In this document: positions 1 to 64,000 of the stretch, in pieces
How positions within the stretch are numbered: position 1 is the stretch's first letter
How the letters are laid out: each line of letters opens with the position of its first letter
IMG/VR virus record: IMGVR_UViG_3300035664_000005
Coordinates: 1 to 64,000 of that record
DNA: 64,000 nt
Origin: a virus
Strand: one strand, 5' to 3'
Translations under genes and position numbers: made by a program
Notes under the pieces: generated by a model
What the model was told of the DNA's origin: nothing
Seen by the model: only the letters and a program-made list of their open reading frames with translations
The model's database searches: none

Positions 1-152
1 GCATTACACAACATGCCCACACCCAAAAACCCTGCCCAAGCCAAAAAACATGCCATCAAAGCACTAGCCACAGCATCCCGATACGACCCAAACACAGGGA
101 GCCCATACCACACCCACATCCAACAAACACAACAAAAAACGGATAAACCTAA

Positions 153-467
153 ATGAAACAACAACACCACAAACCCCAAGACGATACACAAACAAACCGC
201 TGGCAAAAACACGCAGCCTGCCGAGGAAAAACAAACCTCATGTTCCCCCAACACCACAAAGACATCACCTACATCCTCACCGCAAGAGACATATGCGCAC
301 ACTGCACAGTACGACCACAATGCCTCAAAGAAGCCCTTGAATACCACCCAATAGACATGCACGGAGTATGGGCAGGCTTAACATCACGACAACTAGCCGC
401 CGAACAAAAACGCAGAGGCATCAAACCAATAAGACCATCAATCTCACAAATGTGGGATTTACAATAA
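153..467 (+). CDS. whiB: WhiB family Fe-S transcription regulator
   Basis: W..AAC-x-CxxC-x5-C pattern plus GVWAGL turn motif typical of WhiB. Confidence 0.92.
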   Translation: MKQQHHKPQDDTQTNRWQKHAACRGKTNLMFPQHHKDITYILTARDICAHCTVRPQCLKEALEYHPIDMHGVWAGLTSRQLAAEQKRRGIKPIRPSISQMWDLQ

Positions 468-473
468 ATAGAC

Positions 474-818
474 CTATCGCAAACAAACCCCACACACATC
501 ACAAAAAGTAGACCCCAAAACCTCAACAGCCTTCTTATCGCAAGACGGCAAACCACAAGGCTCTAGCCTCCGCTCACCCCGCAAATAAGCCACAACCCCA
601 GACAAAGGCTCAACAGGATCAGAAACCTCTAATAGAGCCCGACCCTCAGCATCCCGAACACCATTCACAAGCAACAAACCCACAAGTTTCTGAAACGACA
701 ACTCCTTCAACACAGCCAAATCAACCAACTGATTCTTCAACCACCCCGGCACAGGAACAGTCACATACACCGAATCCCCATCACGAGCACGCCTAGACCT
801 AAACCCCATCAACCCCAC
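474..818 (-). CDS. ribbon-helix-helix-like DNA-binding protein with C-terminal Cys (Zn) motif
   Basis: VYVTVPVPGWLKNQLVDLA..ELSFQKLV RHH-like pattern; C-x4-C...CxxC at C-terminus. Confidence 0.5.
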   Translation of the reverse strand: MGLMGFRSRRARDGDSVYVTVPVPGWLKNQLVDLAVLKELSFQKLVGLLLVNGVRDAEGRALLEVSDPVEPLSGVVAYLRGERRLEPCGLPSCDKKAVEVLGSTFCDVCGVCLR

Positions 819-984
819 CAGAATCCCTCACAACCAAAACACCCAAATACTCAGAAATAGACAAATCATAAGCATCAGCCTGATCAACCATCAAATTCTT
901 TAAGTTTGCGTCAATTTTTATGGTGAGGGTTGTTTTTGTGTTTGCTTGTGCTCGTGTTGGTGGGCGTCCGTGTCGTTTTTTCAT
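799..984 (-). CDS. ribbon-helix-helix DNA-binding protein
   Basis: TTLTIKIDANLKNLMVDQADAYDLSISEYL is an RHH/CopG-like signature; N-terminal GRPP. Confidence 0.65.
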   Translation of the reverse strand: MKKRHGRPPTRAQANTKTTLTIKIDANLKNLMVDQADAYDLSISEYLGVLVVRDSGGVDGV

Positions 985-1094
985 TTGTGTTTCTTTCCGG
1001 CTGGTGGGCGGTTGGCATTTTTTTGGGCGATGTATAGTCCGAGGAGGATGCCGTGTGGTAGTCCTATGAGGATTCCGAAGATGTATTGTTGCAT
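981..1094 (-). CDS. small membrane peptide (37 aa, not in ORF track)
   Basis: MQQYIFGILIGLPHGILLGLYIAQK...; stop overlaps the next start (ATGA). Confidence 0.45.
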   Translation of the reverse strand: MQQYIFGILIGLPHGILLGLYIAQKNANRPPAGKKHK

Positions 1095-1098
1095 TATG

Positions 1099-1527
1099 TT
1101 ATCCTAGTGTTGTATGTTGGCTGTAGGTTTGTTTGAAGTGTTCTCTGTCTGCGCCTGTGGAGAGTGAGAGTCCGACTATTCGGATTACTTGTTTAAGTTT
1201 TTCGGGGATGTGTTGATCGGGTTGTGCTGTTCCTGAGTTGACGGTGTCTCGGAGGTGGCAGTAGGTGTTCCATGCTTGTGTGGCGGTGGGTTCTGCGTCG
1301 GGTTGGGTTTGTTTCCATTCTAAATAGATTTCGCCGGGGGTTGGGAAGAAGTGTTCTGTTTTGTTTAGTTTAACTAGGATGGTTTCTAGTTCGTTTAGTG
1401 GGCAGTCTTGAAGGATGAGCCACCATGCACGGTAGGTGATTTTGCGGTCGTCGTGGTCTAATGGTTGTTCTTTGCTCCACATGGCGTGGGCTAGGTCTAC
1501 GAGGGTTCGGCATTCAGTCTTGTTCAT
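1099..1527 (-). CDS. replicative helicase loader/inhibitor-like protein (SPP1 G39P-like N-terminus)
   Basis: AW..IL.D......L......FFPTPGEI...AW pattern; coupled to upstream initiator-like gene. Confidence 0.55.
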   Translation of the reverse strand: MNKTECRTLVDLAHAMWSKEQPLDHDDRKITYRAWWLILQDCPLNELETILVKLNKTEHFFPTPGEIYLEWKQTQPDAEPTATQAWNTYCHLRDTVNSGTAQPDQHIPEKLKQVIRIVGLSLSTGADREHFKQTYSQHTTLG

Positions 1528-1933
1528 CTATCCATTCCTGTCCTGCGTCTCGTTTGTTGGATCGTTGTAGGAAGTATTCCACTTTTTCTGCGTTGCGGAA
1601 TATCAAACCTATACCGTTATATTTGACTTGTTGTTTGTTGGATCCCATATGGAAAGGTGATTTCGCGCAGGCATCTATGGCTTGTTTGCAGGCGTCTACA
1701 CCGTAGTCGTGGACAGCCCAGCCGATACTTACGACACGATCGGTGTCTAGGATCGCCTTTTTGGATTGCATTGCTTCAACCCAGTAATCCCATATTTCTT
1801 GGATTATGTCGGGATGGATTTTGGAAGCCTTGTCGCCTTGAGTCAATTTCCTTTTTCGTTTAGGTTTATCTAAGTTGTTTACGCCACCGTTCGGGTTGGG
1901 GAACAACTCTTCATTTTTTGAAGTAATCATCAA
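1514..1933 (-). CDS. phage replication initiator/replisome organiser C-terminal-like protein
   Basis: EIWDYW...R...I.....YGVDACKQAIDAC..SPFHMG.N....Y....LIFRN..KVE.F resembles phage initiator C-terminal domains. Confidence 0.5.
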   Translation of the reverse strand: MMITSKNEELFPNPNGGVNNLDKPKRKRKLTQGDKASKIHPDIIQEIWDYWVEAMQSKKAILDTDRVVSIGWAVHDYGVDACKQAIDACAKSPFHMGSNKQQVKYNGIGLIFRNAEKVEYFLQRSNKRDAGQEWIDEQD

Positions 1934-1937
1934 ACGA

Positions 1938-1966
1938 ACTCTACACCCTTTTCAGTAAAAGGTCAA
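1938..1966 (-). promoter_or_regulatory. sigma70/SigA-type promoter TTGACC-N17-TAGAGT, leaderless for 1514..1933
   Basis: Hexamers read directly at 1966-1961 and 1943-1938; start codon a few nt downstream. Confidence 0.65.
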
Positions 1967-2217
1967 GTACTTCCGGCCGGTAATAAGTAATTGGTAGCAA
2001 CGTTGCTCTTAACAAAGAGGAAAGAACCTGTATCGGTAAAAACTTTGGAGAGTGTGAGAACCTTTACCAAACCTTTTCGGACGTTCGTGCAGCCGAAACA
2101 AGATCCGCGATTTTGTCTAGTCGCAGATTAAGATTTGATTATGGATCGCGCGCGAAAGGTTGTATACGCCACCGTGCATGTTAGATGCTTATCTGCGCTT
2201 ACTATTTTATTCGTCGC

Positions 2218-2530
2218 AGTCCCGTGTAGCAGTGGTAAAAGATAGCAGACCAACAGCCCCGTCACACGCACGTTTCAAAAATAAACCACTATTAACGTCG
2301 TATTGTGTCCGACAGTCCCGCGTACCCGTGGGTAACCACAACATGTGGTGGTAACCCGCATGTTGGGGCGGGGCTATCCCGCAAAATGTGGAAGCATGCT
2401 TGCGGGGCTGATAACTGTTGTTAGGATAAAAGTTATCGGCGGGGCTCTGAAGACCCCCATCTGAAAGACTCGTCGTGGTAGTGAAGCGGGGCTACGAACT
2501 CTTCGTCGGGTTGAGTGTTGTAGCCCGCTT
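2218..2530. repeat. convergent array of AG[CT]CCCG(C) half-sites in non-coding DNA
   Basis: Forward sites 2218, 2255, 2314; reverse GCGGGGCT at 2368, 2402, 2439, 2486. Confidence 0.75.
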
Positions 2531-2647
2531 CCTACTTCAACCTAAACCAATTTGAGTTCAGGTTTTTTGTAGGTTGGGTGGTCACGCATGGATCGCGTGA
2601 GGTCGTTGTTTCCGCCACCGTTCAGTTTGTGGAACTTCGGTTTCTTT

Positions 2648-2995
2648 TTAGAACGGTTCTTCTTCGTCGCCATCGTCGTCTCCTAGATCGTCAAGTTTCT
2701 GTTGCCATTCCAATAAGATGCTGAACGCTTCTGATCGTCGCAAGATTGCTTTATCGGTCATGATCGGCCAGTCTTTGATTGGTGTTGCGAACCCTTCAAA
2801 GTATTCTTGCATTCCTTCTTCTGTTCCACAGTCGGAACATACTTCAATAGGTTTATGTGCGTCTTGTCCTCGTGTGAGTCGCGAGATCGCACCCATGTAT
2901 TGTTTGTGATGCGCGTTTGATGGGATTAGTCCTTCGCATCGCGGGCAGATGCCCATGTCAATTTGTTTGCCGTGGATTTTGTTCCAAGGTTTCAT
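2648..2995 (-). CDS. hypothetical protein with CxxC...CxxC Zn ribbon
   Basis: CPRC and CSDC motifs; operonic with upstream genes. Confidence 0.65.
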   Translation of the reverse strand: MKPWNKIHGKQIDMGICPRCEGLIPSNAHHKQYMGAISRLTRGQDAHKPIEVCSDCGTEEGMQEYFEGFATPIKDWPIMTDKAILRRSEAFSILLEWQQKLDDLGDDDGDEEEPF

Positions 2996-3156
2996 TTCCT
3001 ACTCCTTGTTTCTTGTTGGTTTAGTTTTATAGGTTCGTGTGGGGAGTTGTTGCCATCCCACCCGCATTGTTCTGCAAACCATTGGTCTTGCCATATGACT
3101 TGCTTGTTATATCTTACATCGGTTATTGCCCATCCACAATATTTGCAGGTTCTCAT
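2992..3156 (-). CDS. small hypothetical protein (MRTCKYCG...)
   Basis: Start reassigned to ATG at 3156; ATGA overlap with downstream gene. Confidence 0.5.
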   Translation of the reverse strand: MRTCKYCGWAITDVRYNKQVIWQDQWFAEQCGWDGNNSPHEPIKLNQQETRSRK

Positions 3157-3173
3157 TTTATATCCGCCACCGT

Positions 3174-3392
3174 TCAGTTTGGAATAGGGGTTTGTTCGTA
3201 AACCATGTATTCCCCGTCGTTGTTGATCGCGATGCCTGTGACCCAACTGTTGCGATGTTCTGATCCCGTCGGACTGTATGGATCGTCGCCTATTATGATG
3301 CGCGTTTTGTATACCGCGTTAGACATCGCTTCAATACTGTCTTCTGCTTCAACATCTGTTGTCACCATTGTTGTTACGCGATACTTTGCCAT
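3174..3392 (-). CDS. hypothetical protein (MAKYRVTT...)
   Basis: TAATG coupling with 3392..3715; start reassigned to 3392. Confidence 0.6.
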   Translation of the reverse strand: MAKYRVTTMVTTDVEAEDSIEAMSNAVYKTRIIIGDDPYSPTGSEHRNSWVTGIAINNDGEYMVYEQTPIPN

Positions 3393-3715
3393 TACCTGTT
3401 GTCCTCCATATATTTGTTCACTGCTTTCAAACCGACATTCAGGATCATAGTTATTGGAAGAAACGCTGACGCTTGCGCGCCGTAAGTTTCTCCGTTCTTC
3501 TCTACTGACTCTGCGATCATCCGTTCTATGAGTTCGCTGTTGAATGCGACGCAAACATCTTTATCGCCGATCCCATACACCAACGGTTCCAACTCGTCTT
3601 TCACTGTGAACACCTCAGGAGGTGCGGTCAGGAATGTGACCTTAGTTCCGTCTTCATGTTCCATACGGATCATTACATCGTCGTTGTCTTCTTCTAAAAA
3701 GTCTTCAAAGTCCAT
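3392..3715 (-). CDS. hypothetical acidic protein
   Basis: ORF track; operonic coupling. Confidence 0.65.
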   Translation of the reverse strand: MDFEDFLEEDNDDVMIRMEHEDGTKVTFLTAPPEVFTVKDELEPLVYGIGDKDVCVAFNSELIERMIAESVEKNGETYGAQASAFLPITMILNVGLKAVNKYMEDNR

Positions 3716-3774
3716 GTCTTATTCTTTCTGATGACATATACGCCACCGTTCAATTTGGATAAAGCCACTTCTGT

Positions 3775-4296
3775 TTAGAAGTGGTAGTCCACGATCACGA
3801 TCCACTGTTCTTCAGGGTTGGTCGCGCATCTGTCTTGTAGATATTTCGGGTTGGGTGTGTATTCTTGTGAGTCGTAGAAGTGTATGTCTGCGCCGTATTC
3901 GCTGTTCTTGACACGCAACGCTTGTCCGACTCTGAACACCGCGAGGGAGTTCTCTAACTGAGTGTCTCTCTCGTTTTGTGTGAGGTCGTTGTTTGACGAG
4001 AACCCGCCGAAGTCGTATTTGGGGTTGGTCAAGAGTTCCTTGAGTGTGATGTCCCCATACTTGCGGACTGTTTGGTCAATCGTTTCTTGTGTCCACCCCA
4101 ACGCTTCTTCAACAAGTTCGTTGAACTTTTCAGGGTTCGCTTTGTAGTTTGTTGCGACAGATACGCCGTCAAGACGATCGTTGTCGGGTAGTGAATGCCA
4201 ATCTGACCATGCTTGATTTTCTGCGAACTGTAGTGCTCTACCTTTTGCGTCCTCTTCGTCCATTGCTTCTACTGCTATTCGGTGATATGTATGCAT
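3775..4296 (-). CDS. hypothetical phage protein (C-terminal WIVIVDYHF)
   Basis: AAGGAGA RBS upstream; C-terminal vvDyH motif recurrent in phage early genes. Confidence 0.75.
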   Translation of the reverse strand: MHTYHRIAVEAMDEEDAKGRALQFAENQAWSDWHSLPDNDRLDGVSVATNYKANPEKFNELVEEALGWTQETIDQTVRKYGDITLKELLTNPKYDFGGFSSNNDLTQNERDTQLENSLAVFRVGQALRVKNSEYGADIHFYDSQEYTPNPKYLQDRCATNPEEQWIVIVDYHF

Positions 4297-4306
4297 TTTG
4301 TTCTCC

Positions 4307-4525
4307 TTAGAATTGTCGTGAGTTCACAGGGTTGCCCTGATTGAATGTGAGTGCTGAATAACCATCTTCTGATGGAATGTGGAAACCGTCTATGTTGTAA
4401 TACCAACCGTCTAGGTCTCCGATAACGATTTGTGTGTTTGCATCAAGACCTTCTAACACTCGGATTAGTTGTCCGACTGTGAGAATGCCTCCTGATGTTT
4501 GGGTGTATTCGTAGATGTCTTGCAT
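4307..4525 (-). CDS. hypothetical protein (LTVGQLIRVLE.LD motif)
   Basis: Common small phage protein N-terminal motif; TAATG coupling. Confidence 0.7.
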   Translation of the reverse strand: MQDIYEYTQTSGGILTVGQLIRVLEGLDANTQIVIGDLDGWYYNIDGFHIPSEDGYSALTFNQGNPVNSRQF

Positions 4526-4959
4526 TAGATGTTTCTCCCCATGATGTCGCTTGCGTAGTTACGGATACCTGATACGAGTTCCTCGCTGTAAACATTCCAC
4601 AAGTAATCGGACGAGAGGATGTATTGACCCAACTCGTTTAGTTGATCGTCTGTGAGTTCTTTTGCGAACTTGTATTCGTCGCTTGCGTAACCGCTATCTA
4701 AACGATCGGTGATTTCTTCGCGCAACGCTTTCACACTGAATGCGATTGAGTTCGCATAGGTGAGATCGTTGTCGGTGTATCGGTCTAGATCAACACCGTA
4801 TTTCTCGCCGATCTCACACGCTGTTCCGTCGTTCCCACCGTCGTTCCACTCCTGTAGAAGTGCCTTACCTGCTTCGTCTAGTTTTTCTGTATCCACGATC
4901 ACTGTGCCTGCGAGATCACAGACCGTGCCGTCGTGGATGTTGATTAGGAACTTGCCCAT
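4525..4959 (-). CDS. hypothetical protein
   Basis: Start reassigned to ATG 4959 after GGAG RBS; TTGCAA-N17-TATAAT promoter at ~5019-4991. Confidence 0.7.
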   Translation of the reverse strand: MGKFLINIHDGTVCDLAGTVIVDTEKLDEAGKALLQEWNDGGNDGTACEIGEKYGVDLDRYTDNDLTYANSIAFSVKALREEITDRLDSGYASDEYKFAKELTDDQLNELGQYILSSDYLWNVYSEELVSGIRNYASDIMGRNI

Positions 4960-5037
4960 TTTTGTTACTCCATTTCTAGTAGGTGTATTTATTATATCGG
5001 CTACAAAAACATTTTGCAACCTGAGGCGGTTGGGTTG

Positions 5038-5391
5038 TTACACCCGAACCGCCCTACTAAGGATTTCTGCCTCAATCTCTTTTACAGGACGAGGACTCCA
5101 ATGACAGTCGCGTTCCACCGCAGGGACACCGCCGAAGACGGTCACTGCTTCTAGTTCGCTGTATGAGAAGTATCCATATTCCATCTCAAACCCGTCCACA
5201 AGACCCCAAAAGGTATCTTCGCCGTCAAACTCAATCGCATACCAAGTCCATTGGGAATACGGTGAGAAGAACTTTACTTGCGCGATCGCTTCCATTTCGG
5301 GATGCTTCTCGCTGTTGTATAGGGGTTTCAGTGTTCCCTTGATTTCTTGTGTCAAGAGTAGGTGTCTGCGTTTTGCTCTTTGTGTTTCCAT
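5038..5391 (-). CDS. DUF2958-like protein
   Basis: VKFFSP...WTWY..E.D....FWGLVDG.E.EYGYFS..EL......VERD signature; GAGGAG RBS before ATG 5391. Confidence 0.8.
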   Translation of the reverse strand: METQRAKRRHLLLTQEIKGTLKPLYNSEKHPEMEAIAQVKFFSPYSQWTWYAIEFDGEDTFWGLVDGFEMEYGYFSYSELEAVTVFGGVPAVERDCHWSPRPVKEIEAEILSRAVRV

Positions 5392-5510
5392 TATTTTTGC
5401 TCCTCGCAATCGTGACCGTAGAACCATTCGTTCGCGTCGTCTTCTTCCATGAGGTTGAAAACTCTGTCGCATTCCACGCATTTTGCTTTTGTGTGACTAA
5501 CGATCGTCAT
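5391..5510 (-). CDS. small Zn-binding peptide (39 aa, not in ORF track)
   Basis: MTIVSHTKAKCVECDRVFNLMEEDDANEWFYGHDCEEQK; TAATG coupling on both sides. Confidence 0.6.
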   Translation of the reverse strand: MTIVSHTKAKCVECDRVFNLMEEDDANEWFYGHDCEEQK

Positions 5511-5848
5511 TATTTCGCTCCTTCAATCATGTCGGTATTGGTTTCAACGATCGTCGCCCAAGTGGTCGCCCACTCATTGACATCTTTCAACCCAATGATT
5601 TCGCCTTCAGGTTCACGCTCAAGAACATGAAGAAGAGTCGCCATGCGTGCTGTCGCTGTAGAGAGAAGATCAAACTCTTCTTCCCAACCGTTCGCCACAT
5701 AGTCGCCCCAAATTAGAACGAACTTGTTGAACATGATGCTTTCAGGTTCGGTTTCAATCAAATAGATTTCTGCCGAGTCTGCGTGCAACTCAAACAACAT
5801 ATTTGAGTTTGGATACTTTCTGCTTATTTCGTTTTTTATGACTGACAT
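5510..5848 (-). CDS. hypothetical protein
   Basis: AAGGAGA RBS and upstream promoter 5907-5928. Confidence 0.75.
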   Translation of the reverse strand: MSVIKNEISRKYPNSNMLFELHADSAEIYLIETEPESIMFNKFVLIWGDYVANGWEEEFDLLSTATARMATLLHVLEREPEGEIIGLKDVNEWATTWATIVETNTDMIEGAK

Positions 5849-5935
5849 ATTTTCTCCTTAGTAGTTTGTTTAGTATGGATATTCGGACTGTTTGCCCTTA
5901 CCCCAAATAATAGGGTAAGGGTGTAACACGGTTGT

Positions 5936-6565
5936 TTAGACGCTTACTCCCAACGCTTCTTTGCATTGACTTTCAATCGCTTGGATGACTTGCAAGACTT
6001 GTTCGTAGAACTCGTCATACTCTTCGTTCTCTGACTGCTCTTCAGTCATTGAAGGGTATTCGCCTTCAATGTCTGCCATGATCTCGCCGTTACGGAATGC
6101 GTAACCACCACAGAACGCCATACCACCCTCGTCGTATGACAGAACAAAGTCAAGTGTCGGGAACTGCTTGGACACATTACAGATACCCTGACCGATCGGA
6201 GACCATGCTGACATGAAAGTCAAGTTGATTTCGTTATCGGTAATTGCACCGAACACACCATCAAAGTCTGACCATTTAGAACCGTAGTTCTTGCAATTCC
6301 ATTCATACCAATCAGGTGAACCAAACTTTTCAATGTTCGCTTTCTGCATTGCTTCCATTTGGATTTGCTTTTCTGAACCTTCGCCGAAAGAACCTTTTGG
6401 TGTTTCACGAAGTTCGGTCGGTGTTGGTAACAGGTTGTCAAGAATGCTGAATTGGTTGTAGTTCTCTCGTTCGCCATCTTCGTTCTTGATGATCGCTTCA
6501 TGGAAACGCTTGATTTCTTTTGCGTCGCCTGTAACGGTCAGATGGTTAGTGCAATAATTTGGCAT
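5936..6565 (-). CDS. DUF1281/YubB ferredoxin-like domain protein
   Basis: MPNYCTN.L.V.G ... DWYEWN..NYGSKW ... F.SAWSP ... Y.E.GM.F.G signature. Confidence 0.8.
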   Translation of the reverse strand: MPNYCTNHLTVTGDAKEIKRFHEAIIKNEDGERENYNQFSILDNLLPTPTELRETPKGSFGEGSEKQIQMEAMQKANIEKFGSPDWYEWNCKNYGSKWSDFDGVFGAITDNEINLTFMSAWSPIGQGICNVSKQFPTLDFVLSYDEGGMAFCGGYAFRNGEIMADIEGEYPSMTEEQSENEEYDEFYEQVLQVIQAIESQCKEALGVSV

Positions 6566-6938
6566 TTCTATTTCTCCTCGTCTAGTAGTTGATATGTTTA
6601 TTTGCTTACCCTCACAATATATCTGAGGGGTGTTGCAGAGTTATTTTTAGTAGGTGCTTATTTATTACTAGTATCATTATATACACACCACAAAACAAAT
6701 TGCAACTATCTTCCCAAAAACTTTTACGCGAGATCGTTGATCCAACCCGAAGATCGCGTTTAGGTTTATATACGCCACCGTTCAGGTTAGATAACAATCA
6801 ACTGATGCTAACTAACAACCGTTGCAAACTAGACAGCCCCGCGTATCCGTAGCACCCCGTGCTACAGCCCCGCCCCCTCGCGCGCACGCGCGGGACTGTT
6901 GCAAGCGAACAACTGTTCGCGGGACTACTATCTGCGTT

Positions 6939-7319
6939 ATGACAATTTCACGCACAGACAGATGGCAATACAGGTTCGGGGCTCTAAAACAGTATGCAGA
7001 TCGGACAGGAACTTCGCTTGTCCCTGCAACACAGGTTGAGGTTTATCAGGGGAAGAATGTCGCGGTTGGTGCATGGGTCGCCTACAACCGTCAGCAATAT
7101 CGTCTCAAGGAACTATCAGTCGCGCGACAAGAACAACTTGAAACGCTCGTGGGGTGGCATTGGGACAAACAAAAACCTGGCAGACGCTACGACAAGAAGC
7201 GAGACACAGATATTGCTCGGCGTTATAAAGACGGTGAGCGTGTAGGTGTTATCGCAGATAGTTACAATTTGTCGCGACAACGAGTTCATCAGATCTTGAA
7301 GCAGTTACAAAATGTCTAA
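6939..7319 (+). CDS. helicase-associated (HA) domain + C-terminal HTH protein
   Basis: W..RF.ALK.Y....G...VP.......VGAWV..NRQ......LS..R..QLE.L.GW.WD; C-terminal IADSYNLSRQRVHQI HTH; TACTAT-N7-ATG leaderless start. Confidence 0.75.
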   Translation: MTISRTDRWQYRFGALKQYADRTGTSLVPATQVEVYQGKNVAVGAWVAYNRQQYRLKELSVARQEQLETLVGWHWDKQKPGRRYDKKRDTDIARRYKDGERVGVIADSYNLSRQRVHQILKQLQNV

Positions 7320-7662
7320 TCCCGAGTTTGGTCACGATCACAACAAGCGTGACGCATGGAAGAAGATGAGCGAGTGGTCGCATAGTCTTTCCGATGAAGA
7401 CTTGAATGAATTGTTTAGAGAAGATGAAGATGATTTCTACGATTACGAATTGGAGCGAGAAACAGTGAGCAAACAATTAAGTAAGTTTATTGTTGGGTTG
7501 TTCGGTGCATCGCTCGGTATCGGTGGTATGTCGTTCGTTGTTTATCGTGTCGCGCTCGCGTTGGGTGTGGATACTTTGTCGTTTGGTGAAGCGGTGATCG
7601 TGACCGCAGGTGTTGCTTTCATCCGTTACGCGGACGCAGGAGTAATGAAACAGTTCCGATAA
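7312..7662 (+). CDS. membrane protein
   Basis: Acidic N-terminus and two hydrophobic segments; overlaps upstream stop. Confidence 0.65.
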   Translation: MSNPEFGHDHNKRDAWKKMSEWSHSLSDEDLNELFREDEDDFYDYELERETVSKQLSKFIVGLFGASLGIGGMSFVVYRVALALGVDTLSFGEAVIVTAGVAFIRYADAGVMKQFR

Positions 7663-7793
7663 ACACAGCAGGACGCACCCTTGCGAGTGCGCCCTCTGCG
7701 GAGAAGCCGAAAGGTGAAAGGAGAAGTCCTTTCGTTTCCTCTAGCAATACAGAATAACATATAACCAATATGTTATTCCGAAGCGATTAGGTT

Positions 7794-9284
7794 TTACCCT
7801 AATCGTTTCCCGTTTAATTTTTGATATGTTTCGTTCCAACATCTTGGATACCACTTGGTCGGTTTCTTGCCGACCTTGAGTTGGTTCAAGACCGCGAGAC
7901 CTTGTTCAACATTGAGTGCCATAAACACTTTGTGCTTCAAGACTTCTTTAATGCAATCCTGCGCCAAGATGTCGTGATACCCACCATATTGTCCGTTGTT
8001 GCCAAGACCGTGAACATGACCGTCAGTAATCCAAACGATCGGAGTGGACGCTCGCTTGCGTTGCTTGATCGCCCAACGAATTGCTTCGCCGTCTACGCCG
8101 TTACCGCCGTTGCGTTCAGGAAGTTTGTCTACCATTTTTCCGTTTTGCGCAATGATAAGAAGGTTTGGTTTGACATTGTTTCTGTCTGCTGAATAAACCG
8201 CAACCGTGCAACCTGCTGACGCTTCTGTGATGTCAAGAATATCTTTGTGAGAGAATGACATTGAACCTGAACCGTCAATCAAGACGATACCGCCGTTGCC
8301 TTTCTTGTATCGGTCAAACACTCGCTTCTCGGGGTCTGCTAATGCATTGCCAATTCTGCGAGGGTTGCGACCCATGTTGCACGCTGTTCGCTTGCGACCG
8401 AGACCGCCATGCGCTTTACGAGTAAGTGGAAGTGTGCCGATGATTAGATTGCCCCAACTCGGAACAACACCGCTACCTTTGTCTGCGTCCGTTGGACGAA
8501 CTTTCTTTGGATCTGCTTTCGCAGGTTGATCGGTTGCGCCGTTACCTTTTGCACCGTCTTTCTTTTCTTTTTTAGGTTCTCCTTCACCGTCTTTGGTTTC
8601 ACCCTTTTCGGTGTCACCCTTTTCGGTTTCGTCCTCGTCCTCTTGCGGTGGGTTTGCCAAACGATCTACCCACTCTGCAATGCGCTCTGTGTGCGCAAAA
8701 CCAAACGGTGCTAAACCGTGTCGTGGGTCTACTTCAGTAGAACCGAGTGTGCCTGTCTTGAACGCCTTGACAAACTCTTTTTCAACTGCCTTGATGATCT
8801 CGCGCAATGTTTTCGCCCATGCAGGGTTCACACGCCTTACGCCTGTGATGAAGTCTTTACCACCACCACAGATTGAATACCCAACCGCAATATAAACCGC
8901 TTGAGTCCAATCCGCTTGTTCTGCAATGCGAACGCCTGACGCTTTCTCACTTCCGTCTGCGAGAAGATCAACATCAAATCCTGCTTTCTTGATCAGGAAA
9001 TTAACGCGAACTTCTTCAACGACTGTGAGTGCGCTTTCAGTTGCGATACCACGCGCTATCCACTTTGGGAAATCTTCCGCAGGTGAGAACCTCGCGTGTG
9101 CCATTTCGTGCGCACGGATAACTCGGTCAATCTGCTCGTCACCGACAGGGACGACCATGTGTTTCGTTACGACATTGGTCATCGGTTTGCCACGAACAGG
9201 TGCGCAAGTATCTACACGCCACTCGCCTGCGTCTTTATCTTTACGCCCCAACATCTCGGGGAGTGGTCTAATTTCTGTTTTCAT
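7794..9284 (-). CDS. VWA (MIDAS) domain protein with N-terminal HExxH metallopeptidase-like domain, CobT-like
   Basis: HEMAH; charged linker; IDGSGSM MIDAS; GGNG and ITDG motifs. Confidence 0.8.
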   Translation of the reverse strand: MKTEIRPLPEMLGRKDKDAGEWRVDTCAPVRGKPMTNVVTKHMVVPVGDEQIDRVIRAHEMAHARFSPAEDFPKWIARGIATESALTVVEEVRVNFLIKKAGFDVDLLADGSEKASGVRIAEQADWTQAVYIAVGYSICGGGKDFITGVRRVNPAWAKTLREIIKAVEKEFVKAFKTGTLGSTEVDPRHGLAPFGFAHTERIAEWVDRLANPPQEDEDETEKGDTEKGETKDGEGEPKKEKKDGAKGNGATDQPAKADPKKVRPTDADKGSGVVPSWGNLIIGTLPLTRKAHGGLGRKRTACNMGRNPRRIGNALADPEKRVFDRYKKGNGGIVLIDGSGSMSFSHKDILDITEASAGCTVAVYSADRNNVKPNLLIIAQNGKMVDKLPERNGGNGVDGEAIRWAIKQRKRASTPIVWITDGHVHGLGNNGQYGGYHDILAQDCIKEVLKHKVFMALNVEQGLAVLNQLKVGKKPTKWYPRCWNETYQKLNGKRLG

Positions 9285-9375
9285 TTTGTTTTTCCTTTTG
9301 TCTAGTTGGTTTATATCTCTTGCTTATGGAGACTTGATTACACCCCCACCTTACGGCAGGGGTGTAACACGGTTG

Positions 9376-10104
9376 TTAGACCGCGACCTTGTTGATCGCG
9401 ATTGCGTCTAGGACACTTTCTGCCTGCTTACCAAACACCATGCGTGCGCTCTCTGCGTCACCAAGTGTCTTGCGTAGGTGATCAAACGCATAGAAGGTGC
9501 GGAGTGAGATTCTGCGCTCACCTGCGTCTGCCATGCGAACTGCGTATTCACGCAAGTCTGCCGACAACTTCACGAGTGCGTCAGGGTGTGGTTGGTTTAT
9601 ACGGATTGCTACAGGGAAACGATCTTTCAACGCTTCAGGTAGTTCTTCCATAGTCTCAATGTTCGTGGTCATCACGACACTGAAACCGTCTTTCGGTGTG
9701 ATCGTCCGATTGTTGTCAGGTGATTCCCACTTTGCTGATTCAGGTGAGTCAGTGAATGCGAGAAGTGTTGCGAACACATCTGCGCCTGCTTTGTCAATCT
9801 CGTCAATTACGAGACGACCGCCACGCAAACCGTCACCCTTCCACGCCGATACTGCTTTACCGTCTGTCCAAGACCAACCGCCTTCGCCGTTCATCTTGTA
9901 GTGACCTTCAACTTGTGCGTTGGACATATCCTCTGTGCAGATAAGTCTGAATGCGCCTGCTGTGACATCGCCGTAGTTAAGACCTGCGAATGTCTTGCCT
10001 GTCCCTGGGGGACCGAACAAGATAAGACGATCTACTCCTGCGTTCAATGCGTTTTCTACATCCTGCCAACACTGTGGAAGGATTGTTTTTTGTTCTACTG
10101 ACAT
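9376..10104 (-). CDS. MoxR/CbbQ-NirQ-like AAA+ ATPase
   Basis: Walker A GPPGTGKT, Walker B LVIDEIDKA, TTN sensor, LPEALKDRF, SLR. Confidence 0.88.
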   Translation of the reverse strand: MSVEQKTILPQCWQDVENALNAGVDRLILFGPPGTGKTFAGLNYGDVTAGAFRLICTEDMSNAQVEGHYKMNGEGGWSWTDGKAVSAWKGDGLRGGRLVIDEIDKAGADVFATLLAFTDSPESAKWESPDNNRTITPKDGFSVVMTTNIETMEELPEALKDRFPVAIRINQPHPDALVKLSADLREYAVRMADAGERRISLRTFYAFDHLRKTLGDAESARMVFGKQAESVLDAIAINKVAV

Positions 10105-10199
10105 TTTATTGCCTTTCGTTTTAGGTGGTTAGTATTTTTATTTTTATTGCTTTGGTTATTACACCCCCAACATTACATTGGGGGTGTAACAGGGTTTAG

Positions 10200-10601
10200 T
10201 TACGCTACTTGCGCTTCTGCTGTTGCCTTGCTGTCGGACTTTGCGCCCTTGAGTTCGGTAACACGGATTTGCTCGTATGCGGTGATCGTGGTTACTGCGT
10301 CTGCGACATCTGCTTTGATGACACCAACTTCAACCGCCGACTTGAACTTCTTTCCGTCAATGGTTGCTTTCGTAACCGTCTTGAAAACTTTGTCGGACAC
10401 GAGATCCTTCAATGCTTCCACGCTGTAGTTCGGACGCTCGCCCTTAACGACTGCGACTTTTGTTCCGTCTACGACTGCGTAATCCACGCCTGCTTTTGCG
10501 AGTTCCAACTTGAAACTTGCTTCCGCTTTTGCGAGGTTCTGCTCTGCTGTTGCCAATGCTTCTCGCATTTCCAACACTTGCTTCGCTGTATTTGTAATCA
10601 T
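10200..10601 (-). CDS. hypothetical phage protein (coiled-coil N-terminus)
   Basis: Own promoter 10652-10673; strongly biased codon use. Confidence 0.75.
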   Translation of the reverse strand: MITNTAKQVLEMREALATAEQNLAKAEASFKLELAKAGVDYAVVDGTKVAVVKGERPNYSVEALKDLVSDKVFKTVTKATIDGKKFKSAVEVGVIKADVADAVTTITAYEQIRVTELKGAKSDSKATAEAQVA

Positions 10602-10748
10602 GTTTTTTGCTTCTTTCTATGTTTAGGGATATTTCTAACTTCTTAACCACCACTCTATATGAGGGGTGTAACACGGTTACTTTCTTTGCTATCAGACTAA
10701 CTATCTATGATAGATAGTCTAATACCACTTGTGGGTAAAAAACAACCT

Positions 10749-11021
10749 CTATTTCAAGATTTCTGAAATTGTTTGATCTAGGTTGGTTGCGAACTCTGCC
10801 ACCACGCTGTTCTCGTATTCCTTCATGATCAGGTCGGTGAGACCACCGAACTTGCCTGCGAGGTCTTGTGCCACTACTAGACGGTCACCAAGAGTGTCTG
10901 AACGCTCCTGATCGGTCGTCTCTAACGATTCCGCACAGTCTTTGATGACCTGCCCACCCAACGCGAGATGTATGTAAAACGCCTCGCTCGCTGTGAGTGT
11001 CATTGTGTATTGCTTTTCCAT
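10749..11021 (-). CDS. hypothetical protein
   Basis: AAAGGA RBS before ATG 11021. Confidence 0.65.
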   Translation of the reverse strand: MEKQYTMTLTASEAFYIHLALGGQVIKDCAESLETTDQERSDTLGDRLVVAQDLAGKFGGLTDLIMKEYENSVVAEFATNLDQTISEILK

Positions 11022-11103
11022 GTTGTTTCCTTTCGGGTTGTTTGTTGTTGTATCTCTATTACGCACTGAGCCCCCGAAAGTGTGCGGTCTTTTTTAAGAA
11101 ATC

Positions 11104-11136
11104 TTTTCCACAGGGTTGTCCACAGGATGTGGATAA
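11104..11136. promoter_or_regulatory. three DnaA-box-like 9-mers at 12-bp period
   Basis: TTTTCCACA 11104, TTGTCCACA 11116, TGTGGATAA 11128. Confidence 0.65.
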
Positions 11137-11314
11137 CTCGTTTAGGTTTATATACGCCACCGTTCAGGTTGGAGATCATTTCAGGATCGCCGATCCCCGT
11201 GCGCCCGCGCCCGCGAGCCCCGCGTTGCTTGCATCCTCCCGCGAGCCCCGCGCCACATTCTTGGTGGCGGGACTCGGCACAAAGTAAGGGGAGGCTTCCG
11301 CCCCCCCGTGCAAT

Positions 11315-11458
11315 TTACTTTGCGTCCCTGTGACCCTGTTGGTCTGAGAACCACTGCAAGTCATCATGGTGAATGTCTTGCGCGTCTTCCATCTTTTGGA
11401 ACTGACGCTCGCGTGCTTCTGCTTTCTCAAAAATCTTTTTGAGTTCCGCTTCTGTCAT
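11315..11458 (-). CDS. small protein (47 aa, MTEAELKKIFEKAE..., not in ORF track)
   Basis: AAGGAGA RBS, promoter 11516-11537. Confidence 0.7.
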   Translation of the reverse strand: MTEAELKKIFEKAEARERQFQKMEDAQDIHHDDLQWFSDQQGHRDAK

Positions 11459-11643
11459 ATTTTTTCTCCTTTCTTCTGTGTAGGTGGGGCGATTGCCTCA
11501 CACTTATATAACGCAAGATTACGGCAAGGGTGTGACATAGATAAATCTAAAAATATTTCTAGATCGGCGTCACACTTTATATGACCATGTGCGTTATATA
11601 GATGTAGGGCAACAACGCACTACCAAAGCGTTAGGAGACGCAG

Positions 11644-11787
11644 TTGGAAATCAACTATGAAGCAATAAAAGAAATGACCCGAGCGTTGAAGCAAGAAATT
11701 GCACGAAACGGGATCAACGAAAACAATTCGCAATGGGTTCACGAAATGCGAGTTGCGATTGAACTTCGTGAAAGCGGTGTCTACTAA
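11644..11787 (+). CDS. small protein (47 aa, MEINYEAIKEMTRAL..., not in ORF track)
   Basis: AGGAGA RBS at 11633, TTG start, terminator downstream. Confidence 0.6.
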   Translation: MEINYEAIKEMTRALKQEIARNGINENNSQWVHEMRVAIELRESGVY

Positions 11788-11800
11788 CACCGCCAAGAAG

Positions 11801-11832
11801 ACCCCAACTCGGAAACGGGTTGGGGTTTTTTG
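11801..11832 (+). terminator. intrinsic terminator
   Basis: ACCCCAACTC-GGAAAC-GGGTTGGGGT followed by T run. Confidence 0.75.
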
Positions 11833-11960
11833 TGCCCTAGCCCCGCAGGCTGATGGTGTTACCGCACAGCCCCGCGATCCGATGCGCGACGCGGGACTGA
11901 GACAAAAGAAAACCCGCAGAAGATGTTTGGTCTCCTGCGGGTTGATGAAGCGTCAGGTGT

Positions 11961-12203
11961 TTAGTAGACCCCGAACGATATTCCGTCTGATGTCATCCCG
12001 AACAATGCACCTGCGTCGTTTCCTTCTGTGTCCATTGACGGATACAGAATTGTTCCGCTTGACAGGACGAGAACCATAGGGATTTCTCGTTTGCGCCAAC
12101 CTTCTTTGTTCATTTCTTCTTTTGTCATCGGACGGATGTCAATGATTGTTGATCCGATCATTGAGTCGTCTACGGTCTCTGCTTCGTATGCTGTTTCACT
12201 CAT
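11961..12203 (-). CDS. hypothetical phage protein (PSMDTEGNDAGALF motif)
   Basis: G..I.DIR.MT..E....GW and S.D.EGN..GALF pattern of a recurrent phage family. Confidence 0.75.
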   Translation of the reverse strand: MSETAYEAETVDDSMIGSTIIDIRPMTKEEMNKEGWRKREIPMVLVLSSGTILYPSMDTEGNDAGALFGMTSDGISFGVY

Positions 12204-12245
12204 CTGCTTATCTTTCTGTTTGGGTTTATATGAAGCGTCTCGTTG

Positions 12246-12497
12246 TTACACGGACGCTTCCACAGGTGATTTGATGTTTGCTAGTTCGCGCTCCAACTCC
12301 GCGCCTTCAACATTGTTCATGAGGTCAATCAAATTGTCCAACCAATTTGCAACCGATGCGGGTATGGGTGTCGTGTTGAGATAGTCGGTGTATTTGTTCA
12401 ATACGCCATCTATTTCGTTTGCTAATCCTGCACCTTCAACATTGTTTGTGATGTCAAGGATTTCTATGACTAGGTTTAGGTAACTTTGCTTTATCAT
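12246..12497 (-). CDS. hypothetical protein with internal duplication (NNVEGAxL x2)
   Basis: AAAGGA RBS; promoter 12530-12551. Confidence 0.7.
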   Translation of the reverse strand: MIKQSYLNLVIEILDITNNVEGAGLANEIDGVLNKYTDYLNTTPIPASVANWLDNLIDLMNNVEGAELERELANIKSPVEASV

Positions 12498-12554
12498 TTC
12501 TATTTCCTTTCGTTTAGGTTTATATAAATATCTTACTGAAGCGGTGTAACAGGG

Positions 12555-12692
12555 TTATCCCTGCCACCTGAAGTTACGACACGCCTTCTTGTCGTTCTTC
12601 TTCCGCTTGTCTGCGACACGCTGTGCCTTCAGGATGTTCCTGTCTGCGAACGCCTGACGCTCTTCTGCCGACCATGATCTATCTATTTTCAT
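12555..12692 (-). CDS. small basic protein (45 aa, not in ORF track)
   Basis: TAATG coupling to 12692..13168; open frame ending ...KKACRNFRWQG. Confidence 0.55.
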   Translation of the reverse strand: MKIDRSWSAEERQAFADRNILKAQRVADKRKKNDKKACRNFRWQG

Positions 12693-13168
12693 TATGCCCT
12701 TCTCCTGTTCAGTTTCCATTCTTGACAACTATGTATCGCTTGCTCGTCTACTTGCTGTTGGTTCATATCTTTTGTAATCAACGGACGGTATCCGCATGAA
12801 CCGCACGCAACACCGAGATACTCGGTGATACCTTGCGCTACCTGATATGCGTGAACCGTAGTGTTGCCGTGAGTTCTCTCGTTGAGATAAACGGTGATGA
12901 ACACTTCACAGTTCGCGCAACCGATGATCTTGACATCTTTGCCGTCAGTCGGTGCTTGTTTCGCAAAGAAGTCAAACTTGAAGTGATTACAAGTTTCGCA
13001 CTTGTCGTCAAGTTTGCGCGACTTCGCAACTTCTGTTTTGCCTTCAGTTATAACCGTCCACTCTTTTGGGAGTATTCCTTTTTTTGTTGCTTGCGCGATC
13101 AAGTGATTACGCACTTGCCATTCCGTGTAAGGCTTGGCAACTTTTTTTACTTTTTGCTTCTTTGCCAT
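12692..13168 (-). CDS. hypothetical multi-CxxC Zn-binding protein
   Basis: CETC, CANC, CGSC; AGGAGA RBS; promoter 13222-13243. Confidence 0.75.
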   Translation of the reverse strand: MAKKQKVKKVAKPYTEWQVRNHLIAQATKKGILPKEWTVITEGKTEVAKSRKLDDKCETCNHFKFDFFAKQAPTDGKDVKIIGCANCEVFITVYLNERTHGNTTVHAYQVAQGITEYLGVACGSCGYRPLITKDMNQQQVDEQAIHSCQEWKLNRRRA

Positions 13169-13312
13169 TTTTGTCTCCTGTCTAGGTTTAGTTGTTTAGG
13201 TTTATCTAATTGCTTACTACTACTATAACGCAACGGTGTTGTAAATATGTGTCATTTTTAGATATATTTTTTATTATATCCGTAATATATCAGGGGCATA
13301 ATATCCCCACCT

Positions 13313-13333
13313 TTATCCACACCCTGTGGATAA
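13313..13333. promoter_or_regulatory. inverted pair of perfect DnaA boxes
   Basis: TTATCCACA-ccc-TGTGGATAA next to AT-rich tract ~13255-13290. Confidence 0.7.
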
Positions 13334-13785
13334 CTTCACCTGAGACAGAACTGCGATCGTGTCTCAACATCGCCGTTGTGGTTTATATACGCCACCGTTC
13401 AAGTTGGGGAGTGTTGATGTCATGATGTCATGATGTCGGATCGCCCGATCCCATAGCCCCGCGCCATCCGTCGCACGGCGGGGCTCACAAGTCTCGCATC
13501 CGTTCGCGGGGCTGTCGCCGTCGGATCTTCGGTTTGTTGGGATAGTGTTGGGATATGGCTATGCCCTTCAGTCCCAAGCATTCCACTAACTTGCAGATCG
13601 GCGAAGTTATTGACGCGCTCGCGCAAACTGAGCCCGATCTATTTGGCGAAGGTGACGCGACACTAATGCCCGTGCAATACTCTGATCGTCTCGCGTTAGT
13701 GATATGCGATCGTTCGCTAGGGGAGCCCATAAACGCTAATAGCCCGCCTGCCTAACGGCGGACGGGCTACGACACTGCGGACTAT

Positions 13786-14028
13786 TTACTTATTGCGTTG
13801 CGACTCTGCCCATAGGTGACGGAATACGAACGCAGGTATCGCGCTCCCGTCATCCGTGAAGTAGTAACCATTGTCAAGTGTTGAATGATCGGGGATAGTT
13901 ACGATCTTACGCCGAGTAGATCTATGCGCATACCAATATCCAACGATAAAAATATTGCGATCGCTTGTCGTCTCCCATTGCCAACGCGACGCGCCGACAT
14001 ATCCCTTATAGGTGAGTTGAGTGCTCAC
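13786..14028 (-). CDS. hypothetical protein
   Basis: GTG start overlapping upstream TGA; hairpin downstream at ~13740-13770. Confidence 0.55.
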   Translation of the reverse strand: MSTQLTYKGYVGASRWQWETTSDRNIFIVGYWYAHRSTRRKIVTIPDHSTLDNGYYFTDDGSAIPAFVFRHLWAESQRNK

Positions 14029-14273
14029 GCCTGCACCCAACCTTGTGGTGTGCGCATTGCCCATAGGTATGGTTGGACTTCAACGATGAGATCCGTGAGT
14101 GCTTGCGACACTTCATCCCGACTAGTTGCCATGCCTGCAATGAACTCTTCGTATCGTGCGTTTATGAGATCGTCTACGATCGCACCGATAACGCCGATAC
14201 CCGTTGCGCCGATGCCGAGATAATTCTCTGCAAGGACTTCGCTAATAGATACCGTCTCAATAATCTCTGACAT
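14025..14273 (-). CDS. hypothetical protein
   Basis: AAGGAG RBS before ATG 14273. Confidence 0.65.
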   Translation of the reverse strand: MSEIIETVSISEVLAENYLGIGATGIGVIGAIVDDLINARYEEFIAGMATSRDEVSQALTDLIVEVQPYLWAMRTPQGWVQA

Positions 14274-14379
14274 AAATTGCTCCTTGTGTAGTAGTTGGTT
14301 GTAATCGGCTTGCGCCTTGTGCCTAGTTGGAATTGAATCCCACGCCGAACGCGCTAGGCGACTCACCTAAGTGAGTGTG

Positions 14380-14829
14380 TTAGATCGCGACCGCTTCGCT
14401 GTAACGAAGTGTGCCATCGCCACCCATCGCGATCTCAGTCGCGCGTGCCCAAAGGTTGCCCACGACTTCATTACCGCGTGCCCACGAAGTTAAACATCCG
14501 AGAACTTCAGTCTCAAACTCCGCGAGTGCTTTATCCGAGTATCGCTTAACCGACTTACGGATAAGAGTTGCGAACGGATAATTTACGCGATCGTAAATAC
14601 CAACCAATTCACTTGTCTGATCGTAGTGTCGCAACGCGATGGACGACATGAGTTGCTTATTATCCGCATCGTGCCAAATTGTGATACGCACTAAAGTGCC
14701 CATTGGTCTGCCATCCACTTCAACCGAGTCACAAGTCGGACTCTTAAGTGTGTAGGTGATCTCGCGATCTTTAACCTTGCGTGTCGCTTGCGCTAACACT
14801 GTATTTTGACTAACAATTAAATTACTCAT
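14380..14829 (-). CDS. hypothetical protein
   Basis: GGGAGA RBS; promoter 14877-14898. Confidence 0.75.
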   Translation of the reverse strand: MSNLIVSQNTVLAQATRKVKDREITYTLKSPTCDSVEVDGRPMGTLVRITIWHDADNKQLMSSIALRHYDQTSELVGIYDRVNYPFATLIRKSVKRYSDKALAEFETEVLGCLTSWARGNEVVGNLWARATEIAMGGDGTLRYSEAVAI

Positions 14830-15466
14830 TATTTATCTCCCATGTCTAGTTGGTTTATGTTTATTACTTACTGTCTATATTACGCAACGGGTGTTGCATA
14901 GTGTGACATTGCCATTCTGCAATATCGCGTATCCGCTATATCCGTGATCCGATATCTACGATCCGATATACGGTTTATATGCGCTACCGTTCAGGTTGGG
15001 GACTTGGATCGGCGATCCGCCCGCGCTACGCGCCCGCCCGTGCCCGCGAGCCCCGCGCGCTAAATGGGGGCGCGGGACTGTCAAGTTTTTTGGGGCAAAC
15101 AGTAGCGTTTGCAGTGTCGCCTTACCCCCCTGTGACACATATGAGCCCCGCGTGTTTACACGGGATGCGGGGCTGTGGGCAGAAAAGCCAGAGCCGCGGG
15201 TTGGGGAAGCCGCTGAGCGGCTTCGCCGTCGGTATCTGTATCTGAACTGAGACAATTACACAATCCTTCCGAAGTCGGAATAGTTGTGACGATCGGGCTT
15301 AGAAACAAAACACCCTCGTAGTTAGAAAACTCGCGTGAGAAGTAGCGTCCATGATGTGTGAGTGGCACGGTGCGCTCAACCTAGATAGCCGTGAGACGCA
15401 CTACAAGCCCCTATAAACGCAAATAGCCCCCACCCCGAAGGGTGAGGGCTCGCGCCTTGCACGCGC

Positions 15467-15925
15467 CTAGTGAGGGACTCCGTTCCAATAAGGTCGCGGT
15501 TCAGTCTCCGAGTAATCGTCCTCCGAAACCTGCGCGCGAACATTCTCAATGTTCGTGAAGTGCGTGACGCCTTCCGCCGTCTTGAAACCGACCTTGACCA
15601 CGCCGTAACCGTCCTCCTCGGGTGCGACCCAAAAGACCTCGCCGACCGTGCCTTTAGGAACTTTGCGCCCCTTGAAAACCTCAACGGTTTGACCCTTGAC
15701 GACCTTGCCGTCCGCGATCGCCTGCGCGAGACGATCCTCCTCGTGACGGAGGATTTCCGCCCAACGCGCGACCTGCGCCTCGGTGTGCCTGTGTGGTTGT
15801 TTCCAACGACCCACGCCACCCTCGTATACCTGACCTGCGCGCTCCGCGAGGTAACGCACGCCATTGCGGTTGATGTCCCAAAACACCTCCGCACCGCACC
15901 CGCGACAAGTAGTTAATTTGCTCAT
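15467..15925 (-). CDS. hypothetical protein: N-terminal Zn ribbon + KOW/SH3-like C-terminal domain
   Basis: CRGCG...H; KGQTVEVFKGRKVPKGTVGEVFW; AAGGAGG RBS; promoter 15958-15979. Confidence 0.75.
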   Translation of the reverse strand: MSKLTTCRGCGAEVFWDINRNGVRYLAERAGQVYEGGVGRWKQPHRHTEAQVARWAEILRHEEDRLAQAIADGKVVKGQTVEVFKGRKVPKGTVGEVFWVAPEEDGYGVVKVGFKTAEGVTHFTNIENVRAQVSEDDYSETEPRPYWNGVPH

Positions 15926-16009
15926 ATGCCCTCCTTGGGGTCTAGTAGTTGATACACAGATTACGCACGGGGTGTAACAAAGTGTGACTTGGATAAACCT
16001 AAACGGGGA

Positions 16010-16066
16010 GACGGTCATGCCGCTTGGTTTGACGGTCATGCGGCTTGGTTTGACGGCGAAGCCGCT
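16010..16066 (+). repeat. 21-bp tandem repeat, about 2.7 copies
   Basis: GACGGTCATGCCGCTTGGTTT / GACGGTCATGCGGCTTGGTTT / GACGGCGAAGCCGCT. Confidence 0.75.
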
Positions 16067-16466
16067 CTGGCTCCACTTGCTATCTATGGCTTGATTTTGT
16101 GTATGCCCATAGCCCCGCAAACCGCGTATCTACGCGGGACTAGCGAATTGCGGACCGCATACTTTTTGGGATCGCCGTGCTGCTGAACGTTCAGAAAAAA
16201 CTCACAAAACGTGCAAAAACGTCACTTTTTGACGTTCTTCAGAAAAACTAAATTTAGTGTCAAATTTAGACTTTTTTAAAAGCCTTATGTTGTAAGGGTT
16301 TTATGGAATGAGTTTTTGGGGAACTTCTGAGCCAACACGAAAAACCATCAAAAAGAACAACTTTTGAAAGATCCGGCTGCCAGGTCCCACAATTTCGGGC
16401 AGGTCTTTCTTCAGGATGCTCGGAAGTCCCGTTGGTGTATCAGTTTGATACCCGTTTTAACGGGAC

Positions 16467-16697
16467 TCAGAAGAGAGTTGGGGCATCATCAAAGGCGTTA
16501 CGCGACTCAGTGCATATTCTGTGTGCATAACCAAGAGGGGTTGAAGGGTTGCGTGGCGCACCAATGTAACGCCCGTTGTTGTGTTCTACCCAAGCCATCA
16601 CCTTCACACAATATGAAGTGTTCACCGTGTCAAACTCAATATTACAGATGGAGCAGGAAACTTTCACGATCCGATCATACTCGCCGAAAGTCCGCAA
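16467..16697 (-). CDS. hypothetical Zn-binding protein
   Basis: CSIC...HRIC. Confidence 0.5.
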   Translation of the reverse strand: MRTFGEYDRIVKVSCSICNIEFDTVNTSYCVKVMAWVEHNNGRYIGAPRNPSTPLGYAHRICTESRNAFDDAPTLF

Positions 16698-16718
16698 TAC
16701 AAAGCGGGGATTATTTGG

Positions 16719-16880
16719 TTAGTTGTCCACGCCGACGGTTACGAGTTGTTCTGTTGGGGTTTGTAATTCACACAACATACGGAGGTCTAAAAGTAGATCA
16801 ACCATCTCCGAAGATGCGACAAGTTCTCGCCCTGAGATGGTTCTGATTGTTTTGTCTATGAGTTCAATGGTGGGTGTCAT
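16719..16880 (-). CDS. small protein (53 aa, MTPTIELIDKTIRTISGRELV..., not in ORF track)
   Basis: AAGGA RBS and ACTAGAC leader. Confidence 0.6.
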   Translation of the reverse strand: MTPTIELIDKTIRTISGRELVASSEMVDLLLDLRMLCELQTPTEQLVTVGVDN

Positions 16881-17057
16881 TAAGTTCCTTGTCTAGTTTA
16901 ATAGTTTATCTTAATTTATTCATAGAACGGTTTCGGTGGTCGCTCTTTCGGGTTGTTGCGTCCGAACCTGCGTATTTGATACAACGCAAAAAGAATTGGG
17001 ACACCGAAGAACGCCACCAAGACCATCTTGATAGTCAAAAATATACCGACTGTGCGT

Positions 17058-17270
17058 TTATTCATGCTCACCGACGAGGTTTAACGCTTCATCTATTTGC
17101 ATGGATGTCTTGATGGAATGGTCGCCGTCATACATGACAGTCACATAGTTTGCGCCCTGTGAAGGGTCTTTCGCAAGGTCGCAAATCTCTGCGTATGCCT
17201 GCGTAATTGCGTCTATGTGGTTATCTGCGTCGTAGATCATTTCCCAACGGACTAGGTAAGGTTTGGTCAT
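17058..17270 (-). CDS. hypothetical protein
   Basis: ATGA coupling with 17267..17479. Confidence 0.6.
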   Translation of the reverse strand: MTKPYLVRWEMIYDADNHIDAITQAYAEICDLAKDPSQGANYVTVMYDGDHSIKTSMQIDEALNLVGEHE

Positions 17271-17479
17271 GCGAATGCGTCTACTTGCCACTTGAACATT
17301 GGTTTGACACCGAGTTCATCATTTATGGTTCGGTTAGTCACCTCAACATCAACCTTGTATTGCTCCAAGTATGCGAGTTCTTCTGCGAGTTCCATCTTTG
17401 CGTTCTCTATTTGTGAACGAAGTTCATAAACTCGTTTTGATGTTGTCTCAAATGTGCGCTTCCGTTTTCTCAGTTTCAT
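17267..17479 (-). CDS. hypothetical coiled-coil protein
   Basis: AAGGA RBS; promoter 17516-17537. Confidence 0.65.
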   Translation of the reverse strand: MKLRKRKRTFETTSKRVYELRSQIENAKMELAEELAYLEQYKVDVEVTNRTINDELGVKPMFKWQVDAFA

Positions 17480-17547
17480 TTGTTTTCCTTTTTTAGTTGG
17501 TTTATGTTGATTGTTACCTTAATTGATGGGTGTAACAAAGTGGTGGA

Positions 17548-17814
17548 TTAGAACGCTTGTTTTTCTGCCCTGAAAGACTCAGGTAGTTTTAATCCGCTTT
17601 GTGCATGAACGATCATGCTTTCTGCGTTGTATAGAATCTCACGAAGATCAACCAATGTTTTGATGTGAAGTGCCGAACGCTGATTGTTGTCGCGCGCGAC
17701 TGTTTCACTGATTATCGTGTCAATCGTAAGTGCTAATGCTTTGCTGATACGACTAAGACTTGCTGAGTCCTCATCAAATATTTCTGCTAAAGATTGCTGT
17801 CGTGCTTCTGTCAT
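17548..17814 (-). CDS. hypothetical protein
   Basis: TTGCTT-N17-TATAAT promoter at 17889-17861. Confidence 0.7.
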   Translation of the reverse strand: MTEARQQSLAEIFDEDSASLSRISKALALTIDTIISETVARDNNQRSALHIKTLVDLREILYNAESMIVHAQSGLKLPESFRAEKQAF

Positions 17815-18092
17815 TTATTATTTACCCCTTTCAGAGTTCTAGTATTTATCTAACATACCCATTATATACGAGTCTTAGTTGAAAAGCAACCTTAAAAAAA
17901 AATCTATATCCGCCACCGTTCAGGTTGGGGAACTTTGGTGCGATGCCTGCGTGTTGGGTGAGGGGGGGTGTCCCACTTCTGACTTCTGAGCCCCGCTCCG
18001 CTTCTTCACTTTTTTCCTTGGCGGGACTAAAAGACTTGCAAATGTTTGGGAACTCAGATAAACTAAAAAGAAATACTAGAAAAAGGAGTTTT

Positions 18093-18701
18093 ATGGCTCA
18101 AAAAGAATTAGAAGAACTCAAAGTTTTAGAAGAAGTCAGCAAACAATGGGTTTCGTGGGCGAAAAACAACAGCATTCGCAGGAACTCTTGCATTTTGGGT
18201 TGCAACTTTGCACATCAAATGTTGATCCGTTTGGATGTTGATCACGAAGTTCTTCCCGTCGGGACTACAGTCTTCAACCGACGAGGTTGGGAACTATTCG
18301 GGATCCCTGCGCACCGACTACCCGACGACGCATGGCAAGTAAATTGTTCTAGTCATTCTTTGGGTTCGGGTTTTAGCGGGCATGTCATAATCCAAACCAA
18401 GAACTACTTTTTTGACCCAACCGCCGTGCAGTTCTCACGACCTCAACACGACATTCATATTGATGAAACTTTGATAGTCCCGTTATCGGAGATGGAAGTT
18501 CACCAGCGAGGTTCTTCACCGCACGCAATACATCTACTTTACAGAACCGACGAGTTCCGCACTTTTCCGATTGGTTCGGGTTTGTATTCATACTTTTTGG
18601 AGAAATGGAACACTGTTTACCGAAGAGCACCCGATTGGAAAATATCACCGAAGGAGTTAGGCATACCTGACATTATTGCGGAGATGCGGAAGGGTATTTG
18701 A
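18093..18701 (+). CDS. hypothetical protein, possible transglutaminase/papain-like Cys-His-Asp fold
   Basis: NSCILGC ... GHVII ... FFDPT..QF; AAGGAG RBS before ATG 18093. Confidence 0.55.
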   Translation: MAQKELEELKVLEEVSKQWVSWAKNNSIRRNSCILGCNFAHQMLIRLDVDHEVLPVGTTVFNRRGWELFGIPAHRLPDDAWQVNCSSHSLGSGFSGHVIIQTKNYFFDPTAVQFSRPQHDIHIDETLIVPLSEMEVHQRGSSPHAIHLLYRTDEFRTFPIGSGLYSYFLEKWNTVYRRAPDWKISPKELGIPDIIAEMRKGI

Positions 18702-18766
18702 CTTTGTTACACCCCACCCATATAATGGTAGTTGTAATATAAACCTACTAAATAAGGAGAAACTAA

Positions 18767-18976
18767 ATGAGTAACTTTCCAACTTACATAGTTCTAGCGA
18801 CTGACCCGAAAGATCACTTGACACCCGAGTTCACTGAAGGGCATTACCAATATTGTGAATGGGTGATCTTTGACGGAGCACTAGGTGAAAAACAAGTTGA
18901 TGCAAAAGCACGAGAGTTTCGTGAAATATTCCATGAAGTCCAAGTCCGTGAAGTCGGAAAGATTACAGGTAAATAA
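18767..18976 (+). CDS. hypothetical protein
   Basis: TTGACT-N17-TATAAT promoter and AAGGAGA RBS. Confidence 0.75.
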   Translation: MSNFPTYIVLATDPKDHLTPEFTEGHYQYCEWVIFDGALGEKQVDAKAREFREIFHEVQVREVGKITGK

Positions 18977-18978
18977 TC

Positions 18979-19311
18979 ATGAACGAAAACAGTTACCGAA
19001 CAGCAAAAACAATTCTCATCACGGCGACAGTAACTATTGCGTCAGTATTCGCATTCAGTTTTCTGAAAGAACAGAACCGACAAGATAACGAGTTCTTTTG
19101 CAACGGAGCACCGATCACTATCAAAGAAGGAGACACTCTTTATTGGATAGCACGAGAAAACTGCGACGGAAACATTATGAATGTCGTGGACAAACTTGTT
19201 CTTACCTATGGAGCAGACTTGACCATTGGTGACACGATCTATCTACCGACTCACCCGAACTGTGAACTACGCATGACAGACGGCGGACAAGTAATGGAAG
19301 AGTGCAAATAA
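18979..19311 (+). CDS. membrane-anchored LysM domain protein
   Basis: N-terminal TM; IKEGDTLYWIA...L.IGDTIYLP. Confidence 0.75.
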   Translation: MNENSYRTAKTILITATVTIASVFAFSFLKEQNRQDNEFFCNGAPITIKEGDTLYWIARENCDGNIMNVVDKLVLTYGADLTIGDTIYLPTHPNCELRMTDGGQVMEECK

Positions 19312-19754
19312 TGAACATAGAGAAACTAGATAACCCATACACAACGGAGTGTCTTGACTGTGGGATAAACCTATGGTCACAGTACCTTCACTATCTAGGT
19401 ATGGACAACGACACTGCACAATGTGCGAACTGTCTAACAGCGAACCCTACTAAATACGAAAGATGGAGCGACATAGTATGAGCGAACAGAACGGACAACT
19501 ACCAACCTTTGGCGAATGGTGCGATCTGCATTCATTCAACCCCGATAACGACGACAACTTTAGTCTCTACCTAAATTGGTTACAGAGAGAAACGAGCAAG
19601 TAATGAACGACACCGAGCAAGCAATCGTTGAAGTAACCCTTGACGCATTGGACGAAACCGTAGATGAACTAGAGCGTCTAATGGCGTTACTAGCGGAGCG
19701 TCTAGGCGCAAAACCTGTCATTCATTACCAAGACAAGTAGATAAACTATGAGGA

Positions 19755-21698
19755 GTGTCAGATAAACGCCTCTACCTAGCCGACGACGATCTAATCTCTA
19801 CCTCGCCGTATGACCGAGGTGAAGTAGAACAAATAAAAGCGATACACGGCGCTAAATGGGACAAGGTAGCCAAAGTGTGGCGTATCCCAATGAGTTCAAT
19901 CGTTGAAGCCCGAGAGTTCGCTATGAGCAACGGGTTCACCATAGACCCGCAAGTGATGACCTTTGATCTACCCGAGAAACTAAATCCCGTATTCGGGGTA
20001 ACCCTTGAAGCCGACTTTATCTATATGTCATTCGGCTATGACCCTGTAAAAGTGAAAGCCGTCAAACAGATACCGAGCGTCACTTGGCACGCAAAAACTA
20101 TGGCGTGGAGAGCACCCGTAGCAAGTATCGCCGAGTGCATTGAATGGGCAAATAAGTTTAACCAACGAGTCCCCAACAACCTAAGCCAATTAGCCAAACA
20201 GATAAAAGAAACCCACGACGACTCAGTTCAGCAGTCCCGATCCACAGATGCGGATCTAGAAGTAGCGGGGCTACCACTTCTTCCATACCAGCGAGCCGGG
20301 GTGAAGTATGCATCAGCAGCGAAAAGATGCTTCATTGCTGACGACATGGGATTGGGGAAAACTTTGCAAGCGATTGCAACTTTGGAAAACACACCGAACT
20401 CGTATCCTGCGTTAGTTGTTTGCCCGCCGAACTTGGTTCTTAATTGGCAAAAAGAATACGGTAAATGGTTACCTGAAAAGAAGGTGGTGACTGTTACCGA
20501 CCGAAAAACTTTCCCTGAACATAGAGACTTTGATGTTCTTGTTATTGGATATTCTAACATTTCGCATTGGCAAAAGCAAATAACCGAATTCAAATCGTTC
20601 GTTTTTGATGAATCACATTACGTTAAATCACCAACGTCCCAACGCACCAAAGCGGCGATCAAGATTGCCCGCACAGCCCCGCAGGATGGCATCGTTTTGT
20701 GTTTAACAGGCACACCCGTAACCAACCGTCCGGCTGAATACGCCAGCCAACTGGACGTTCTCGGAAAACTCAACACGTTTGGTGGACTTTGGGGTTTTTA
20801 CCGACGGTATTGCGGTGCTTTTAGAGACAGATTCGGTCAATGGAACATCAGTGGGAACTCAAACTTAGATGAATTAAACGAAAGATTGCGTGGGAACTGC
20901 TACATCCGCCGAACGAAGGATCAGGTTTTAAAGGATTTGCCTCCCGTGCGTCACGCAAACATCATTGTTTCTGGATCACCAACGCAAATGGTGGAATATC
21001 AGAAAGCAGAGCGGGACATCGTAGAGTATTTGGTGGAACGCGCCAAGCAGATCGCGTTGGAACTGGGAACTTCGCCCGGATCGGCAGCCGTGCAAGCCAG
21101 AATGAAAGCCGAAGCGAACGAACATTTAGTGCGTATTTCTGTTTTGCGGAAGTTAGCGGCAAAGGCAAAGATGGACTCGGTTGTTGAGTTTATTGAATCC
21201 CACATTGAGGTTGGGTTGAAAGTGGTTGTTGCTGCTCACCACCGAGAGATCGTTGATGAACTTGCCAACAAGTTTGGGGGGTTGAAGATCCAAGGGGGGA
21301 TGCAGGTGTCTGAGGTGGAAGATGCGAAGTCCCGTTTCCAAGAACAATCAACTGAAGATGCACCCGTGATCGTTCTTTCCATCCAAGCCGCCAAAACTGG
21401 GCACACTTTAACGGCTGCCCAAGACGTTCTTTTTGTTGAACTTCCGTGGACACCCGCAGATGTAGACCAAACATATAGTCGTTGCCATCGGTTGGGACAG
21501 CAAGGTTCTGTTACCGCAACATACCTTTTGTGCGAAGGGACAGTTGATGAGGAGATTTATAATCTGATCAGCAGGAAACGTGGGGTTGTTGATGCGGCGA
21601 CTGAGGGCGGGACTGCCGATCGGAAGCAGGAATCGGTTGGGCAAATGATCGTTGGTCTGTTCGCACAGCGAGGATTGAAAAGCGCACAAAACCCTTAA
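19755..21698 (+). CDS. SNF2-family helicase (SMARCAL1/HARP-like)
   Basis: ADDMGLGKT, DESH, LTGTP, RRTK, Q..SRCHRLGQ; two N-terminal HARP-like repeats (KAIHGAKWD..KVW / KQIPSVTW...MAW). Confidence 0.92.
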   Translation: MSDKRLYLADDDLISTSPYDRGEVEQIKAIHGAKWDKVAKVWRIPMSSIVEAREFAMSNGFTIDPQVMTFDLPEKLNPVFGVTLEADFIYMSFGYDPVKVKAVKQIPSVTWHAKTMAWRAPVASIAECIEWANKFNQRVPNNLSQLAKQIKETHDDSVQQSRSTDADLEVAGLPLLPYQRAGVKYASAAKRCFIADDMGLGKTLQAIATLENTPNSYPALVVCPPNLVLNWQKEYGKWLPEKKVVTVTDRKTFPEHRDFDVLVIGYSNISHWQKQITEFKSFVFDESHYVKSPTSQRTKAAIKIARTAPQDGIVLCLTGTPVTNRPAEYASQLDVLGKLNTFGGLWGFYRRYCGAFRDRFGQWNISGNSNLDELNERLRGNCYIRRTKDQVLKDLPPVRHANIIVSGSPTQMVEYQKAERDIVEYLVERAKQIALELGTSPGSAAVQARMKAEANEHLVRISVLRKLAAKAKMDSVVEFIESHIEVGLKVVVAAHHREIVDELANKFGGLKIQGGMQVSEVEDAKSRFQEQSTEDAPVIVLSIQAAKTGHTLTAAQDVLFVELPWTPADVDQTYSRCHRLGQQGSVTATYLLCEGTVDEEIYNLISRKRGVVDAATEGGTADRKQESVGQMIVGLFAQRGLKSAQNP

Positions 21699-21825
21699 CC
21701 AGCAAGGAGTTCACCTAATGTTTGCTTGTTGGGACACCTATTTGCTATACTTAGAGATACAAGATTACTTGACATAGACGGGCACAAGAGACCCGAGACC
21801 TATCCCCAAACCGAAGGACAATCTT

Positions 21826-22389
21826 TTGATACGCAAAGCAACTTTTCTTATAATTGCCATATATGCCATAACCTTTCTTGCACCAATGGCGAAAGCATCA
21901 GCACCCGACGACTCTTCCAAGAAGCAGTTTGTCGCTTTAGCCCCGCTGAGCATCCCTCAGGTGGAGCGTGCAAATAAGCCAATAGAAACAGTGGTTTTTA
22001 TGCATGGAGACATAAGTTGGTTGCCGAAACTTGCACTAGAAGCAGGTTGGGAAGAGAAACATTTACCCAAACTAGGGCAAATCATCCTCCGAGAATCAGG
22101 CGGATGCCCGAATCGGATCGGAAGTTCTATTGTTGATAAGAACTGCAATATCATTGGTTACACGAAGGCGACGAATAAGTCGGACTCGGGACTGTTGCAG
22201 ATCAATGGCGTTCACTACGACCTGAAACGGAACAAGCGGGCGCTTGCGTGCACGAAAATGAATATTTGCACCCAAGAACCGTTGCTTGATGCAGTCACCA
22301 ACCTGAAGTTCGGAAAACTGCTTTTTGATGAGGCGGGCTGGGGTCCGTGGAATGTGTGTAATTGGAACCCGAAGGCAAAAGGCTGTTAA
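21826..22389 (+). CDS. secreted lytic transglycosylase (SLT/lysozyme-like) protein
   Basis: Signal peptide; RESGG catalytic Glu, DSGLLQIN, GWGPW. Confidence 0.8.
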   Translation: MIRKATFLIIAIYAITFLAPMAKASAPDDSSKKQFVALAPLSIPQVERANKPIETVVFMHGDISWLPKLALEAGWEEKHLPKLGQIILRESGGCPNRIGSSIVDKNCNIIGYTKATNKSDSGLLQINGVHYDLKRNKRALACTKMNICTQEPLLDAVTNLKFGKLLFDEAGWGPWNVCNWNPKAKGC

Positions 22390-22481
22390 TAAAGGAATAA
22401 TCTTCTTCGGAATAGTTGCTTTCTACCCTCAACTCGTATAAACTATCCTGTATAAACTAAACAGGAACCGAGGAGGTTCAA

Positions 22482-23507
22482 ATGGCAGCAAATATAGAAA
22501 TAAACAAAGATGGAGAAGCAAGGTTCGCATATGCGGGCAACCAAACTCCATGGCACAGACTCGGTAAACCGATGAACGGACTCCAAACCATTGACGCAAT
22601 GTTGGAAGCATCCCAAGCGGACTACCAAGTGTTACTCACCAAGATCGCAGTAGTGGACGACGAAGGGAACCTCATCAGGAACCCTGACGGCACACCCGTA
22701 GTCCTACAAGACGACAGGGCAACCGTAAGAATGAACGAAGATGGTTCGTTCTCACCGTTCGCAACCGTAGGCACTCGTTACGATGTCCGACAAAACCGTG
22801 AGGTTCTTGAACGAGCAATGGCAGTCGTAGGCGCATCAAAGGGCGACGCAGTGATTGACACCTGCGGAGTTCTCAAAGGTGGAGCACGATTCTTCGCAGG
22901 CATTGACTTGGGAACCCTCGTCATTGACCCAACGGGTGTGAACGACAGAATCGCACGATATCTAGTCGTATCTCACGGACACGACGGTTACTGGCCGATT
23001 CGGTATGCGAATACCGATGTTCGGGCAGTATGTCAAAACACCGTAATCATGGGAATCAAGAACGCAGAGCGACTATTCACTGCACGACATACCCGTAACG
23101 CAGACGAATACCTCAACACGGCACAAGAGGCATTACAGATCTCTACCGAGTGGGCGAAGTCGTTCAAGATTATGGCAGAACAAATGTTGGCAATTCCTGT
23201 CCCTCAGGCATCACAGCGAGTGGACAAGGTTCTCAACACAGTTTTCCCAATCAAAGCAACGGAAACAGATTCACAGCGACGCAATCGCGAAGATATCAAT
23301 GGAACTATTCGCGCGTTGTATGGTTCGCAAAAGAATGCGGGCGGTTACGGTTTCAACGGATGGAGTATCTACAACTCAGTAGTTGAATATCTTGACCACC
23401 ACCGTAAAGGTGACGCAAGTGACCGAGCATTGGCAACCATTGAAGAATATTCTTGGGTGAACAAAGCGAAGATCACAGCACAACACGCGGTGTTAGAACT
23501 CGTTTAA
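22482..23507 (+). CDS. DUF932 family (phage/plasmid-like) protein
   Basis: PWHRLG, VG.RY.V.QN, G.L.GG, HDG, VRAVCQNT, RHT, W..YN.V.EY.DH. Confidence 0.9.
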   Translation: MAANIEINKDGEARFAYAGNQTPWHRLGKPMNGLQTIDAMLEASQADYQVLLTKIAVVDDEGNLIRNPDGTPVVLQDDRATVRMNEDGSFSPFATVGTRYDVRQNREVLERAMAVVGASKGDAVIDTCGVLKGGARFFAGIDLGTLVIDPTGVNDRIARYLVVSHGHDGYWPIRYANTDVRAVCQNTVIMGIKNAERLFTARHTRNADEYLNTAQEALQISTEWAKSFKIMAEQMLAIPVPQASQRVDKVLNTVFPIKATETDSQRRNREDINGTIRALYGSQKNAGGYGFNGWSIYNSVVEYLDHHRKGDASDRALATIEEYSWVNKAKITAQHAVLELV

Positions 23508-23535
23508 CAATCTCACATCTCCTTGTTGAGGCAAA

Positions 23536-23563
23536 AATACCACCCCGACGCTGGGGTGGTATT
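23536..23563. terminator. hairpin terminator
   Basis: AATACCACCCC-GACGCT-GGGGTGGTATT. Confidence 0.65.
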
Positions 23564-23571
23564 CTTGTTTT

Positions 23572-24018
23572 ATGGATGAAACATCATGGGAAGATTTCAT
23601 AGGTAAAAAGATAGAGTTACCTCCATTAAACATCCCAAAAGACTTGTTAAGAGAGTTATCCGAGTTTGTTCAGAACGCTTTAGAGAAGGAGAATAAGTTA
23701 GTGAGCCTCACAGCGGAAGTGTTAGATGAGTTATACCGAGAGATAGATGACGATGATATCGCCGCCTCACATATCATTTCTTACCTACAACGCCGACACT
23801 ATTGGGATGTGGAATTACTCGCCGAACGCCAAGATGTAGACGAAATGCTGATGGCAAAACACAACATTTTTGACGAACATATGTGGGACAAAGTAATGAA
23901 TACGACCGCGATATCCGATCTTCACCACGAAACTTTCAAACTCTCCCAAAAATACATTGCACGCGCGATCGCAGAAGTATTGGCTAAAGACGGGACTGCT
24001 GAACAACCAGCGTTCTAA
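23572..24018 (+). CDS. hypothetical protein
   Basis: TATTCT-N6-ATG leaderless start. Confidence 0.65.
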   Translation: MDETSWEDFIGKKIELPPLNIPKDLLRELSEFVQNALEKENKLVSLTAEVLDELYREIDDDDIAASHIISYLQRRHYWDVELLAERQDVDEMLMAKHNIFDEHMWDKVMNTTAISDLHHETFKLSQKYIARAIAEVLAKDGTAEQPAF

Positions 24019-24269
24019 AGTAGATCTGCTTCTTCAAGCGGATCGCCATCAATGATCTCCAACTTCGCAGTGAACTTGGTTCCTTCTTCGTTATCCACCG
24101 AGACGACTTGGAACCCAAGCGAATCAAGCATCAAATCTGCTACCCCACCCATGTCGTCCTCAAATGTGGCGATTTCATCATCGGTGGTTTCGTCATCAAC
24201 TGCTAGGGACACAAGGATCTCCATCAGCAGGTCACGGACTTTTAGGCGGGTTTCTTCAGGTGTGAACAT
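24015..24269 (-). CDS. hypothetical acidic protein
   Basis: TAGTAT-N7-ATG start at 24269. Confidence 0.6.
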   Translation of the reverse strand: MFTPEETRLKVRDLLMEILVSLAVDDETTDDEIATFEDDMGGVADLMLDSLGFQVVSVDNEEGTKFTAKLEIIDGDPLEEADLL

Positions 24270-24353
24270 GGTTGCAATACTAGTCCCGCGTCGGCTATAG
24301 TTTTGGTAACTTCCCATCCATAAGGGTTGGGATTTACATTAGGAGGATACGAA

Positions 24354-24821
24354 GTGAGTGCATCACCCGTAACATTAATTGGGAATCTGACCGCAGACCC
24401 TGAACTGAAGTTTCTACCAACAGGAGTTGGTAAGTTGGCTTTCAGTATCGCAGTAAACCATTATTGGACTGACACAGATGGTGAAAAGCAGGAGAAAACA
24501 TCGTTCTTCAACATTGTTGCTTGGCGTAACCTTGCCGAAGATGCAGCGAATGTGCTTGCTAAGGGCGTTCGTGTTGTTGTAACGGGACGGTTGGAACAGC
24601 GTTCGTGGGACGACAAGGAAACAGGTGCAAAGCGTTCAACTGTTGAAGTTCTTGCCGACAACATTGGTTTGTCTGTTGGGAACATTGACTCGTTTGTTCG
24701 TAAGCAGAAGGCTGAAGGTTCATATACACCGAAGGCAAAGCCCGCAACGGCTACTGCACCTACGCGCAATAAGCCACAGCCGATGGCTCAAGTTCAACTT
24801 GAAGAAGAAGAGGCTTGGTAG
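24354..24821 (+). CDS. ssb: single-stranded DNA-binding protein
   Basis: VTLIGNLTADPELKF...W..LAE.....KG.RVVV.GRL.QRSW; AGGAGG RBS; actinobacterial-type SSB. Confidence 0.95.
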   Translation: MSASPVTLIGNLTADPELKFLPTGVGKLAFSIAVNHYWTDTDGEKQEKTSFFNIVAWRNLAEDAANVLAKGVRVVVTGRLEQRSWDDKETGAKRSTVEVLADNIGLSVGNIDSFVRKQKAEGSYTPKAKPATATAPTRNKPQPMAQVQLEEEEAW

Positions 24822-24885
24822 ATCCCGAAAAGAGTGGTTTTCGTCCCCAATAAGCACCAACCGTGATTGGCTTGGGGAATGAAAT

Positions 24886-25278
24886 CTATTCCGTGGTGAA
24901 TGTCCATCTCGTATCAACTTTTGATGCGAGATCCGCGAGTCGTGCTTTGCTCTCTGCGTCAGTGTTGCATGATTTGTAAATTTGTGCGGTTTCGTCGTCT
25001 ATCACGAAGTCGGTTTCATCACCCGAGACGGTTGAACGACTGAGAACGACATCGCCAACAATTACTTGTCCGAACAGGTAACTAATTGCGACATTTGGTT
25101 CTTGTTTGAGTAAGAGTCCTTCGTCGTGGACATATGCGTGGAAGTCTTTTCGGGTTGGGTGTCGCACGATATCAAACCATCCGCCCACCATGTGGTGAAC
25201 CATGATGTGTGCGTCTGTTACGGGTAGGTCAATGTGTCGCACTTCGCCGTTTGCTCTAACTAATACTGCTGATGTCAT
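24886..25278 (-). CDS. DUF3846-like protein
   Basis: VGGWF..V......YVHDEGLL...PN..........IVGDVVL. Confidence 0.7.
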   Translation of the reverse strand: MTSAVLVRANGEVRHIDLPVTDAHIMVHHMVGGWFDIVRHPTRKDFHAYVHDEGLLLKQEPNVAISYLFGQVIVGDVVLSRSTVSGDETDFVIDDETAQIYKSCNTDAESKARLADLASKVDTRWTFTTE

Positions 25279-25631
25279 TATTGTTCCTTAATTGTGTGGT
25301 CAAACTCTCGTTCACTGTTTTCGTGACGCTCAGGTAGGTGGAAGTCGTTTGAGTTTCTTTTGATGTGTGGTGTGCGTATTGCGTGCCAAATGAAGTGGAC
25401 ACCAAAGGGTTGCTTTTCATACCATGCGTATGCTTCTAATCCGTTGCTGAACGGACCATACAGTTTCATGGTTCTGTCCATGTAAATTATTGCCACCAAC
25501 GGTGTGTTTTCGTAAACTGAAGTTAGGTATTCGTATACCCGTGCTTTCTGTTCGCGATGCTTTTCGTTTTCTTCTTCTGCGAAGATATCCCATTCATCTA
25601 TGTATTGGCTCATCGGATTGCGTTCGCCCAT
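25278..25631 (-). CDS. hypothetical protein
   Basis: Operonic coupling; YGPF motif. Confidence 0.6.
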   Translation of the reverse strand: MGERNPMSQYIDEWDIFAEEENEKHREQKARVYEYLTSVYENTPLVAIIYMDRTMKLYGPFSNGLEAYAWYEKQPFGVHFIWHAIRTPHIKRNSNDFHLPERHENSEREFDHTIKEQ

Positions 25632-25879
25632 TCTTGTTCGCTGATCTGTTGCGGTTTCGCTACCACGACCGCATCGGTTTTGATGTTGTGTGCTGTTACT
25701 TTATTGCTTTGGATAAGTAGTGTGATATCACCCGAGTATTCATAGAAATAGTCGCCGAGGTCTACCGCACCGCATTTTGTATCTGCTACAAATTGTGCGT
25801 ATGCGAGTAGACGATCGGCTTCTGTTTCGTAATCGTCTTTCGGACGATCGGGGGGCATTTGCTCTTTTGGTTTACGCAT
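25610..25879 (-). CDS. hypothetical protein
   Basis: TAATG coupling. Confidence 0.6.
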   Translation of the reverse strand: MRKPKEQMPPDRPKDDYETEADRLLAYAQFVADTKCGAVDLGDYFYEYSGDITLLIQSNKVTAHNIKTDAVVVAKPQQISEQEWANAIR

Positions 25880-26703
25880 TACTCGTAACTTTCCAATAGT
25901 TGATTGAACTCCACGCCAAGTTGATAGTTGTATGCGTGTGTGTTTGCTGACATTAGTTCATCTTCTTGTTGGGAAAAGTCTAATATCAACACACTTTCGT
26001 CACCCATACCGTCGCGTCCGAGAACATTGACTTCAGTTTCGCCGTCCATCCAAGTTTCACGAACATGGTGGTGTCCGCAAATATGGAATTGTGGTGTTAC
26101 TTTGTCAAGGATTTCTTTTACAAGATGTCGTTGTGCGATGGATACTTGTAGATCATCCTTGTATGTGATTTTCTCTCCGTTGTTATACGGTGCGTCGTGA
26201 GTCATCAAGATGTCCACGGGTTGAGGTGAGAGTTCGTCTACATCAAACGGGTTGATAAGTTCACCCCTCCACCACGATTCGCCTTCAACACGGTCTAACC
26301 AATCAACTGAATACGCACCGCCGTAACCCATCAAGGTGTTACCCGCGATAGTGAAACGACATCCACGAGGAATGTATTGACACCACTCGTTAGGTGTGTT
26401 GATCGGATTATATTTTCCGTGTTTGTCGGTGAGGTCACGAAGTATGTCGTGGTTTTCGTGGTTGCCGTCAATCCAAAGGAACTTGATTTGTGCTTTTTCC
26501 GCGAGTTGTGCAACACGGTTTACGAACTTTTCTCCACGAGGTTGGTGAACCCAATATCCGAAGTCGCCTACGGAGATGATGTGTGTGCAACCTTGTTCGG
26601 ATGCGTGCTTGAATAACCACTCTGCGTGGATGGTGTCGCCGTGAATGTCACCCGCGAACAAAACTCTTTGATTTAGTTGTTTAGTGTTGTCTAGTTGTTT
26701 CAT
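25879..26703 (-). CDS. calcineurin-like metallophosphoesterase
   Basis: GDIHG, GDFG, GNHE, THDAP, GHHH; perfect TTGACA-N17-TATAAT promoter 26738-26710 with leaderless ATG. Confidence 0.9.
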   Translation of the reverse strand: MKQLDNTKQLNQRVLFAGDIHGDTIHAEWLFKHASEQGCTHIISVGDFGYWVHQPRGEKFVNRVAQLAEKAQIKFLWIDGNHENHDILRDLTDKHGKYNPINTPNEWCQYIPRGCRFTIAGNTLMGYGGAYSVDWLDRVEGESWWRGELINPFDVDELSPQPVDILMTHDAPYNNGEKITYKDDLQVSIAQRHLVKEILDKVTPQFHICGHHHVRETWMDGETEVNVLGRDGMGDESVLILDFSQQEDELMSANTHAYNYQLGVEFNQLLESYE

Positions 26704-26801
26704 ACTTCCATTATATAGCCTTACAGTCATATTGTCAAGCCCATAAACGCCCTATTTTGAGGCTTTCTGTGATATATCCCAAATTAAGGTAAGGTTGTCG
26801 T

Positions 26802-27215
26802 ATGGCAACTACACAGTCAATAATCAAAAGTATGCCCGAAGATGTGGTGGAACTGATCGCCCGCGTCTTAGGGGACGGGGATGTGGACTCAAACGACAAA
26901 GAGGTCAAGATGCTGTTGCCCGCTAGTCCCGTGGTGGATGTAATTTTGGGCTATATCGGGGTGGGTAGCCCGCCCAAGCAAAGCGATTTGGATCAGGCTC
27001 AAGCGTGGATTGAAGAACAATACAGTTGGCAGGATCGCGCGAGTGCGGTAAAAGACAAACTTCAAGAAATGCAACCATTCGGCGAAGAACAAGCGGTCAA
27101 AGGCGAAATCCCATTGTGGATGAATGCTCCGTGGGCTCAAAAACTGTTATTCTCTTGGTCTGACGGTTTACGAGATGCGGTAATTGACGCAGAGGATTAT
27201 GTGGACAAATTATGA
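26802..27215 (+). CDS. hypothetical protein
   Basis: TAAGGT-N6-ATG leaderless start. Confidence 0.65.
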   Translation: MATTQSIIKSMPEDVVELIARVLGDGDVDSNDKEVKMLLPASPVVDVILGYIGVGSPPKQSDLDQAQAWIEEQYSWQDRASAVKDKLQEMQPFGEEQAVKGEIPLWMNAPWAQKLLFSWSDGLRDAVIDAEDYVDKL

Positions 27216-27595
27216 GTGATGCACCCGTAGAGGACAATCTTGAATCCGCGATGGGCAAGGTTGCTGAGACTTTAGATCCAACACGATCACGGTTGGTTGG
27301 CAAGAAGAAGAAAGACAAGGACGGGACTGAACTTTCTTCAACCGCTCAAGAACAGGTGCTGTTTCGTGCGACCACTGAAGACAAACAGAAGTGGGAAGAA
27401 TGCTCCAAACATTTGGGGATTTCTATGGCTGAGTTTCTGCGTGTTTCCGCAAATGAAAAGGTTGAAAGAAGCACTGCTGTATGTGAACACCCGCAAGAGT
27501 TTCGTAAAATATACCCGTGGAAAGAAGAGTGTTTGAAGTGCGGGAAAGTTTTGTGGGCTAAGAACGACAACGCCAATTATGGGAATCGTCGCTAG
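27212..27595 (+). CDS. RHH-like DNA-binding protein with C-terminal Zn motif
   Basis: QVLFRAT.EDKQKWEE....LGISMAEFLR; CEH...CLKC. Confidence 0.6.
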   Translation: MSDAPVEDNLESAMGKVAETLDPTRSRLVGKKKKDKDGTELSSTAQEQVLFRATTEDKQKWEECSKHLGISMAEFLRVSANEKVERSTAVCEHPQEFRKIYPWKEECLKCGKVLWAKNDNANYGNRR

Positions 27596-27949
27596 TTGAA
27601 GCCCCGCAAACCGCTTAAACGATCGCCACTTAAACGATCAACAAAGCCAATCAGACAGAAGTCGGCAAAGCGGGAAGTCGCTGATGTGGAGAGGCGCATC
27701 TTTGTTGCGATGATGCTGAACAAGCACCCGTATTGTGTTGCGTGTCCTGTGTTCGCTGAACATGATGGTCTTGTGACTTATGTGCGTCGCCCATCTCAGG
27801 ATATCCATGAACTTATCCGTCGGTCTCAGGGTGGTTCTACTGTTAGTGAAAATAACTGTATTGCTGTGTGCCGTCCGTGTCACACACGAATCGGGGAGAA
27901 TCCTCAGTTAGCCTTTGACTTGGGGTTAGCAAAACACTCGTGGGAGTGA
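27596..27949 (+). CDS. HNH endonuclease-like protein
   Basis: CVAC...DIHE..RRSQGG......N...VCRPCH. Confidence 0.7.
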   Translation: MKPRKPLKRSPLKRSTKPIRQKSAKREVADVERRIFVAMMLNKHPYCVACPVFAEHDGLVTYVRRPSQDIHELIRRSQGGSTVSENNCIAVCRPCHTRIGENPQLAFDLGLAKHSWE

Positions 27950-28214
27950 AAGGGGATTTATGTTCTTACTGCTGTGGTTTATCAAACTGATGTGGGTTAT
28001 CGCTTTTGTATCAGTTGTTGCGTTGCTGTCCATACTTGCGATGATACTGATATCCGACTTGAAGGGTTCATGGTATTGGAAGAAACGGGGTTGGTAGTCA
28101 CCCGTAAGCACCCGTGACACTATTTTCGTTTGCGTCCATGTCTGCGTTCATGTTGAACTCCCATGCGATACAACCATATGCCTGCTACTAGTAGGACGAA
28201 ACCTGTTATGACAT

Positions 28215-28751
28215 TCATTTAGTTTTTCCCTTCTTGCAGAAGTCAATATATTTGGTCATTACATAATCAACGAACTCTGATTTTACTATTGCTTCATCGT
28301 GTTCTTTGACAACAGTGAACTCAGGTAAACCTTTATCGTTGTAAACATAAGTTACACATTTGCCTGCACTCTCTCCGTGATACCCGTAGGTCGCTACAGT
28401 CAATGCCTCGGAAACAGGTGAATCAGGATTGTGCTTATATTCGCGTGCTAGATCGCCTCTCTGATAATCACCAATACGGTCTACAGGTTTAAGACGAACA
28501 TAACTATCAACGACAATGCTTACGGTGTCAAACTCTGTTAAACCATCACTGTATGCGTCACTTAACACATCAGGTAACGATTCAAAAGGGTGACCATCTA
28601 CACCGCTTTGACGACATTCAAATACATCGCCTCTTTGAAAGACAACGAAAGACTGCATATCAGTAATGCCATTATCTTCTTGACATACCTCTGTCTTACG
28701 AAGTTGCGCTATCTTTGCGATCTTCTCTACCTCTGACGCTATGTCAATCAT
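28215..28751 (-). CDS. hypothetical protein (probable distant paralogue of 44628..45260)
   Basis: Shared KIA..K..ED, [DE][SG]Y, LA.....SPV.E motifs. Confidence 0.65.
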   Translation of the reverse strand: MIDIASEVEKIAKIAQLRKTEVCQEDNGITDMQSFVVFQRGDVFECRQSGVDGHPFESLPDVLSDAYSDGLTEFDTVSIVVDSYVRLKPVDRIGDYQRGDLAREYKHNPDSPVSEALTVATYGYHGESAGKCVTYVYNDKGLPEFTVVKEHDEAIVKSEFVDYVMTKYIDFCKKGKTK

Positions 28752-29453
28752 TTCTTTACCCGTGTGCCTCTTTTGTCAATCAACAAACATTCTCTATATG
28801 CCTCTGCTCTAGTGTTATGTGATGACACAGGTAAATTATTGTTGAGTGTGTCAATCACCAACCATTTAGTGGAAGGGTATCTATCAGGTGATATGTCGTA
28901 TCTGTAGTTCATTGTGCTCCTATGAATAGTATTAGTAGGGCTAATGTCATTGTTGCTATGCCTAGTAGTGCATCTGTAGTCATGTGTCTAACTATATAAC
29001 AGTAGAGAGTATATGTCAAGTATTACCCGTAGCCACCCGTAGCACTATCTCTCAACACGCCACCTCAAACCTAAAGACCTACGCCTCTCATTAGCCTCCA
29101 ACTTACGAGACCTCTCAGGCTCAGGCAACAACTCATACAAGGCAACACGCTGACGATTCTTACGCTCACGCTCATACTCTCTACGCCTCTCACGCTTAGC
29201 CTTCGTATCCTCACGATGACAGCGTTGCCACTCTCTATGATCAGAATAATTTTTGTAAGGCACGAACAATCCAATACAAAAACAAAACAACAAAACAAAT
29301 CACAAAAGAAGCAACAACATTCTCAAAGTTCGTCACAAACACAAACCACAACAACTGACAAACCCAATACAAAACAACCATCACAAAGAGTAGTGGCACA
29401 AGCACTTTCATAACGACCCCCTTAACGAACACAAATAGTTATGTAAAGTTATG

Positions 29454-29678
29454 CTATTCATAAGCGGGGCTGTCAACCTTTTGGATCGGTTTCTGCTTAC
29501 TGGGCAGTGTTGCGACAAATTTTTTGGTCGGGTTTTGTTTTTTAGGTTTATCTGACGAGGGGCTGTTTGGTTTTGGTTTGTAGATTTGTTCTAGTTGTTT
29601 GATTTCTTTTTGGAGTTGTTTGATTTCTTTGTCTAGTTGGGCGAGTTGTTGGTCTAGTGTTTTTGGTTTTTGTGTCAT
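29454..29678 (-). CDS. hypothetical coiled-coil K/Q/P-rich protein
   Basis: ATGA coupling with upstream gene. Confidence 0.5.
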   Translation of the reverse strand: MTQKPKTLDQQLAQLDKEIKQLQKEIKQLEQIYKPKPNSPSSDKPKKQNPTKKFVATLPSKQKPIQKVDSPAYE

Positions 29679-29992
29679 GTGTTTGTGCTTTCTGTTTGGT
29701 TGATCATGTTGAGGCAGGTGAGGTAGCCGATTGTGTCTAGGAGTGTGTCGTGGTGTAGTTGTCCTTGGTCTAGGTTGGTTTTTAGTCTTGCGAGTTTGAC
29801 GGAGACCATGAAGAGGATTGCTTCGTTGAGGGTGAGTTGTTTTCCTGTGAGTGTTTGGAAGATGTTGATGACTTTGGTGTAGTCGTCTTTGGGGTGTCCG
29901 TAGGTGTTTTGGCGGTCTTGGTTGACGATTTTGTAGGCTTCTTGGAGGATTTCGGTGCCGGGGGTGGGCGTATTTTTTGGTGTGTTGGTCAT
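29675..29992 (-). CDS. DUF6378-like protein
   Basis: ILQEA..IV..DRQ.TYG.P........M..VKLAR......H.D...D.IGY. Confidence 0.75.
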   Translation of the reverse strand: MTNTPKNTPTPGTEILQEAYKIVNQDRQNTYGHPKDDYTKVINIFQTLTGKQLTLNEAILFMVSVKLARLKTNLDQGQLHHDTLLDTIGYLTCLNMINQTESTNT

Positions 29993-30004
29993 GGTCGTTT
30001 TAGT

Positions 30005-30328
30005 TTATCTGTTTAGGGACTGTTGGGGGTCGTTTTTCAAAATTTCGCGCGGCGGTTTTGCCTTTTTTAGGGTTTCGCGTTTTTCTTTGATTTGTTTTTT
30101 GTTTGCTTCATAGAATTTGTCGTGGAAGTAGATTGAGGTTTCTAATGCTTTTTCTATTCCTTTGAGTTGGGTTAATTTTTGGTATATGCGATCGGTGTCT
30201 GGTGCGTTGCCTTTTTCTTGTAGGTTTTTTGCGAGTTGTTTTCGTTGTTTGGTTACGAGTGCGAGGAGCGCTTCCATTTGTGGTTCGCTGACGTTGAGGG
30301 CATATATTTGGCGTTGTCTTTTTTTCAT
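30005..30328 (-). CDS. hypothetical basic protein
   Basis: AAGGA RBS. Confidence 0.55.
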   Translation of the reverse strand: MKKRQRQIYALNVSEPQMEALLALVTKQRKQLAKNLQEKGNAPDTDRIYQKLTQLKGIEKALETSIYFHDKFYEANKKQIKEKRETLKKAKPPREILKNDPQQSLNR

Positions 30329-30338
30329 TTTGTGTTCC

Positions 30339-30560
30339 TTATTGTTCGTTCATGTATTCGCAATATTTTTCAAACGCTCTGTGTGCGATTAGGTTGACTT
30401 CGTCGTCCAACTTGTCGGCAACACTGCCAGAGTTGTCCCATCCTTTGTCTGCCATAATCCAATCAAAGAGTTCCCCTACTGCTCGTTCTAGGAGTTCTAT
30501 TTTCTTTTCTTTTGATTTTGGGATGGCTGGTAGCGTGTGGTCTGTGTACAACATGCTCAT
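30339..30560 (-). CDS. hypothetical protein
   Basis: AAGGAGA RBS. Confidence 0.6.
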   Translation of the reverse strand: MSMLYTDHTLPAIPKSKEKKIELLERAVGELFDWIMADKGWDNSGSVADKLDDEVNLIAHRAFEKYCEYMNEQ

Positions 30561-30574
30561 TGTGTTTTCTCCTT

Positions 30575-31108
30575 TTATAGGTGTGTGAGTTGGTTTTCGT
30601 TTAGTTTAAGTCTTGGACCATAACCGTAGTCGGCTTTTTGGGCGTTTGCAAAAAAATTTTCGCGGCTTGTTCCGCCGATTATTTGGAATTGGGTGTTTGT
30701 CCCTATGTTTTCCCATTGGGCTTTGGGTTGGTTGCACCATACGACTATGCATTGTTCGGTGTCGGGTTTCCATAGCCCATATTTGCAGTGTTCAGGGTCG
30801 TTGATGATCAGGTCTTTTTGGGATGATGTTTTGATTTCGGTTTTTTTGTTGTTTATGGTGGTGTCAAAGCCGTTGTCTGCGCCTACATAGATTTCCCAAT
30901 CTATTTCGGTGTTGTAGTAGCGGGAGATGATCACTTCTCCTGCTTTACCAAGCATGATGATGCCTTTTTCTGTGGCTCCTGCCGTATATTTTCTGTCGGT
31001 TACTTGGTGTTCGTTTTTGTTTGCTTTGCAGAGGTCAGTGAATCTGCGTAGTTGTAGCACTTCTCGGGCTGTGAGGTGCATCAACGGATATTTTGTAGCG
31101 GTTTCCAT
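30575..31108 (-). CDS. PD-(D/E)xK nuclease-like protein
   Basis: GKAGE...D.GFD......EIKT pattern. Confidence 0.55.
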   Translation of the reverse strand: METATKYPLMHLTAREVLQLRRFTDLCKANKNEHQVTDRKYTAGATEKGIIMLGKAGEVIISRYYNTEIDWEIYVGADNGFDTTINNKKTEIKTSSQKDLIINDPEHCKYGLWKPDTEQCIVVWCNQPKAQWENIGTNTQFQIIGGTSRENFFANAQKADYGYGPRLKLNENQLTHL

Positions 31109-31138
31109 GTCGTTGTAGTTTATCTAACGACGGACTGT

Positions 31139-31735
31139 TTATGTCAACGAGTTATGAAGGTCGCTTAACTCGGTTCCTAACCATTCTTTGAATGTGTCGG
31201 GATCGGGGGTGAGAACAGAGATGCCCATGCTGAACACATTGCTTGTTGGGTCGGTCACGATCGCAACAGACACGGGTGGGACTATCTCACCTTTAAGTAC
31301 TTGTTCTGCCCATTCGTTGAATGTGAGTTTGCGTTGCGCGATTGGGTCGTCCCATCCGCCTGTTGTCCAACCGTTTAAAACTTCTGTCCATCCGTCAATG
31401 GTGGTGTTGAAGTGTCCACGCCATGCACTACTGCTAACCCATTCTCTATCAATTTTTAGGTCGGTTCCGTAAAGGTCATCACCGAATTCGGTCATGCGTA
31501 CATGGTTTCCGATGTAATACTTTTTTGTGACTCCTGCGTCTGCGATGTTGACGGTTGATAGAGAACTTTCGTCGCTTTCACGACATCCGAGACAGAGGTA
31601 GTCTTCTTTTACATTGCTCCATCCGTAGTCGTTTTCAACATCTACTTCTTCTGCGCATTCACAACAGGTGTTTTTGATTGTTTCGTCTGTGGTTGTCATG
31701 TTATTTCTGTGCCTCTCTGTCTGCTTTTGCGTCAC
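31139..31735 (-). CDS. hypothetical protein with N-terminal CxxC pairs
   Basis: CCEC, CLGC; S.AWRGH, TSNVFS motifs; start probably ATG 31699. Confidence 0.65.
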   Translation of the reverse strand: MTQKQTERHRNNMTTTDETIKNTCCECAEEVDVENDYGWSNVKEDYLCLGCRESDESSLSTVNIADAGVTKKYYIGNHVRMTEFGDDLYGTDLKIDREWVSSSAWRGHFNTTIDGWTEVLNGWTTGGWDDPIAQRKLTFNEWAEQVLKGEIVPPVSVAIVTDPTSNVFSMGISVLTPDPDTFKEWLGTELSDLHNSLT

Positions 31736-32204
31736 GGATTTCCCACAAACCTTTTTTGAGTTTGCGGAAAGTTGGGGTTTCTTGTAAATATTTGAGGGTG
31801 GTTTGGTAGGAGAAACCGCTTTGCTCGGTTAGTTGTTCGGTGGTGTATTGCTCAAAATGGTGTTCGTTTGCCCATTTCAGGAACTTGTTAAATTTCTGTT
31901 CCCGTGTTTCCACCCGAAGTTCTTCAGGTTTTGCACAAACTTCTTTGCCAAGGTAGTCGGTGACGAGTACGGGGATCACTTGTTCATGGACGCTGTAACT
32001 GTTTAGGAAGATTTCAGGTGCGCCTTTTGCGCCTTCGCTCTGCCATTTTGACAGGACACTTAAACCTCTGTAGATTTCGCTGAGGAATACGCTTTCTTCT
32101 TGGTGTTCTTTTCGCCAAGACCATCCGTCGCCGTACTTTGCGGTTCGTTCCGCAAAAAGTGACTTGAATGTTTCGTTTACAAAACTTTCTGTAAGTTGTT
32201 TCAT
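31701..32204 (-). CDS. hypothetical protein with C-terminal winged-helix-like domain
   Basis: TTEQL.EQSGFSYQT.LKYL....FRKLKKGLWEI; TTGCTT-N17-TAGGAT promoter. Confidence 0.6.
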   Translation of the reverse strand: MKQLTESFVNETFKSLFAERTAKYGDGWSWRKEHQEESVFLSEIYRGLSVLSKWQSEGAKGAPEIFLNSYSVHEQVIPVLVTDYLGKEVCAKPEELRVETREQKFNKFLKWANEHHFEQYTTEQLTEQSGFSYQTTLKYLQETPTFRKLKKGLWEIRDAKADREAQK

Positions 32205-32319
32205 TTTTATCTCCCTGTCTAGATATGTTTATTTATTACAGATGTCATCCTAGCAGCACCACCAACAAAAAGCAACCTTTATTTTTGCCCCATTTTTGGG
32301 GTGTACCTTTAAATGGCGT

Positions 32320-33027
32320 CTATTGGCTTGCTTGTTTCACATATTCTGCGTCTAGGTCATACCCTATATAGCGTCTGCCTAGTTTCCGAGCCATAGATGT
32401 GGTTGTACCTATCCCATTGAAGGGGTCTAGGACAATATCGTCAGGCTGTGTGGTTAGAAGGATGCAGTTTTCTACTAGTTGTGGCGGGAATGGCGCAGGA
32501 TGCGTGGTTTGTCGTTGTGGTGAGATATCCCATATTTCGCCTAGATATTTTGGGTCTATGTTTTCGCGAAATGTTTTCGGCTTGTTTTTAGATAGCCAAT
32601 AGATGTGTTCGGTGTTTGGGAGAAGATGATCCTTGCGTATGTTCGGACTGTTCTTGCGGTTCCAAATGATGAGTTGATAGATGTTTGCGTTTGTTTTGTG
32701 AATGAACTCTGTTGGTAGTCGGGCTTGATTATTGTGTCGCCTTGGTTTGTGGTTGAAAAAGATAGATCCGTCGGGGGTGATGATGCGGTGTAGTTCGTTG
32801 ATTACTTCTATTATCCAGTCTTGATACATTTTTTCTGGCATGTTGTCGTGGTATTCGTTGTAATCAATATTGTGCTTTTGCCATATCTGATTGCTGTTTT
32901 GTGTTTTACCGTTTTGTATACCCTTTTTGTTGTATGGGGGCGAAGTGATAACAGTGTTTATTGTGGAATCAGGAAACTTTTTAAGTTCCTCTAAGGCATC
33001 ACCACATTTTATGAAGTTGGATTCCAT
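32320..33027 (-). CDS. orphan N4-C/N6-A DNA methyltransferase (beta class)
   Basis: TSPPYN ... HPAPFP..L ... VLDPFNGIGTT. Confidence 0.93.
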   Translation of the reverse strand: MESNFIKCGDALEELKKFPDSTINTVITSPPYNKKGIQNGKTQNSNQIWQKHNIDYNEYHDNMPEKMYQDWIIEVINELHRIITPDGSIFFNHKPRRHNNQARLPTEFIHKTNANIYQLIIWNRKNSPNIRKDHLLPNTEHIYWLSKNKPKTFRENIDPKYLGEIWDISPQRQTTHPAPFPPQLVENCILLTTQPDDIVLDPFNGIGTTTSMARKLGRRYIGYDLDAEYVKQASQ

Positions 33028-33055
33028 TCCGTTTAGTTTATCTAACGAGGGACGT

Positions 33056-33601
33056 TCAGGAAGAGAAGAAAGGGTGGAACGGATTCCGACAGTCCGTTTT
33101 GGCGTGAGGTGTTATTTTTATTTCCCATCTAGTGTCTTTAAAAAGTTCAGAAGCGAGGTGTGCGTCTTCTCCTGACAGATACATAACACTGCGATTCATT
33201 GAACCTTGATTGATGGTTTCGTAGTAAGATCCTTCAAGCCTTCCTTCCACATATTTTACTTCTAACGCATCCATCAAAAGACGCCAATCTTCTACTTCTT
33301 CAATGCTGTTTAGAGTATTGAAATCTATATACAAACCTTTGAAGTCGTATGAGCCAAATATTTCCCTTGGGGCTTCAAATGCTATTCCTTCTGTCCCAAC
33401 ACAGATTATTGTGTCGCATTTTTCTACAAGGTCTTTTAAGGTCGCGACTGTTTGAAGACCCGCTCTTTTTGCCCACTTGATTGTGTCGTCTTTCCGCCGA
33501 TATCTAGCAAAATAAGTTTTATGCCCGTTGGCGTTCAGCGACAAGGCAAGTGATCGCCCCATTCTGCCGGGTGAAACGATACCTATGTGGTTTATCGCCA
33601 T
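33056..33601 (-). CDS. NAD(P)-binding Rossmann protein, 6-phosphogluconate/3-hydroxyisobutyrate dehydrogenase N-terminal-like
   Basis: IGIVSPGRMG..LA..L...GH; YID.N; YVEG; YLSG. Confidence 0.7.
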   Translation of the reverse strand: MAINHIGIVSPGRMGRSLALSLNANGHKTYFARYRRKDDTIKWAKRAGLQTVATLKDLVEKCDTIICVGTEGIAFEAPREIFGSYDFKGLYIDFNTLNSIEEVEDWRLLMDALEVKYVEGRLEGSYYETINQGSMNRSVMYLSGEDAHLASELFKDTRWEIKITPHAKTDCRNPFHPFFSS

Positions 33602-33888
33602 GGCGTTGACTCATCTCTCGTTTTTTGTAGCGCTCCGCTGATCGCAAGATTTTTGCCGAATGTGTTTAAAGCGTGTATCACGCCAAGCGGTTCAGGGAAT
33701 CCCAACTTTTTTGCAACAACCTCTAAGGTTTTATTTTCTATGTCCATCCAAGCGCCGAGAACCGCTTGGGCTCCTGTGGTGTTTTCGTCGTAATAGTTGT
33801 TTGCAATAATGTCTATTCCCTGTATCTCCCAAAGTTCGGGATCATGTTTGTCGGTTGTTTGTACACGGGTTATGTTTTTATTTATCAC
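33592..33888 (-). CDS. hypothetical protein
   Basis: Overlapping operonic junctions. Confidence 0.55.
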   Translation of the reverse strand: MINKNITRVQTTDKHDPELWEIQGIDIIANNYYDENTTGAQAVLGAWMDIENKTLEVVAKKLGFPEPLGVIHALNTFGKNLAISGALQKTRDESTPWR

Positions 33889-34699
33889 GAGATTCCTCTA
33901 TTTTTTTTGCTTGTTTATAGAGTATTACAGAAGGGGCTAGAAAGGAATCTATTCTGCTGTCTCTTTGAAAACGAGAAAAAACTTCTTTGAGTACGGATGA
34001 TTTAATTACGAAATCTTGGGGTGTGTGTCGGGAAATGTCTAATTCGTACTTTTGGCTTATGCAACGAATTGTGTCGTTTTCCTCAATTTTGGAATTTACA
34101 TAGTCTTGGTGCATTTGTTTTATTTTTTCAAAACCGACAATATGGATGTTGTCGTGATTTTGTAGAACAAAATTTGTCCACCTATTGTAGTAGTTGATTA
34201 TTCTTGTTAGGTGATAAAAATTGATTTCACCACTTGAAAGAAAATCGTGTAGTTGTGATTCATTTTCTTCTCTTTGTAGGTGTTCGCTGAAAAGCGAGGC
34301 AAGACTTTCGTATGGGTCTCGTATTGTCAGCAAAACAATCTCATTATTATTAATTGATTGTTTTGTGATTTCGGTATTGTGCAGAAGAGGCAATGGAACA
34401 TTTGCTTCCTGAAATATCCTGAGCATCAGGTTTCTGAAGGTTGTGTTCCCCTGATGGGGAAGACCATCAATATGAAATGTGTATTTAGCGTCTGATATTT
34501 TGCGAGTGAGTGTTAAATCCGATATGTGATTGTCTGATTTTAAAACAAATCTTTTAAATTCGTATCCGTTGTCCTCGGAGTGTGTTTCGGTTTTCCACAT
34601 CCCGCTACTATCTATTGGAAAATCAAAAGTCCATTCTTTTGTGTCCTTCCTAAATACCCATTCACCATGATATTTTTCTGGAACAAAATTTTCTTTCAT
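33878..34699 (-). CDS. sulfotransferase-like P-loop protein
   Basis: DGLPHQGNTTF (PSB-loop-like) and IRDPYESLAS (3'PB-like), ..Y..W..F, FE. Confidence 0.55.
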   Translation of the reverse strand: MKENFVPEKYHGEWVFRKDTKEWTFDFPIDSSGMWKTETHSEDNGYEFKRFVLKSDNHISDLTLTRKISDAKYTFHIDGLPHQGNTTFRNLMLRIFQEANVPLPLLHNTEITKQSINNNEIVLLTIRDPYESLASLFSEHLQREENESQLHDFLSSGEINFYHLTRIINYYNRWTNFVLQNHDNIHIVGFEKIKQMHQDYVNSKIEENDTIRCISQKYELDISRHTPQDFVIKSSVLKEVFSRFQRDSRIDSFLAPSVILYKQAKKIEESRDK

Positions 34700-35448
34700 C
34701 TCGTATTGCTCACTCCGCCGTCAACAACAAGGGTTGATCCCAAAACATAATCTCCTGCCTGTGATGCCAAATATACAACGGCGCCAACAATGTCTTCTGG
34801 TGTTCCTGTTCGCCCAACAGGAATGTATTTTGCTGTCTCGTATGGGTAGTCGCGGGCATATTGGTTCATGTTTGATGGGAATGCGCCGGGGCATACCGCG
34901 TTTACCGATATGCCATCTTTAATGAGTTCTATAGACATTTGGCGTGTCAAATGCAGTAGTCCTGCTTTACTTGCGTGATAGCCATAGGAGTGATCTTGGT
35001 CTAACGTGAGTGCGTTAATTGATGAAATGTTGATCACTTTTGCTAAACGATTATTTAGCGAGTGCGATTTTTTTAAAGACCTATGAAACCGTTGAGTTAA
35101 AAACATCGGGGTTTTCATATTAATATCTACTGCTGTTTCCCAATTTTGTTCGGTGAAATCCTCAAAACTTTTTGCACCCGCACTACGACCAGCGTTGTTG
35201 ACGAGTATGTCTATGTGTGTTTCTTTTTCTTCTACCTGAGAAACAGCCCTATCTATTCCTTCAAGAGTTGAAAGGTCTTCTTTTATGTATGTGACACGGG
35301 TTCGTTCTTGTAACGGGTCATGTACAGAAATGTTGTAGACACGAGTACAACCGAATTTAACTAACCCCCTTGAGATCATTTCACCAATTCCGCTTGAACC
35401 ACCTGTTACAACGGCTACACGACCTTCAAGAGAAAATAGATCTTTCAT
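34696..35448 (-). CDS. short-chain dehydrogenase/reductase (RhlG-like)
   Basis: TGGSSGIG, NNAG, NISS, YHASK, VNAVCPG.FPS, VDGG. Confidence 0.93.
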   Translation of the reverse strand: MKDLFSLEGRVAVVTGGSSGIGEMISRGLVKFGCTRVYNISVHDPLQERTRVTYIKEDLSTLEGIDRAVSQVEEKETHIDILVNNAGRSAGAKSFEDFTEQNWETAVDINMKTPMFLTQRFHRSLKKSHSLNNRLAKVINISSINALTLDQDHSYGYHASKAGLLHLTRQMSIELIKDGISVNAVCPGAFPSNMNQYARDYPYETAKYIPVGRTGTPEDIVGAVVYLASQAGDYVLGSTLVVDGGVSNTR

Positions 35449-36293
35449 CCCCGAATCTCTGATACACCACCGTCTACAACAAGGTGTGCACCGACACAGT
35501 AGTCTCCCGCGCGGGAAGCAAGGTATGTGATCGCCGCAACGATGTCATCTTTGTGCCCGAGTCGTTTTGCGGGGATTCTTTGCGTTACCTGAAGTCGGTT
35601 TGCTGGATTAACTTCGTTGGGTGTCGTATTGAATAATCCAACGGTTATAGATGAGACAACTATTTTGTGACGAATGTATTGCACAGCAAATGATTTTGAT
35701 GCATGGTTTATGCCTGCGTTGCTTGAACTGAAAGCAAAGTTGGATATCTGTGGCGGGTTTATTCCGTCAACGGTAGAGATGTTGATTACTTTCCCATAAA
35801 TTTGTTCCGTTGAGATGCTTGTTCCTTCATCAGGGTTTGTTGATGCTTTTAGAAGGGGGAGAAATTTTTCTGTGAGTTTTATTGGTGCTTCTAGGTTGTA
35901 TTTGATTACTTCGTCCCAATTTTCCGAAGCGTAAAGCGAGGAATTAATGAGAATATTGAGGCTTGGCTCAAGGGCACTGATTTCGCAAAATAGTTTTTCT
36001 CGCCCCTCTTCCGTGGTTATGTCGCACTGTATTGGGATGATGTTTTTGTAAATGTTTTCAAGCCGTATTTTCTCATCTTTTTGGTATTCAGCCAAAATTG
36101 ACTCTTCGTGCGAGTATTCCAATTTGTCGTAATCATCAACTTCAATTGTTCGCGGGGTAAATGATTCTTTATCGGCGACATAGACACGAGATGCACCCTG
36201 TTCAATCAAGCCTTCGGCGATCATCCAGCCGTACCCGCTCAGTCCACCCGTTAAAAGCGCGGATCTGTTTTCTAATGAAAATAATGTGGTCAT
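35445..36293 (-). CDS. SDR paralogue with degenerate catalytic motif
   Basis: TGGLSGYG, INISTV, FSSSN in place of YxxxK, YLASRAGDY..G..LVVDGG. Confidence 0.85.
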   Translation of the reverse strand: MTTLFSLENRSALLTGGLSGYGWMIAEGLIEQGASRVYVADKESFTPRTIEVDDYDKLEYSHEESILAEYQKDEKIRLENIYKNIIPIQCDITTEEGREKLFCEISALEPSLNILINSSLYASENWDEVIKYNLEAPIKLTEKFLPLLKASTNPDEGTSISTEQIYGKVINISTVDGINPPQISNFAFSSSNAGINHASKSFAVQYIRHKIVVSSITVGLFNTTPNEVNPANRLQVTQRIPAKRLGHKDDIVAAITYLASRAGDYCVGAHLVVDGGVSEIRG

Positions 36294-36301
36294 TATCTCT
36301 C

Positions 36302-36715
36302 CTATTTCTTTTGTAGGGGAAATCTTAGTGCTTTTCTCTCGTTATGCCAGCGGGCGAGCCCATTGTTGTAGTTGTACTGTTTTTGTAGTTTTTCTTCTTT
36401 TTTGCGCTGTTGCTCGCCCAATACCATCAATGCGTGATGCCCGCTAAGGGTGATTTGGTAAACATATTTTATATATCCAAATTCTTTTGTTTTTATAAAG
36501 TCCTCAAGTCGGCTTTTCTCTAAATAGCCACACCTGACCAAAGAAAGAAGGTTCGCATCAATTCTCTTGGGGGGAACCTGATCTAAAACAAAATTTCTGT
36601 AATCTCCTGAAGTGAAAGGATTGTCTCTCCTGAACCTGCCGTAACACAAAATCCTGTAAGAACCTGAACCGTAACGCAGGTATTTGGCTGGATTGTTTAT
36701 GGGGGTATTTTTCAT
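36302..36715 (-). CDS. winged-helix-like protein
   Basis: L..LVRCGYLEK ... YQIT.SG..AL. Confidence 0.5.
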   Translation of the reverse strand: MKNTPINNPAKYLRYGSGSYRILCYGRFRRDNPFTSGDYRNFVLDQVPPKRIDANLLSLVRCGYLEKSRLEDFIKTKEFGYIKYVYQITLSGHHALMVLGEQQRKKEEKLQKQYNYNNGLARWHNERKALRFPLQKK

Positions 36716-36747
36716 TAGGCAAATTTATCCTGTGGTAATCTCATTTC

Positions 36748-37677
36748 ATGGATTTTGCTCTAGATTCTCACGAAATTTTGCCGTATGTTCGTGTCTATCC
36801 GAATGTGTTCCCCGACATTGAGGAAATGAAATCAATTCTGTATGAACATGAAAGAACCACCACGGAAGATCCTGAATCGCCTCATCTTTTTGAACCCTAT
36901 AGACCTTGGTACACATTCGGTCGTGTAACCGATGTGCAAAGAACCCCTGATGAATCTTCCCACGAATATATCCGTAAACAAACATATTTTTATGAACGGG
37001 TAAAACAAGTAAGAGAAGCAGTTATTGCGGATTATTGCGATAAATATAAAGTTTTTGATTTCATTAACACAGAGACATGGATTCAACAGTCTGTGAATTT
37101 GGCGGAATATTTTGATGGCGCGTCGGTTCCCGACCCGCAAATAGACGGCTTAAGTATTTCACTAAAACCAAAAGCAATGAATTACCATACGGATTTTGAA
37201 ATAAAAAAAATGTGCGAAGATTCAGATAATTTTGTGCTCACCTGTAATGTCTATTGGAATGATGATTACAAAGGCGGAGAGATTGTTTTTTTTGACTCAG
37301 ATCAATTACTTCCATATAAACCCAAACAAGGAGAAGTGCTGATTTTCCCGTCAGGTTCACCATTCTTCCCCCAAGACGGACAGGCGTTTTACCACTGTGC
37401 AAATAGTGTGTTTAAAGGCAAAAAATATTTTTCACGAAATTATTTGCAATACAAGCATGTACCGACTGAGGAAATGCGCGACGCACAGGAAGACTACCCC
37501 ACTGGTGATCGTGTGAACGGCGACCATCACTACGCTTCTCTTTTCAATCAAATGATGGACGTGAGTACGAGTAATGAAAAGAAATTCCTTGTTCACCCAA
37601 TTGCGAAAAGATTTTATAAAAAACTTGATGAGTGCATTTTGGTGAATGACTTTAGCAAAAAAGATTTTTTTCAGTAA
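36748..37677 (+). CDS. 2OG-Fe(II) oxygenase (prolyl-4-hydroxylase-like)
   Basis: YHTD, Y.NDDYKGGEI.F, KP..G..LIFPS, YH. Confidence 0.85.
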   Translation: MDFALDSHEILPYVRVYPNVFPDIEEMKSILYEHERTTTEDPESPHLFEPYRPWYTFGRVTDVQRTPDESSHEYIRKQTYFYERVKQVREAVIADYCDKYKVFDFINTETWIQQSVNLAEYFDGASVPDPQIDGLSISLKPKAMNYHTDFEIKKMCEDSDNFVLTCNVYWNDDYKGGEIVFFDSDQLLPYKPKQGEVLIFPSGSPFFPQDGQAFYHCANSVFKGKKYFSRNYLQYKHVPTEEMRDAQEDYPTGDRVNGDHHYASLFNQMMDVSTSNEKKFLVHPIAKRFYKKLDECILVNDFSKKDFFQ

Positions 37678-38438
37678 TTTGCGTGTGCGTCAACAAAATT
37701 GAGTACACGCTCTGCTGTTGTTTCGCCGTCTGTGCCCGGGTCGCTCTTTAGCCAACGAATAAAGTCATACCATTTTCTTTGCTGATCAGGGCTGTCAAAC
37801 ACGAGCGTGTATTGAACAATTGTTTTTGAACCGTTAGCAACAACTGAAGGTGCTCCCTGAGTCACTGCTTGCTGTATGTCTGTGCCTTTGGGTGCGGTAA
37901 GCATTGTTTCACCGTTTTCCATTTGCGTACTTACAACGGTTGGGTTGTTTGACGGTTCTATCGTTGCTATTGGTTGGATGACTGGTGCTTCGTAGGGCGC
38001 ATCGTCTTCTTGATAGTAGTCACCTTCCATGGCGGCTAAATCAAATTCGTCCCATCCAAGCGCATCTATTAAATTGTCGTATTGTCCGCCGACTTCTCCA
38101 AGAAGTTCAAACAACATATTGCTGTCGGTGGTTCCAAGTTCGTTTGTTCGGTTGTCGGCTAAAGCGTAGGCAATAGCGCTTTCATTGTCGCCCTCAAATT
38201 TGACGCAAGCAATTTTATCCCAACCAAGTTTTTTAGCGGCTTCGTATTGGTGGTTTCCTGCAATAATTGTTGAGGTTCCATCCTTGTTGTCTTTGATGAC
38301 GATTGGTTTTACTTGACCGAATTCTTTGTATGACGCAACAATTGCGTCTATGTTGCCTTTTCGTGGGTTGTTTTCTAAATGAATAAGTTCTGAGAGCGGA
38401 ACAGCCAAGTGTTCAATGTTTTTGTGAATGTTAGACAT
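37671..38438 (-). CDS. ParB/Srx N-terminal domain protein
   Basis: NPR......I..S..EFGQ.KPIV......IIAGNH..AA..LGW; LADNRT.EL. Confidence 0.85.
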   Translation of the reverse strand: MSNIHKNIEHLAVPLSELIHLENNPRKGNIDAIVASYKEFGQVKPIVIKDNKDGTSTIIAGNHQYEAAKKLGWDKIACVKFEGDNESAIAYALADNRTNELGTTDSNMLFELLGEVGGQYDNLIDALGWDEFDLAAMEGDYYQEDDAPYEAPVIQPIATIEPSNNPTVVSTQMENGETMLTAPKGTDIQQAVTQGAPSVVANGSKTIVQYTLVFDSPDQQRKWYDFIRWLKSDPGTDGETTAERVLNFVDAHANY

Positions 38439-38783
38439 TTATAATCCTGTTTGTACACGGACATTGGCGTTCAATGTCCTTAGTGCGTCCAACGATGTTC
38501 GCACGGTTAGCAATTTTTCTCTTTTAGATTTAACTAACGCCTCGCTAATCTTATACGAATATGACTCGTCGGAAAGTTTGTAGTCAGCCCACGCTTCACG
38601 CTCTTTGATGGATCCCTTGGCGGCTAGATATTCTTTAGCCCAATTACTTTTCATTAAAGAATCTTTTTTCGCTGCATCAACTGCAAGCACTTCAAATGCT
38701 TCGGTTTCCTCTTCAAGAATGCCAAGCAGACGCATAATCTCTGATTCAATTTCCACTTGAGATATTGGTTGTGACCTACCCAT
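38439..38783 (-). CDS. hypothetical coiled-coil phage protein
   Basis: Operonic; C-terminal LRTLNANVR. Confidence 0.65.
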   Translation of the reverse strand: MGRSQPISQVEIESEIMRLLGILEEETEAFEVLAVDAAKKDSLMKSNWAKEYLAAKGSIKEREAWADYKLSDESYSYKISEALVKSKREKLLTVRTSLDALRTLNANVRVQTGL

Positions 38784-39303
38784 TTTGTTCTCCTGTTATT
38801 GCCGTGAAATCGCATTTTTTTAGCGCCAAAACTTGATCTGTATTCCACTCGTATTGAGACAGACCCAAGTATGTGAGCGTCATTTGTTCAAGAATCCAAG
38901 CATCACATCTGTCATTGCCGTCTCCACCCGACCAGATTATCCCTGTTTTTGCTGAGATCGCTGACATTACTTCAGATTTACCTGAGTTTCCTTTTCCCGT
39001 AGCAAATTTGGCTCTACAGGTTGGAGGTATAACCACGACTGGCACTCCCAGTTCGCGTAACGCGACCCTTACAACTCCTCCAAGTTCTCCTATGGAGTGG
39101 GCTTGCGAATGTCGTGAAGCATATGAGTAGCCTTCTACTGCCACTATTTGAACACCAGCCTCTTGGGCTAGAGCCAAGATTTCGTTTCTTATTTCTAGGA
39201 GTCGTTCGGATCCTTTGTTTTTGGATTTGATGCTCGTTGTTAGACCGCCGATACTGACACCCGTGCTGGTCAGGGAGAGGTCTAAACCCATTATTTTTGC
39301 CAC
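38776..39303 (-). CDS. ruvC: RuvC-like Holliday junction resolvase
   Basis: MGLDLSLTSTG, VEGY, ELGGVVR, KFATGKGN..K, N.CDA. Confidence 0.85.
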   Translation of the reverse strand: MAKIMGLDLSLTSTGVSIGGLTTSIKSKNKGSERLLEIRNEILALAQEAGVQIVAVEGYSYASRHSQAHSIGELGGVVRVALRELGVPVVVIPPTCRAKFATGKGNSGKSEVMSAISAKTGIIWSGGDGNDRCDAWILEQMTLTYLGLSQYEWNTDQVLALKKCDFTAITGEQNG

Positions 39304-39325
39304 ATTTGTAGATTACTATATTTAT

Positions 39326-40375
39326 GTGGAAAACATAATCTTCAGTGAAAACAAGGTTGAGGTTTTGAATAAAAAAATTTTTGTTGCCATTCCTTCGTTT
39401 CAGGAAGAGGATTTGCTAAATACGGTTGACAGCATTTTTTTGAATGCTTCAAACCCGAACCGCGTAATTGTTGGCATTTGTAATCAACGAGTTGTAGACG
39501 GCGAATTTGAGTCTTTTGAATGCTACGACGATCATGTCAAAGTTATAAATGTGCGATCACCCAAGCCGATGGGATTGGGGTTTGCATATTTTGCTATCTG
39601 CCAAATGGTGCAAGACGAAGAGTATTTTATGCGGATTGATGCTGGTACGAGAATGAAACCCGACTGGGACAAAATTTTGATTGAATCCTATGAATCGGTT
39701 TGTCGCCATACGGGTAACAAAACGATTATTAGCGGTCAAATCGGTGCTTTTTATAAAACAGACGAGGAACTGAGCGCGGGTTACTACACCGATGACCTTT
39801 GGACATTTAAAGAAGGTTGCTGGTTTCAGGATTTTGCTCACCCCGAAAGCGAATATTGGGTAGATGGGCTGATAAAGCAGTTCGTAATGACCGTTTGGGA
39901 TGTTGATGAAAATAAATATAATTCAAATAAAGACTCAATAAGTAAGTTTATTTGGAACAATGAAGATAAAAATTTGGGATTTAAACAAATATGTTTTGTA
40001 AACGGTGCTTTTCATTTCTCCAAAAGTCAACTCGTAAGAGATTGCCCGCCTGACCCTAGAATGGTTTTTTGGGGCGAAGAACACCTCTTGGGTCTCAGGG
40101 CTATCACCAGAGGTTATGGGATTTACGCATTAAATATTAGCGTGCTATTTACTCTAAGTAAACCAAAGTCCTATGTTGAAGGTCAAGGCGTTTTAAATTG
40201 GAGGAATTTTAGCAACGAGACATTTGTTCAAAGCCAAAATGTTTTAGCAAAAAAAATTCTTTTAGGTGAAGAATACGGTTTGTTTGGTGCACCAAATGAA
40301 GAACTTTACCAACAGTACTTCGGTCAAATAGGACTAAAAAACGAAGACAAAGAAAAATGGATTAAAAATGATTAA
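39326..40375 (+). CDS. GT-A glycosyltransferase, GlcNAc-transferase (Skp1-Hyp Gnt1/GT60-like)
   Basis: IFVAIPS....L..T......A.NP..V..GI..Q; ID......WD; F.F......P.DP...FWGEE....R..T.GY; TACTAT-N6-GTG start. Confidence 0.7.
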   Translation: MENIIFSENKVEVLNKKIFVAIPSFQEEDLLNTVDSIFLNASNPNRVIVGICNQRVVDGEFESFECYDDHVKVINVRSPKPMGLGFAYFAICQMVQDEEYFMRIDAGTRMKPDWDKILIESYESVCRHTGNKTIISGQIGAFYKTDEELSAGYYTDDLWTFKEGCWFQDFAHPESEYWVDGLIKQFVMTVWDVDENKYNSNKDSISKFIWNNEDKNLGFKQICFVNGAFHFSKSQLVRDCPPDPRMVFWGEEHLLGLRAITRGYGIYALNISVLFTLSKPKSYVEGQGVLNWRNFSNETFVQSQNVLAKKILLGEEYGLFGAPNEELYQQYFGQIGLKNEDKEKWIKND

Positions 40376-40802
40376 TAAAAAATCTGCTCCACAAAAAAAT
40401 ATTGTTTCCATTGACAAACAAGGGGCTTGGGGTGATGTTTCTTATTATCATAAACTTGAATGCGGGCATATAGAGGTTCGCAAACGGGCATCAACAGCCC
40501 CAAGAATTGCGTGTACTTGGTGTGTTATCGGTGAAGAAAAAGGCAGGGAACTTAAAGCATTGACTATTGTTCAGCCACCAACCCTTGAAGAGGTGTGGGA
40601 TTTTTACGATGATTCAATAAACGAGGAAGTTAATGTTGCCCAACTACGGGCTGGTATCGCCAGTGCTGTGGGTTGTCCACAGGACAGCGTTGAAGTGGTA
40701 TCTGAAGTTGGCGAAGACAATATTCTTCGTGTCAATTATGTAACAATTTTTTTGGACATTGAACTTGCAAAGAAAATAGGCAAATATCAAAAAAACATTT
40801 GA
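40368..40802 (+). CDS. hypothetical protein with Zn ribbon (LECGH...CTWC)
   Basis: ORF track; operonic. Confidence 0.6.
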   Translation: MINKKSAPQKNIVSIDKQGAWGDVSYYHKLECGHIEVRKRASTAPRIACTWCVIGEEKGRELKALTIVQPPTLEEVWDFYDDSINEEVNVAQLRAGIASAVGCPQDSVEVVSEVGEDNILRVNYVTIFLDIELAKKIGKYQKNI

Positions 40803-40875
40803 TGTTCCCCGAAGGGGCTAGTAGGGTAAAGCGAAATAACAATTACCTAAAAGTTAGATCGGGGGCAACTTAGGC

Positions 40876-41223
40876 ATGAAACTCATTGAAGATTTTTTTG
40901 ACACGAAAAAAGCCGCGTGCAAAGGCGAAGACATCACTTTGTTTTATCCGATTCTCCCCGCTGGTCAGCATCGCAAAGACGTTGAAATTGCAAAACATTT
41001 ATGCTCGCAGTGTGAAGTGATTGAAGGATGCTTGGAGTATTCGCTTCACTATGAGCCCCTTGGAATTTGGGGAGGGAAAAGCGAAGTTGAACGAGAAGTT
41101 TTGAGACAACAAAAAAATATTTGTTTACCTATTGATCGCAAAGCATCACATTCTGTGCGCAGATCAGTTAGAGCGGGTCGGGTTGGCAGAATAGTTCGGC
41201 GAATAGACTCGTTGAATGAGTAA
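40876..41223 (+). CDS. whiB: WhiB family Fe-S transcription regulator
   Basis: AACKG....LFYP...AK.LCSQCEV...CLEY...GIWGG.S..ER. Confidence 0.92.
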   Translation: MKLIEDFFDTKKAACKGEDITLFYPILPAGQHRKDVEIAKHLCSQCEVIEGCLEYSLHYEPLGIWGGKSEVEREVLRQQKNICLPIDRKASHSVRRSVRAGRVGRIVRRIDSLNE

Positions 41224-42970
41224 TGCTTCCGTACCTATCCATGTAGATCGGTTCATTGCCAAACTGAATGGTGTCCGACCGACCAGCAACGGTTTTGAGG
41301 CTAGATGCCCGTGCCGAAACGACGACAACAACCCTTCGCTTTCAATCGGGATAGGTAGTGAAGACAAAATTTTGATTACTTGCCACCGTGGGCAGGGTTG
41401 CTCCGTGGAACAAGTTTGTCAGGCAATGGGTGTGACCGTAAAAGAGTTGTACCCCGAGAAAAAGGAAGAAAGAAAACTATCACTAGTAGCCACATATGAC
41501 TACCGTGACGAAAATGGAAAACTTCTTTTTCAAAAACAACGATTCGTAGACCAATGGGGTAAGAAAACTTTCCGGCAACGAAGACCAGATCCTGTCAACA
41601 AAGGGAAATACATTTTTTCTTTAGATGACACACCAAAAATTTTGTACCGCTTGCCCGATGTGCTTCACGCTAAAAGCAACGGCGATGTGATTTGGCTCGT
41701 GGAGGGTGAGAAAGACGCTGACAACTTAGTCAAACTTGGTTTATGCGCAACCACACCACCAAACGGAGCGGGCAAGTGGCTGGATATTCACACACGCGCG
41801 TTAGAGGGTGCACAGGTTTGGATAATTGCCGATAACGATTCGGTCGGTAGAGACCACGCCAAGATGGTGAGCAACACCCTTCAACAAAATGGTTGCACTG
41901 TTATCAATTGGGTTCCTCCAAATAATTACAAAGATGTTTCCGAACTTCTTGGTGCAGGGGGAAGTGTTGATGACTTGATTGAAATGGATAATGCTGAACC
42001 ACTTGATGACATTGTTCAGCATGAAGAAGAAGAGCAACAGACGGAAGCAATTGTTGAAGCAACAACCCCATTGATTGCTCTTGCTGAACGCATAAATTCT
42101 CTGCTGATACGAGAGGACATCTCGGAGACGGTGCGCCTAACCAAAGCATCAATGATGATCGGGTCTTTTGGGCATGAAGATGAAATTGACAGAGGAAGGC
42201 TTGTTAATTGGTCGGATTTTCTATTGGAGACAGAAAATGACGAATACGACTGGATTATTCCGAATGTTCTTGAAAGAGGCGAACGAGTAATCGTTGTCGC
42301 TGCGGAAGGCGTCGGCAAAACCATGCTCGCCAGACAGATCGCAATATGCAGTTCTTTTGGAATTAATCCGTTCAATTTTTCAAGAATGAAACCAATCAGA
42401 ACATTAACAATTGACCTTGAAAACCCCGAAAGAATTATTAGGAGAACCTCATCAAATATAATGGGAGCCGCTCGGCGACTTGGATACTTGGAAGGTCAAC
42501 CTGAATGCCATATTTTGATAAAGCCTTCAGGTGTGGATTTGATGCGACCAGCAGATCGCCTCATAATTGAAGAAGCGGTAGAAACTATCAAACCTGATCT
42601 CATTTTGCTCGGTCCTATTTATAAGTCTTTTGTGGATCCCGGTGGCAGAACATCTGAATCAATAACTGTTGAAGTGGCAAAGTATTTTGACATGTTGCGC
42701 GATTACTACAACTGTTCGTTGTGGCTTGAACACCACGCACCATTGGGTACATCTTCATCCACGAGAGATCTGCGACCATTCGGTTCGGCTGTTTGGTCAC
42801 GCTGGCCGGAGTTCGGTCTATCGCTGACTCCCGACCCAACTGCTATTGGTGATTATGTCTATGATGTGCGACATTTTCGTGGCGCGCGAGACCTGCGGGC
42901 ATTTCCGACTAAAATGAGAAGAGGGAAAATCTTCCCGTTTGAAGTTATTGAATTCATGGACACAATTTAA
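41216..42970 (+). CDS. primase-helicase (Zn finger + TOPRIM + RecA-like AAA_25)
   Basis: CP...D.NPSLS...CH..C; VEGEKDA, DND..G; AAEGVGKT; EHH; RPFGS. Confidence 0.9.
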   Translation: MSNASVPIHVDRFIAKLNGVRPTSNGFEARCPCRNDDNNPSLSIGIGSEDKILITCHRGQGCSVEQVCQAMGVTVKELYPEKKEERKLSLVATYDYRDENGKLLFQKQRFVDQWGKKTFRQRRPDPVNKGKYIFSLDDTPKILYRLPDVLHAKSNGDVIWLVEGEKDADNLVKLGLCATTPPNGAGKWLDIHTRALEGAQVWIIADNDSVGRDHAKMVSNTLQQNGCTVINWVPPNNYKDVSELLGAGGSVDDLIEMDNAEPLDDIVQHEEEEQQTEAIVEATTPLIALAERINSLLIREDISETVRLTKASMMIGSFGHEDEIDRGRLVNWSDFLLETENDEYDWIIPNVLERGERVIVVAAEGVGKTMLARQIAICSSFGINPFNFSRMKPIRTLTIDLENPERIIRRTSSNIMGAARRLGYLEGQPECHILIKPSGVDLMRPADRLIIEEAVETIKPDLILLGPIYKSFVDPGGRTSESITVEVAKYFDMLRDYYNCSLWLEHHAPLGTSSSTRDLRPFGSAVWSRWPEFGLSLTPDPTAIGDYVYDVRHFRGARDLRAFPTKMRRGKIFPFEVIEFMDTI

Positions 42971-42971
42971 A

Positions 42972-43613
42972 ATGGCTGAAAAGGGACTAACAAGAGAATT
43001 TCTCGCTGAACGAGACCTGCGCATTTTCAAGATGAGGCAGGCTGGCGTTCCAATTGCGGAGATTGCACGAAGGTTTGGTATTGGCACATCCAATGTTTCA
43101 AACTCCGTGAAAAGACAATTGAATAAACTTAGTCAAGAAGCCTTGCTTATTTATCCTGAAGTTCTTCAGATGGAACTTGAACGATTAGATGCTCTTCAAT
43201 CCGCAATCTGGCCGTTAACGCAACACAGGAAACAGAAAATGGATGACGGCACAGAGGTCTCTATTGAGCCAGATATCAAGGCGGTGTCAACGGTGCTTTC
43301 AATCATTGATCGTCGCGCAAAATTGCTTGGTATGGAACAAACGAATGTAAATGTTCAGATGGATGTCCGTGATTCTTCTCCGATACGAGCGGTATTGGCT
43401 GGCGCGCCGGGCGTTGTTCAGGCTGAGAAGTTTGATTCCGAGGCTGAGGCTAAGAAACTTTTGATATTGATGAGCGATGCGGGGATTATGCCGAAAGATA
43501 CGATCAAACAACTTCTTGGTGATATGCCAGCCTTGAGTGATGGAGAAGATGAGATTGAAGATGCGGAGGTTGTGGATTCGTTGGAATCACCAACAGAGAT
43601 AGAGTCTATCTAA
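42972..43613 (+). CDS. HTH protein, terminase small subunit-like
   Basis: R.AG....EIARRFGI; LERLD.LQ..IWP; V..VL.IIDRRAKLLG. Confidence 0.6.
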   Translation: MAEKGLTREFLAERDLRIFKMRQAGVPIAEIARRFGIGTSNVSNSVKRQLNKLSQEALLIYPEVLQMELERLDALQSAIWPLTQHRKQKMDDGTEVSIEPDIKAVSTVLSIIDRRAKLLGMEQTNVNVQMDVRDSSPIRAVLAGAPGVVQAEKFDSEAEAKKLLILMSDAGIMPKDTIKQLLGDMPALSDGEDEIEDAEVVDSLESPTEIESI

Positions 43614-43850
43614 TTTCAAGAAGTGATGATTTCGCGCAGTCCATCTCAATCAAAGATGGCATTATTGTTAAATGATATTTTCACTTATTTTCATCGCCAT
43701 CACCGTTTTAGCGCTTCATCTTTTTGTCATGAGATCAATTGATTCATACGACGGATATGGGGGCGTTAGCGCATATCGCGAATGGAAACAATTTGAGACA
43801 AAGTACAATATGTATTTTGAAAACAACAATTCTTCTTCTTTGTAGAAATT

Positions 43851-44621
43851 CTATCTAAGATCAAAGTAGTAGGAAGTTTCGTTCCACTGTTTTATTTTTG
43901 GTTGTTCTAAAAGTGTTTTCATTTCTTCTAAATAACTTTTACTTTTTGCCCCCTCGGAGTGAAGGGTATTTGTGTAGTGACCAATTACTGCTCTCCTGAG
44001 AATTATCCCTTTAGGCTCTAACGCACAGTGAATTAGATTGCCGTGCCAAATCAAAACATCTCCTTTTTTGGCGAGGAAAGTAAAATGTTCGTGATCGTTG
44101 TGCGATTCAATTTCTTTTGTAAGACGTGGGTTTTGCCAACGACCGTTCACTATTTCTTGGTCTTTACCCATGTAAACCGCTTGTTTGTCAAATTTCCATT
44201 TGTGGGATTTAGCAATTAACTGGAATGGTCCTGCTTCCATAGTGACATCTTCTGCTGCAACCCACGCACCAATGTAGTTATTGTACGCAATCGGATTAGA
44301 CAGCATTGAATCTTGATGCCATGGTTTTTGGCTGGTTGTTCCCCAAGTGTCAACACGATGTAGTGCTACAGGTAATTCTAAATCTATAAAAAATTGATTT
44401 ATTGAAGAATGACACATTATGTCCATCACTTCAGGGTGGTTCAAGTATTCGTGAGGATCGTTCCCAGATTCCATTGACCAACCAAAATTGTTTCCATGTT
44501 GGTCAAAATTATTTGAGTGTTCCTTGTTCCAACTGTCAATATAGCGATCTATCAGATCATCGCTTATGGCTTTTTCTAGTACCACATAGCCATTCTCTTT
44601 AAAAAATTCAACATTGTTCAT
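43851..44621 (-). CDS. phytanoyl-CoA dioxygenase (PhyH) family 2OG-Fe(II) enzyme
   Basis: F.ENGYVVL, WHQD, WVA.ED.....GP......SH, KGDVLIWHG.L.H, R. Confidence 0.88.
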   Translation of the reverse strand: MNNVEFFKENGYVVLEKAISDDLIDRYIDSWNKEHSNNFDQHGNNFGWSMESGNDPHEYLNHPEVMDIMCHSSINQFFIDLELPVALHRVDTWGTTSQKPWHQDSMLSNPIAYNNYIGAWVAAEDVTMEAGPFQLIAKSHKWKFDKQAVYMGKDQEIVNGRWQNPRLTKEIESHNDHEHFTFLAKKGDVLIWHGNLIHCALEPKGIILRRAVIGHYTNTLHSEGAKSKSYLEEMKTLLEQPKIKQWNETSYYFDLR

Positions 44622-44627
44622 AAGGTT

Positions 44628-45260
44628 TTAAAGATCGTCCCTGTAAAATATTTCAAAGCCACAGTGCATTACCGCTGAAGCCAGTGTACCAAAGTATGTT
44701 TGTCGGTCTATTGATGGATCAACTGGCTCGGTATCTATTCTGAGTGATGCTTTCAATGCGGCGGGATATTCAATGTCTCTCATGGCTTTCCCACCGTTGA
44801 ACCAGAGCACATCACCGAAATCAATTTTTCTTCCAAGTTTTACTTGATATGACATTGCGACGAAGACATGGTCGTCGGATTTTAGATGCGTAAACGAAAC
44901 ACACTCTTTGACTGGAGAATTTTTTATTGCGAACAGGCTTGCTAGGTTTTCTCCAGTTGTTTCTGCTGGAGACATTGAGCAGTACCCTTCGGCTGCGAGT
45001 GTGTATTCGGTGATACCCCACCCTTTTCTCATGATGACAGATGCCTCTATTACCGACCTAATGCGTTCGTCTTTTGGGGTACCAAAAGTATCCTTAAGTT
45101 GAATTATTGTCGCCAACTCATTATTTTTCCAACCAAATATATTAATATTTAAATCAGAACCTATTCCGTCTTCGTCAACTAAGGCTATTTTTGCTGTTTT
45201 GATAGATTCAACACATAGGGCTATCTTGTCAAAGTCGGTTTCGTAAAAGCCTGTATACAT
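44628..45260 (-). CDS. hypothetical protein
   Basis: ORF track; similarity by eye to 28215..28751. Confidence 0.7.
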   Translation of the reverse strand: MYTGFYETDFDKIALCVESIKTAKIALVDEDGIGSDLNINIFGWKNNELATIIQLKDTFGTPKDERIRSVIEASVIMRKGWGITEYTLAAEGYCSMSPAETTGENLASLFAIKNSPVKECVSFTHLKSDDHVFVAMSYQVKLGRKIDFGDVLWFNGGKAMRDIEYPAALKASLRIDTEPVDPSIDRQTYFGTLASAVMHCGFEIFYRDDL

Positions 45261-45343
45261 ATAAGGGAAACCTTACAACATTACGATTTTACAAAAATGA
45301 TGAGGTTACATTTGAGGCATTAAGTCTGTACTAGTGTTTTTCT

Positions 45344-45634
45344 ATGACCTCAAAACAAACAAAAAAATCAGTTAAAAAAAGCACTTCAAATAAGAAAGCG
45401 CCTGCTAAAAAGGCTCCCGTTAAAAAGGCGTCGGCTCCCAAAAAGCCTGTCAATGTTCGCCCCGAGGATGCCGATCGTTTGTTGGCAACTGCCAACGAAA
45501 CAAAACAGCAGTTCGCTAGCGCAGATAAGTTGATGAAAACACTGGCTCAACAGCCTTCCATCATTCGGGCTAATGATGTAAAATCTTTGCCTCTTCGCAA
45601 AAGAATGCTTGCGTGGTTTAAAATTTCAAAGTAG
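45344..45634 (+). CDS. small basic protein with histone H1-like PAKKA repeats
   Basis: KKAPAKKAPVKKASAPKKP; TAGTGT-N6-ATG start. Confidence 0.65.
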   Translation: MTSKQTKKSVKKSTSNKKAPAKKAPVKKASAPKKPVNVRPEDADRLLATANETKQQFASADKLMKTLAQQPSIIRANDVKSLPLRKRMLAWFKISK

Positions 45635-45670
45635 TCTTATCCCCATGAGGGGATTTCGGGGGAAACAACA

Positions 45671-47047
45671 ATGACAACAGATGCTGATGTGCTGCCCCTG
45701 AATATAGATGAAAATATTCTTCTTGGCGATGTCCGAGAAACTTTGGCTTTGTTGCCAGATAAAAGTATTCACTGTGTGGTTACATCCCCTCCATATTGGG
45801 GTTTGCGTGATTATGGAACAGCAACTTGGATTGGGGGCGACCCCGAATGTTCCCATAAGCGTGACAGTAAATTCAGTGAAAGTTGCTCCACAGGACAAAA
45901 ACTTTTAGAAGGCGCAATCGGTGACGGGATATATAAAGTTCAATGTCCTCGTTGCGGCGCAATGCGCGAAGACAGTCAACTTGGTTTAGAACCAACAGTA
46001 GATGAGTATGTTGAGCATATGGTTCAAGTTTTTCGGGAAGTTCATAGAGTTCTGCGAGATGACGGAACTCTTTGGTTGAATCTCGGTGACTCTTATGCGG
46101 GGAGTAACGGAAACGGATGGAAACAATCCATTGCGTCAACAAATGCTTCAAACGCTGGTGGGGAAAACGAGGACTTCAGAGCAAAGATCGGCAGAGACGA
46201 CGGCGATTTAAAACCGAAAGATTTGGTTGGTGTTCCTTGGCGTGTGGCTTTTGCGTTACAGGCAGATGGATGGTATTTGCGTCAAGATATTATTTGGGCT
46301 AAACCCAACCCGATGCCAGAATCTGTAAGGGATAGATGCACAAAAGCCCACGAATACATTTTTCTTTTGACAAAAAAATCTCATTATTTCTTTGATAGCG
46401 AAGCAATTAAAGAACCAGCCAAATATGCTTATGACGACAGGGGGGCTCGTGCGGACAGCCGTAAAGACGCAGGGATCTCAAACGCAATGCACGGTTCAAC
46501 TGGTGCATTTAGAAACAAGAGGTCAGTATGGACAGTGACAACGAAACCTTTCAAAGAAGCACATTTTGCGACCTTCCCACAGGATCTAATAGAGCCCTGT
46601 ATTGCTTCTGGTACGAGCGAGAAGGGATGTTGCGCTCAGTGTGGCTCCCCGTTGGTTCGTCAAGTTTTACGCAAGCGAATCGCACGCAACGAACTCCCCC
46701 AAGAAGATCCCCGTTACCGCCCGAACGACTACAACGGCGCGTATGGGGAAATCAACGGGAAAGGGGACGCTGGCTATACCCAAACAAGCACAACAGGTTG
46801 GGAAAAAGCGTGTAAGTGTTTAACAGAAGATGTCGTCCCCTGCACGGTTTTGGACGTGTTTTTTGGTGCTGGCACGACAGGCGTTGTGGCACAGAAATTG
46901 GGCAGAAATTATAAGGGTTGCGAGTTAAACCCTGAATATGCCGAGATAGCAACAATTCGTCTCATTAACGATAAAGAAAAAAACAGGCTTTTAAAAGAAG
47001 CCGAAGATAGCCAACCTTCTTTATTTGAGGTTGCTTCCGACGAGTAA
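45671..47047 (+). CDS. N4-C/N6-A DNA methyltransferase (beta class) with Cys-rich insertions
   Basis: TSPPYWGLRDYG, NLGDSY, W.KPNPMPESV.DR, HFATFP, VLD.FFGAGTTG. Confidence 0.93.
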   Translation: MTTDADVLPLNIDENILLGDVRETLALLPDKSIHCVVTSPPYWGLRDYGTATWIGGDPECSHKRDSKFSESCSTGQKLLEGAIGDGIYKVQCPRCGAMREDSQLGLEPTVDEYVEHMVQVFREVHRVLRDDGTLWLNLGDSYAGSNGNGWKQSIASTNASNAGGENEDFRAKIGRDDGDLKPKDLVGVPWRVAFALQADGWYLRQDIIWAKPNPMPESVRDRCTKAHEYIFLLTKKSHYFFDSEAIKEPAKYAYDDRGARADSRKDAGISNAMHGSTGAFRNKRSVWTVTTKPFKEAHFATFPQDLIEPCIASGTSEKGCCAQCGSPLVRQVLRKRIARNELPQEDPRYRPNDYNGAYGEINGKGDAGYTQTSTTGWEKACKCLTEDVVPCTVLDVFFGAGTTGVVAQKLGRNYKGCELNPEYAEIATIRLINDKEKNRLLKEAEDSQPSLFEVASDE

Positions 47048-47101
47048 TAAATGTTGTATGATTTATCTACATAGAATTCTCTTTGACTTGGAGGTCAAAT
47101 A

Positions 47102-47533
47102 ATGTCAGCATCAGCACCCCTTCTTCTCCCAATGACAGTCACAGGCGCATGTGCAACAACTTCAACAGTTGTCGCTCGCACTCCTGTTGCAGGTCGTGTC
47201 CGTGGCATCACAGTTGCAGTTGGTACTGCTCCTGCGGGTTCGGTTTTGAGTGGAACAGTTCGTAAGGCAACTTCCTCTGGAACTGTTATTGGAACTTGGT
47301 CAATCGCCGCTGGAGCAACTTCTGCTGTAGCGACAATGTCATCCACAGATGGTGCTGACGAACTCGCAGCAGACGATCTCGTTCTTTTGGTTGTTGGTGC
47401 AGTTGGTTCGGGTACCGCTGGTTCTAACTTGACCGCTCTTCTTCAGATTGATCAGTCAGCAGACCAAGACGGTTCAGATGTTGTTGCAGTAGCAACACTT
47501 CGTGGCAACCACCCAGGTAGCGTTGTAGCCTGA
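47102..47533 (+). CDS. Ala/Thr/Val/Gly-rich beta protein, possible capsid decoration/structural protein
   Basis: GGAGG RBS, highly biased codons, strong hairpin downstream. Confidence 0.5.
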   Translation: MSASAPLLLPMTVTGACATTSTVVARTPVAGRVRGITVAVGTAPAGSVLSGTVRKATSSGTVIGTWSIAAGATSAVATMSSTDGADELAADDLVLLVVGAVGSGTAGSNLTALLQIDQSADQDGSDVVAVATLRGNHPGSVVA

Positions 47534-47573
47534 TAATTAAGTAAGTAAAAGAGAATTAAACCCGACAAACTTT

Positions 47574-47611
47574 TAGTCCCCCACTTCCGTGCAGGTCGGT
47601 GGGGGACTAAT
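47574..47611. terminator. bidirectional hairpin terminator between convergent genes
   Basis: TTAGTCCCCCAC...GTGGGGGACTAA. Confidence 0.7.
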
Positions 47612-47616
47612 TGTAT

Positions 47617-47982
47617 TTATGGGCGTAAAAATGTTATAGCGACTCTCTCGCTTGCCCTCACAAGCAAAAACAATGCTTCTGTTTGTGTGTGTGTCAAACA
47701 CCATTCCGATATCTCTGTATCAGTAACAAGTTCCAAATATTCACAAAAGAATCTTGCCCTACCACACATAAACGGTGGCACCCCGCATTCTTCTGCTTCC
47801 ATGAAGCCTTCTGCTAAAAGTTTTTCTTTAGCGCCACACGCTAAAAGTATTGCGCCCCATATGTCTATTTCTTTTGTGTATGGGTCGTAGGTTGCGTGGT
47901 TGGAGAACCCGTGTTCTTTTATGTAGTCAACAGCCTTGTCGTAGATGCTGTCAGCGCCAAGTTGTTTTAAGGTTGGGAACAT
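47617..47982 (-). CDS. hypothetical protein
   Basis: TAATG coupling; A.DYI..HG......IDIWGAI pattern. Confidence 0.6.
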   Translation of the reverse strand: MFPTLKQLGADSIYDKAVDYIKEHGFSNHATYDPYTKEIDIWGAILLACGAKEKLLAEGFMEAEECGVPPFMCGRARFFCEYLELVTDTEISEWCLTHTQTEALFLLVRASERVAITFLRP

Positions 47983-48278
47983 TATTCTTTTGAGATTCCC
48001 TTTTTACTACAAAGATCGGCATATGCATGGTTTGGGGTTTCCCCTATTCCTACAGTCTGCTTGTATTCGTCGGTGAACAGATCAACGGCTTCGCAGTCAT
48101 CACCTTCAAAATAGTTGAGCATCGCTTCCGTGAACTCATCGCACTCTGCGAATGCAAGCCACTTCCCACCCTCATATATCCCCCCATACCTCGCTTCCCT
48201 TATGACGACGGGGTAAAGGTTGATCCGTTTGTGAGTCATTTCATTTGATCGGACATGCACCTGTTGCACAGTCATCAA
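47982..48278 (-). CDS. hypothetical protein (RYGG.YEGG.W.AF family)
   Basis: YPV.I...RYGGIYEGGKWLAF...GDD....G.GETP..A; true start probably ATG 48239. Confidence 0.65.
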   Translation of the reverse strand: MMTVQQVHVRSNEMTHKRINLYPVVIREARYGGIYEGGKWLAFAECDEFTEAMLNYFEGDDCEAVDLFTDEYKQTVGIGETPNHAYADLCSKKGISKE

Positions 48279-50169
48279 GCGATAATTCTGAACCTGTTGC
48301 CTGACTTAACGGCAAAGATGGATCAATTTTTTTCACAAGTGCATCATAATCGGCTTGGCTGATCTGTTCATATGGAGGAAGCGGGAAGTTGTGGTCTGCG
48401 TGTAGGAGAAATGATACCGATTTGACACCAGTGTCATAATTTTTTGACAACCATTCTTTGATTGATTCAAGTTCTTCTTTTCTATAATAAACAGTTACAG
48501 ACACGGCGTTGTCCGCCCACTCTGTCTGCATTTTTTTGACCCATTCAAGTTGTTCTACTGCCGTCATGTTCTCGGCGAGAACCGCATTATCTGGTGACTT
48601 GCATGGGAACTCAACGACATAGCGTGAGTGGTCTTCTCTGCCGTCAATACCGATATCCCAAACAACCTTGTGTCCTCTCGCACGCAAGCCTGTCACAAGG
48701 GCGTCAGACGCACCAAAACGCACCCTACGGATGTAGAACGGCGCGAATGCGGGATGAATGCCCGGAGTGATACCGGGGAGTAAGGAGAGCGTCCCTGACG
48801 GTTGGACAGTGGTAAGTCTGACGGAACGAGGGAAGCCTTTTTCCTTTGAGTAATACATGTCAAATTCGTCTAGGTGTCTGTAAGCCTCATCTAGCCAAGA
48901 AACTTGCTCTGCTGAAGCCTGTAAAACGCCAGAGATGCTTTGTCCTAGTCGTGCGTTTTTCGCAACGATTGCGTTTGTTTTTGCATAAGGGTAGGCAAGA
49001 CGGGTGATCTGTTTTTGAACCATGTAAAGAAGTTCGGATATTTCTTTTAATTGTTTGATGTCGCAGATATTGGGTAGGAATATGGTTGAAAGATTGCATG
49101 ACTCTCCATCGCCTAAACCAATTTCGGCACATGGGTTGAAACCTTCAATGGTTTTATCTGCTCGTTCTTCTTTAAGTCTTCCGAACTTGCGGGCGAGACG
49201 GCGATTTACAAGACCGTAAGGTTCGCCACCACCCGTATAGCCCTTCCATAGTTCGGGCATGATGTGGTCGTAGTAGTCGGCATAGATGCTGTTGTTTGAG
49301 TTGGCTCGGTAACCGGGGATGTCTCCCGAAGCCCAATTTTTTGCTCGCAAAAACAGAACATCGTCGGGGTCGCCGATAGCGATCTGTGCGGAGCGTCGTG
49401 ATGAGCCTGAGACAACCACACGACCGATTATGTTGCAAATGTCTAGGACATCAATTGAGCGAAGTTTCTTTCCCTCTCTTGCTTCCATCACTCGGCAGAT
49501 GTCTGCAATCCCGTCCACCAATGCGCCGGGTCCGCTTGCTGTGCCTCCAAATGTCTTGAGGGGTGCACCAAATTCTCGGATAAGAATCGTTGAGTATGAG
49601 AATGATTTACCTGTATCAAAATATGACTTCAATACGCTGTGTAATAGTCTTCGCCAACCTTGACGAGAATCAGGGACAATAATGTCTGCGTCGTTTGAAC
49701 GCTCGTGAGTGATTTTTACATTAGGGAGAACCTTTGGAAGATCGTGAATTTTTGCTCGTTCCACCGAGAATCCGACACCACCGCCGAGCATGAGGTGGTC
49801 AAAAAGAAATTCAAAATCTTCTACCTTTTCTATGTTTACGAAATAGCAGTTATTGAGCGAGGCGGCGTTGAATTGTTTGATGAGTGGAGTTCCGAGTTGC
49901 CAAAGAGCACGACCCGAGAATGATCCACGCAGGTTGAAGACATGATCAAAAAGTTTTTCTGCTTGAGTTTTGGTGAGCGGAGTTCCAATGTCTATGGCTC
50001 CGTTAACACAGCGTTGAACGGTTTCTAGCCAAGTTTCGTTGCGATTAAGGTCTTCAATGCGTCGCGAATATGTGCGAAGGTATACAACTTCGCCTAGCCC
50101 ATTAAATCCCCAAGGAGGTGTCTGAGTCTTGTATTGGTCAACAAATTCTTGGGATAGGTGAGCGGTCAT
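48241..50169 (-). CDS. nrdJ: class II (B12-dependent) ribonucleoside-triphosphate reductase
   Basis: YLRTYSR, LNNC, GGGVGF, RRSAQIA, NPCAEI...CNL, TTVQPSGT, C-terminal CATGACPIK. Confidence 0.93.
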   Translation of the reverse strand: MTAHLSQEFVDQYKTQTPPWGFNGLGEVVYLRTYSRRIEDLNRNETWLETVQRCVNGAIDIGTPLTKTQAEKLFDHVFNLRGSFSGRALWQLGTPLIKQFNAASLNNCYFVNIEKVEDFEFLFDHLMLGGGVGFSVERAKIHDLPKVLPNVKITHERSNDADIIVPDSRQGWRRLLHSVLKSYFDTGKSFSYSTILIREFGAPLKTFGGTASGPGALVDGIADICRVMEAREGKKLRSIDVLDICNIIGRVVVSGSSRRSAQIAIGDPDDVLFLRAKNWASGDIPGYRANSNNSIYADYYDHIMPELWKGYTGGGEPYGLVNRRLARKFGRLKEERADKTIEGFNPCAEIGLGDGESCNLSTIFLPNICDIKQLKEISELLYMVQKQITRLAYPYAKTNAIVAKNARLGQSISGVLQASAEQVSWLDEAYRHLDEFDMYYSKEKGFPRSVRLTTVQPSGTLSLLPGITPGIHPAFAPFYIRRVRFGASDALVTGLRARGHKVVWDIGIDGREDHSRYVVEFPCKSPDNAVLAENMTAVEQLEWVKKMQTEWADNAVSVTVYYRKEELESIKEWLSKNYDTGVKSVSFLLHADHNFPLPPYEQISQADYDALVKKIDPSLPLSQATGSELSLDDCATGACPIK

Positions 50170-50243
50170 TACGTCCTCTTTCGGCGCATAGGGCAATATG
50201 GGTAAAGAACCATATTACAGCACCCCGCATTTTCAGTAAAATC

Positions 50244-50543
50244 CTAATTACGGGTAAGGTTATATTTTCTTGCTTCGGTCAGCGAGATTATTTGACCTTT
50301 AGCGAATTTCCGTACTTTTGCGATAACACCAGCAGATACTTCCTCGGGGACAAAGAAATCTTCTTCTACTCTGAATGTTTGCCTGTCATCTAATGATTGA
50401 AAAATACCTAAGCCAAGAAGTTTTTCGGGGGGTTTATGCCCTTTGGGCACACAATTCCCTGTTGGGTCACCACAGACAATGCACGGCTCTCCTGTGGCAC
50501 GAAGAATCTCTATATCACCATAGATGTATTCAGGCATAAACAA
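50244..50543 (-). CDS. hypothetical protein (PCIVCGDPTGNC)
   Basis: ORF track. Confidence 0.6.
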   Translation of the reverse strand: MFMPEYIYGDIEILRATGEPCIVCGDPTGNCVPKGHKPPEKLLGLGIFQSLDDRQTFRVEEDFFVPEEVSAGVIAKVRKFAKGQIISLTEARKYNLTRN

Positions 50544-50637
50544 TGATACATCGTGCCCCCAAAAGGAAAAGGAGCACCTTGCGGTGCTCCTTAGTCATTC
50601 CTTCTATGCGGGGGGCATAGACTTTTTGCCCCAAGTG

Positions 50638-50883
50638 TTATCCCTTGGTTGCGAACTTGTTTTCTGCTTTCATTGCCTTCATTTCCTCTGCGAACAGTTC
50701 CTCAAATTCGTCGGTGTATCGTGTTTGAAGAACAAACGATGCTCGTCGTTTTGCCTCGTTGCGACGCTTTGCTTCAATCTTCCGAAGTTCTGCGCGTCGT
50801 ACACGCTCTTCTGCGGGGAGTGGTTTGCGACCGCGGCTCACGCCGAGTTTCTTTTTAAGTTGCTGATATGTCGTTGTAGCCAT
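50638..50883 (-). CDS. small basic protein with AT-hook-like RGRKP
   Basis: AAGGAG RBS; hairpin terminator ~50569-50592. Confidence 0.7.
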   Translation of the reverse strand: MATTTYQQLKKKLGVSRGRKPLPAEERVRRAELRKIEAKRRNEAKRRASFVLQTRYTDEFEELFAEEMKAMKAENKFATKG

Positions 50884-51100
50884 TATGGGCTCCTTGTCTT
50901 TCTATTTAGTTGTTTATGTATTTCTTACAAAAGAGATACTAACTAATGGCTTGATGAAAAACAACCCGATATTTAGGAAATATCTAAAAATGTTTTTCCC
51001 TTTATCCACAGGGGTTTGAGCGGAGTTGCTAAACCCCATCTATGGGGGCTACACTTACGGTATAAGTAATATACCTACAAATACTAAAGAAAGAGAAACA

Positions 51101-51589
51101 ATGAAGACATCTTTAATAACCCCGCCAACGGTAAGGAACCTAGAAGAAGCAAGAGAACAATGTCTTGAATACGACGCGGTTTTGACTGCGGGTCCGTATC
51201 GCGATGAGGTTAGAAACTTCAATCACCCTATTCACAAAGTCGTTGAATTTAGCGACACAATGTTTGAGGAGCACGGCGGACCGACATATGAGGACATCGT
51301 TGAACTCGTAGAGTTTGGTGTAGGCGTCCCAAAATTGTTGGTGCATTGTCACGCGGGTATTTCCCGTTCAACAGCAACAGCATGGGGAGTGGCGATAGCA
51401 AACGGTAACGATCCGTTAGAAGCATTTCTATACCTTCAAGATAAACACCCTGAAGAGAAAGGGTTTTTTAATCAAGGAAAACGACCATTCGCACCGAATA
51501 TCTTGATCGTCAAACATTTGGATAAGTACTTTAATCTTGGTACGACACTCTTGGAAATTCGTCATAAGCATTCCGAATCAGGTTGGTAA
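51101..51589 (+). CDS. protein tyrosine/dual-specificity phosphatase-like protein
   Basis: P-loop LVHCHAGISRSTA; F.D upstream; PN downstream. Confidence 0.85.
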   Translation: MKTSLITPPTVRNLEEAREQCLEYDAVLTAGPYRDEVRNFNHPIHKVVEFSDTMFEEHGGPTYEDIVELVEFGVGVPKLLVHCHAGISRSTATAWGVAIANGNDPLEAFLYLQDKHPEEKGFFNQGKRPFAPNILIVKHLDKYFNLGTTLLEIRHKHSESGW

Positions 51590-51593
51590 AGTA

Positions 51594-52565
51594 ATGAAAG
51601 TTTTTTGGAACGAAAACTACACATCCATCAAATATGATTTTGATACATCAAGAAAATCTGACGATATTGTCAATTTGATTAGCAAAAAAGTTTTGGAAAC
51701 CCCTGCAAAAGTTCGTGTATTGCAGGATGTCCCAACAATAGAGATAGTTGACCCCGAAAAGGCAACCGACATCTCAAAGACTGAACAACTAATTAAAAGA
51801 TGGTTGAGTCCTCAATATGTTGAGGCATTGAAAACAAACAACGACTCACGGCTATCGCAGAGTCAAGGTTTTGAATGGTGTTCAAACACTTACAAGTTTG
51901 CGCGAGCACATACACATGGACTGATCGCATCAGTTGATGAAGTCTTGGCAAACGGGGGGAGAAGCGGAAGCCTTTCTTCAGGTTTGCATCACGCATCAAA
52001 AACTGGTGGTGCAGGGTTTTGTACGATCAACGGCATAGCACTGTCAGCAATTTACGCATATGAACAAGGTCTTGAACCAATAGTTTTAGATTTTGACGCA
52101 CATTGCGGTGGTGGCACTATGGACTTCTTGAAAACCTTCAACGGGGTTTTACAAACCCAAAACAAGATTTTTGGAAAATCAACACCTCCGATCCGTCACA
52201 TTGATTTATCAACTAACTACTTTGACGAATACGACATTGAAGTTGATGAAACTTGGGCAAACTTACATGTTCTTGATTGGGAAGAAGATTATTTAGAAGA
52301 AATACAAAAATCCCTCTCATTAGCGGAGCCGTTTATGACTGATAAAACTATATTTATCTACAATGCAGGGATTGACCCGATTGGTTCACATGAGATAGAC
52401 GAAGAAGTTATAGCGCAACGGGAGAAGATTGTTTCGGAGTTCATCGGCGGTCACAAGGCTATCTTTGCGTTAGCGGGTGGATATTCGGATATATCAACAA
52501 CAAGAGAAGATGTAGCAAAAATGCACCTCAAAACGATTTACGGTTGGTCATGGCAGACGAAATAA
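51594..52565 (+). CDS. histone deacetylase (arginase/deacetylase fold) family protein
   Basis: SSGLHHA....G.GFC..NG, LDFDAHCGGGT, YNAG.DP, LAGGY. Confidence 0.88.
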   Translation: MKVFWNENYTSIKYDFDTSRKSDDIVNLISKKVLETPAKVRVLQDVPTIEIVDPEKATDISKTEQLIKRWLSPQYVEALKTNNDSRLSQSQGFEWCSNTYKFARAHTHGLIASVDEVLANGGRSGSLSSGLHHASKTGGAGFCTINGIALSAIYAYEQGLEPIVLDFDAHCGGGTMDFLKTFNGVLQTQNKIFGKSTPPIRHIDLSTNYFDEYDIEVDETWANLHVLDWEEDYLEEIQKSLSLAEPFMTDKTIFIYNAGIDPIGSHEIDEEVIAQREKIVSEFIGGHKAIFALAGGYSDISTTREDVAKMHLKTIYGWSWQTK

Positions 52566-52816
52566 TTCACGGGCTATACGCCACATACACAAACACCAAA
52601 TGCAGGTGCTCGTTGTGCAAAAAAGCCGCGGCGGAATATATGCGTGGCTACAGGAAAACTTCCACAGGTAAAAATAACGCGAAGTTTCATCAGATCGTTG
52701 CCAATAAACGCTCACAAATTGCTATCAAATGGATTAAGGAAAACCATCCTCAGCAATGGGATAAGATATGTTCGCGAGCCATAAGAATTGTTGAAAAACA
52801 AGAAAGAGGAGAATGA
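52550..52816 (+). CDS. hypothetical protein (HG...Y....CRC..C Zn motif)
   Basis: HGLYATYTNTKCRCSLCKKA. Confidence 0.65.
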   Translation: MADEIIHGLYATYTNTKCRCSLCKKAAAEYMRGYRKTSTGKNNAKFHQIVANKRSQIAIKWIKENHPQQWDKICSRAIRIVEKQERGE

Positions 52817-52817
52817 A

Positions 52818-53051
52818 ATGCCTTACGGCGCTGACAATATAGAAAATCGTTTTGATGACTTTGTGGAAGAAACAAACAAAAAGATAGAAGAACTTGAAGC
52901 AAAAGTTCGCTTCCTTGAGAGTGAACTCGGTAAAAACAAAATAGACAGTAAATCAATTATCAACATCACTAATCAGGAAATCAAAAGTTCTCTTGGTTCT
53001 ACGATCAAAACAATTGGCGACATTGTCAAGAAAAATAATTTAAAAAAATGA
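52818..53051 (+). CDS. hypothetical coiled-coil protein
   Basis: AGGAGA RBS. Confidence 0.55.
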   Translation: MPYGADNIENRFDDFVEETNKKIEELEAKVRFLESELGKNKIDSKSIINITNQEIKSSLGSTIKTIGDIVKKNNLKK

Positions 53052-53635
53052 ACAAATATGTGGGTGACAGCAATCAGGAAGCATTCGTACTGGATGTTCT
53101 TGACTACAAAAGAGATGGTTTCTATGTTGAACTTGGCGCTTTTCATTCCTCTGAAGGAAGCAACACTTACGCTCTAGAAAAGTCGTTCGGTTGGCAGGGT
53201 GTTTCTTTTGAACTAGTTGATGAACGCCGTGAAGAGTTCATTCAAAATAGGTCAAACCCGTGCATGGGTGATGCCCTCAATTTTGATTACATAAGTTATT
53301 TTCATAACAATCACTTTCCGAAACAGATTGACTACCTACAAGTTGATATTGACTCAGGGTACGACAGGGCTACTAGACCTATCGGGAATCATTACACAAC
53401 ACTTTTGGGTTTAATCACCGTCCCCTTAACGCAGTACAGATTTTCTGTAATAACTTTTGAGCACGACGCCAATATGTATTTCCGTAACAGCGGGCAGAGG
53501 GATGCTCAACGAGAGATACTTGACTGTCTTGGCTACACCTTGGTAACTAGAACGATTCATGAAGATTGGTGGGTTGATCCGATAGTCGTAAGCCCTGATA
53601 TGTATAAGAAACATATGAGGTGGGAGACGCTTTAA
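53048..53635 (+). CDS. FkbM-like SAM-dependent methyltransferase
   Basis: Q..FV......GFYVELGA.....SNTY.LE...GWQG...E; IDYLQVDID; F.VITFEHD. Confidence 0.75.
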   Translation: MNKYVGDSNQEAFVLDVLDYKRDGFYVELGAFHSSEGSNTYALEKSFGWQGVSFELVDERREEFIQNRSNPCMGDALNFDYISYFHNNHFPKQIDYLQVDIDSGYDRATRPIGNHYTTLLGLITVPLTQYRFSVITFEHDANMYFRNSGQRDAQREILDCLGYTLVTRTIHEDWWVDPIVVSPDMYKKHMRWETL

Positions 53636-53636
53636 T

Positions 53637-54194
53637 ATGTCCAACCCGTACCTGCCGTTCATTTACTTAACAAATTTTCTTTCCGCAAATACTTTTCAAG
53701 AAATTCTTATTCAGGCTAAATCCTCTGAGGGAATGTCATCCGAGCAAACCCCACATTTAATGAATCTTGCGAATGTCAACACTTTGGATGTTCAATCACA
53801 GATCCGCAATATATACCCTCGTTACCATCAAAACGCAGGGCTCAAAATAAAGGGCGGAAATGTCCTTGTTTTTTCCGACAACCGAGGCATGGATGTCCAT
53901 CAAGACAATGTGCCCAACAAAGACTATCCCAACGATCCAGATGTTGGCTTCAAACCTAATGCGTCTGCTATCTACTATCTGAATGATGATTACGAAGGAG
54001 GGGAGATCTGTTTCACGACAGAGCGTCCTAGTGAACCGCAATCATCAACAGATAATCCAAATCTCAAAAATTTGTTCACTCTGAAACCGCAACCAAATTC
54101 GTGCGTGTTTTTTGATGCTTCGCTGTGGCATTGGGTTAGACCTGTAACCAACGGCAAACGGTTCTCTTCAACATTCTTTTTACTAGTTGAATAA
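53637..54194 (+). CDS. 2OG-Fe(II) oxygenase (prolyl-4-hydroxylase-like)
   Basis: HQD, YYLNDDYEGGE..F, KP......FF....H.V.PVT.GKRFS. Confidence 0.85.
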   Translation: MSNPYLPFIYLTNFLSANTFQEILIQAKSSEGMSSEQTPHLMNLANVNTLDVQSQIRNIYPRYHQNAGLKIKGGNVLVFSDNRGMDVHQDNVPNKDYPNDPDVGFKPNASAIYYLNDDYEGGEICFTTERPSEPQSSTDNPNLKNLFTLKPQPNSCVFFDASLWHWVRPVTNGKRFSSTFFLLVE

Positions 54195-54523
54195 AGCGCT
54201 AATGTAGTTAGATGCTTGAAAAAACATCTTTAGCCGAAACCGAATTTAACGCTCTTTACAATAACAATACTCGTGCTTTACAAGACGAGATAGCGTTGCT
54301 CAAATTGAAAATTAGCGAACTCCGAGGTCAAATAGATTGGCTAGAACGAGAAAACGCTAAACATCTATAACTATTGTTTTCTGTTCCTAACTTCCTCATT
54401 AGGGCTCAAATCTTTTAACATCTCAGCAACACGCTTGTATTGTTCTTCAGGGCTCAACTTAAAAAATTGTTTGTCAACTTTTTTTGTTCTTTGAATAATC
54501 TTATCTGTTGGCTTAGCCATTGA

Positions 54524-55345
54524 TCATTTCCTTTCCGATTCGTCAAGTATTACTATACGAAAATTTTCAAGAGATGCCAATTTTTCGCTTATTGTTCGTT
54601 TTCTCGGGATTGAAGGGATAAGCAGATCAACAGTCCGTGGGATGGATTTATAAATGTCCATGATGTCATCAAAAAGTTCAAGGGGAAGCGTTTCTGAACC
54701 ATTCCCATCCGCTTTAATCATTGCCTTACTCCAGTCACCTGTTTTGGCGGCAATCTTTACTTCTTCAAGATGGGCTACATAAAGTTGGTTTTGTAATGTC
54801 CCTAGTTTTGACGCTCGTGCAAGGTTTTCTGGTGTGCTGTCGTAAATGTCGGAAGCATCCAAATAGAACATTCCTTCGTCTACCCAACCCCCAATTCCAA
54901 CTTCTCGCGCGCCTTCTAAAGGGTTATCAAAAATTTCTTCACCGTGATAAGTCAGCCAAGACATCACAAGCCTTATCGCTTCATCGGTTGGTTGACCATC
55001 ATCGTCGTACATTTCCGAGGCTGGTTTTTTAATTCCATGCTTGTTTCGTCCGATTGCAATGCCTTTAACGATGTCATCTTTTTGTGTTTTCTCTACAGTA
55101 AAGCCGCCCTCGTTCGCCTTGAGCAGCATTTGTTTGATGCGTTCTTTTCGTTCAGGATTTTCCTTAACAAAGTTTCTAACTTTTTTTCTTGCTAGGTTCC
55201 TAGCGATTTCAATAGCCGCGCCAATTGGGACATTGTCTTCGTCGCCGAGGGTGAACATACCATCGCCATCGCCATCTTTGGGTACTTTGTCTGAGGAGAA
55301 ACCACCAATTGGTGTACCAAGTATCTTGTATAAAAGTTTGCTCAT
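54524..55345 (-). CDS. head-module protein: N-terminal LGTPIG-DGDGDG peptide + uncharacterised domain (GGFT...G.W.D...YLD.S...A..LG...NQ)
   Basis: Last large gene of the capsid-linked minus-strand operon; shared peptide with 58410..60926. Confidence 0.7.
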   Translation of the reverse strand: MSKLLYKILGTPIGGFSSDKVPKDGDGDGMFTLGDEDNVPIGAAIEIARNLARKKVRNFVKENPERKERIKQMLLKANEGGFTVEKTQKDDIVKGIAIGRNKHGIKKPASEMYDDDGQPTDEAIRLVMSWLTYHGEEIFDNPLEGAREVGIGGWVDEGMFYLDASDIYDSTPENLARASKLGTLQNQLYVAHLEEVKIAAKTGDWSKAMIKADGNGSETLPLELFDDIMDIYKSIPRTVDLLIPSIPRKRTISEKLASLENFRIVILDESERK

Positions 55346-55348
55346 GGG

Positions 55349-55696
55349 TTATTTTGCTTTTACGACTCCGTCAGGGATGACAGCGAACCTACATTTTCCT
55401 TCAGGGGCGACAGGGAGCGAGATTATCTTGCACGAAGTACCGCCTTCGTATAAAACACAATTAGAACACTTGACGCCTATCTGTGCCACTTCATTTTTTG
55501 ATGGATCATCATAACCAGCCCATACACCTGTGTAATCTTGATTGAATTTTCCATATTTTTGAGTGATTTGGATAAGCGAATCAGCAAGTGCTTGTTCTTC
55601 GGGGTTAAGAGTTGGTGTTTGTGGTTTAGATATGGCAATCATCCTCATAGGCATTTGCGACATCAGCATCTCAATGAACGATTTTTCTGTTGTCAT
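55349..55696 (-). CDS. HiPIP-like four-Cys domain protein
   Basis: KCSNCVLY.....CKII...V..EG.CRF; start at ATG 55696. Confidence 0.55.
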   Translation of the reverse strand: MTTEKSFIEMLMSQMPMRMIAISKPQTPTLNPEEQALADSLIQITQKYGKFNQDYTGVWAGYDDPSKNEVAQIGVKCSNCVLYEGGTSCKIISLPVAPEGKCRFAVIPDGVVKAK

Positions 55697-55697
55697 T

Positions 55698-56105
55698 TTA
55701 TTTTGTTTCCTTTTTGAACTCTGCCCAAGTTTTATCTCCGACGCCATAGTATTCTCTAGCGTTCCCTGACTGAATCATGTCAATATTAAGACACGCTGTT
55801 TGAGGGTCATCAATTTTGTCTGAAGAATAAATTCTTGCCAAAACACGACCATACTTGTCGCTCTTATCAGGAATTGTGTTAACAAAAACCCATTTATGAT
55901 TCGTGATCCAATCCTCAACAAACTTCTTTGCCTTCAACCCAAGTTCCTTTTCTTTCAAATCTTTTGTCCGTGATTCAGGGGTGTTGATACCATATAAACG
56001 AACACGGATTTTATGATGAACGCTAAAACCAAGATCAACCATTAAATCAACGGTGTCGCCGTCAACTACTTTGAGAATTGTTGCTCCGTACCAAAATCTT
56101 TCCAT
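55698..56105 (-). CDS. thermonuclease (SNase-like) family protein
   Basis: KVVDGDTVD...DLGF......RVRLYGINTPES; DKYGRVLA; LN..MI..G.A..Y. Confidence 0.88.
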   Translation of the reverse strand: MERFWYGATILKVVDGDTVDLMVDLGFSVHHKIRVRLYGINTPESRTKDLKEKELGLKAKKFVEDWITNHKWVFVNTIPDKSDKYGRVLARIYSSDKIDDPQTACLNIDMIQSGNAREYYGVGDKTWAEFKKETK

Positions 56106-56107
56106 AA

Positions 56108-56869
56108 TCAATCCTTATCTTTAGAGTTTTTATATCGTTCCAACAATCGTCTGCCCTTTTCAGCAAGACGCGCCGCTGCTTCTCTGTCTTGTGGGACTGG
56201 TTCACCCCAAGCCGCGGCGGAAAGAGCGAGCCGTGTTGGGCGCCCTTTTTCGTCTTTCATAGGACCAGAAGGGTTGGTGAAGAACCGTGTAAGAAACGAT
56301 CCTTTGCGACGCATCTTTTCTGGTGTATCGGCACGACCCTTAACTCCTGGTTTTAAATTAGATCCTTGAGTTCTGTTGAAGTGCGCCCTGCCAGCGGCGG
56401 TCAATCCACCCTTTGGGTCGCGCAATGGTTTAGCGGACTTCTCTTTGACGATCGGACCACCAGTAACCCATGCACGGCAAGTTCTCTTTGATGCACACTT
56501 AAAATCAAACGCTTCGCAATATCCAAGTTCACCAGCACTATCAATTGCTTCCCACTCATCCTTACGCTCGCCGTTAGTAACGCCCTTTTCTATGCAATCC
56601 TTCATAGACGGAGTCTGTATAAACAAAGCACAGTTTCCGCACAGTTGTTTTTTTGCCGACGCAGTATCAACATCCCACTCTTTTGCTAACTTTCCCCAAT
56701 AATCATTATTGGGTTCAGAAGGATTAAGCGGACCGTACATTGCTGTCTTGATTGCTTTACCACGGTTACTTAGGTTTGTTGCAATGTCCTGTGTCGCTTT
56801 AGGGCAAGATTCTTCCGCTTTAACACGAACAGAGATCGGTTGACCGTTAATCAAATCAGTGAATTTCAT
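56108..56869 (-). CDS. two-domain head-associated protein (Cys-rich domain + DUF6321-like domain)
   Basis: CP.ATQD...NL.NR..AI...YGP.NP; CGNC..F; GYC..FDFKCA..RTC.AW; then DPKGGLTAAGR...RRKGSFL.RF...KGRPTRLAL...AWG. Confidence 0.65.
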   Translation of the reverse strand: MKFTDLINGQPISVRVKAEESCPKATQDIATNLSNRGKAIKTAMYGPLNPSEPNNDYWGKLAKEWDVDTASAKKQLCGNCALFIQTPSMKDCIEKGVTNGERKDEWEAIDSAGELGYCEAFDFKCASKRTCRAWVTGGPIVKEKSAKPLRDPKGGLTAAGRAHFNRTQGSNLKPGVKGRADTPEKMRRKGSFLTRFFTNPSGPMKDEKGRPTRLALSAAAWGEPVPQDREAAARLAEKGRRLLERYKNSKDKD

Positions 56870-56896
56870 AGTTCCTCATTATCCCACAAAACACAA

Positions 56897-56931
56897 AACC
56901 CCCACCCCAACCTTGCGGTCAGAGTGGGGGT
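56897..56931 (-). terminator. intrinsic terminator after major capsid gene
   Basis: ACCCCCAC...GTGGGGGT hairpin followed on minus strand by TTTTGTGTTTT. Confidence 0.7.
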
Positions 56932-56950
56932 CGTGTGAATTATTTATTGA

Positions 56951-58270
56951 TTAGGCTGATGGAGCCGCATCAAAATTTACCTTCACGAACGACTCTGGTC
57001 GCTTCACAGCGAGAGCCAATCGTTGCTCGGCAAGGATCACGATTGCGTTACGCACGAAGAAGTCTGCATGCTGTTCGCTCACTCGGATGCTTGGTGATTC
57101 ACGGTCGTAGATTTGTGCTCCCGTACCGAATGCACCAATAAGTGCTGTACCTTCAGCAATTGCTGGAGTGTCCACTACTGGAATTCTCCACAAACGCTGC
57201 TCGCCACCCATTGCAACAGAGACTGCTACGACGTAAGCGCCGTTGCCATCTTTGCTGAGTTCAATGTCTTCCCAATCGTTCGGGTTAAGAACGATACCCG
57301 ATGGCTCGTAGTAAGCCAAGAAGGAAAGAGTTGCGGCACGACGGACTGCGTCAGCCTTGGTGTCGCTCATGCCTGCTGTTGCTGAGTATGTGCCATCCGA
57401 CCAGTCATAGGTTTGTACGCCCGGTGTATTCAAGATACCTCGGAGGTTTTCGCCAGTGCCTGAACCGTTCAAGATCTGTGCATCTTCCTGCAAACGGAGA
57501 CCGTACATCAACTCGTTGTCAATGATTGAGCGTAGTTGTGGCTCATCAGCAAGAACGTTGCGGTGTGCGGCTTCCCAGTGTGCCATTGTGCGAACAGGAG
57601 CCTGCTCACCAACGAAGGTGAAGGACGACTGTGGCTTCGCACCGAAAGCATCGCCTGAACGCTCAGCAACTGCTGATGCGTTGTTGACGAAACCTGTCAT
57701 ACGGAAGTATTCAATGATCGCGGCGTTCGTGGTGCGGCTTGGGAACAAGTCACGGACACGCTTCGTGCGCATTGGAGGGATAACCATTGCATCGCGTTGG
57801 ATGGTTCCAAACGAGCCAGGTGTACCTGTTGGAAGTGCCGAGTACAGATCTTTTACGCTGTAATCGCTACCCGAACGGTATGGGCTTGGCATGTTTGCTG
57901 AACCGCTTGCGAGCAACGACTTGAACTCTGCTGAAGCAAGGAATGCTTCGCCGATTGTCTTTGCACGCATTGGCTGTACTGCGTTTTGCAATTCGGCAGT
58001 TGCATAAGCCGAAGCCTGTGCTACTGAATCTTGTGGTTCTGAAGCCCATTTGTCAGCATCGCGCATTGACTCAAGGCTCTCAACGAGTGACTTGATTTCG
58101 CGGATGTCTGACATGTTCTTGTCAAACGCTGTTTTTTGTTCTGCTGATACAACTACAGTGCCATCTTCAATTTTGAAGTTGTCTGCGATTGTTTTGTTTT
58201 CTGCCATCTTGGCGCGCATTGCACCTTGAAGTTCAGTTAAACGGCTGTTGTCAAATGACATGTTGTTCAC
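56951..58270 (-). CDS. major capsid protein, HK97 family, with N-terminal coiled-coil delta domain
   Basis: VRDL, A..VAE....KPQS, V.T.AHW......L.D..QL..II...L.YG....ED.QILNG.G....L.GIL, LNP.DW..IEL.KD.NG.Y, LWRIPVV, F.RN...ILAE.RLALAV.RP..FV. Confidence 0.95.
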   Translation of the reverse strand: MNNMSFDNSRLTELQGAMRAKMAENKTIADNFKIEDGTVVVSAEQKTAFDKNMSDIREIKSLVESLESMRDADKWASEPQDSVAQASAYATAELQNAVQPMRAKTIGEAFLASAEFKSLLASGSANMPSPYRSGSDYSVKDLYSALPTGTPGSFGTIQRDAMVIPPMRTKRVRDLFPSRTTNAAIIEYFRMTGFVNNASAVAERSGDAFGAKPQSSFTFVGEQAPVRTMAHWEAAHRNVLADEPQLRSIIDNELMYGLRLQEDAQILNGSGTGENLRGILNTPGVQTYDWSDGTYSATAGMSDTKADAVRRAATLSFLAYYEPSGIVLNPNDWEDIELSKDGNGAYVVAVSVAMGGEQRLWRIPVVDTPAIAEGTALIGAFGTGAQIYDRESPSIRVSEQHADFFVRNAIVILAEQRLALAVKRPESFVKVNFDAAPSA

Positions 58271-58409
58271 TCCTAGTGAATTGGATTTTGTTGGTGGTTA
58301 CTTATTTTTTTATTATTAAGACTTCGGTAAGCACCTAGTCCAGTTACATTTGCTGTATTACGAGAATAACATCAAAGTAACATTAAAAATGCAACCCCTT
58401 TTATTGGGT

Positions 58410-60926
58410 TTACTTTGCGTAGTGTCGTTTTACTACTCGTGGGCAACATTTTTTGGCGTACTTGACTCCGTATTCGCCGTCGTCAAATCCTGCCCATTTT
58501 TTGGTTGTTTTTCGGTTCCGCCAAGGGTGGTCTAGTGGAAGTAGATCATTGTCATCAAAATATTTGACATCTTTCGGTTTGTCTGACATCAATAGCGACA
58601 AAAACTTGGAAACACGCTTGTTCGCAGAGGTTTTGTCACCATCTTCAAGACCTCGCATATACACATTTTTGAGGTCTCGCAGGTTAGCCCGTTGTGAGGC
58701 TTTGGCTTTTGCGTTGTGCTGACGGACACGGACAGCAAGGTTATTGATATCGGTACTTGTCACGGTTGGTGGCTTCTTTTTGGGTTTTGGCACACCCTTA
58801 AAAGAAATCAGACCAGTCTGAGCAATTGAACTTTGAGCATCCTTTTTACCGAAACCCTTACGCTCTACAGATTTAAACTCATCCCCAAGATTCACTTCTT
58901 CTTTCCAGACAAAAACAGGAACACGGAAATCGGGGTGATTATCATATGCGGCTATAAGACGATGATGTCCATCATAAATGCTTCTCTTTCCGTCAGCCCA
59001 TTCTCGCAATATTATTGGATAAAATACACCCTCTTGGCGAATACGCTGATTCATGCCACCAGAATTAATTCGCCGCTGATCCTCCAAATACTCCGCAGAC
59101 TCACTGTCCAGTAACGAAAGATTATACGCATTCTCCGCAGGAAGTTTCATTAACTCGGCAGCACTGAATTCCTCGTCACCATGTCTTTCCGAACTTTTTT
59201 TAGGATCCAAAAAATCAGGATTCACATCAGAGCGCATCTTCTTCAGAGCCTCCGTTGTCAAAACATCGGGTAGTTTCACTACAGGGATTTTGTCTTCTCC
59301 ACCAATAATTCCACCAGTTGTGAACCCGTCACCGTCACCGTCTTCATTAGACCTACTACCAATTGGTGTACCCAAAACCTTTTTTCCAAATTTGGAACCC
59401 TGACGGCGAGGATTATTCCTAGGGCTGTTATCCCCTCGGATACCTGTTACACGGTTGTAGTCAGACACATTCGTGCAAGGCAACCAAACAAGTTTCCCGT
59501 CAGACGCCGTGTATCTGCGGATACCGATACAGCCCAAGTTTCTTGCACGGATACGGGCGGACTCTGCGTTGCTAAAAGTATCAGGGTCTGTTGAACGGCT
59601 AACAAAGTTAACAAAACCTTTTTGTTTCATTTTATTTTTAGGAAAATGTCTCCCACCAGAAACATGGTGAGAACCACTTATTTCAAACAAGTTATCGTCG
59701 TCAGAAGTAACTATTTTCTCTTGCTTTGTATACAGAGCATCAAACATCTTCTTGATCATGTCATCTGGAAGCACCCCCGCTTTTTGTGGAGGAAAATCTC
59801 CTCGTTCAATCAAGAATGCGTTTTGTCCGCGTGTTTCCATCGCCAAAGCGCCGTGTACTTCAGCAGGTAAAGTCAATTTGTGTGCTTGGTACGCGGCTTC
59901 TTCACCGTGACGATCAAATCCGCGACCAGTCGCCAAATGACCCAAAACATCGTGCACCGCCCTGAACTTGTCATTGGTCGCGTCACTCCAATAAGGGTGA
60001 GATCCAGTCACTGAAGTTTTCATAACTTTCAGTCGTCGGTTCCGTATAAAATCCTCGTGCATTTCATAAAATGATTTATACGGATCTTCATCAACGAATT
60101 CAAATTTGATACCCTGCTCTTCCAAGAATTTGAACTGACGGTCAAGTTCTCCCGCAAATTGGTCGTATGCTTTTTTTGCCTTCTCATCTAATACGGGCAT
60201 ACGGTCATATTGAGATACAATTTTTTTTCTTCTATCTGTATCTATTCCGACTACTTCTGAGAAGTCTTGATCATCTAAGGTCGCTGAAAGTCCTTTAATT
60301 CGTTGCGCTAATTGCATTTCAACGCCTTCAGGACCTATCTTTTTTATTTGTTCTAAAACAGTCCTTGCAATTACGGGAATTTTGTCTTCACCACGAGCGT
60401 TAGATGTAAAGCCGTCACCGTCGCCATCAATCTCCGATACACCACCAATTGGGCGACCAACCGAAGTACCCAAAGCCTTTCCTGAGAAAGAACCAGTTAC
60501 TAGTCCACCACCCGGCAAGGTGGCGATACCCGTAATGGGTTTTTCGTCAAGGTTCTCCCAACCCTTCTTCGGTGCCCGATGATTGCAAACAGCATAATAC
60601 TTTTTCCCATCAAGCATGACGGTTCGTACACCACCACAACCACGAGCCTTAGAAATAGCAACCGCATCAGCACGATTCTCGTAATAGGCATCAGACTTTG
60701 TTTCCAAACGCTTGGTGCGTTGAACCATTTTTGGCAAAGGCTTCTTCTTCTTTGATGCAAGGACTTTTAGATATTCTTCTTCACCTTTTTTGATTGCTTC
60801 ATACTCTTCATGCGACCCACAAGGCATCCAACCATTTTCGGTTTCATGGGCGCCTTTGCATCCGAGCATACGTGCGACACGAAGAGCCTGTTCTCGTGTG
60901 GTCAAATCAGGTTTTTTATCGGTCAT
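58410..60926 (-). CDS. multidomain (polyvalent-type) head-associated protein: 3x DUF3721-like Cys repeats, FRAVHD..GH domain, ParB-like domain, C-terminal DLLP.DHP domain
   Basis: LGCKGAH..WMPC / GCGGVR..YAVC / LGCIGIR..WLPC; NDKFRAVHDVLGH..GEEAA..ETRGQN; PI.......IYDGHHRL.A; immediately upstream of MCP. Confidence 0.75.
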   Translation of the reverse strand: MTDKKPDLTTREQALRVARMLGCKGAHETENGWMPCGSHEEYEAIKKGEEEYLKVLASKKKKPLPKMVQRTKRLETKSDAYYENRADAVAISKARGCGGVRTVMLDGKKYYAVCNHRAPKKGWENLDEKPITGIATLPGGGLVTGSFSGKALGTSVGRPIGGVSEIDGDGDGFTSNARGEDKIPVIARTVLEQIKKIGPEGVEMQLAQRIKGLSATLDDQDFSEVVGIDTDRRKKIVSQYDRMPVLDEKAKKAYDQFAGELDRQFKFLEEQGIKFEFVDEDPYKSFYEMHEDFIRNRRLKVMKTSVTGSHPYWSDATNDKFRAVHDVLGHLATGRGFDRHGEEAAYQAHKLTLPAEVHGALAMETRGQNAFLIERGDFPPQKAGVLPDDMIKKMFDALYTKQEKIVTSDDDNLFEISGSHHVSGGRHFPKNKMKQKGFVNFVSRSTDPDTFSNAESARIRARNLGCIGIRRYTASDGKLVWLPCTNVSDYNRVTGIRGDNSPRNNPRRQGSKFGKKVLGTPIGSRSNEDGDGDGFTTGGIIGGEDKIPVVKLPDVLTTEALKKMRSDVNPDFLDPKKSSERHGDEEFSAAELMKLPAENAYNLSLLDSESAEYLEDQRRINSGGMNQRIRQEGVFYPIILREWADGKRSIYDGHHRLIAAYDNHPDFRVPVFVWKEEVNLGDEFKSVERKGFGKKDAQSSIAQTGLISFKGVPKPKKKPPTVTSTDINNLAVRVRQHNAKAKASQRANLRDLKNVYMRGLEDGDKTSANKRVSKFLSLLMSDKPKDVKYFDDNDLLPLDHPWRNRKTTKKWAGFDDGEYGVKYAKKCCPRVVKRHYAK

Positions 60927-61180
60927 TTCTTCTTCTTCTTTTTCTTCTTTTCGCTCTCGGAAATGTATGGTGTAATCATCCCATAAGTTTTATGCATTTC
61001 ATCAATCTTGTCTTGATTTCTCATAAGATAACTGACCATTGACTCAAGGTCACCGTCTTCACCATTGTCTTCGGCGAAACCGAACGCTGTAGCAATAATT
61101 TTTGAACGCGTATTAGCGTTTTTTACTTTTTTGTATAGTTCAACTTTTATCGCAGTTTTTTGTTTTTCTGTGAGTTTCAT
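60923..61180 (-). CDS. hypothetical protein with poly-Lys C-terminus
   Basis: ATGA coupling on both sides. Confidence 0.6.
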   Translation of the reverse strand: MKLTEKQKTAIKVELYKKVKNANTRSKIIATAFGFAEDNGEDGDLESMVSYLMRNQDKIDEMHKTYGMITPYISESEKKKKKKKK

Positions 61181-64000
61181 GTCAGCCTCTTGTACCTTAT
61201 CGCTCTATCTCTAAGCAAATTTTTTCTTCTTATATTTCGGTAAGCAGATTTCTCCCCAATTTTGTTGTCAGCGAAATTCAGGGCGGCACCCGAATATAGG
61301 GGCATGTGTTCTATGAACCAATGTTTTATGTAATCTCTACGGGCTTGTTCTTGGATACCACCAGAATCCATCATAAAGATTGCATCTTGGAGGGAAAGAG
61401 GTACACCAGATTTTTGTAGATCAACGAACGCTTTGACTCGTTGGTACTCTTCATCCGTTGTAATTAAACCACTGCCACCCAAAACTTCATAAGTCCGCAT
61501 TGCTGCTTTGAAGTGGCTCATCCTGTAACTATCTAGAGGTTCCTCGTTCTTAAACCCGACACGAGCCCAAATGTATTGTCCATCTTCCGCTGGACTTACT
61601 TGTGCTTCTTTAACCCCTATTTTTTCTAAATACCTGAAAGCAACACCGTTATAAACTGTTGCCAATCCTGCTCCTTTGTCGCTATTTTTTGAAATGAAAA
61701 AACTTTGTTGATAGACGCTTGGTGGGTTTCCATTCATTTGTAATCTGCGTGTAGATGCCGCGATTCGCTCTCTCACTACCCTGCCGTCTTCATCTACTTC
61801 GTCAAACTCAACGTCAATAATTGTTTCATCAGGATTGTAGCGAAAACGCTGCACTCGTGTCCTATAAAACTTCCCGTTTGCACCTACGATCTGGTCAAAG
61901 GTGTAAGCCTCTCGCAAATATCCCTCTTTTTGTTCGTTAGAAAGAGTCCCCCATTTTTCTGGTGTCATACGAACAAAATCAGGAAGCATATTGTTTGAAT
62001 CTTCAGGATCGCCACCGTAATCAGGGAACTGAGATTCCAAATAGGTTTCAACCTCTGATGCACGTTTAGCAACTGCTTTTTCTATACTTGTGTCAATATC
62101 TGATTTAAGTTTTTCCGATGTTAGTTCTGGCGCTTCAAGTTCTTTAGGATCAACAAAGTATCCTTCCTGAAGTCTCAGAAGAGCCTTGTCAAAATCTTCT
62201 CTCAGTGAATTTCTTTGACGCATCCCGTGTTGTGCTTCGGCAATGCTAATTCTCGCCCTACCTATTTCACTGACAGCGCGGTTTATCGCTGAGGGTGACG
62301 GATTGTCCTCGTTTGATAATTTTTCAAGTTTTTCAACAGCATCTAAAATTCTTGCTCGCGCTTCTTCAATTCTAGCCAAATCGTCCGAGTCATTCCCATA
62401 TCTGTAGTCGGCACGAATTTGTTCAACAGCGGCAGTGACATCTCTGCCGTCAGCAACTTGGGCTACACGTTGACTCAAATTATCAACATACGCCATTTCA
62501 AGTCGTTGTTGGGTTTCAGCAACATCATATTTGTTTTCATCAATTACTGCAAGGACACCCGAAAGGTCTTTCACATCACTAATTTTTAGTACTGCTTGTT
62601 CCAAAAGTTTTTCTTCAATTGGATCCAACATTTTCTCAACTGGTGTGGGTCTATAGCGAAGTTGTTCAGGTGTACCTACGATTCCTTTTGGTTCCCCAAC
62701 TTTGAATGCTTCCAATGGCGCCAATTTTCCTTCTTGGAACTCTTTTAAAAGTCTTTCTTCTAGTTTTACTCTCACAAGTTTTGCTTTTGCATCAGCAATA
62801 TTTTCCAACTGTGCGCTTATCGGACTTTGAGTGCCGATATTTTGTTTCATGATTTCAAGTTGTTCTTTGATGGTGTTTTGATATGTGTCACGAAGAGATT
62901 CCGCTTGTTCAATCCTCGTAGCGATTTGGGCAGCGCCACCAAAATCCCCATTAAACAGACCTGCGGTATAAGATCTTTCCCAGTTTACGAATTCATCAAG
63001 CCGTGTTTGCAGTTTTGTTTTATAAAGTTCTTTCGCTTGCAAATACAAAATCCCGTTAGAGGAATCTAAGAGTTCATTAACATCATTATTTAATTCAGGA
63101 TCATCAATATCGGCAATGGGCTGATCTGCACCAATTACTGCACGCACAGGGACATCGGGTCTTGCTCCTTCAATACCGAAAGGGTTTTGTTGTATGACCG
63201 CGTTGATGACACGGTTTTCTTCATACATTCTTTCTCTGCCCTGTATCGCTAACACCAGTTTTTGAATTGCTCGTTGACGTTCTTCACCTTCTAACGCGTT
63301 GAGCAATTCTCGTTTCGCGTCGCGTATTTGATTATTGAAATCGGATGCTTTTTCCGAATTAGATGCAATGATTTGATTGAGTGCTTCAATATCCCCGTAT
63401 ATGCCGTCCTGCAATTGGGCTGAATTGTATATTACAGGGTTTTGATTTTTTGCAATTTGATATTGCGAATTGATGGTATTAACTTCGGAATAATTTAGAT
63501 CTTCAATGATTTTAAATTCTTCAGCAAGTTTTGGATCATTAAAACGGCGCGGTCCTGCTGGTTGTGGTTGTGGTTGTGGTTGCTTATCTAGGGGATCGTT
63601 AACCAAGTTGCGTTGAGGTACGGGTCTGCGGCGCCATTCAATATTTGCTTCAATTTCTAATTGACGCATTTCCATCTGTTTTATTTTTTCATCAGACCCT
63701 TGTTGTGCCGCCCACGCGATCAGATACCTGTCACGCACCATGTCTCGTGCGCGTCCTCCGTTTTCTGTTCCCAAGTCTCGTTGAAGATTTAACCACGAGT
63801 CTCCTGCGTCCCTCAACCTTTTTTCAAGGGTCACCTGTAATCTTTTTTCTCTTGCCAATAGATCTTTAAGTTCGTCTAAGTTCGCGGAATTAAAATTCTG
63901 CATATTGTCGTAATTGTTGATTATGTCAAAATTGACGTTATTGAGCGCATCATTAATTTTTGCTTGATCTCGGTCTTCTTTGAAAGTTGCCTCAGGAACA
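61177..64000 (-). CDS. very large helical protein with C-terminal GNAT acetyltransferase-like domain (5' end beyond window)
   Basis: Frame stays open from 63903 to the window edge; KGAGLAT.......Y..KIG........AEDGQYIWARVGF resembles GNAT motifs A and B. Confidence 0.7.
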   Translation of the reverse strand, partial: VPEATFKEDRDQAKINDALNNVNFDIINNYDNMQNFNSANLDELKDLLAREKRLQVTLEKRLRDAGDSWLNLQRDLGTENGGRARDMVRDRYLIAWAAQQGSDEKIKQMEMRQLEIEANIEWRRRPVPQRNLVNDPLDKQPQPQPQPAGPRRFNDPKLAEEFKIIEDLNYSEVNTINSQYQIAKNQNPVIYNSAQLQDGIYGDIEALNQIIASNSEKASDFNNQIRDAKRELLNALEGEERQRAIQKLVLAIQGRERMYEENRVINAVIQQNPFGIEGARPDVPVRAVIGADQPIADIDDPELNNDVNELLDSSNGILYLQAKELYKTKLQTRLDEFVNWERSYTAGLFNGDFGGAAQIATRIEQAESLRDTYQNTIKEQLEIMKQNIGTQSPISAQLENIADAKAKLVRVKLEERLLKEFQEGKLAPLEAFKVGEPKGIVGTPEQLRYRPTPVEKMLDPIEEKLLEQAVLKISDVKDLSGVLAVIDENKYDVAETQQRLEMAYVDNLSQRVAQVADGRDVTAAVEQIRADYRYGNDSDDLARIEEARARILDAVEKLEKLSNEDNPSPSAINRAVSEIGRARISIAEAQHGMRQRNSLREDFDKALLRLQEGYFVDPKELEAPELTSEKLKSDIDTSIEKAVAKRASEVETYLESQFPDYGGDPEDSNNMLPDFVRMTPEKWGTLSNEQKEGYLREAYTFDQIVGANGKFYRTRVQRFRYNPDETIIDVEFDEVDEDGRVVRERIAASTRRLQMNGNPPSVYQQSFFISKNSDKGAGLATVYNGVAFRYLEKIGVKEAQVSPAEDGQYIWARVGFKNEEPLDSYRMSHFKAAMRTYEVLGGSGLITTDEEYQRVKAFVDLQKSGVPLSLQDAIFMMDSGGIQEQARRDYIKHWFIEHMPLYSGAALNFADNKIGEKSAYRNIRRKNLLRDRAIRYKRLT

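Follow-up and report, generated by a model that had tools for sequence, protein, structure and literature searches.

A one-way 30-bp repeat heading the early transcription units of an uncultured actinophage: a candidate phage-specific promoter

Introduction

Why should a phage carry the same asymmetric 30-bp sequence ten times, always in one orientation and only in its early region, and what might read it? The question is raised by IMG/VR record IMGVR_UViG_3300035664_000005, of which positions 1 to 64,000 form the window, that is, the whole 64,000-nucleotide stretch of DNA that was analysed. The source is an uncultured phage of actinobacteria, and a WhiB-family gene (Table 1) provides a clue to its host. 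Freshwater actinobacteria are among the most abundant bacteria of lakes, whilst their large phages are uncultured. An earlier reading made from the letters alone (the sequence-only reading) picked out the repeat, here called motif A, and considered it a directional signal for DNA entry, replication or priming, or recombination, or else a roadblock resembling the stoperators of mycobacteriophages.

A polar repeat confined to the early region

The reality, polarity, placement and deep conservation of motif A are firmly established. The exact core CGCCACCG occurs ten times against 1.14 expected, a number that none of the shuffles attained. Nine of these matches coincide with the ten positions at which the sequence-only reading had placed the core; the remaining match, at 62010, lacks the motif flanks, and the remaining position, 14982, holds CGCTACCG, with one mismatch to the core and complete flanks. 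A degenerate 18-mer, run over the full 100,945-bp record, gave ten forward matches and none in reverse, with none for a reversed-pattern control. A scoring matrix derived solely from related phages, with this record left out, returned exactly ten sites in the 100.9-kb record, all on one strand between 1.9 and 17.9 kb and scoring 23-49 bits, the runners-up reaching 4.5 bits on the forward and 5.5 bits on the reverse strand. Both scans bear out the claim of ten one-way copies confined to the early region, and the low runner-up scores that of no comparable copy past 18 kb or on the other strand; a chance origin is ruled out by the shuffles and by the gap in matrix scores.

Read in gene sense, the consensus of motif A is TTnyCCAAmyTGAACGGTGGCGkATAyAAA, in which a GC-rich core gives way to an AT-rich stretch. 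Informative positions span 30 bp (p-8 to p+21, where p is the core start), and conservation has sharp edges (-13 to +16) with free flanks and 11 invariant positions. The individual copies and the features around them are listed in Table 1.

Table 1. Copies of motif A and associated features, in coordinates of the window
Feature	Position	Strand	Remarks
WhiB-family gene	153..467	+	Pfam PF02467, E 4.8e-14; phrog_472
Replication-initiator-like gene	1517..1930	-	phrog_16167, E 2.9e-14; holds copy 1
Copy 1	1874..1903	-	32.2 bits; degenerate AT part TAAACA
Copy 2	2159..2188	-	33.7 bits; after octamer array
AGYCCCGC / GCGGGRCT octamer array	2218..2493	.	non-coding; bracketed by copies 2 and 3
Copy 3	2605..2634	-	23.4 bits; degenerate AT part GAAACA
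Copy 4	3157..3186	-	45.4 bits; overlaps TGA stop of gene 3174-3392
Copy 5	3733..3762	-	42.1 bits; in 59-nt gap
Copy 6	6765..6794	-	49.0 bits; second divergent gap
Copy 7	11147..11176	-	47.6 bits; then DnaA boxes 11116-11136
Copy 8	13382..13411	-	49.0 bits; then paired DnaA boxes 13313-13333 and B-box-like promoter
Copy 9	14974..15003	-	45.7 bits; core CGGTAGCG
Promoter P_L, TTGCTT-17-TATAAT	17861..17889	-	conserved, leftward; downstream of copy 10; kept in 8 genomes
Copy 10	17903..17932	-	43.3 bits; divergent gap; heads entire leftward early block
Promoter P_R, TTGCAA-17-TAAACT	18036..18064	+	conserved, rightward; kept in 8 genomes

Conservation among related phages

Related uncultured phages are represented by eleven records; wherever these include the region, they hold 7-11 copies apiece, in corresponding positions and with none reversed, and the seven best-sampled relatives together with this record hold 69 copies, again none reversed. 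Scanning the genome and its relatives for count and strand bias, which the sequence-only reading had proposed as a check, has thus found a single orientation in these genomes. One relative, G007, retains of copy 2 only a weak site resembling it (16.9 bits), at the spot first scored as copy 1. At greater distance the core persists as CGGTGGYG, with 80 sense against 11 antisense copies in 13 loci (160 kb) that were retrieved via the initiator; it usually lies 10-50 nt ahead of a gene start, an ORF begins at most 120 nt downstream in 60 of the 80 sense copies, and in an unrelated lineage the core ends 8 nt ahead of an ATG. Cultured phages included none with the motif and none closely related, a 15-mer scan of host genomes gave single matches at chance level only, and a literature search on the motif string returned nothing relevant.

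The relatives also bear on whether motif A is a site of recombination by which cassettes of early genes are shuffled, in the manner of the PeSL of T4-type phages. The genes flanking copy 4 come and go among relatives whilst the motif stays, and in one relative a duplicated dyad-plus-motif module forms an eleventh unit. Against this, the order and number of copies remain stable from genome to genome, and homology breakpoints are not enriched at the motif, with 11 of 118 falling within 60 bp of it, or 9.3% against a background of 9.3%. This explanation is therefore highly improbable. A DNA-entry signal likewise found no support, and an integron-like attC was discarded as no integrase was found.

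Gene layout around the copies

Gene calls based on codon usage assign nearly all genes between 0.8 and 17.8 kb to the minus strand, and all ten copies, spaced at intervals of 0.3-4.4 kb, are co-oriented with these early genes. Every leftward unit is headed by a copy, both divergent gaps included, whilst none occurs at the convergent end (467-799) or at the rightward units of this record and of two near-complete relatives (138 kb and 145 kb). This leaves without support the proposal that orientation tracks the chromosome and not the local transcript. The supposed exceptions, copies 6 (6773) and 10 (17911), do lie in divergent gaps, but on the side of the leftward unit that each of them heads and upstream of conserved leftward promoters: copy 6 precedes TTGCAA-18-TATAAT (6676-6705) and a B-box promoter, and copy 10 is found between P_R and P_L in eight genomes, its distance to P_L varying by 28 nt.

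The description of the copies as mostly intergenic, with one in a coding sequence, holds for copy 1, which falls within the initiator-like gene, in its 5' part; copy 3, however, also lies inside a conserved ORF (2542-2673, 43 aa), where it is translated KLNGGG. A peptide-coding repeat (LNGG, in one frame) was rejected, since the core is without synonymous variation, conserved ORFs are missing at most copies and the frame differs in other lineages. Copy 2 is followed by ~200 nt of conserved non-coding DNA, for which a structured RNA was considered and dropped: the alignment fold is tidy, but the energy on both strands is ordinary (z -0.9). Copy 9 is preceded by dyads and then a GATC palindrome, and followed by a B-box-like promoter. 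In the compact part of the region, copies 4 and 5 are the sole promoter-like elements before their genes. In the gap at copy 5 a hairpin (3765-3784) is separated from the motif by 2 nt; another 17 nt lie between the motif's end and the ATG of gene 3392-3715, which places that ATG 25 nt from the core end, and the gap has no further promoter-like site. At copy 4, four genomes share a core that ends 7-9 nt ahead of the start codon (ATG) of a small CxxC ORF.

This arrangement raises the possibility that motif A acts in RNA between the cistrons of polycistronic early messages, as a processing, ribosome standby or re-initiation site. The TGA or TAA of the motif is often the stop codon of the upstream gene, an ATG follows after 8-50 nt, GGTGG, GGCGG and GAAAG look like ribosome-binding sequences, and two copies are situated within ORFs. 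Such a role is nevertheless improbable, as copies 6 and 10 are flanked by divergent promoters and precede the first leftward one, the distance from motif to start codon ranges from 8 to ~210 nt, there is no conserved fold, the small internal pairing is not retained among copies, and Rfam gave no match for motif A. No known RNA family or tRNA was found.

Motif A as a candidate promoter

Taken together, the sequence comparisons suggest, tentatively, that motif A is a non-SigA, phage-specific promoter heading each leftward early transcription unit. Most likely it would be a start signal that the main sigma factor of the host should not read. The match between motif polarity and transcription argues for a promoter, as do the position of a copy at the head of each leftward unit, the sharp edges of conservation and the sense bias of the core in distant loci, and core-to-ATG distances of 7-9 nt at copy 4 and 8 nt in the unrelated lineage fit with leaderless messages. 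A second gene with a leaderless look is the initiator-like gene, which starts 7 nt past TTGACC-17-TAGAGT (1938-1966).

Resemblance to a SigA/sigma-70 promoter is lacking at both elements. No hexamer register of the AT part fits a TAnnnT -10, all of them ending in A or G (at +14, 61 of the 69 copies have A and the other 8 have G), and the most conserved bases sit where the free spacer of 16-18 bp that follows a -35 would be. A consensus promoter scan called no copy, save for a weak overlap at 2166-2138. The ops element and the consensus sequences of alternative host sigma factors, compared by eye, gave only partial matches and no conserved second element, and an archaeal TATA reading was set aside in view of the WhiB gene and of promoters that are conserved and of bacterial type. 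The sequence-only reading had set its directional signal against the case that the motif is simply a promoter or leader; a promoter is now the leading explanation, albeit no ordinary one.

We infer initiation at motif A itself, together with its start position and its reader. A factor would contact ~2.5 helical turns of the motif without a break, by way of the AA pair, TGAA, the GC-rich core CGGTGGCG and then the AT-rich nATAyA, at which stretch the DNA would open, with the RNA expected to start ~8-9 nt past the core. Since there is no TAnnnT -10 and no detectable phage RNA polymerase or sigma factor, the reader is probably the host polymerase, redirected by a phage protein. This record and two near-complete relatives gave no match to Sigma70_r2 and contained neither T7-type polymerase motifs nor the DxDGD motif. 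PF00940 (T7-type polymerase) was likewise unmatched, although the Pfam control for that family also gave no match. Among ORFs of at least 450 aa none has polymerase motifs B and C, and a polymerase hidden among the large unknown ORFs is unsupported, all of these resembling tail-fibre or effector proteins. A bolder version, in which a T7-style contiguous promoter is read without a recognisable phage polymerase or sigma factor in a system common to a wide group of freshwater actinophages, is unlikely; it would take the form either of a new kind of phage factor that redirects the actinobacterial polymerase to a 30-bp site without a -10, or of an unrecognised polymerase among the unknown proteins.

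Several observations count against the promoter reading. Copies 1 and 3 are inside ORFs. Five copies are followed by well-conserved promoters of canonical or B-box type, and are thus dispensable for expression of the next gene. The GAAAG part of some distant copies might serve as a ribosome-binding site, in which case the motif would fall within the message.

The downstream promoters also bear on the stoperator-like roadblock, at which a bound phage protein would halt or repress host polymerase depending on orientation, for example to shut off early genes later in infection. Stoperators are asymmetric, occupy short intergenic gaps and are oriented with the direction of transcription (PMC9283540). 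Motif A is likewise asymmetric, its copies lie in short gaps between co-directional genes with orientation tied to transcription, the host is actinobacterial, as for stoperator-bearing mycobacteriophages, and a small HTH protein (6939-7319) is encoded divergently beside copy 6. The stoperator consensus shares the letters GGTGGC with motif A. In the five large gaps, however, the next promoter is downstream of the motif, so that a block there would leave the next genes unsilenced, and upstream of the divergent-gap copies there is no evident leftward transcription to stop. Motif A is also 30 bp long where a stoperator is 13 bp, it is missing from all other transcription units, in the 138-kb and 145-kb relatives as in this record, and is restricted to one 16-kb block. 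No homologue of L5 gp71 was found (tblastn best E 1.1), nor any tyrosine or serine integrase (no match to PF00589 or PF00239). The roadblock suggested by the sequence-only reading survives as a live rival on its asymmetry and orientation, yet its length, its confinement to one block and the missing gp71 homologue make it doubtful.

A link to replication

The second of the original proposals that stays live is a replication or priming signal, for which the copies clustering at the octamer array speak and their dispersal over 16 kb does not. The array has no coding signal, is conserved across relatives and is a candidate origin. Motif A could here be the binding or start site of the initiator-like protein or of a primase-helicase, or the promoter of an origin-activating transcript. 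Half the copies lie within 1.9 kb around the array and the initiator-like and loader-like genes, several lineages have a copy within the initiator gene, in its 5' part and in differing reading frames, and copies 7 and 8 have paired DnaA boxes after them. All lineages retrieved by way of the initiator have the core or its C-to-T variant, but because the distant loci were retrieved in that way, this co-occurrence is no independent test. The spread of copies over 16 kb without an iteron array, and the occurrence in distant lineages of about one copy per small gene, directly ahead of its start, render a replication role rather unlikely.

Significance and comparison with known systems

A deeply conserved, strictly polar signal at every early unit offers a handle on the timing of host-takeover genes, and in related contigs motif A serves as a compact marker of where the early region lies and which way it runs. 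Should it be a promoter, the lack of a -10 and of a known polymerase or sigma factor would suggest that transcription is redirected by a means so far undescribed.

Cluster A stoperators (L5 gp71 sites) resemble motif A in asymmetry and in orientation with transcription, which holds for 10/10 copies, but are spread over all lytic units and belong to temperate phages with a gp71-type immunity repressor, whereas neither a homologue of the repressor nor an integrase was found in this phage. The start-associated sequence of cluster K phages reportedly has a fixed position, 3-8 bp before start codons, whereas the distances of motif A vary. T7-type promoters are contiguous blocks of ~23-30 bp with a GC-rich specificity core, an AT-rich stretch by the start and many co-oriented copies, some of them inside upstream genes. 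Motif A, a 30-bp block with an nATAyA 3' part, has this contiguous build, and the scattering of its ten copies at 0.3-4.4 kb is likewise reminiscent of such promoters, but no gene for a cognate single-subunit RNA polymerase was detected here.

The PeSL of T4-type phages are modules of an early promoter and a stem-loop between small variable early genes (PMC2839356, PMC4122927). PeSL and motif A are both repeated regulatory modules among early genes, and a hairpin frequently stands directly upstream of them; the PeSL, however, is a sigma-70 promoter, which motif A is not, and indel boundaries are not in excess at motif A.

Phage phiC31 has nine one-way repeats ahead of its early genes, beside dyad repeats. 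Ingham et al. are said to have described, in 1993 and 1994, the promoter role of these repeats and the operator role of CIR. Motif A has no sequence likeness to the phiC31 repeat GGGTTGCCGAC, and the latter stands at a steady distance of 45-60 nt ahead of start codons, whereas motif A, a one-way repeat as well, is found 8 to ~210 nt away, often with another promoter between; phiC31 also encodes the sigma-like gp12, of which no counterpart was found here (tblastn with gp12 best E 0.38). Both are nevertheless actinophages with some 9-10 contiguous one-way repeats of 20-30 bp ahead of early genes, both sets of repeats are unlike housekeeping promoters, and in both phages conserved dyad repeats (CIR in phiC31) share the gaps with the one-way repeats.

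Distribution and conservation of motif A

Motif A, an asymmetric 30-bp repeat whose ten copies are numbered from left to right, is a signal that heads the leftward early genes and units and is most simply read as acting at the DNA level. The window holds 10 exact matches to its core, CGCCACCG, where 1.14 would be expected. Nine of the ten positions assigned to the motif by the sequence-only reading carry this core; the other, copy 9, reads CGCTACCG, yet its flanks are complete, and the tenth exact match, at 62010, is without any motif flanks. The full record, from an uncultured virus, comprises 100,945 bp, its first 64 kb being the window, and is ~71% complete. Across it, the single orientation claimed from sequence alone held for a degenerate 18-mer (10 forward, 0 reverse), and confinement and strand bias were borne out by a both-strand scan with a scoring matrix derived solely from related contigs, in which the ten sites scored 23-49 bits and all else ≤5.5 bits.

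A scan of viral contigs showed that many related records carry motif A. Copies number 7-11 in each of two almost complete relatives (138 and 145 kb) and of several fragments, uniform in orientation and all inside ~17 kb; one fragment truncated within the early block has 1 copy left. This record and the 145-kb relative are colinear, and copy positions correspond across every genome. That motif A is a recombination site is very improbable, this explanation having been weakened by a breakpoint test. A conservation profile drawn from 69 copies in eight genomes delimits a 30-bp span with sharp edges and free flanks; its consensus in gene sense (minus strand, the reading direction of the leftward early genes) is TTnyCCAAmyTGAACGGTGGCGkATAyAAA, with 11 invariant positions.

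Distant lineages were reached via alignment of initiator-like proteins, at identities of only 36-51%. At this distance the matrix for the whole motif no longer works, but the core is retained in 4-9 copies per locus, as CGGTGGCG or, in certain lineages, as CGGTGGTG (80 sense vs 11 antisense in 13 loci, 160 kb total), with the consensus TGA-CGGTGGYG-GAAAGC. Compact arrays at these loci have roughly one copy for each small gene; the TGA or TAA of the motif often doubles as the upstream gene's stop codon, and the next ATG lies 8-50 nt on. An RNA element between cistrons is a quite improbable account of the motif. A copy within the 5' part of the initiator gene recurs between lineages in differing reading frames, which implies constraint on nucleotides and not on peptide.

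Organization of the early block

Codon-usage scoring places nearly all real genes of the block (0.8-17.8 kb) on the minus strand, the exception being an island of two genes at 6939-7662, and all motif A copies share the orientation of these minus-strand genes. The left part is compact, with five copies inside 1.9 kb. A hairpin ends 2 nt before copy 5, whose core stops 25 nt short of an ATG. Copy 4 shares bases with a stop codon, and 7-9 nt separate the end of its core from the ATG of the small CxxC ORF, a gene missing in three relatives. Copy 3 lies within the conserved 43-aa ORF and copy 1 within the 5' part of the gene matching replication-initiator families. This gene and the weak helicase-loader match adjoin a non-coding octamer array, flanked by copies 3 and 2, which is a candidate replication origin; a replication-linked role for motif A itself is distinctly unlikely. 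Some genes appear leaderless (1938-1966 with ATG at 1930; 6939 on the plus strand), since the -10 hexamer ends 7 nt ahead of the ATG (TAGAGT-7 nt-ATG; TACTAT-7 nt-ATG).

The five large gaps, the intergenic stretches holding copies 6-10, share one order in gene sense: GC-rich dyads; a variable stretch, in some with a GATC palindrome; motif A; a second variable stretch, in some with paired DnaA boxes; a conserved promoter of TTGCTT-17-TATAAT type, a TGTTACACCC box accompanied by a proper TAnnnT, or both; and a ribosome-binding site, then the start codon. Spacing from motif to next promoter varies (21 or 49 nt at copy 10), and at the block's right edge motif A and a dyad are flanked by two conserved divergent promoters.

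TGTTACACCC is a second one-way repeat, lying in gene sense 6-7 nt upstream of a TAnnnT hexamer and immediately upstream of minus-strand genes, all within the block. The inner sequence of the dyads is free, the CCYG-to-CRGG stretch measuring 17-18 nt in 46/55; at the third pair, in gene sense, T stands opposite G in 36/55, so that the halves differ consistently. An inverted repeat, GCGAACA..TGTTCGC, lies just 5' of the -10 element of the plus-strand gene at 6939-7319.

Features of the window in and around the early block
Feature	Coordinates	Strand	Remarks
WhiB-family transcription factor gene	153-467	+	
Helicase-loader, weak match	1099-1527	-	phrog_2289, E 6e-4
Initiator-like gene	1517-1930	-	phrog_16167 match
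Octamer array	2218-2493		
43-aa lysine-rich peptide (..KLNGGGNNDLTRSMRDHPTYKKP..)	2542-2673	-	tiny conserved ORF, missed by simple calling
54-aa CxxC protein	2995-3156	-	tiny conserved ORF, missed by simple calling
Small protein gene	6939-7319	+	helicase-associated domain, weak HTH match; divergent from copy 6
TGTTACACCC repeat	5901-17544, e.g. 9342-9374, 10164-10196, 12524-12556		at least 8 copies
Dyads AGYCCCGC ... GCGGGRCT	6835-6927, 11244-11276, 11868-11900, 13455-13487, 15049-15176, 16111-16143, 17989-18030; array 2218-2493		
Inverted DnaA box pairs, TTATCCACA type	11116-11136, 13313-13333		directly downstream of copies 7 and 8; kept in relatives
GGATCGNCGATCC palindromes	11184-11196, 15006-15018		between dyads and motif A
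CGGAT repeat run	14905-14970		downstream of copy 9

Host and wider genome

The WhiB gene suggests an actinobacterium as host of this mid-GC freshwater phage. Neither an integrase of either type nor a family A DNA polymerase was found. GGCC (8 vs 248 expected) and CCGG (66 vs 248 expected) are depleted over the whole record, GGCC strongly so, which suggests restriction-site avoidance. In the 145-kb relative (L085), a 1351-aa protein (L085:14939-18994) has homologues that exchange fn3, beta-helix and lectin-like ends, which makes a role as tail fibre or receptor-binding protein probable.

Interpretation of motif A

A promoter accounts for more of the facts than any other reading and is our tentative choice, held at somewhat less than an even chance. 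It is favoured by the finding that every unit, both divergent gaps included, is headed by a copy, by a convergent end without any copy, by genes before which motif A copies are the sole candidate promoter, and by a core-to-ATG minimum of ~8 nt in two lineages. Against it, motif A has no -10 element, its AT part never reading TAnnnT in the 69 copies; five copies have a canonical promoter downstream of them; two copies are inside ORFs; and no reader of the motif was found. Sigma70_r2 had no match, neither a family match to nor the motifs of a T7-type polymerase were found, nor was a DxDGD motif, and for the large ORFs without assigned function the resemblance is to a GNAT-type head effector and to a tail-fibre protein. 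A stoperator-like site is unlikely, though a credible rival.

Motif A was not found in the literature, Rfam families or cultured phages. The promoter reading is further favoured by a layout resembling that of T7-type promoters and of the phiC31 early repeats. The kind of element, repeated, polar, phage-specific control sites of an early region, is already familiar; the combination of features in motif A is unfamiliar.

Follow-up and report, generated by a model that had tools for sequence, protein, structure and literature searches.

Does the early region of this phage carry a dispersed system of control signals, and what might read them? The question arises from a 64,000-nucleotide window of an uncultured actinobacterial phage with a genome of ~140 kb, in which the initial annotation had described one composite element – the promoter region of a leftward gene, then (at two loci) DnaA boxes, a motif A and a GC-rich dyad B – recurring five times in the same order. 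A capsid protein 47–49% identical to the capsids of Brevibacterium and Gordonia phages places the host in the phylum Actinobacteria; a nucleotide search found no near relative among cultured phages. In uncultured phages most genes of the early region are orphans, and how they are controlled is not known; the A/B pair offers a handle both for delimiting early units and for finding the regulator that reads them. It also lets one ask what use the phages make of host DnaA and LexA.

The core of that description holds. At all five loci motif A lies on the + strand and dyad B follows 65–93 nt on, exactly where they had been placed (Table 1). DnaA-box-like inverted repeats occur, as proposed, at the composites at 11.1 and 13.3 kb and at no others, and direct repeats within 1.5–18.2 kb are all 49 nt or shorter, in keeping with the view that the sequences between the parts are unrelated and that an architecture, rather than a duplication, has been conserved. 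The tally of A was incomplete: there are ten copies, and the five at 1882, 2167, 2613, 3165 and 3741, all without B, had been missed. B in turn stands without A at 11868, 15144, 16111 and 16425.

Table 1. Coordinates of motif A, dyad B and associated features (positions in the window)
Feature	Position	Strand	Remarks
Motif A, no B	1874..1900	+	Immediately upstream of O-like initiator gene 1514-1933, or within its 5′ end
Degenerate motif A	2159..2185	+	Flanks the B half-site array
B half-site array, 3 forward and 4 reverse	2218..2493		In 600-bp non-coding stretch 1934-2541
Motif A	2605..2631	+	Within conserved 43-aa leftward ORF 2542-2673 (read as KLNGGG)
Motif A	3157..3183	+	Overlaps stop codon of a leftward gene; 7-9 nt before next ATG
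Motif A	3733..3759	+	Between two leftward genes; adjoins a small hairpin
Composite 1, motif A	6765..6791	+	
Composite 1, B	6835..6926		Dyad 6866-6897; outer half-sites 6835, 6919
HA-HTH (Mor-family-like) regulator gene	6939..7319	+	Apparently leaderless
Composite 2, three DnaA-box-like 9-mers	11104..11136		Between leftward promoters and A
Composite 2, motif A	11147..11173	+	
GATC-containing small dyad between A and B	11183..11197		Also near 13437-13452 and 15005-15019
Composite 2, B	11216..11274		Extra half-site 11216; dyad 11244-11274
B without A	11839..11898		Between convergent terminators of a 47-aa rightward gene (11644-11787) and the next leftward unit
Composite 3, perfect inverted pair of DnaA-box-like 9-mers	13313..13333		Kept in four relatives
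Composite 3, motif A	13382..13408	+	Homology breakpoint with relatives at its edge
Composite 3, B	13455..13513		Dyad 13455-13485; extra arm 13506
Composite 4, motif A	14974..15000	+	
Composite 4, two B dyads	15049..15174		15049-15079 and 15144-15174
B dyad, AT-rich non-coding stretch with palindromes, variant long-spacer dyad	16111..16467		Dyads 16111-16141 and 16425-16467
Composite 5, motif A	17903..17929	+	21 nt from −35 of leftward SigA-like promoter (17889-17861)
Composite 5, B and rightward promoter	17989..18064	+	B at 17989-18028

Motif A is an asymmetric box of 27 bases. Over the whole contig scanned (100,945 bases) it occurs ten times forward and never in reverse, every copy lying between 1.9 and 17.9 kb; a degenerate 22-mer for the motif gives nine matches against 0.01 expected. 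Among 66 related phage loci, the core of 9–15 nt is found 419 times on one strand and 26 times on the other. This core is invariant throughout the family and its flanks are clade-specific. The settings of A include intergenic spacers, gene junctions and the inside of a real ORF (2542–2673), where nucleotide conservation exceeds what the protein needs; the synonymous fraction alone cannot tell a frame from its antisense partner, and ORF length and the stop codons of relatives were added. From A to the start codon is anything from 6 to >120 nt, only one type of copy being 7–9 nt from an ATG. Such varied settings fit a DNA site, not a fixed promoter geometry. Two simpler identities were rejected: a coding motif, as reading frames differ between copies and one relative carries a non-synonymous change within A, and a Shine-Dalgarno or start-associated element, as the distance to start codons is not fixed.

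The pairing of A with B is met again across a whole family of related lake (freshwater) phages, among which the marker ATPase is only ~60% identical. Comparison with relatives, as originally recommended, found the order and spacing of A and B kept, with 7–11 one-strand copies in each of five relatives. Since the pairing recurs across this whole family it is, on comparative grounds, a real control signal. The composites stand at transcription-unit borders, as islands of conservation between variable cassettes that are replaced or missing in relatives – in line with the suggestion of a conserved multi-part cis-acting system that partitions the early region.

Could A and B have no part in regulation themselves and be kept mainly as homology linkers through which co-infecting phages exchange early cassettes? 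The islands themselves would suit such a role, as would the homology breakpoint at the edge of A (13390) and the homologue of one cassette gene that is inverted in clade 3 while A, fixed in orientation relative to the leftward block, stays as it was; uniform orientation is also to be expected of dispersed repeats in a recombining genome. However, many breakpoints are located elsewhere, and the invariant core is too short for homologous exchange, yet far more conserved across clades than its flanks. The fixed order and spacing of A and B, together with the fixed B spacer, point instead to recognition by protein, and we judge linkage as the main function to be distinctly improbable. Site-specific cassette exchange, an earlier suggestion, gained no support: profile searches for polymerase, sigma factor and recombinases covered three genomes, two of them 97–100% complete by CheckV, and found neither tyrosine integrase (PF00589) nor serine recombinase (PF00239) in them. 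Staged DNA-injection stops, as in phage T5, had been proposed too. The likeness, a loose one, is that the early region here also has repeats, palindromes and DnaA-like boxes, and it is set against contigs that are all classed linear without end repeats, no association found with a terminal repeat or genome end, and a block whose position differs widely among contigs (1.9–18, 29–45 and 32–50 kb). With 10–16 sites per genome, some inside operons and one inside an ORF, injection stops are barely credible; A and B are most likely binding sites for phage regulators.

The geometry of B is that of two arms of 7–8 bp with a fixed gap of 15–18 bp. Nine copies are counted in the contig, plus extra half-sites. 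Dyads with a spacer of 15–16 nt occur at eight places, and further ones at 17989 (24 nt) and 16425 (27 nt), against none expected. In the family a B half-site lies to one side of the A core, at a narrow and clade-specific distance, at 161 of 291 distinct sites, and almost never to the other side. Arm position 3 shows no covariation. Rejected as identities for B were a − strand RNA hairpin, which an apparent G-U pattern had brought to mind (the two arm positions are independent in 149 dyads and folding has no strand preference), and, in clade 3, canonical terminators (2 of 209 hairpins pass a strict hairpin-plus-T test). These results bear on the wider notion that the element acts as RNA, whether in antitermination (nut- or ops-like), as a processing site or as a small RNA. 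The order of linear box and hairpin does recall boxA and boxB, the A copies within the leftward operon are transcribed, and the core of A bears a loose resemblance to the ops element. Nevertheless, the arms of B do not covary, folding upstream of A is without strand asymmetry, Rfam covariance models gave no match in the region 1–20 kb at E up to 1, and the composite copies, situated between terminators and promoters, fall outside the expected transcripts. A function in RNA is highly improbable.

All five loci are divergent control regions, sited where early transcription units meet. The leftward genes are served by SigA-like promoters of their own, which lie to the left of A, and leftward transcription from the right-hand unit ends at intrinsic terminators just before B (in composite 2 at 11307–11288 on the − strand). 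In three of the five cases, and perhaps in a fourth, a rightward promoter lies directly downstream of B: in composite 1 the last B half-site touches the −10 (6926–6931) of the conserved HA-HTH regulator gene, in composite 3 B is just upstream of a putative leaderless rightward ORF (13555–13755, −10 at 13543–13548), and in composite 5 B is followed by a conserved promoter (−35 at 18036, −10 at 18059) and an operon from 18093. Neither the leftward promoters, placed between A and the start codon, nor the abutting of B on rightward promoters had been seen at first reading.

An arrangement of this kind raises the possibility that A is itself a phage-specific (middle-type) promoter on the − strand and B an upstream terminator or activator site, the two forming a PeSL-like terminator–promoter cassette. 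A is co-oriented with the leftward genes and upstream of them, it follows terminators or hairpins, and in length and conservation it is like the promoters of phage polymerases; a promoter at A would imply a transcription factor or polymerase that has so far escaped recognition. Yet A contains no host sigma-70/SigA-type promoter: its −10-like part has no T at −7 and the TANNNT hexamer is absent. Also rejected was the idea that A is a −35-like or −26-like box whose −10 follows at a constant spacing, TANNNT falling at no fixed offset on either strand of 292 sites. SigA-like promoters already serve the leftward genes downstream of A, one A copy sits 7–9 nt from a conserved ATG and another inside an ORF, and in clade 3, where A is located immediately beyond a convergent gene's terminator at 48 of 209 sites (6 of 209 for random controls), it would fire antisense into that gene. 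Nor was sigma region 2 found in the three genomes, or a T7-type RNA polymerase, the latter a weak negative since control genomes with T7 RNA polymerase also gave no hits. That A is a promoter seems to us unlikely, if deserving of some weight.

Replication is a further function at which the composites hint. DnaA-box-like repeats are present in two of the five, and in a distant clade arrays of 3–6 DnaA-like boxes follow every B; the largest B array (seven half-sites) adjoins an O-like initiator fragment and a helicase-loader-like gene, and this layout, with A copies flanking the array, is kept in clades 1 and 2. B at 16.1 kb has an AT-rich stretch beside it. A and B might accordingly be sites for the replication machinery (initiator iterons, DnaA recruitment) and the composites auxiliary origins or sites of copy control by handcuffing. 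The array at 2218..2493 is a candidate origin, or else a candidate strong operator cluster. As an account of all the sites, we consider replication improbable: they lie kilobases apart, not in tandem, three of the five composites have no DnaA-like boxes, and of the two protein matches, that to the initiator is limited to the C-terminal part of the profile and that to the loader is weak. GC skew tracks gene direction and so cannot locate an origin.

A central issue is the identity of the protein that would read A. The HA-HTH gene, whose linkage to A and B throughout the family is an addition to the initial annotation, is present in 41 of 44 loci with A and in 4 of 22 loci without it. In clades 1–3 it is preceded by A (94–188 nt upstream at most loci) and B, and in the clade that has no A by B only; in all clades its core promoter is overlapped by B half-sites; composite 1 also carries a LexA-box-like palindrome at 6906–6919. 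JGI annotates its homologues as 'Mor family'. The predicted model has two helical domains and a conserved linker; a fold search with it returned only weak generic HTH matches and no family placement, and a sequence search of the PDB no match. Because the recognition helix is invariant in clades 1–3, where the core exists, and differs at two positions in the clade that lacks it, the HA-HTH protein is the best candidate binder of A. This link is confounded by phylogeny, and the universal association of B with the HA-HTH gene could equally mean that the protein binds B.

The reading that we favour, tentatively and with a probability of roughly 40%, is that B is a dyad operator and A an asymmetric site for a phage protein that acts, like a stoperator, as a polar boundary or roadblock. 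B, as double-stranded DNA, would be recognized by a dimeric phage regulator, and A probably by a conserved phage-encoded protein for which HA-HTH is the candidate. Bound A would halt leftward transcription, as stoperators do, insulating units from one another and throttling distal genes, among them the replication genes behind five A copies; the conserved islands may in addition provide patches of homology through which the intervening cassettes are exchanged. We infer an early shut-off role for A, a role of the lysogeny type not being expected in a phage in which no integrase was found. Besides this and the confounding by phylogeny, other observations count against the operator-and-roadblock reading: one B (11839..11898) is flanked by convergent terminators and has no promoter close by, A and the promoters are anywhere from 21 to ~85 nt apart, and the fold search gave the HA-HTH protein no family. 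More ambitious, and doubtful, is the proposal that A and B make up an undescribed polar DNA signal system of a large freshwater actinophage family, in which HA-HTH would read A and a second factor or replication initiator the dyad, setting the boundaries of transcription and replication or coupling host DnaA and LexA to every early unit. We know of no described phage system with such a polar-signal logic.

Comparison with known systems is instructive. Unlike integron-like attC sites, the array comes with no tyrosine or serine recombinase that could be found in the three genomes. An iteron-type origin (lambda O-like) has tandem repeats that bind the initiator, beside or within the initiator gene, and a stretch rich in AT; here seven B half-sites lie beside the O-like fragment and loader-like gene, and the other composites are dispersed. 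Mor/C of phage Mu (PDB 1rr7, 9l0x) offers a parallel in that a small phage HTH regulator is combined with a dyad just upstream of the −35 of controlled promoters; however, HA-HTH has an HA domain at its N terminus in place of the Mor dimerisation domain, the structural similarity is weak, and the centre of B lies further upstream than −43.5. In its 5′ half the A core is like the −26 element of PafBC promoters and its published extension at eight of nine positions. PafBC (RecA-NDp) promoters of Actinobacteria comprise a GTC-containing −26 element, ten bases and TANNNT (PMC8635444). In A, by contrast, the strict GTC reads GAC in 295 of 295 sites, and the −10 ten bases downstream is absent, TANNNT showing no enrichment at the required offset.

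PeSL cassettes of T4-type phages, in which stem-loops or terminators and promoters punctuate early orphan genes and favour modular exchange (PMC2839356), resemble A/B as composite intergenic punctuation of early orphan genes that forms conserved islands. The PeSL promoter is a plain sigma-70 promoter (PMC2839356), whereas here SigA-like promoters are separate from A, which has no usable −10; and as to the stem-loop, B is closely preceded on the − strand by intrinsic terminators and itself has neither covariation nor strand preference. A further comparison is with the SAS/ESAS elements of cluster K mycobacteriophages, asymmetric repeats of unknown function with 11–19 one-way copies, about half of which carry an extra imperfect inverted repeat upstream that has a variable spacer, with subcluster-specific flanks (PMC3203893). 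A is likewise one-way and asymmetric, partly accompanied by an inverted repeat, and has group-specific flanks. SAS, however, lies 3–8 bp before start codons and includes the ribosome-binding site (PMC3203893), while A keeps no fixed distance to start codons and its dyad is 65–93 nt away on the promoter-distal side.

The stoperators of cluster A mycobacteriophages (L5 gp71 type) are asymmetric sites of >12 bp in many dispersed copies, at which the bound phage immunity repressor blocks elongation (PMC9283540, PMC6550527). A differs in that all its copies fall within a single early block of 16 kb and in its pairing with a GC-rich dyad, and in relatives it keeps its orientation whichever way the local genes run; neither an integrase nor a known immunity repressor was found, and HA-HTH as binder is putative. 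Like stoperators, though, the A copies are dispersed and asymmetric, lie in short intergenic spaces and keep one orientation with respect to transcription, and a monomeric two-domain binder would fit A too. If A is a polar roadblock in a lytic phage, then stoperator-type control would extend beyond the temperate cluster A phages.

The five loci at which motif A (a one-way 27-nt box centred on CGCCACCGT, + strand) and dyad B (a GC-rich, two-armed site) form a composite in fixed order, at ~6.76, 11.14, 13.38, 14.97 and 17.9 kb, match exactly the description in the initial annotation. That observation as a whole is confirmed and extended, by 10 A copies rather than 5 and by an order that is kept in relatives. 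In a scan of the whole contig every copy of A fell on the + strand and within the interval 1.9-17.9 kb. B (consensus AGYCCCGC, 15-16 nt, GCGGGRCT) was found at eight places, along with two long-spacer variants, against none expected; several dyads are flanked by additional half-sites. In five cases a B dyad follows an A copy on its right at 65-93 nt; further B sites stand apart from any A, and five copies of A lack a B. Five A copies fall within the last 2 kb ahead of the replication genes; one lies in frame within a conserved, basic leftward ORF of 43 aa (2542-2673, overlapping the 3′ end of the gene at 2648-2995) and another overlaps a stop codon. Direct repeats across the region are all ≤49 nt, and the composites are therefore, as first proposed, not recent duplications.

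The contig comprises 100,945 bases, of which the window is the first 64 kb, with completeness estimated at 71%. By sequence its source is an uncultured actinobacterial phage of about 140 kb, because the nearest capsids belong to phages of Brevibacterium and Gordonia (47-49% identity). The window encodes that HK97-type capsid, a class II ribonucleotide reductase, a primase-helicase, a SNF2 helicase, a DNA methylase and a WhiB protein; searches for an integrase or resolvase were negative in the contig and in two relatives that CheckV estimates to be 97-100% complete. Positions 1-900 are of extreme strand composition, the + strand being A+C-rich (GC skew -0.39, AT skew +0.38), and the change of sign near 900 coincides with a junction of rightward and leftward genes.

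Comparison of substitution patterns with four relatives assigns 0.47-17.8 kb to a block of leftward genes; rightward genes are few (Table). Between A and the start codon the leftward units have SigA-like promoters of their own, such as those at 17889-17861 and 6705-6676. Promoters of a second class, marked by a TGTTACACCC box, also belong to these units. This class (5900-18730; for example 14898, 9369 and 18705) consists of a TGTTAC box, ten bases and then a -10: the geometry is that of the PafBC 'sigma adaptation' promoters, but the box differs, and several boxes double as the 5′ arm of a hairpin. Given the leftward units' own promoters and the terminators beside B, each composite is a divergent control region. 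From left to right the order is leftward gene, its promoters, DnaA-like boxes (two cases), A, a small GATC dyad (three cases), B and, at most loci, a rightward promoter. Two such promoters, at 6.9 and 18.03 kb, have their -35 2-8 nt past the end of B, and the 18.03-kb promoter is kept in 5/5 genomes compared. Between A and the GATC dyad at 13412-13435 stand three tandem copies of an 8-nt unit of TGATGTCA type, replaced in relatives by a related repeat or a palindrome. A leader motif, GTTTAGGTTTAT (+ strand), recurs just ahead of the ribosome-binding sites of leftward genes and adjoins three A copies. One leftward gene (15467-15926), in a 58% G+C stretch of a genome of 45% G+C, is found in a subset of relatives only and appears to have been acquired recently.

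Table. Coordinates of features of the early region.
Feature	Position	Remark
Helicase-loader-like gene	1099-1527	weak match
O-like initiator fragment	1514-1933	match to C-terminal part of phage replication initiator (O-like) PHROGs
Leader motif GTTTAGGTTTAT sites	1854-1882, 12508-12536, 13190-13218	beside A at 6757 and 11139
Inverted array of B half-sites	2218-2493	seven half-sites
HA-HTH gene, rightward	start corrected to 6939	apparently ATG at 6939, not 6963; second rightward gene to 7662
Intrinsic terminators for leftward transcription	11307-11288, 11943-11911, 15450-15425	just right of B
47-aa rightward gene	11644-11787	own strong terminator
Probable rightward gene	13555-13755	
Rightward operon	from 18093	

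IMG/VR relatives were located through an exact search for the A core. Four larger related contigs each carry 8-11 A copies, all on a single strand and within a cluster of 16-18 kb. The neighbouring AAA ATPase, used as query, gave 66 loci (protein identity 30-97%). The full 27-nt box is confined to the closest clade; the core ACGGTGGYG (ATPase strand) is family-wide, with 419 forward versus 26 reverse occurrences, and the family consensus consists of an invariant part of 14-15 nt with clade-specific flanks. The most distant loci have no A core. Read along the ATPase strand, the core is preceded by a B half-site, the distance being 40-70 nt for clades 1 and 2 and 8-33 nt for clade 3; a downstream position is almost never seen. 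The A-B order is therefore conserved beyond chance in relatives, the point on which the initial annotation had staked its proposal. In the clade without A, represented by the distant relatives L076 (190-19050) and L073, every terminator has a B dyad behind it and after that an array of 3-6 DnaA-box-like 9-mers, a layout found 8 times in 20 kb; the arrays may serve to titrate DnaA or to employ it as a regulator.

One question is whether B acts as RNA or as DNA. The spacer between its 7-mers measures 16-19 nt in 127 of 149 distinct dyads; at the third arm position the four combinations occur, across the same 149 dyads, in the proportions expected under independent variation; and folding energy upstream of A is equal on both strands. 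All three argue against a selected RNA hairpin and point instead to a duplex-DNA dyad that a dimeric protein would bind. As to which protein, B half-sites overlap the core promoter of the gene for HA-HTH (a predicted phage regulator, Mor-family-like in the annotation of homologues) in every clade, including that without A, and at 6.9 kb the last half-site touches its -10. Half-sites over a gene's own core promoter are the classic layout of an autoregulated operator. B may also be read by a replication initiator: the large array adjoins the O-like fragment and the helicase-loader-like gene, and a 600-bp non-coding stretch with 7 inverted half-sites (within 1099-2541) is a candidate origin. At 11.87 kb B is situated between convergent terminators. 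An AT-rich non-coding stretch with several palindromes (16142-16420) lies between two B-type dyads near the cumulative GC skew minimum; the skew itself tracks gene direction.

Several readings of A are rejected or weakened. A SigA promoter was rejected: the core-adjacent hexamer has no T at -7, and no TANNNT was enriched at a fixed offset from A on either strand among 292 sites. A PafBC promoter was rejected too: the 5′ half of A resembles the -26 element, but every site has GAC where that element has its conserved GTC, and there is no -10. Three genomes were searched for a phage RNA polymerase and a sigma factor, with no match to either; for the polymerase this is a weak result, given that the control was also without matches. 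A translated motif was rejected, as was a start-associated sequence, the distance to start codons not being fixed. Many units in clade 3 contain an opposite-strand leaderless gene with A just past its terminator (48/209 sites versus 6/209 random controls); a promoter in that position would fire antisense. A promoter reading of A is thereby made less likely.

The common denominator of all contexts is an asymmetric DNA site whose polarity is fixed, placed where early-block units border or genes join and flanked by B on one side. The interpretation first offered, a five-fold composite partitioning the early region, is supported in part. The only gene tied to A throughout is that for HA-HTH, present in 41/44 loci with an A core versus 4/22 without, and in most loci an A copy lies 94-188 nt upstream of it. 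Its recognition helix is sigma-region-4-like and invariant in clades 1-3, with two changed positions in the clade that lacks the core; conservation is much lower in the N-terminal HA domain. The fold search assigned the protein to no family. In the predicted model a conserved linker connects two small helical domains, an arrangement that could recognise a long asymmetric site in the manner of the cluster A repressor (PMC9283540). We suggest that HA-HTH, or another conserved early protein, binds A, which would then both block leftward transcription in a polar manner and insulate against it. The same data would allow HA-HTH to bind B instead of A. The HA-HTH gene looks leaderless, with a TANNNT hexamer (6926-6931) 7 nt ahead of its ATG, a layout kept in relatives. 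The -35/spacer of its promoter (6906-6919) contains a palindrome resembling a LexA (SOS) box, GAAC-N4-GTTC, whose flanks also match and which is kept in clade 1 and in part of clade 2; loose matches number 4 in the whole contig versus 1.3 expected, the extended form occurring only here.

The composites are conserved islands, the cassettes between them being replaced or missing in relatives; one homology breakpoint, at 13390, falls at the edge of A, and one cassette gene is inverted in clade 3 with the direction of A unchanged. These patterns suggest that A and B are probably also linkers for modular exchange, the role proposed for PeSL (PMC2839356), although the invariant A core is too short to serve exchange alone. 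A and B belong with the repeated punctuation of phage early regions, beside stoperators, SAS/ESAS and PeSL.
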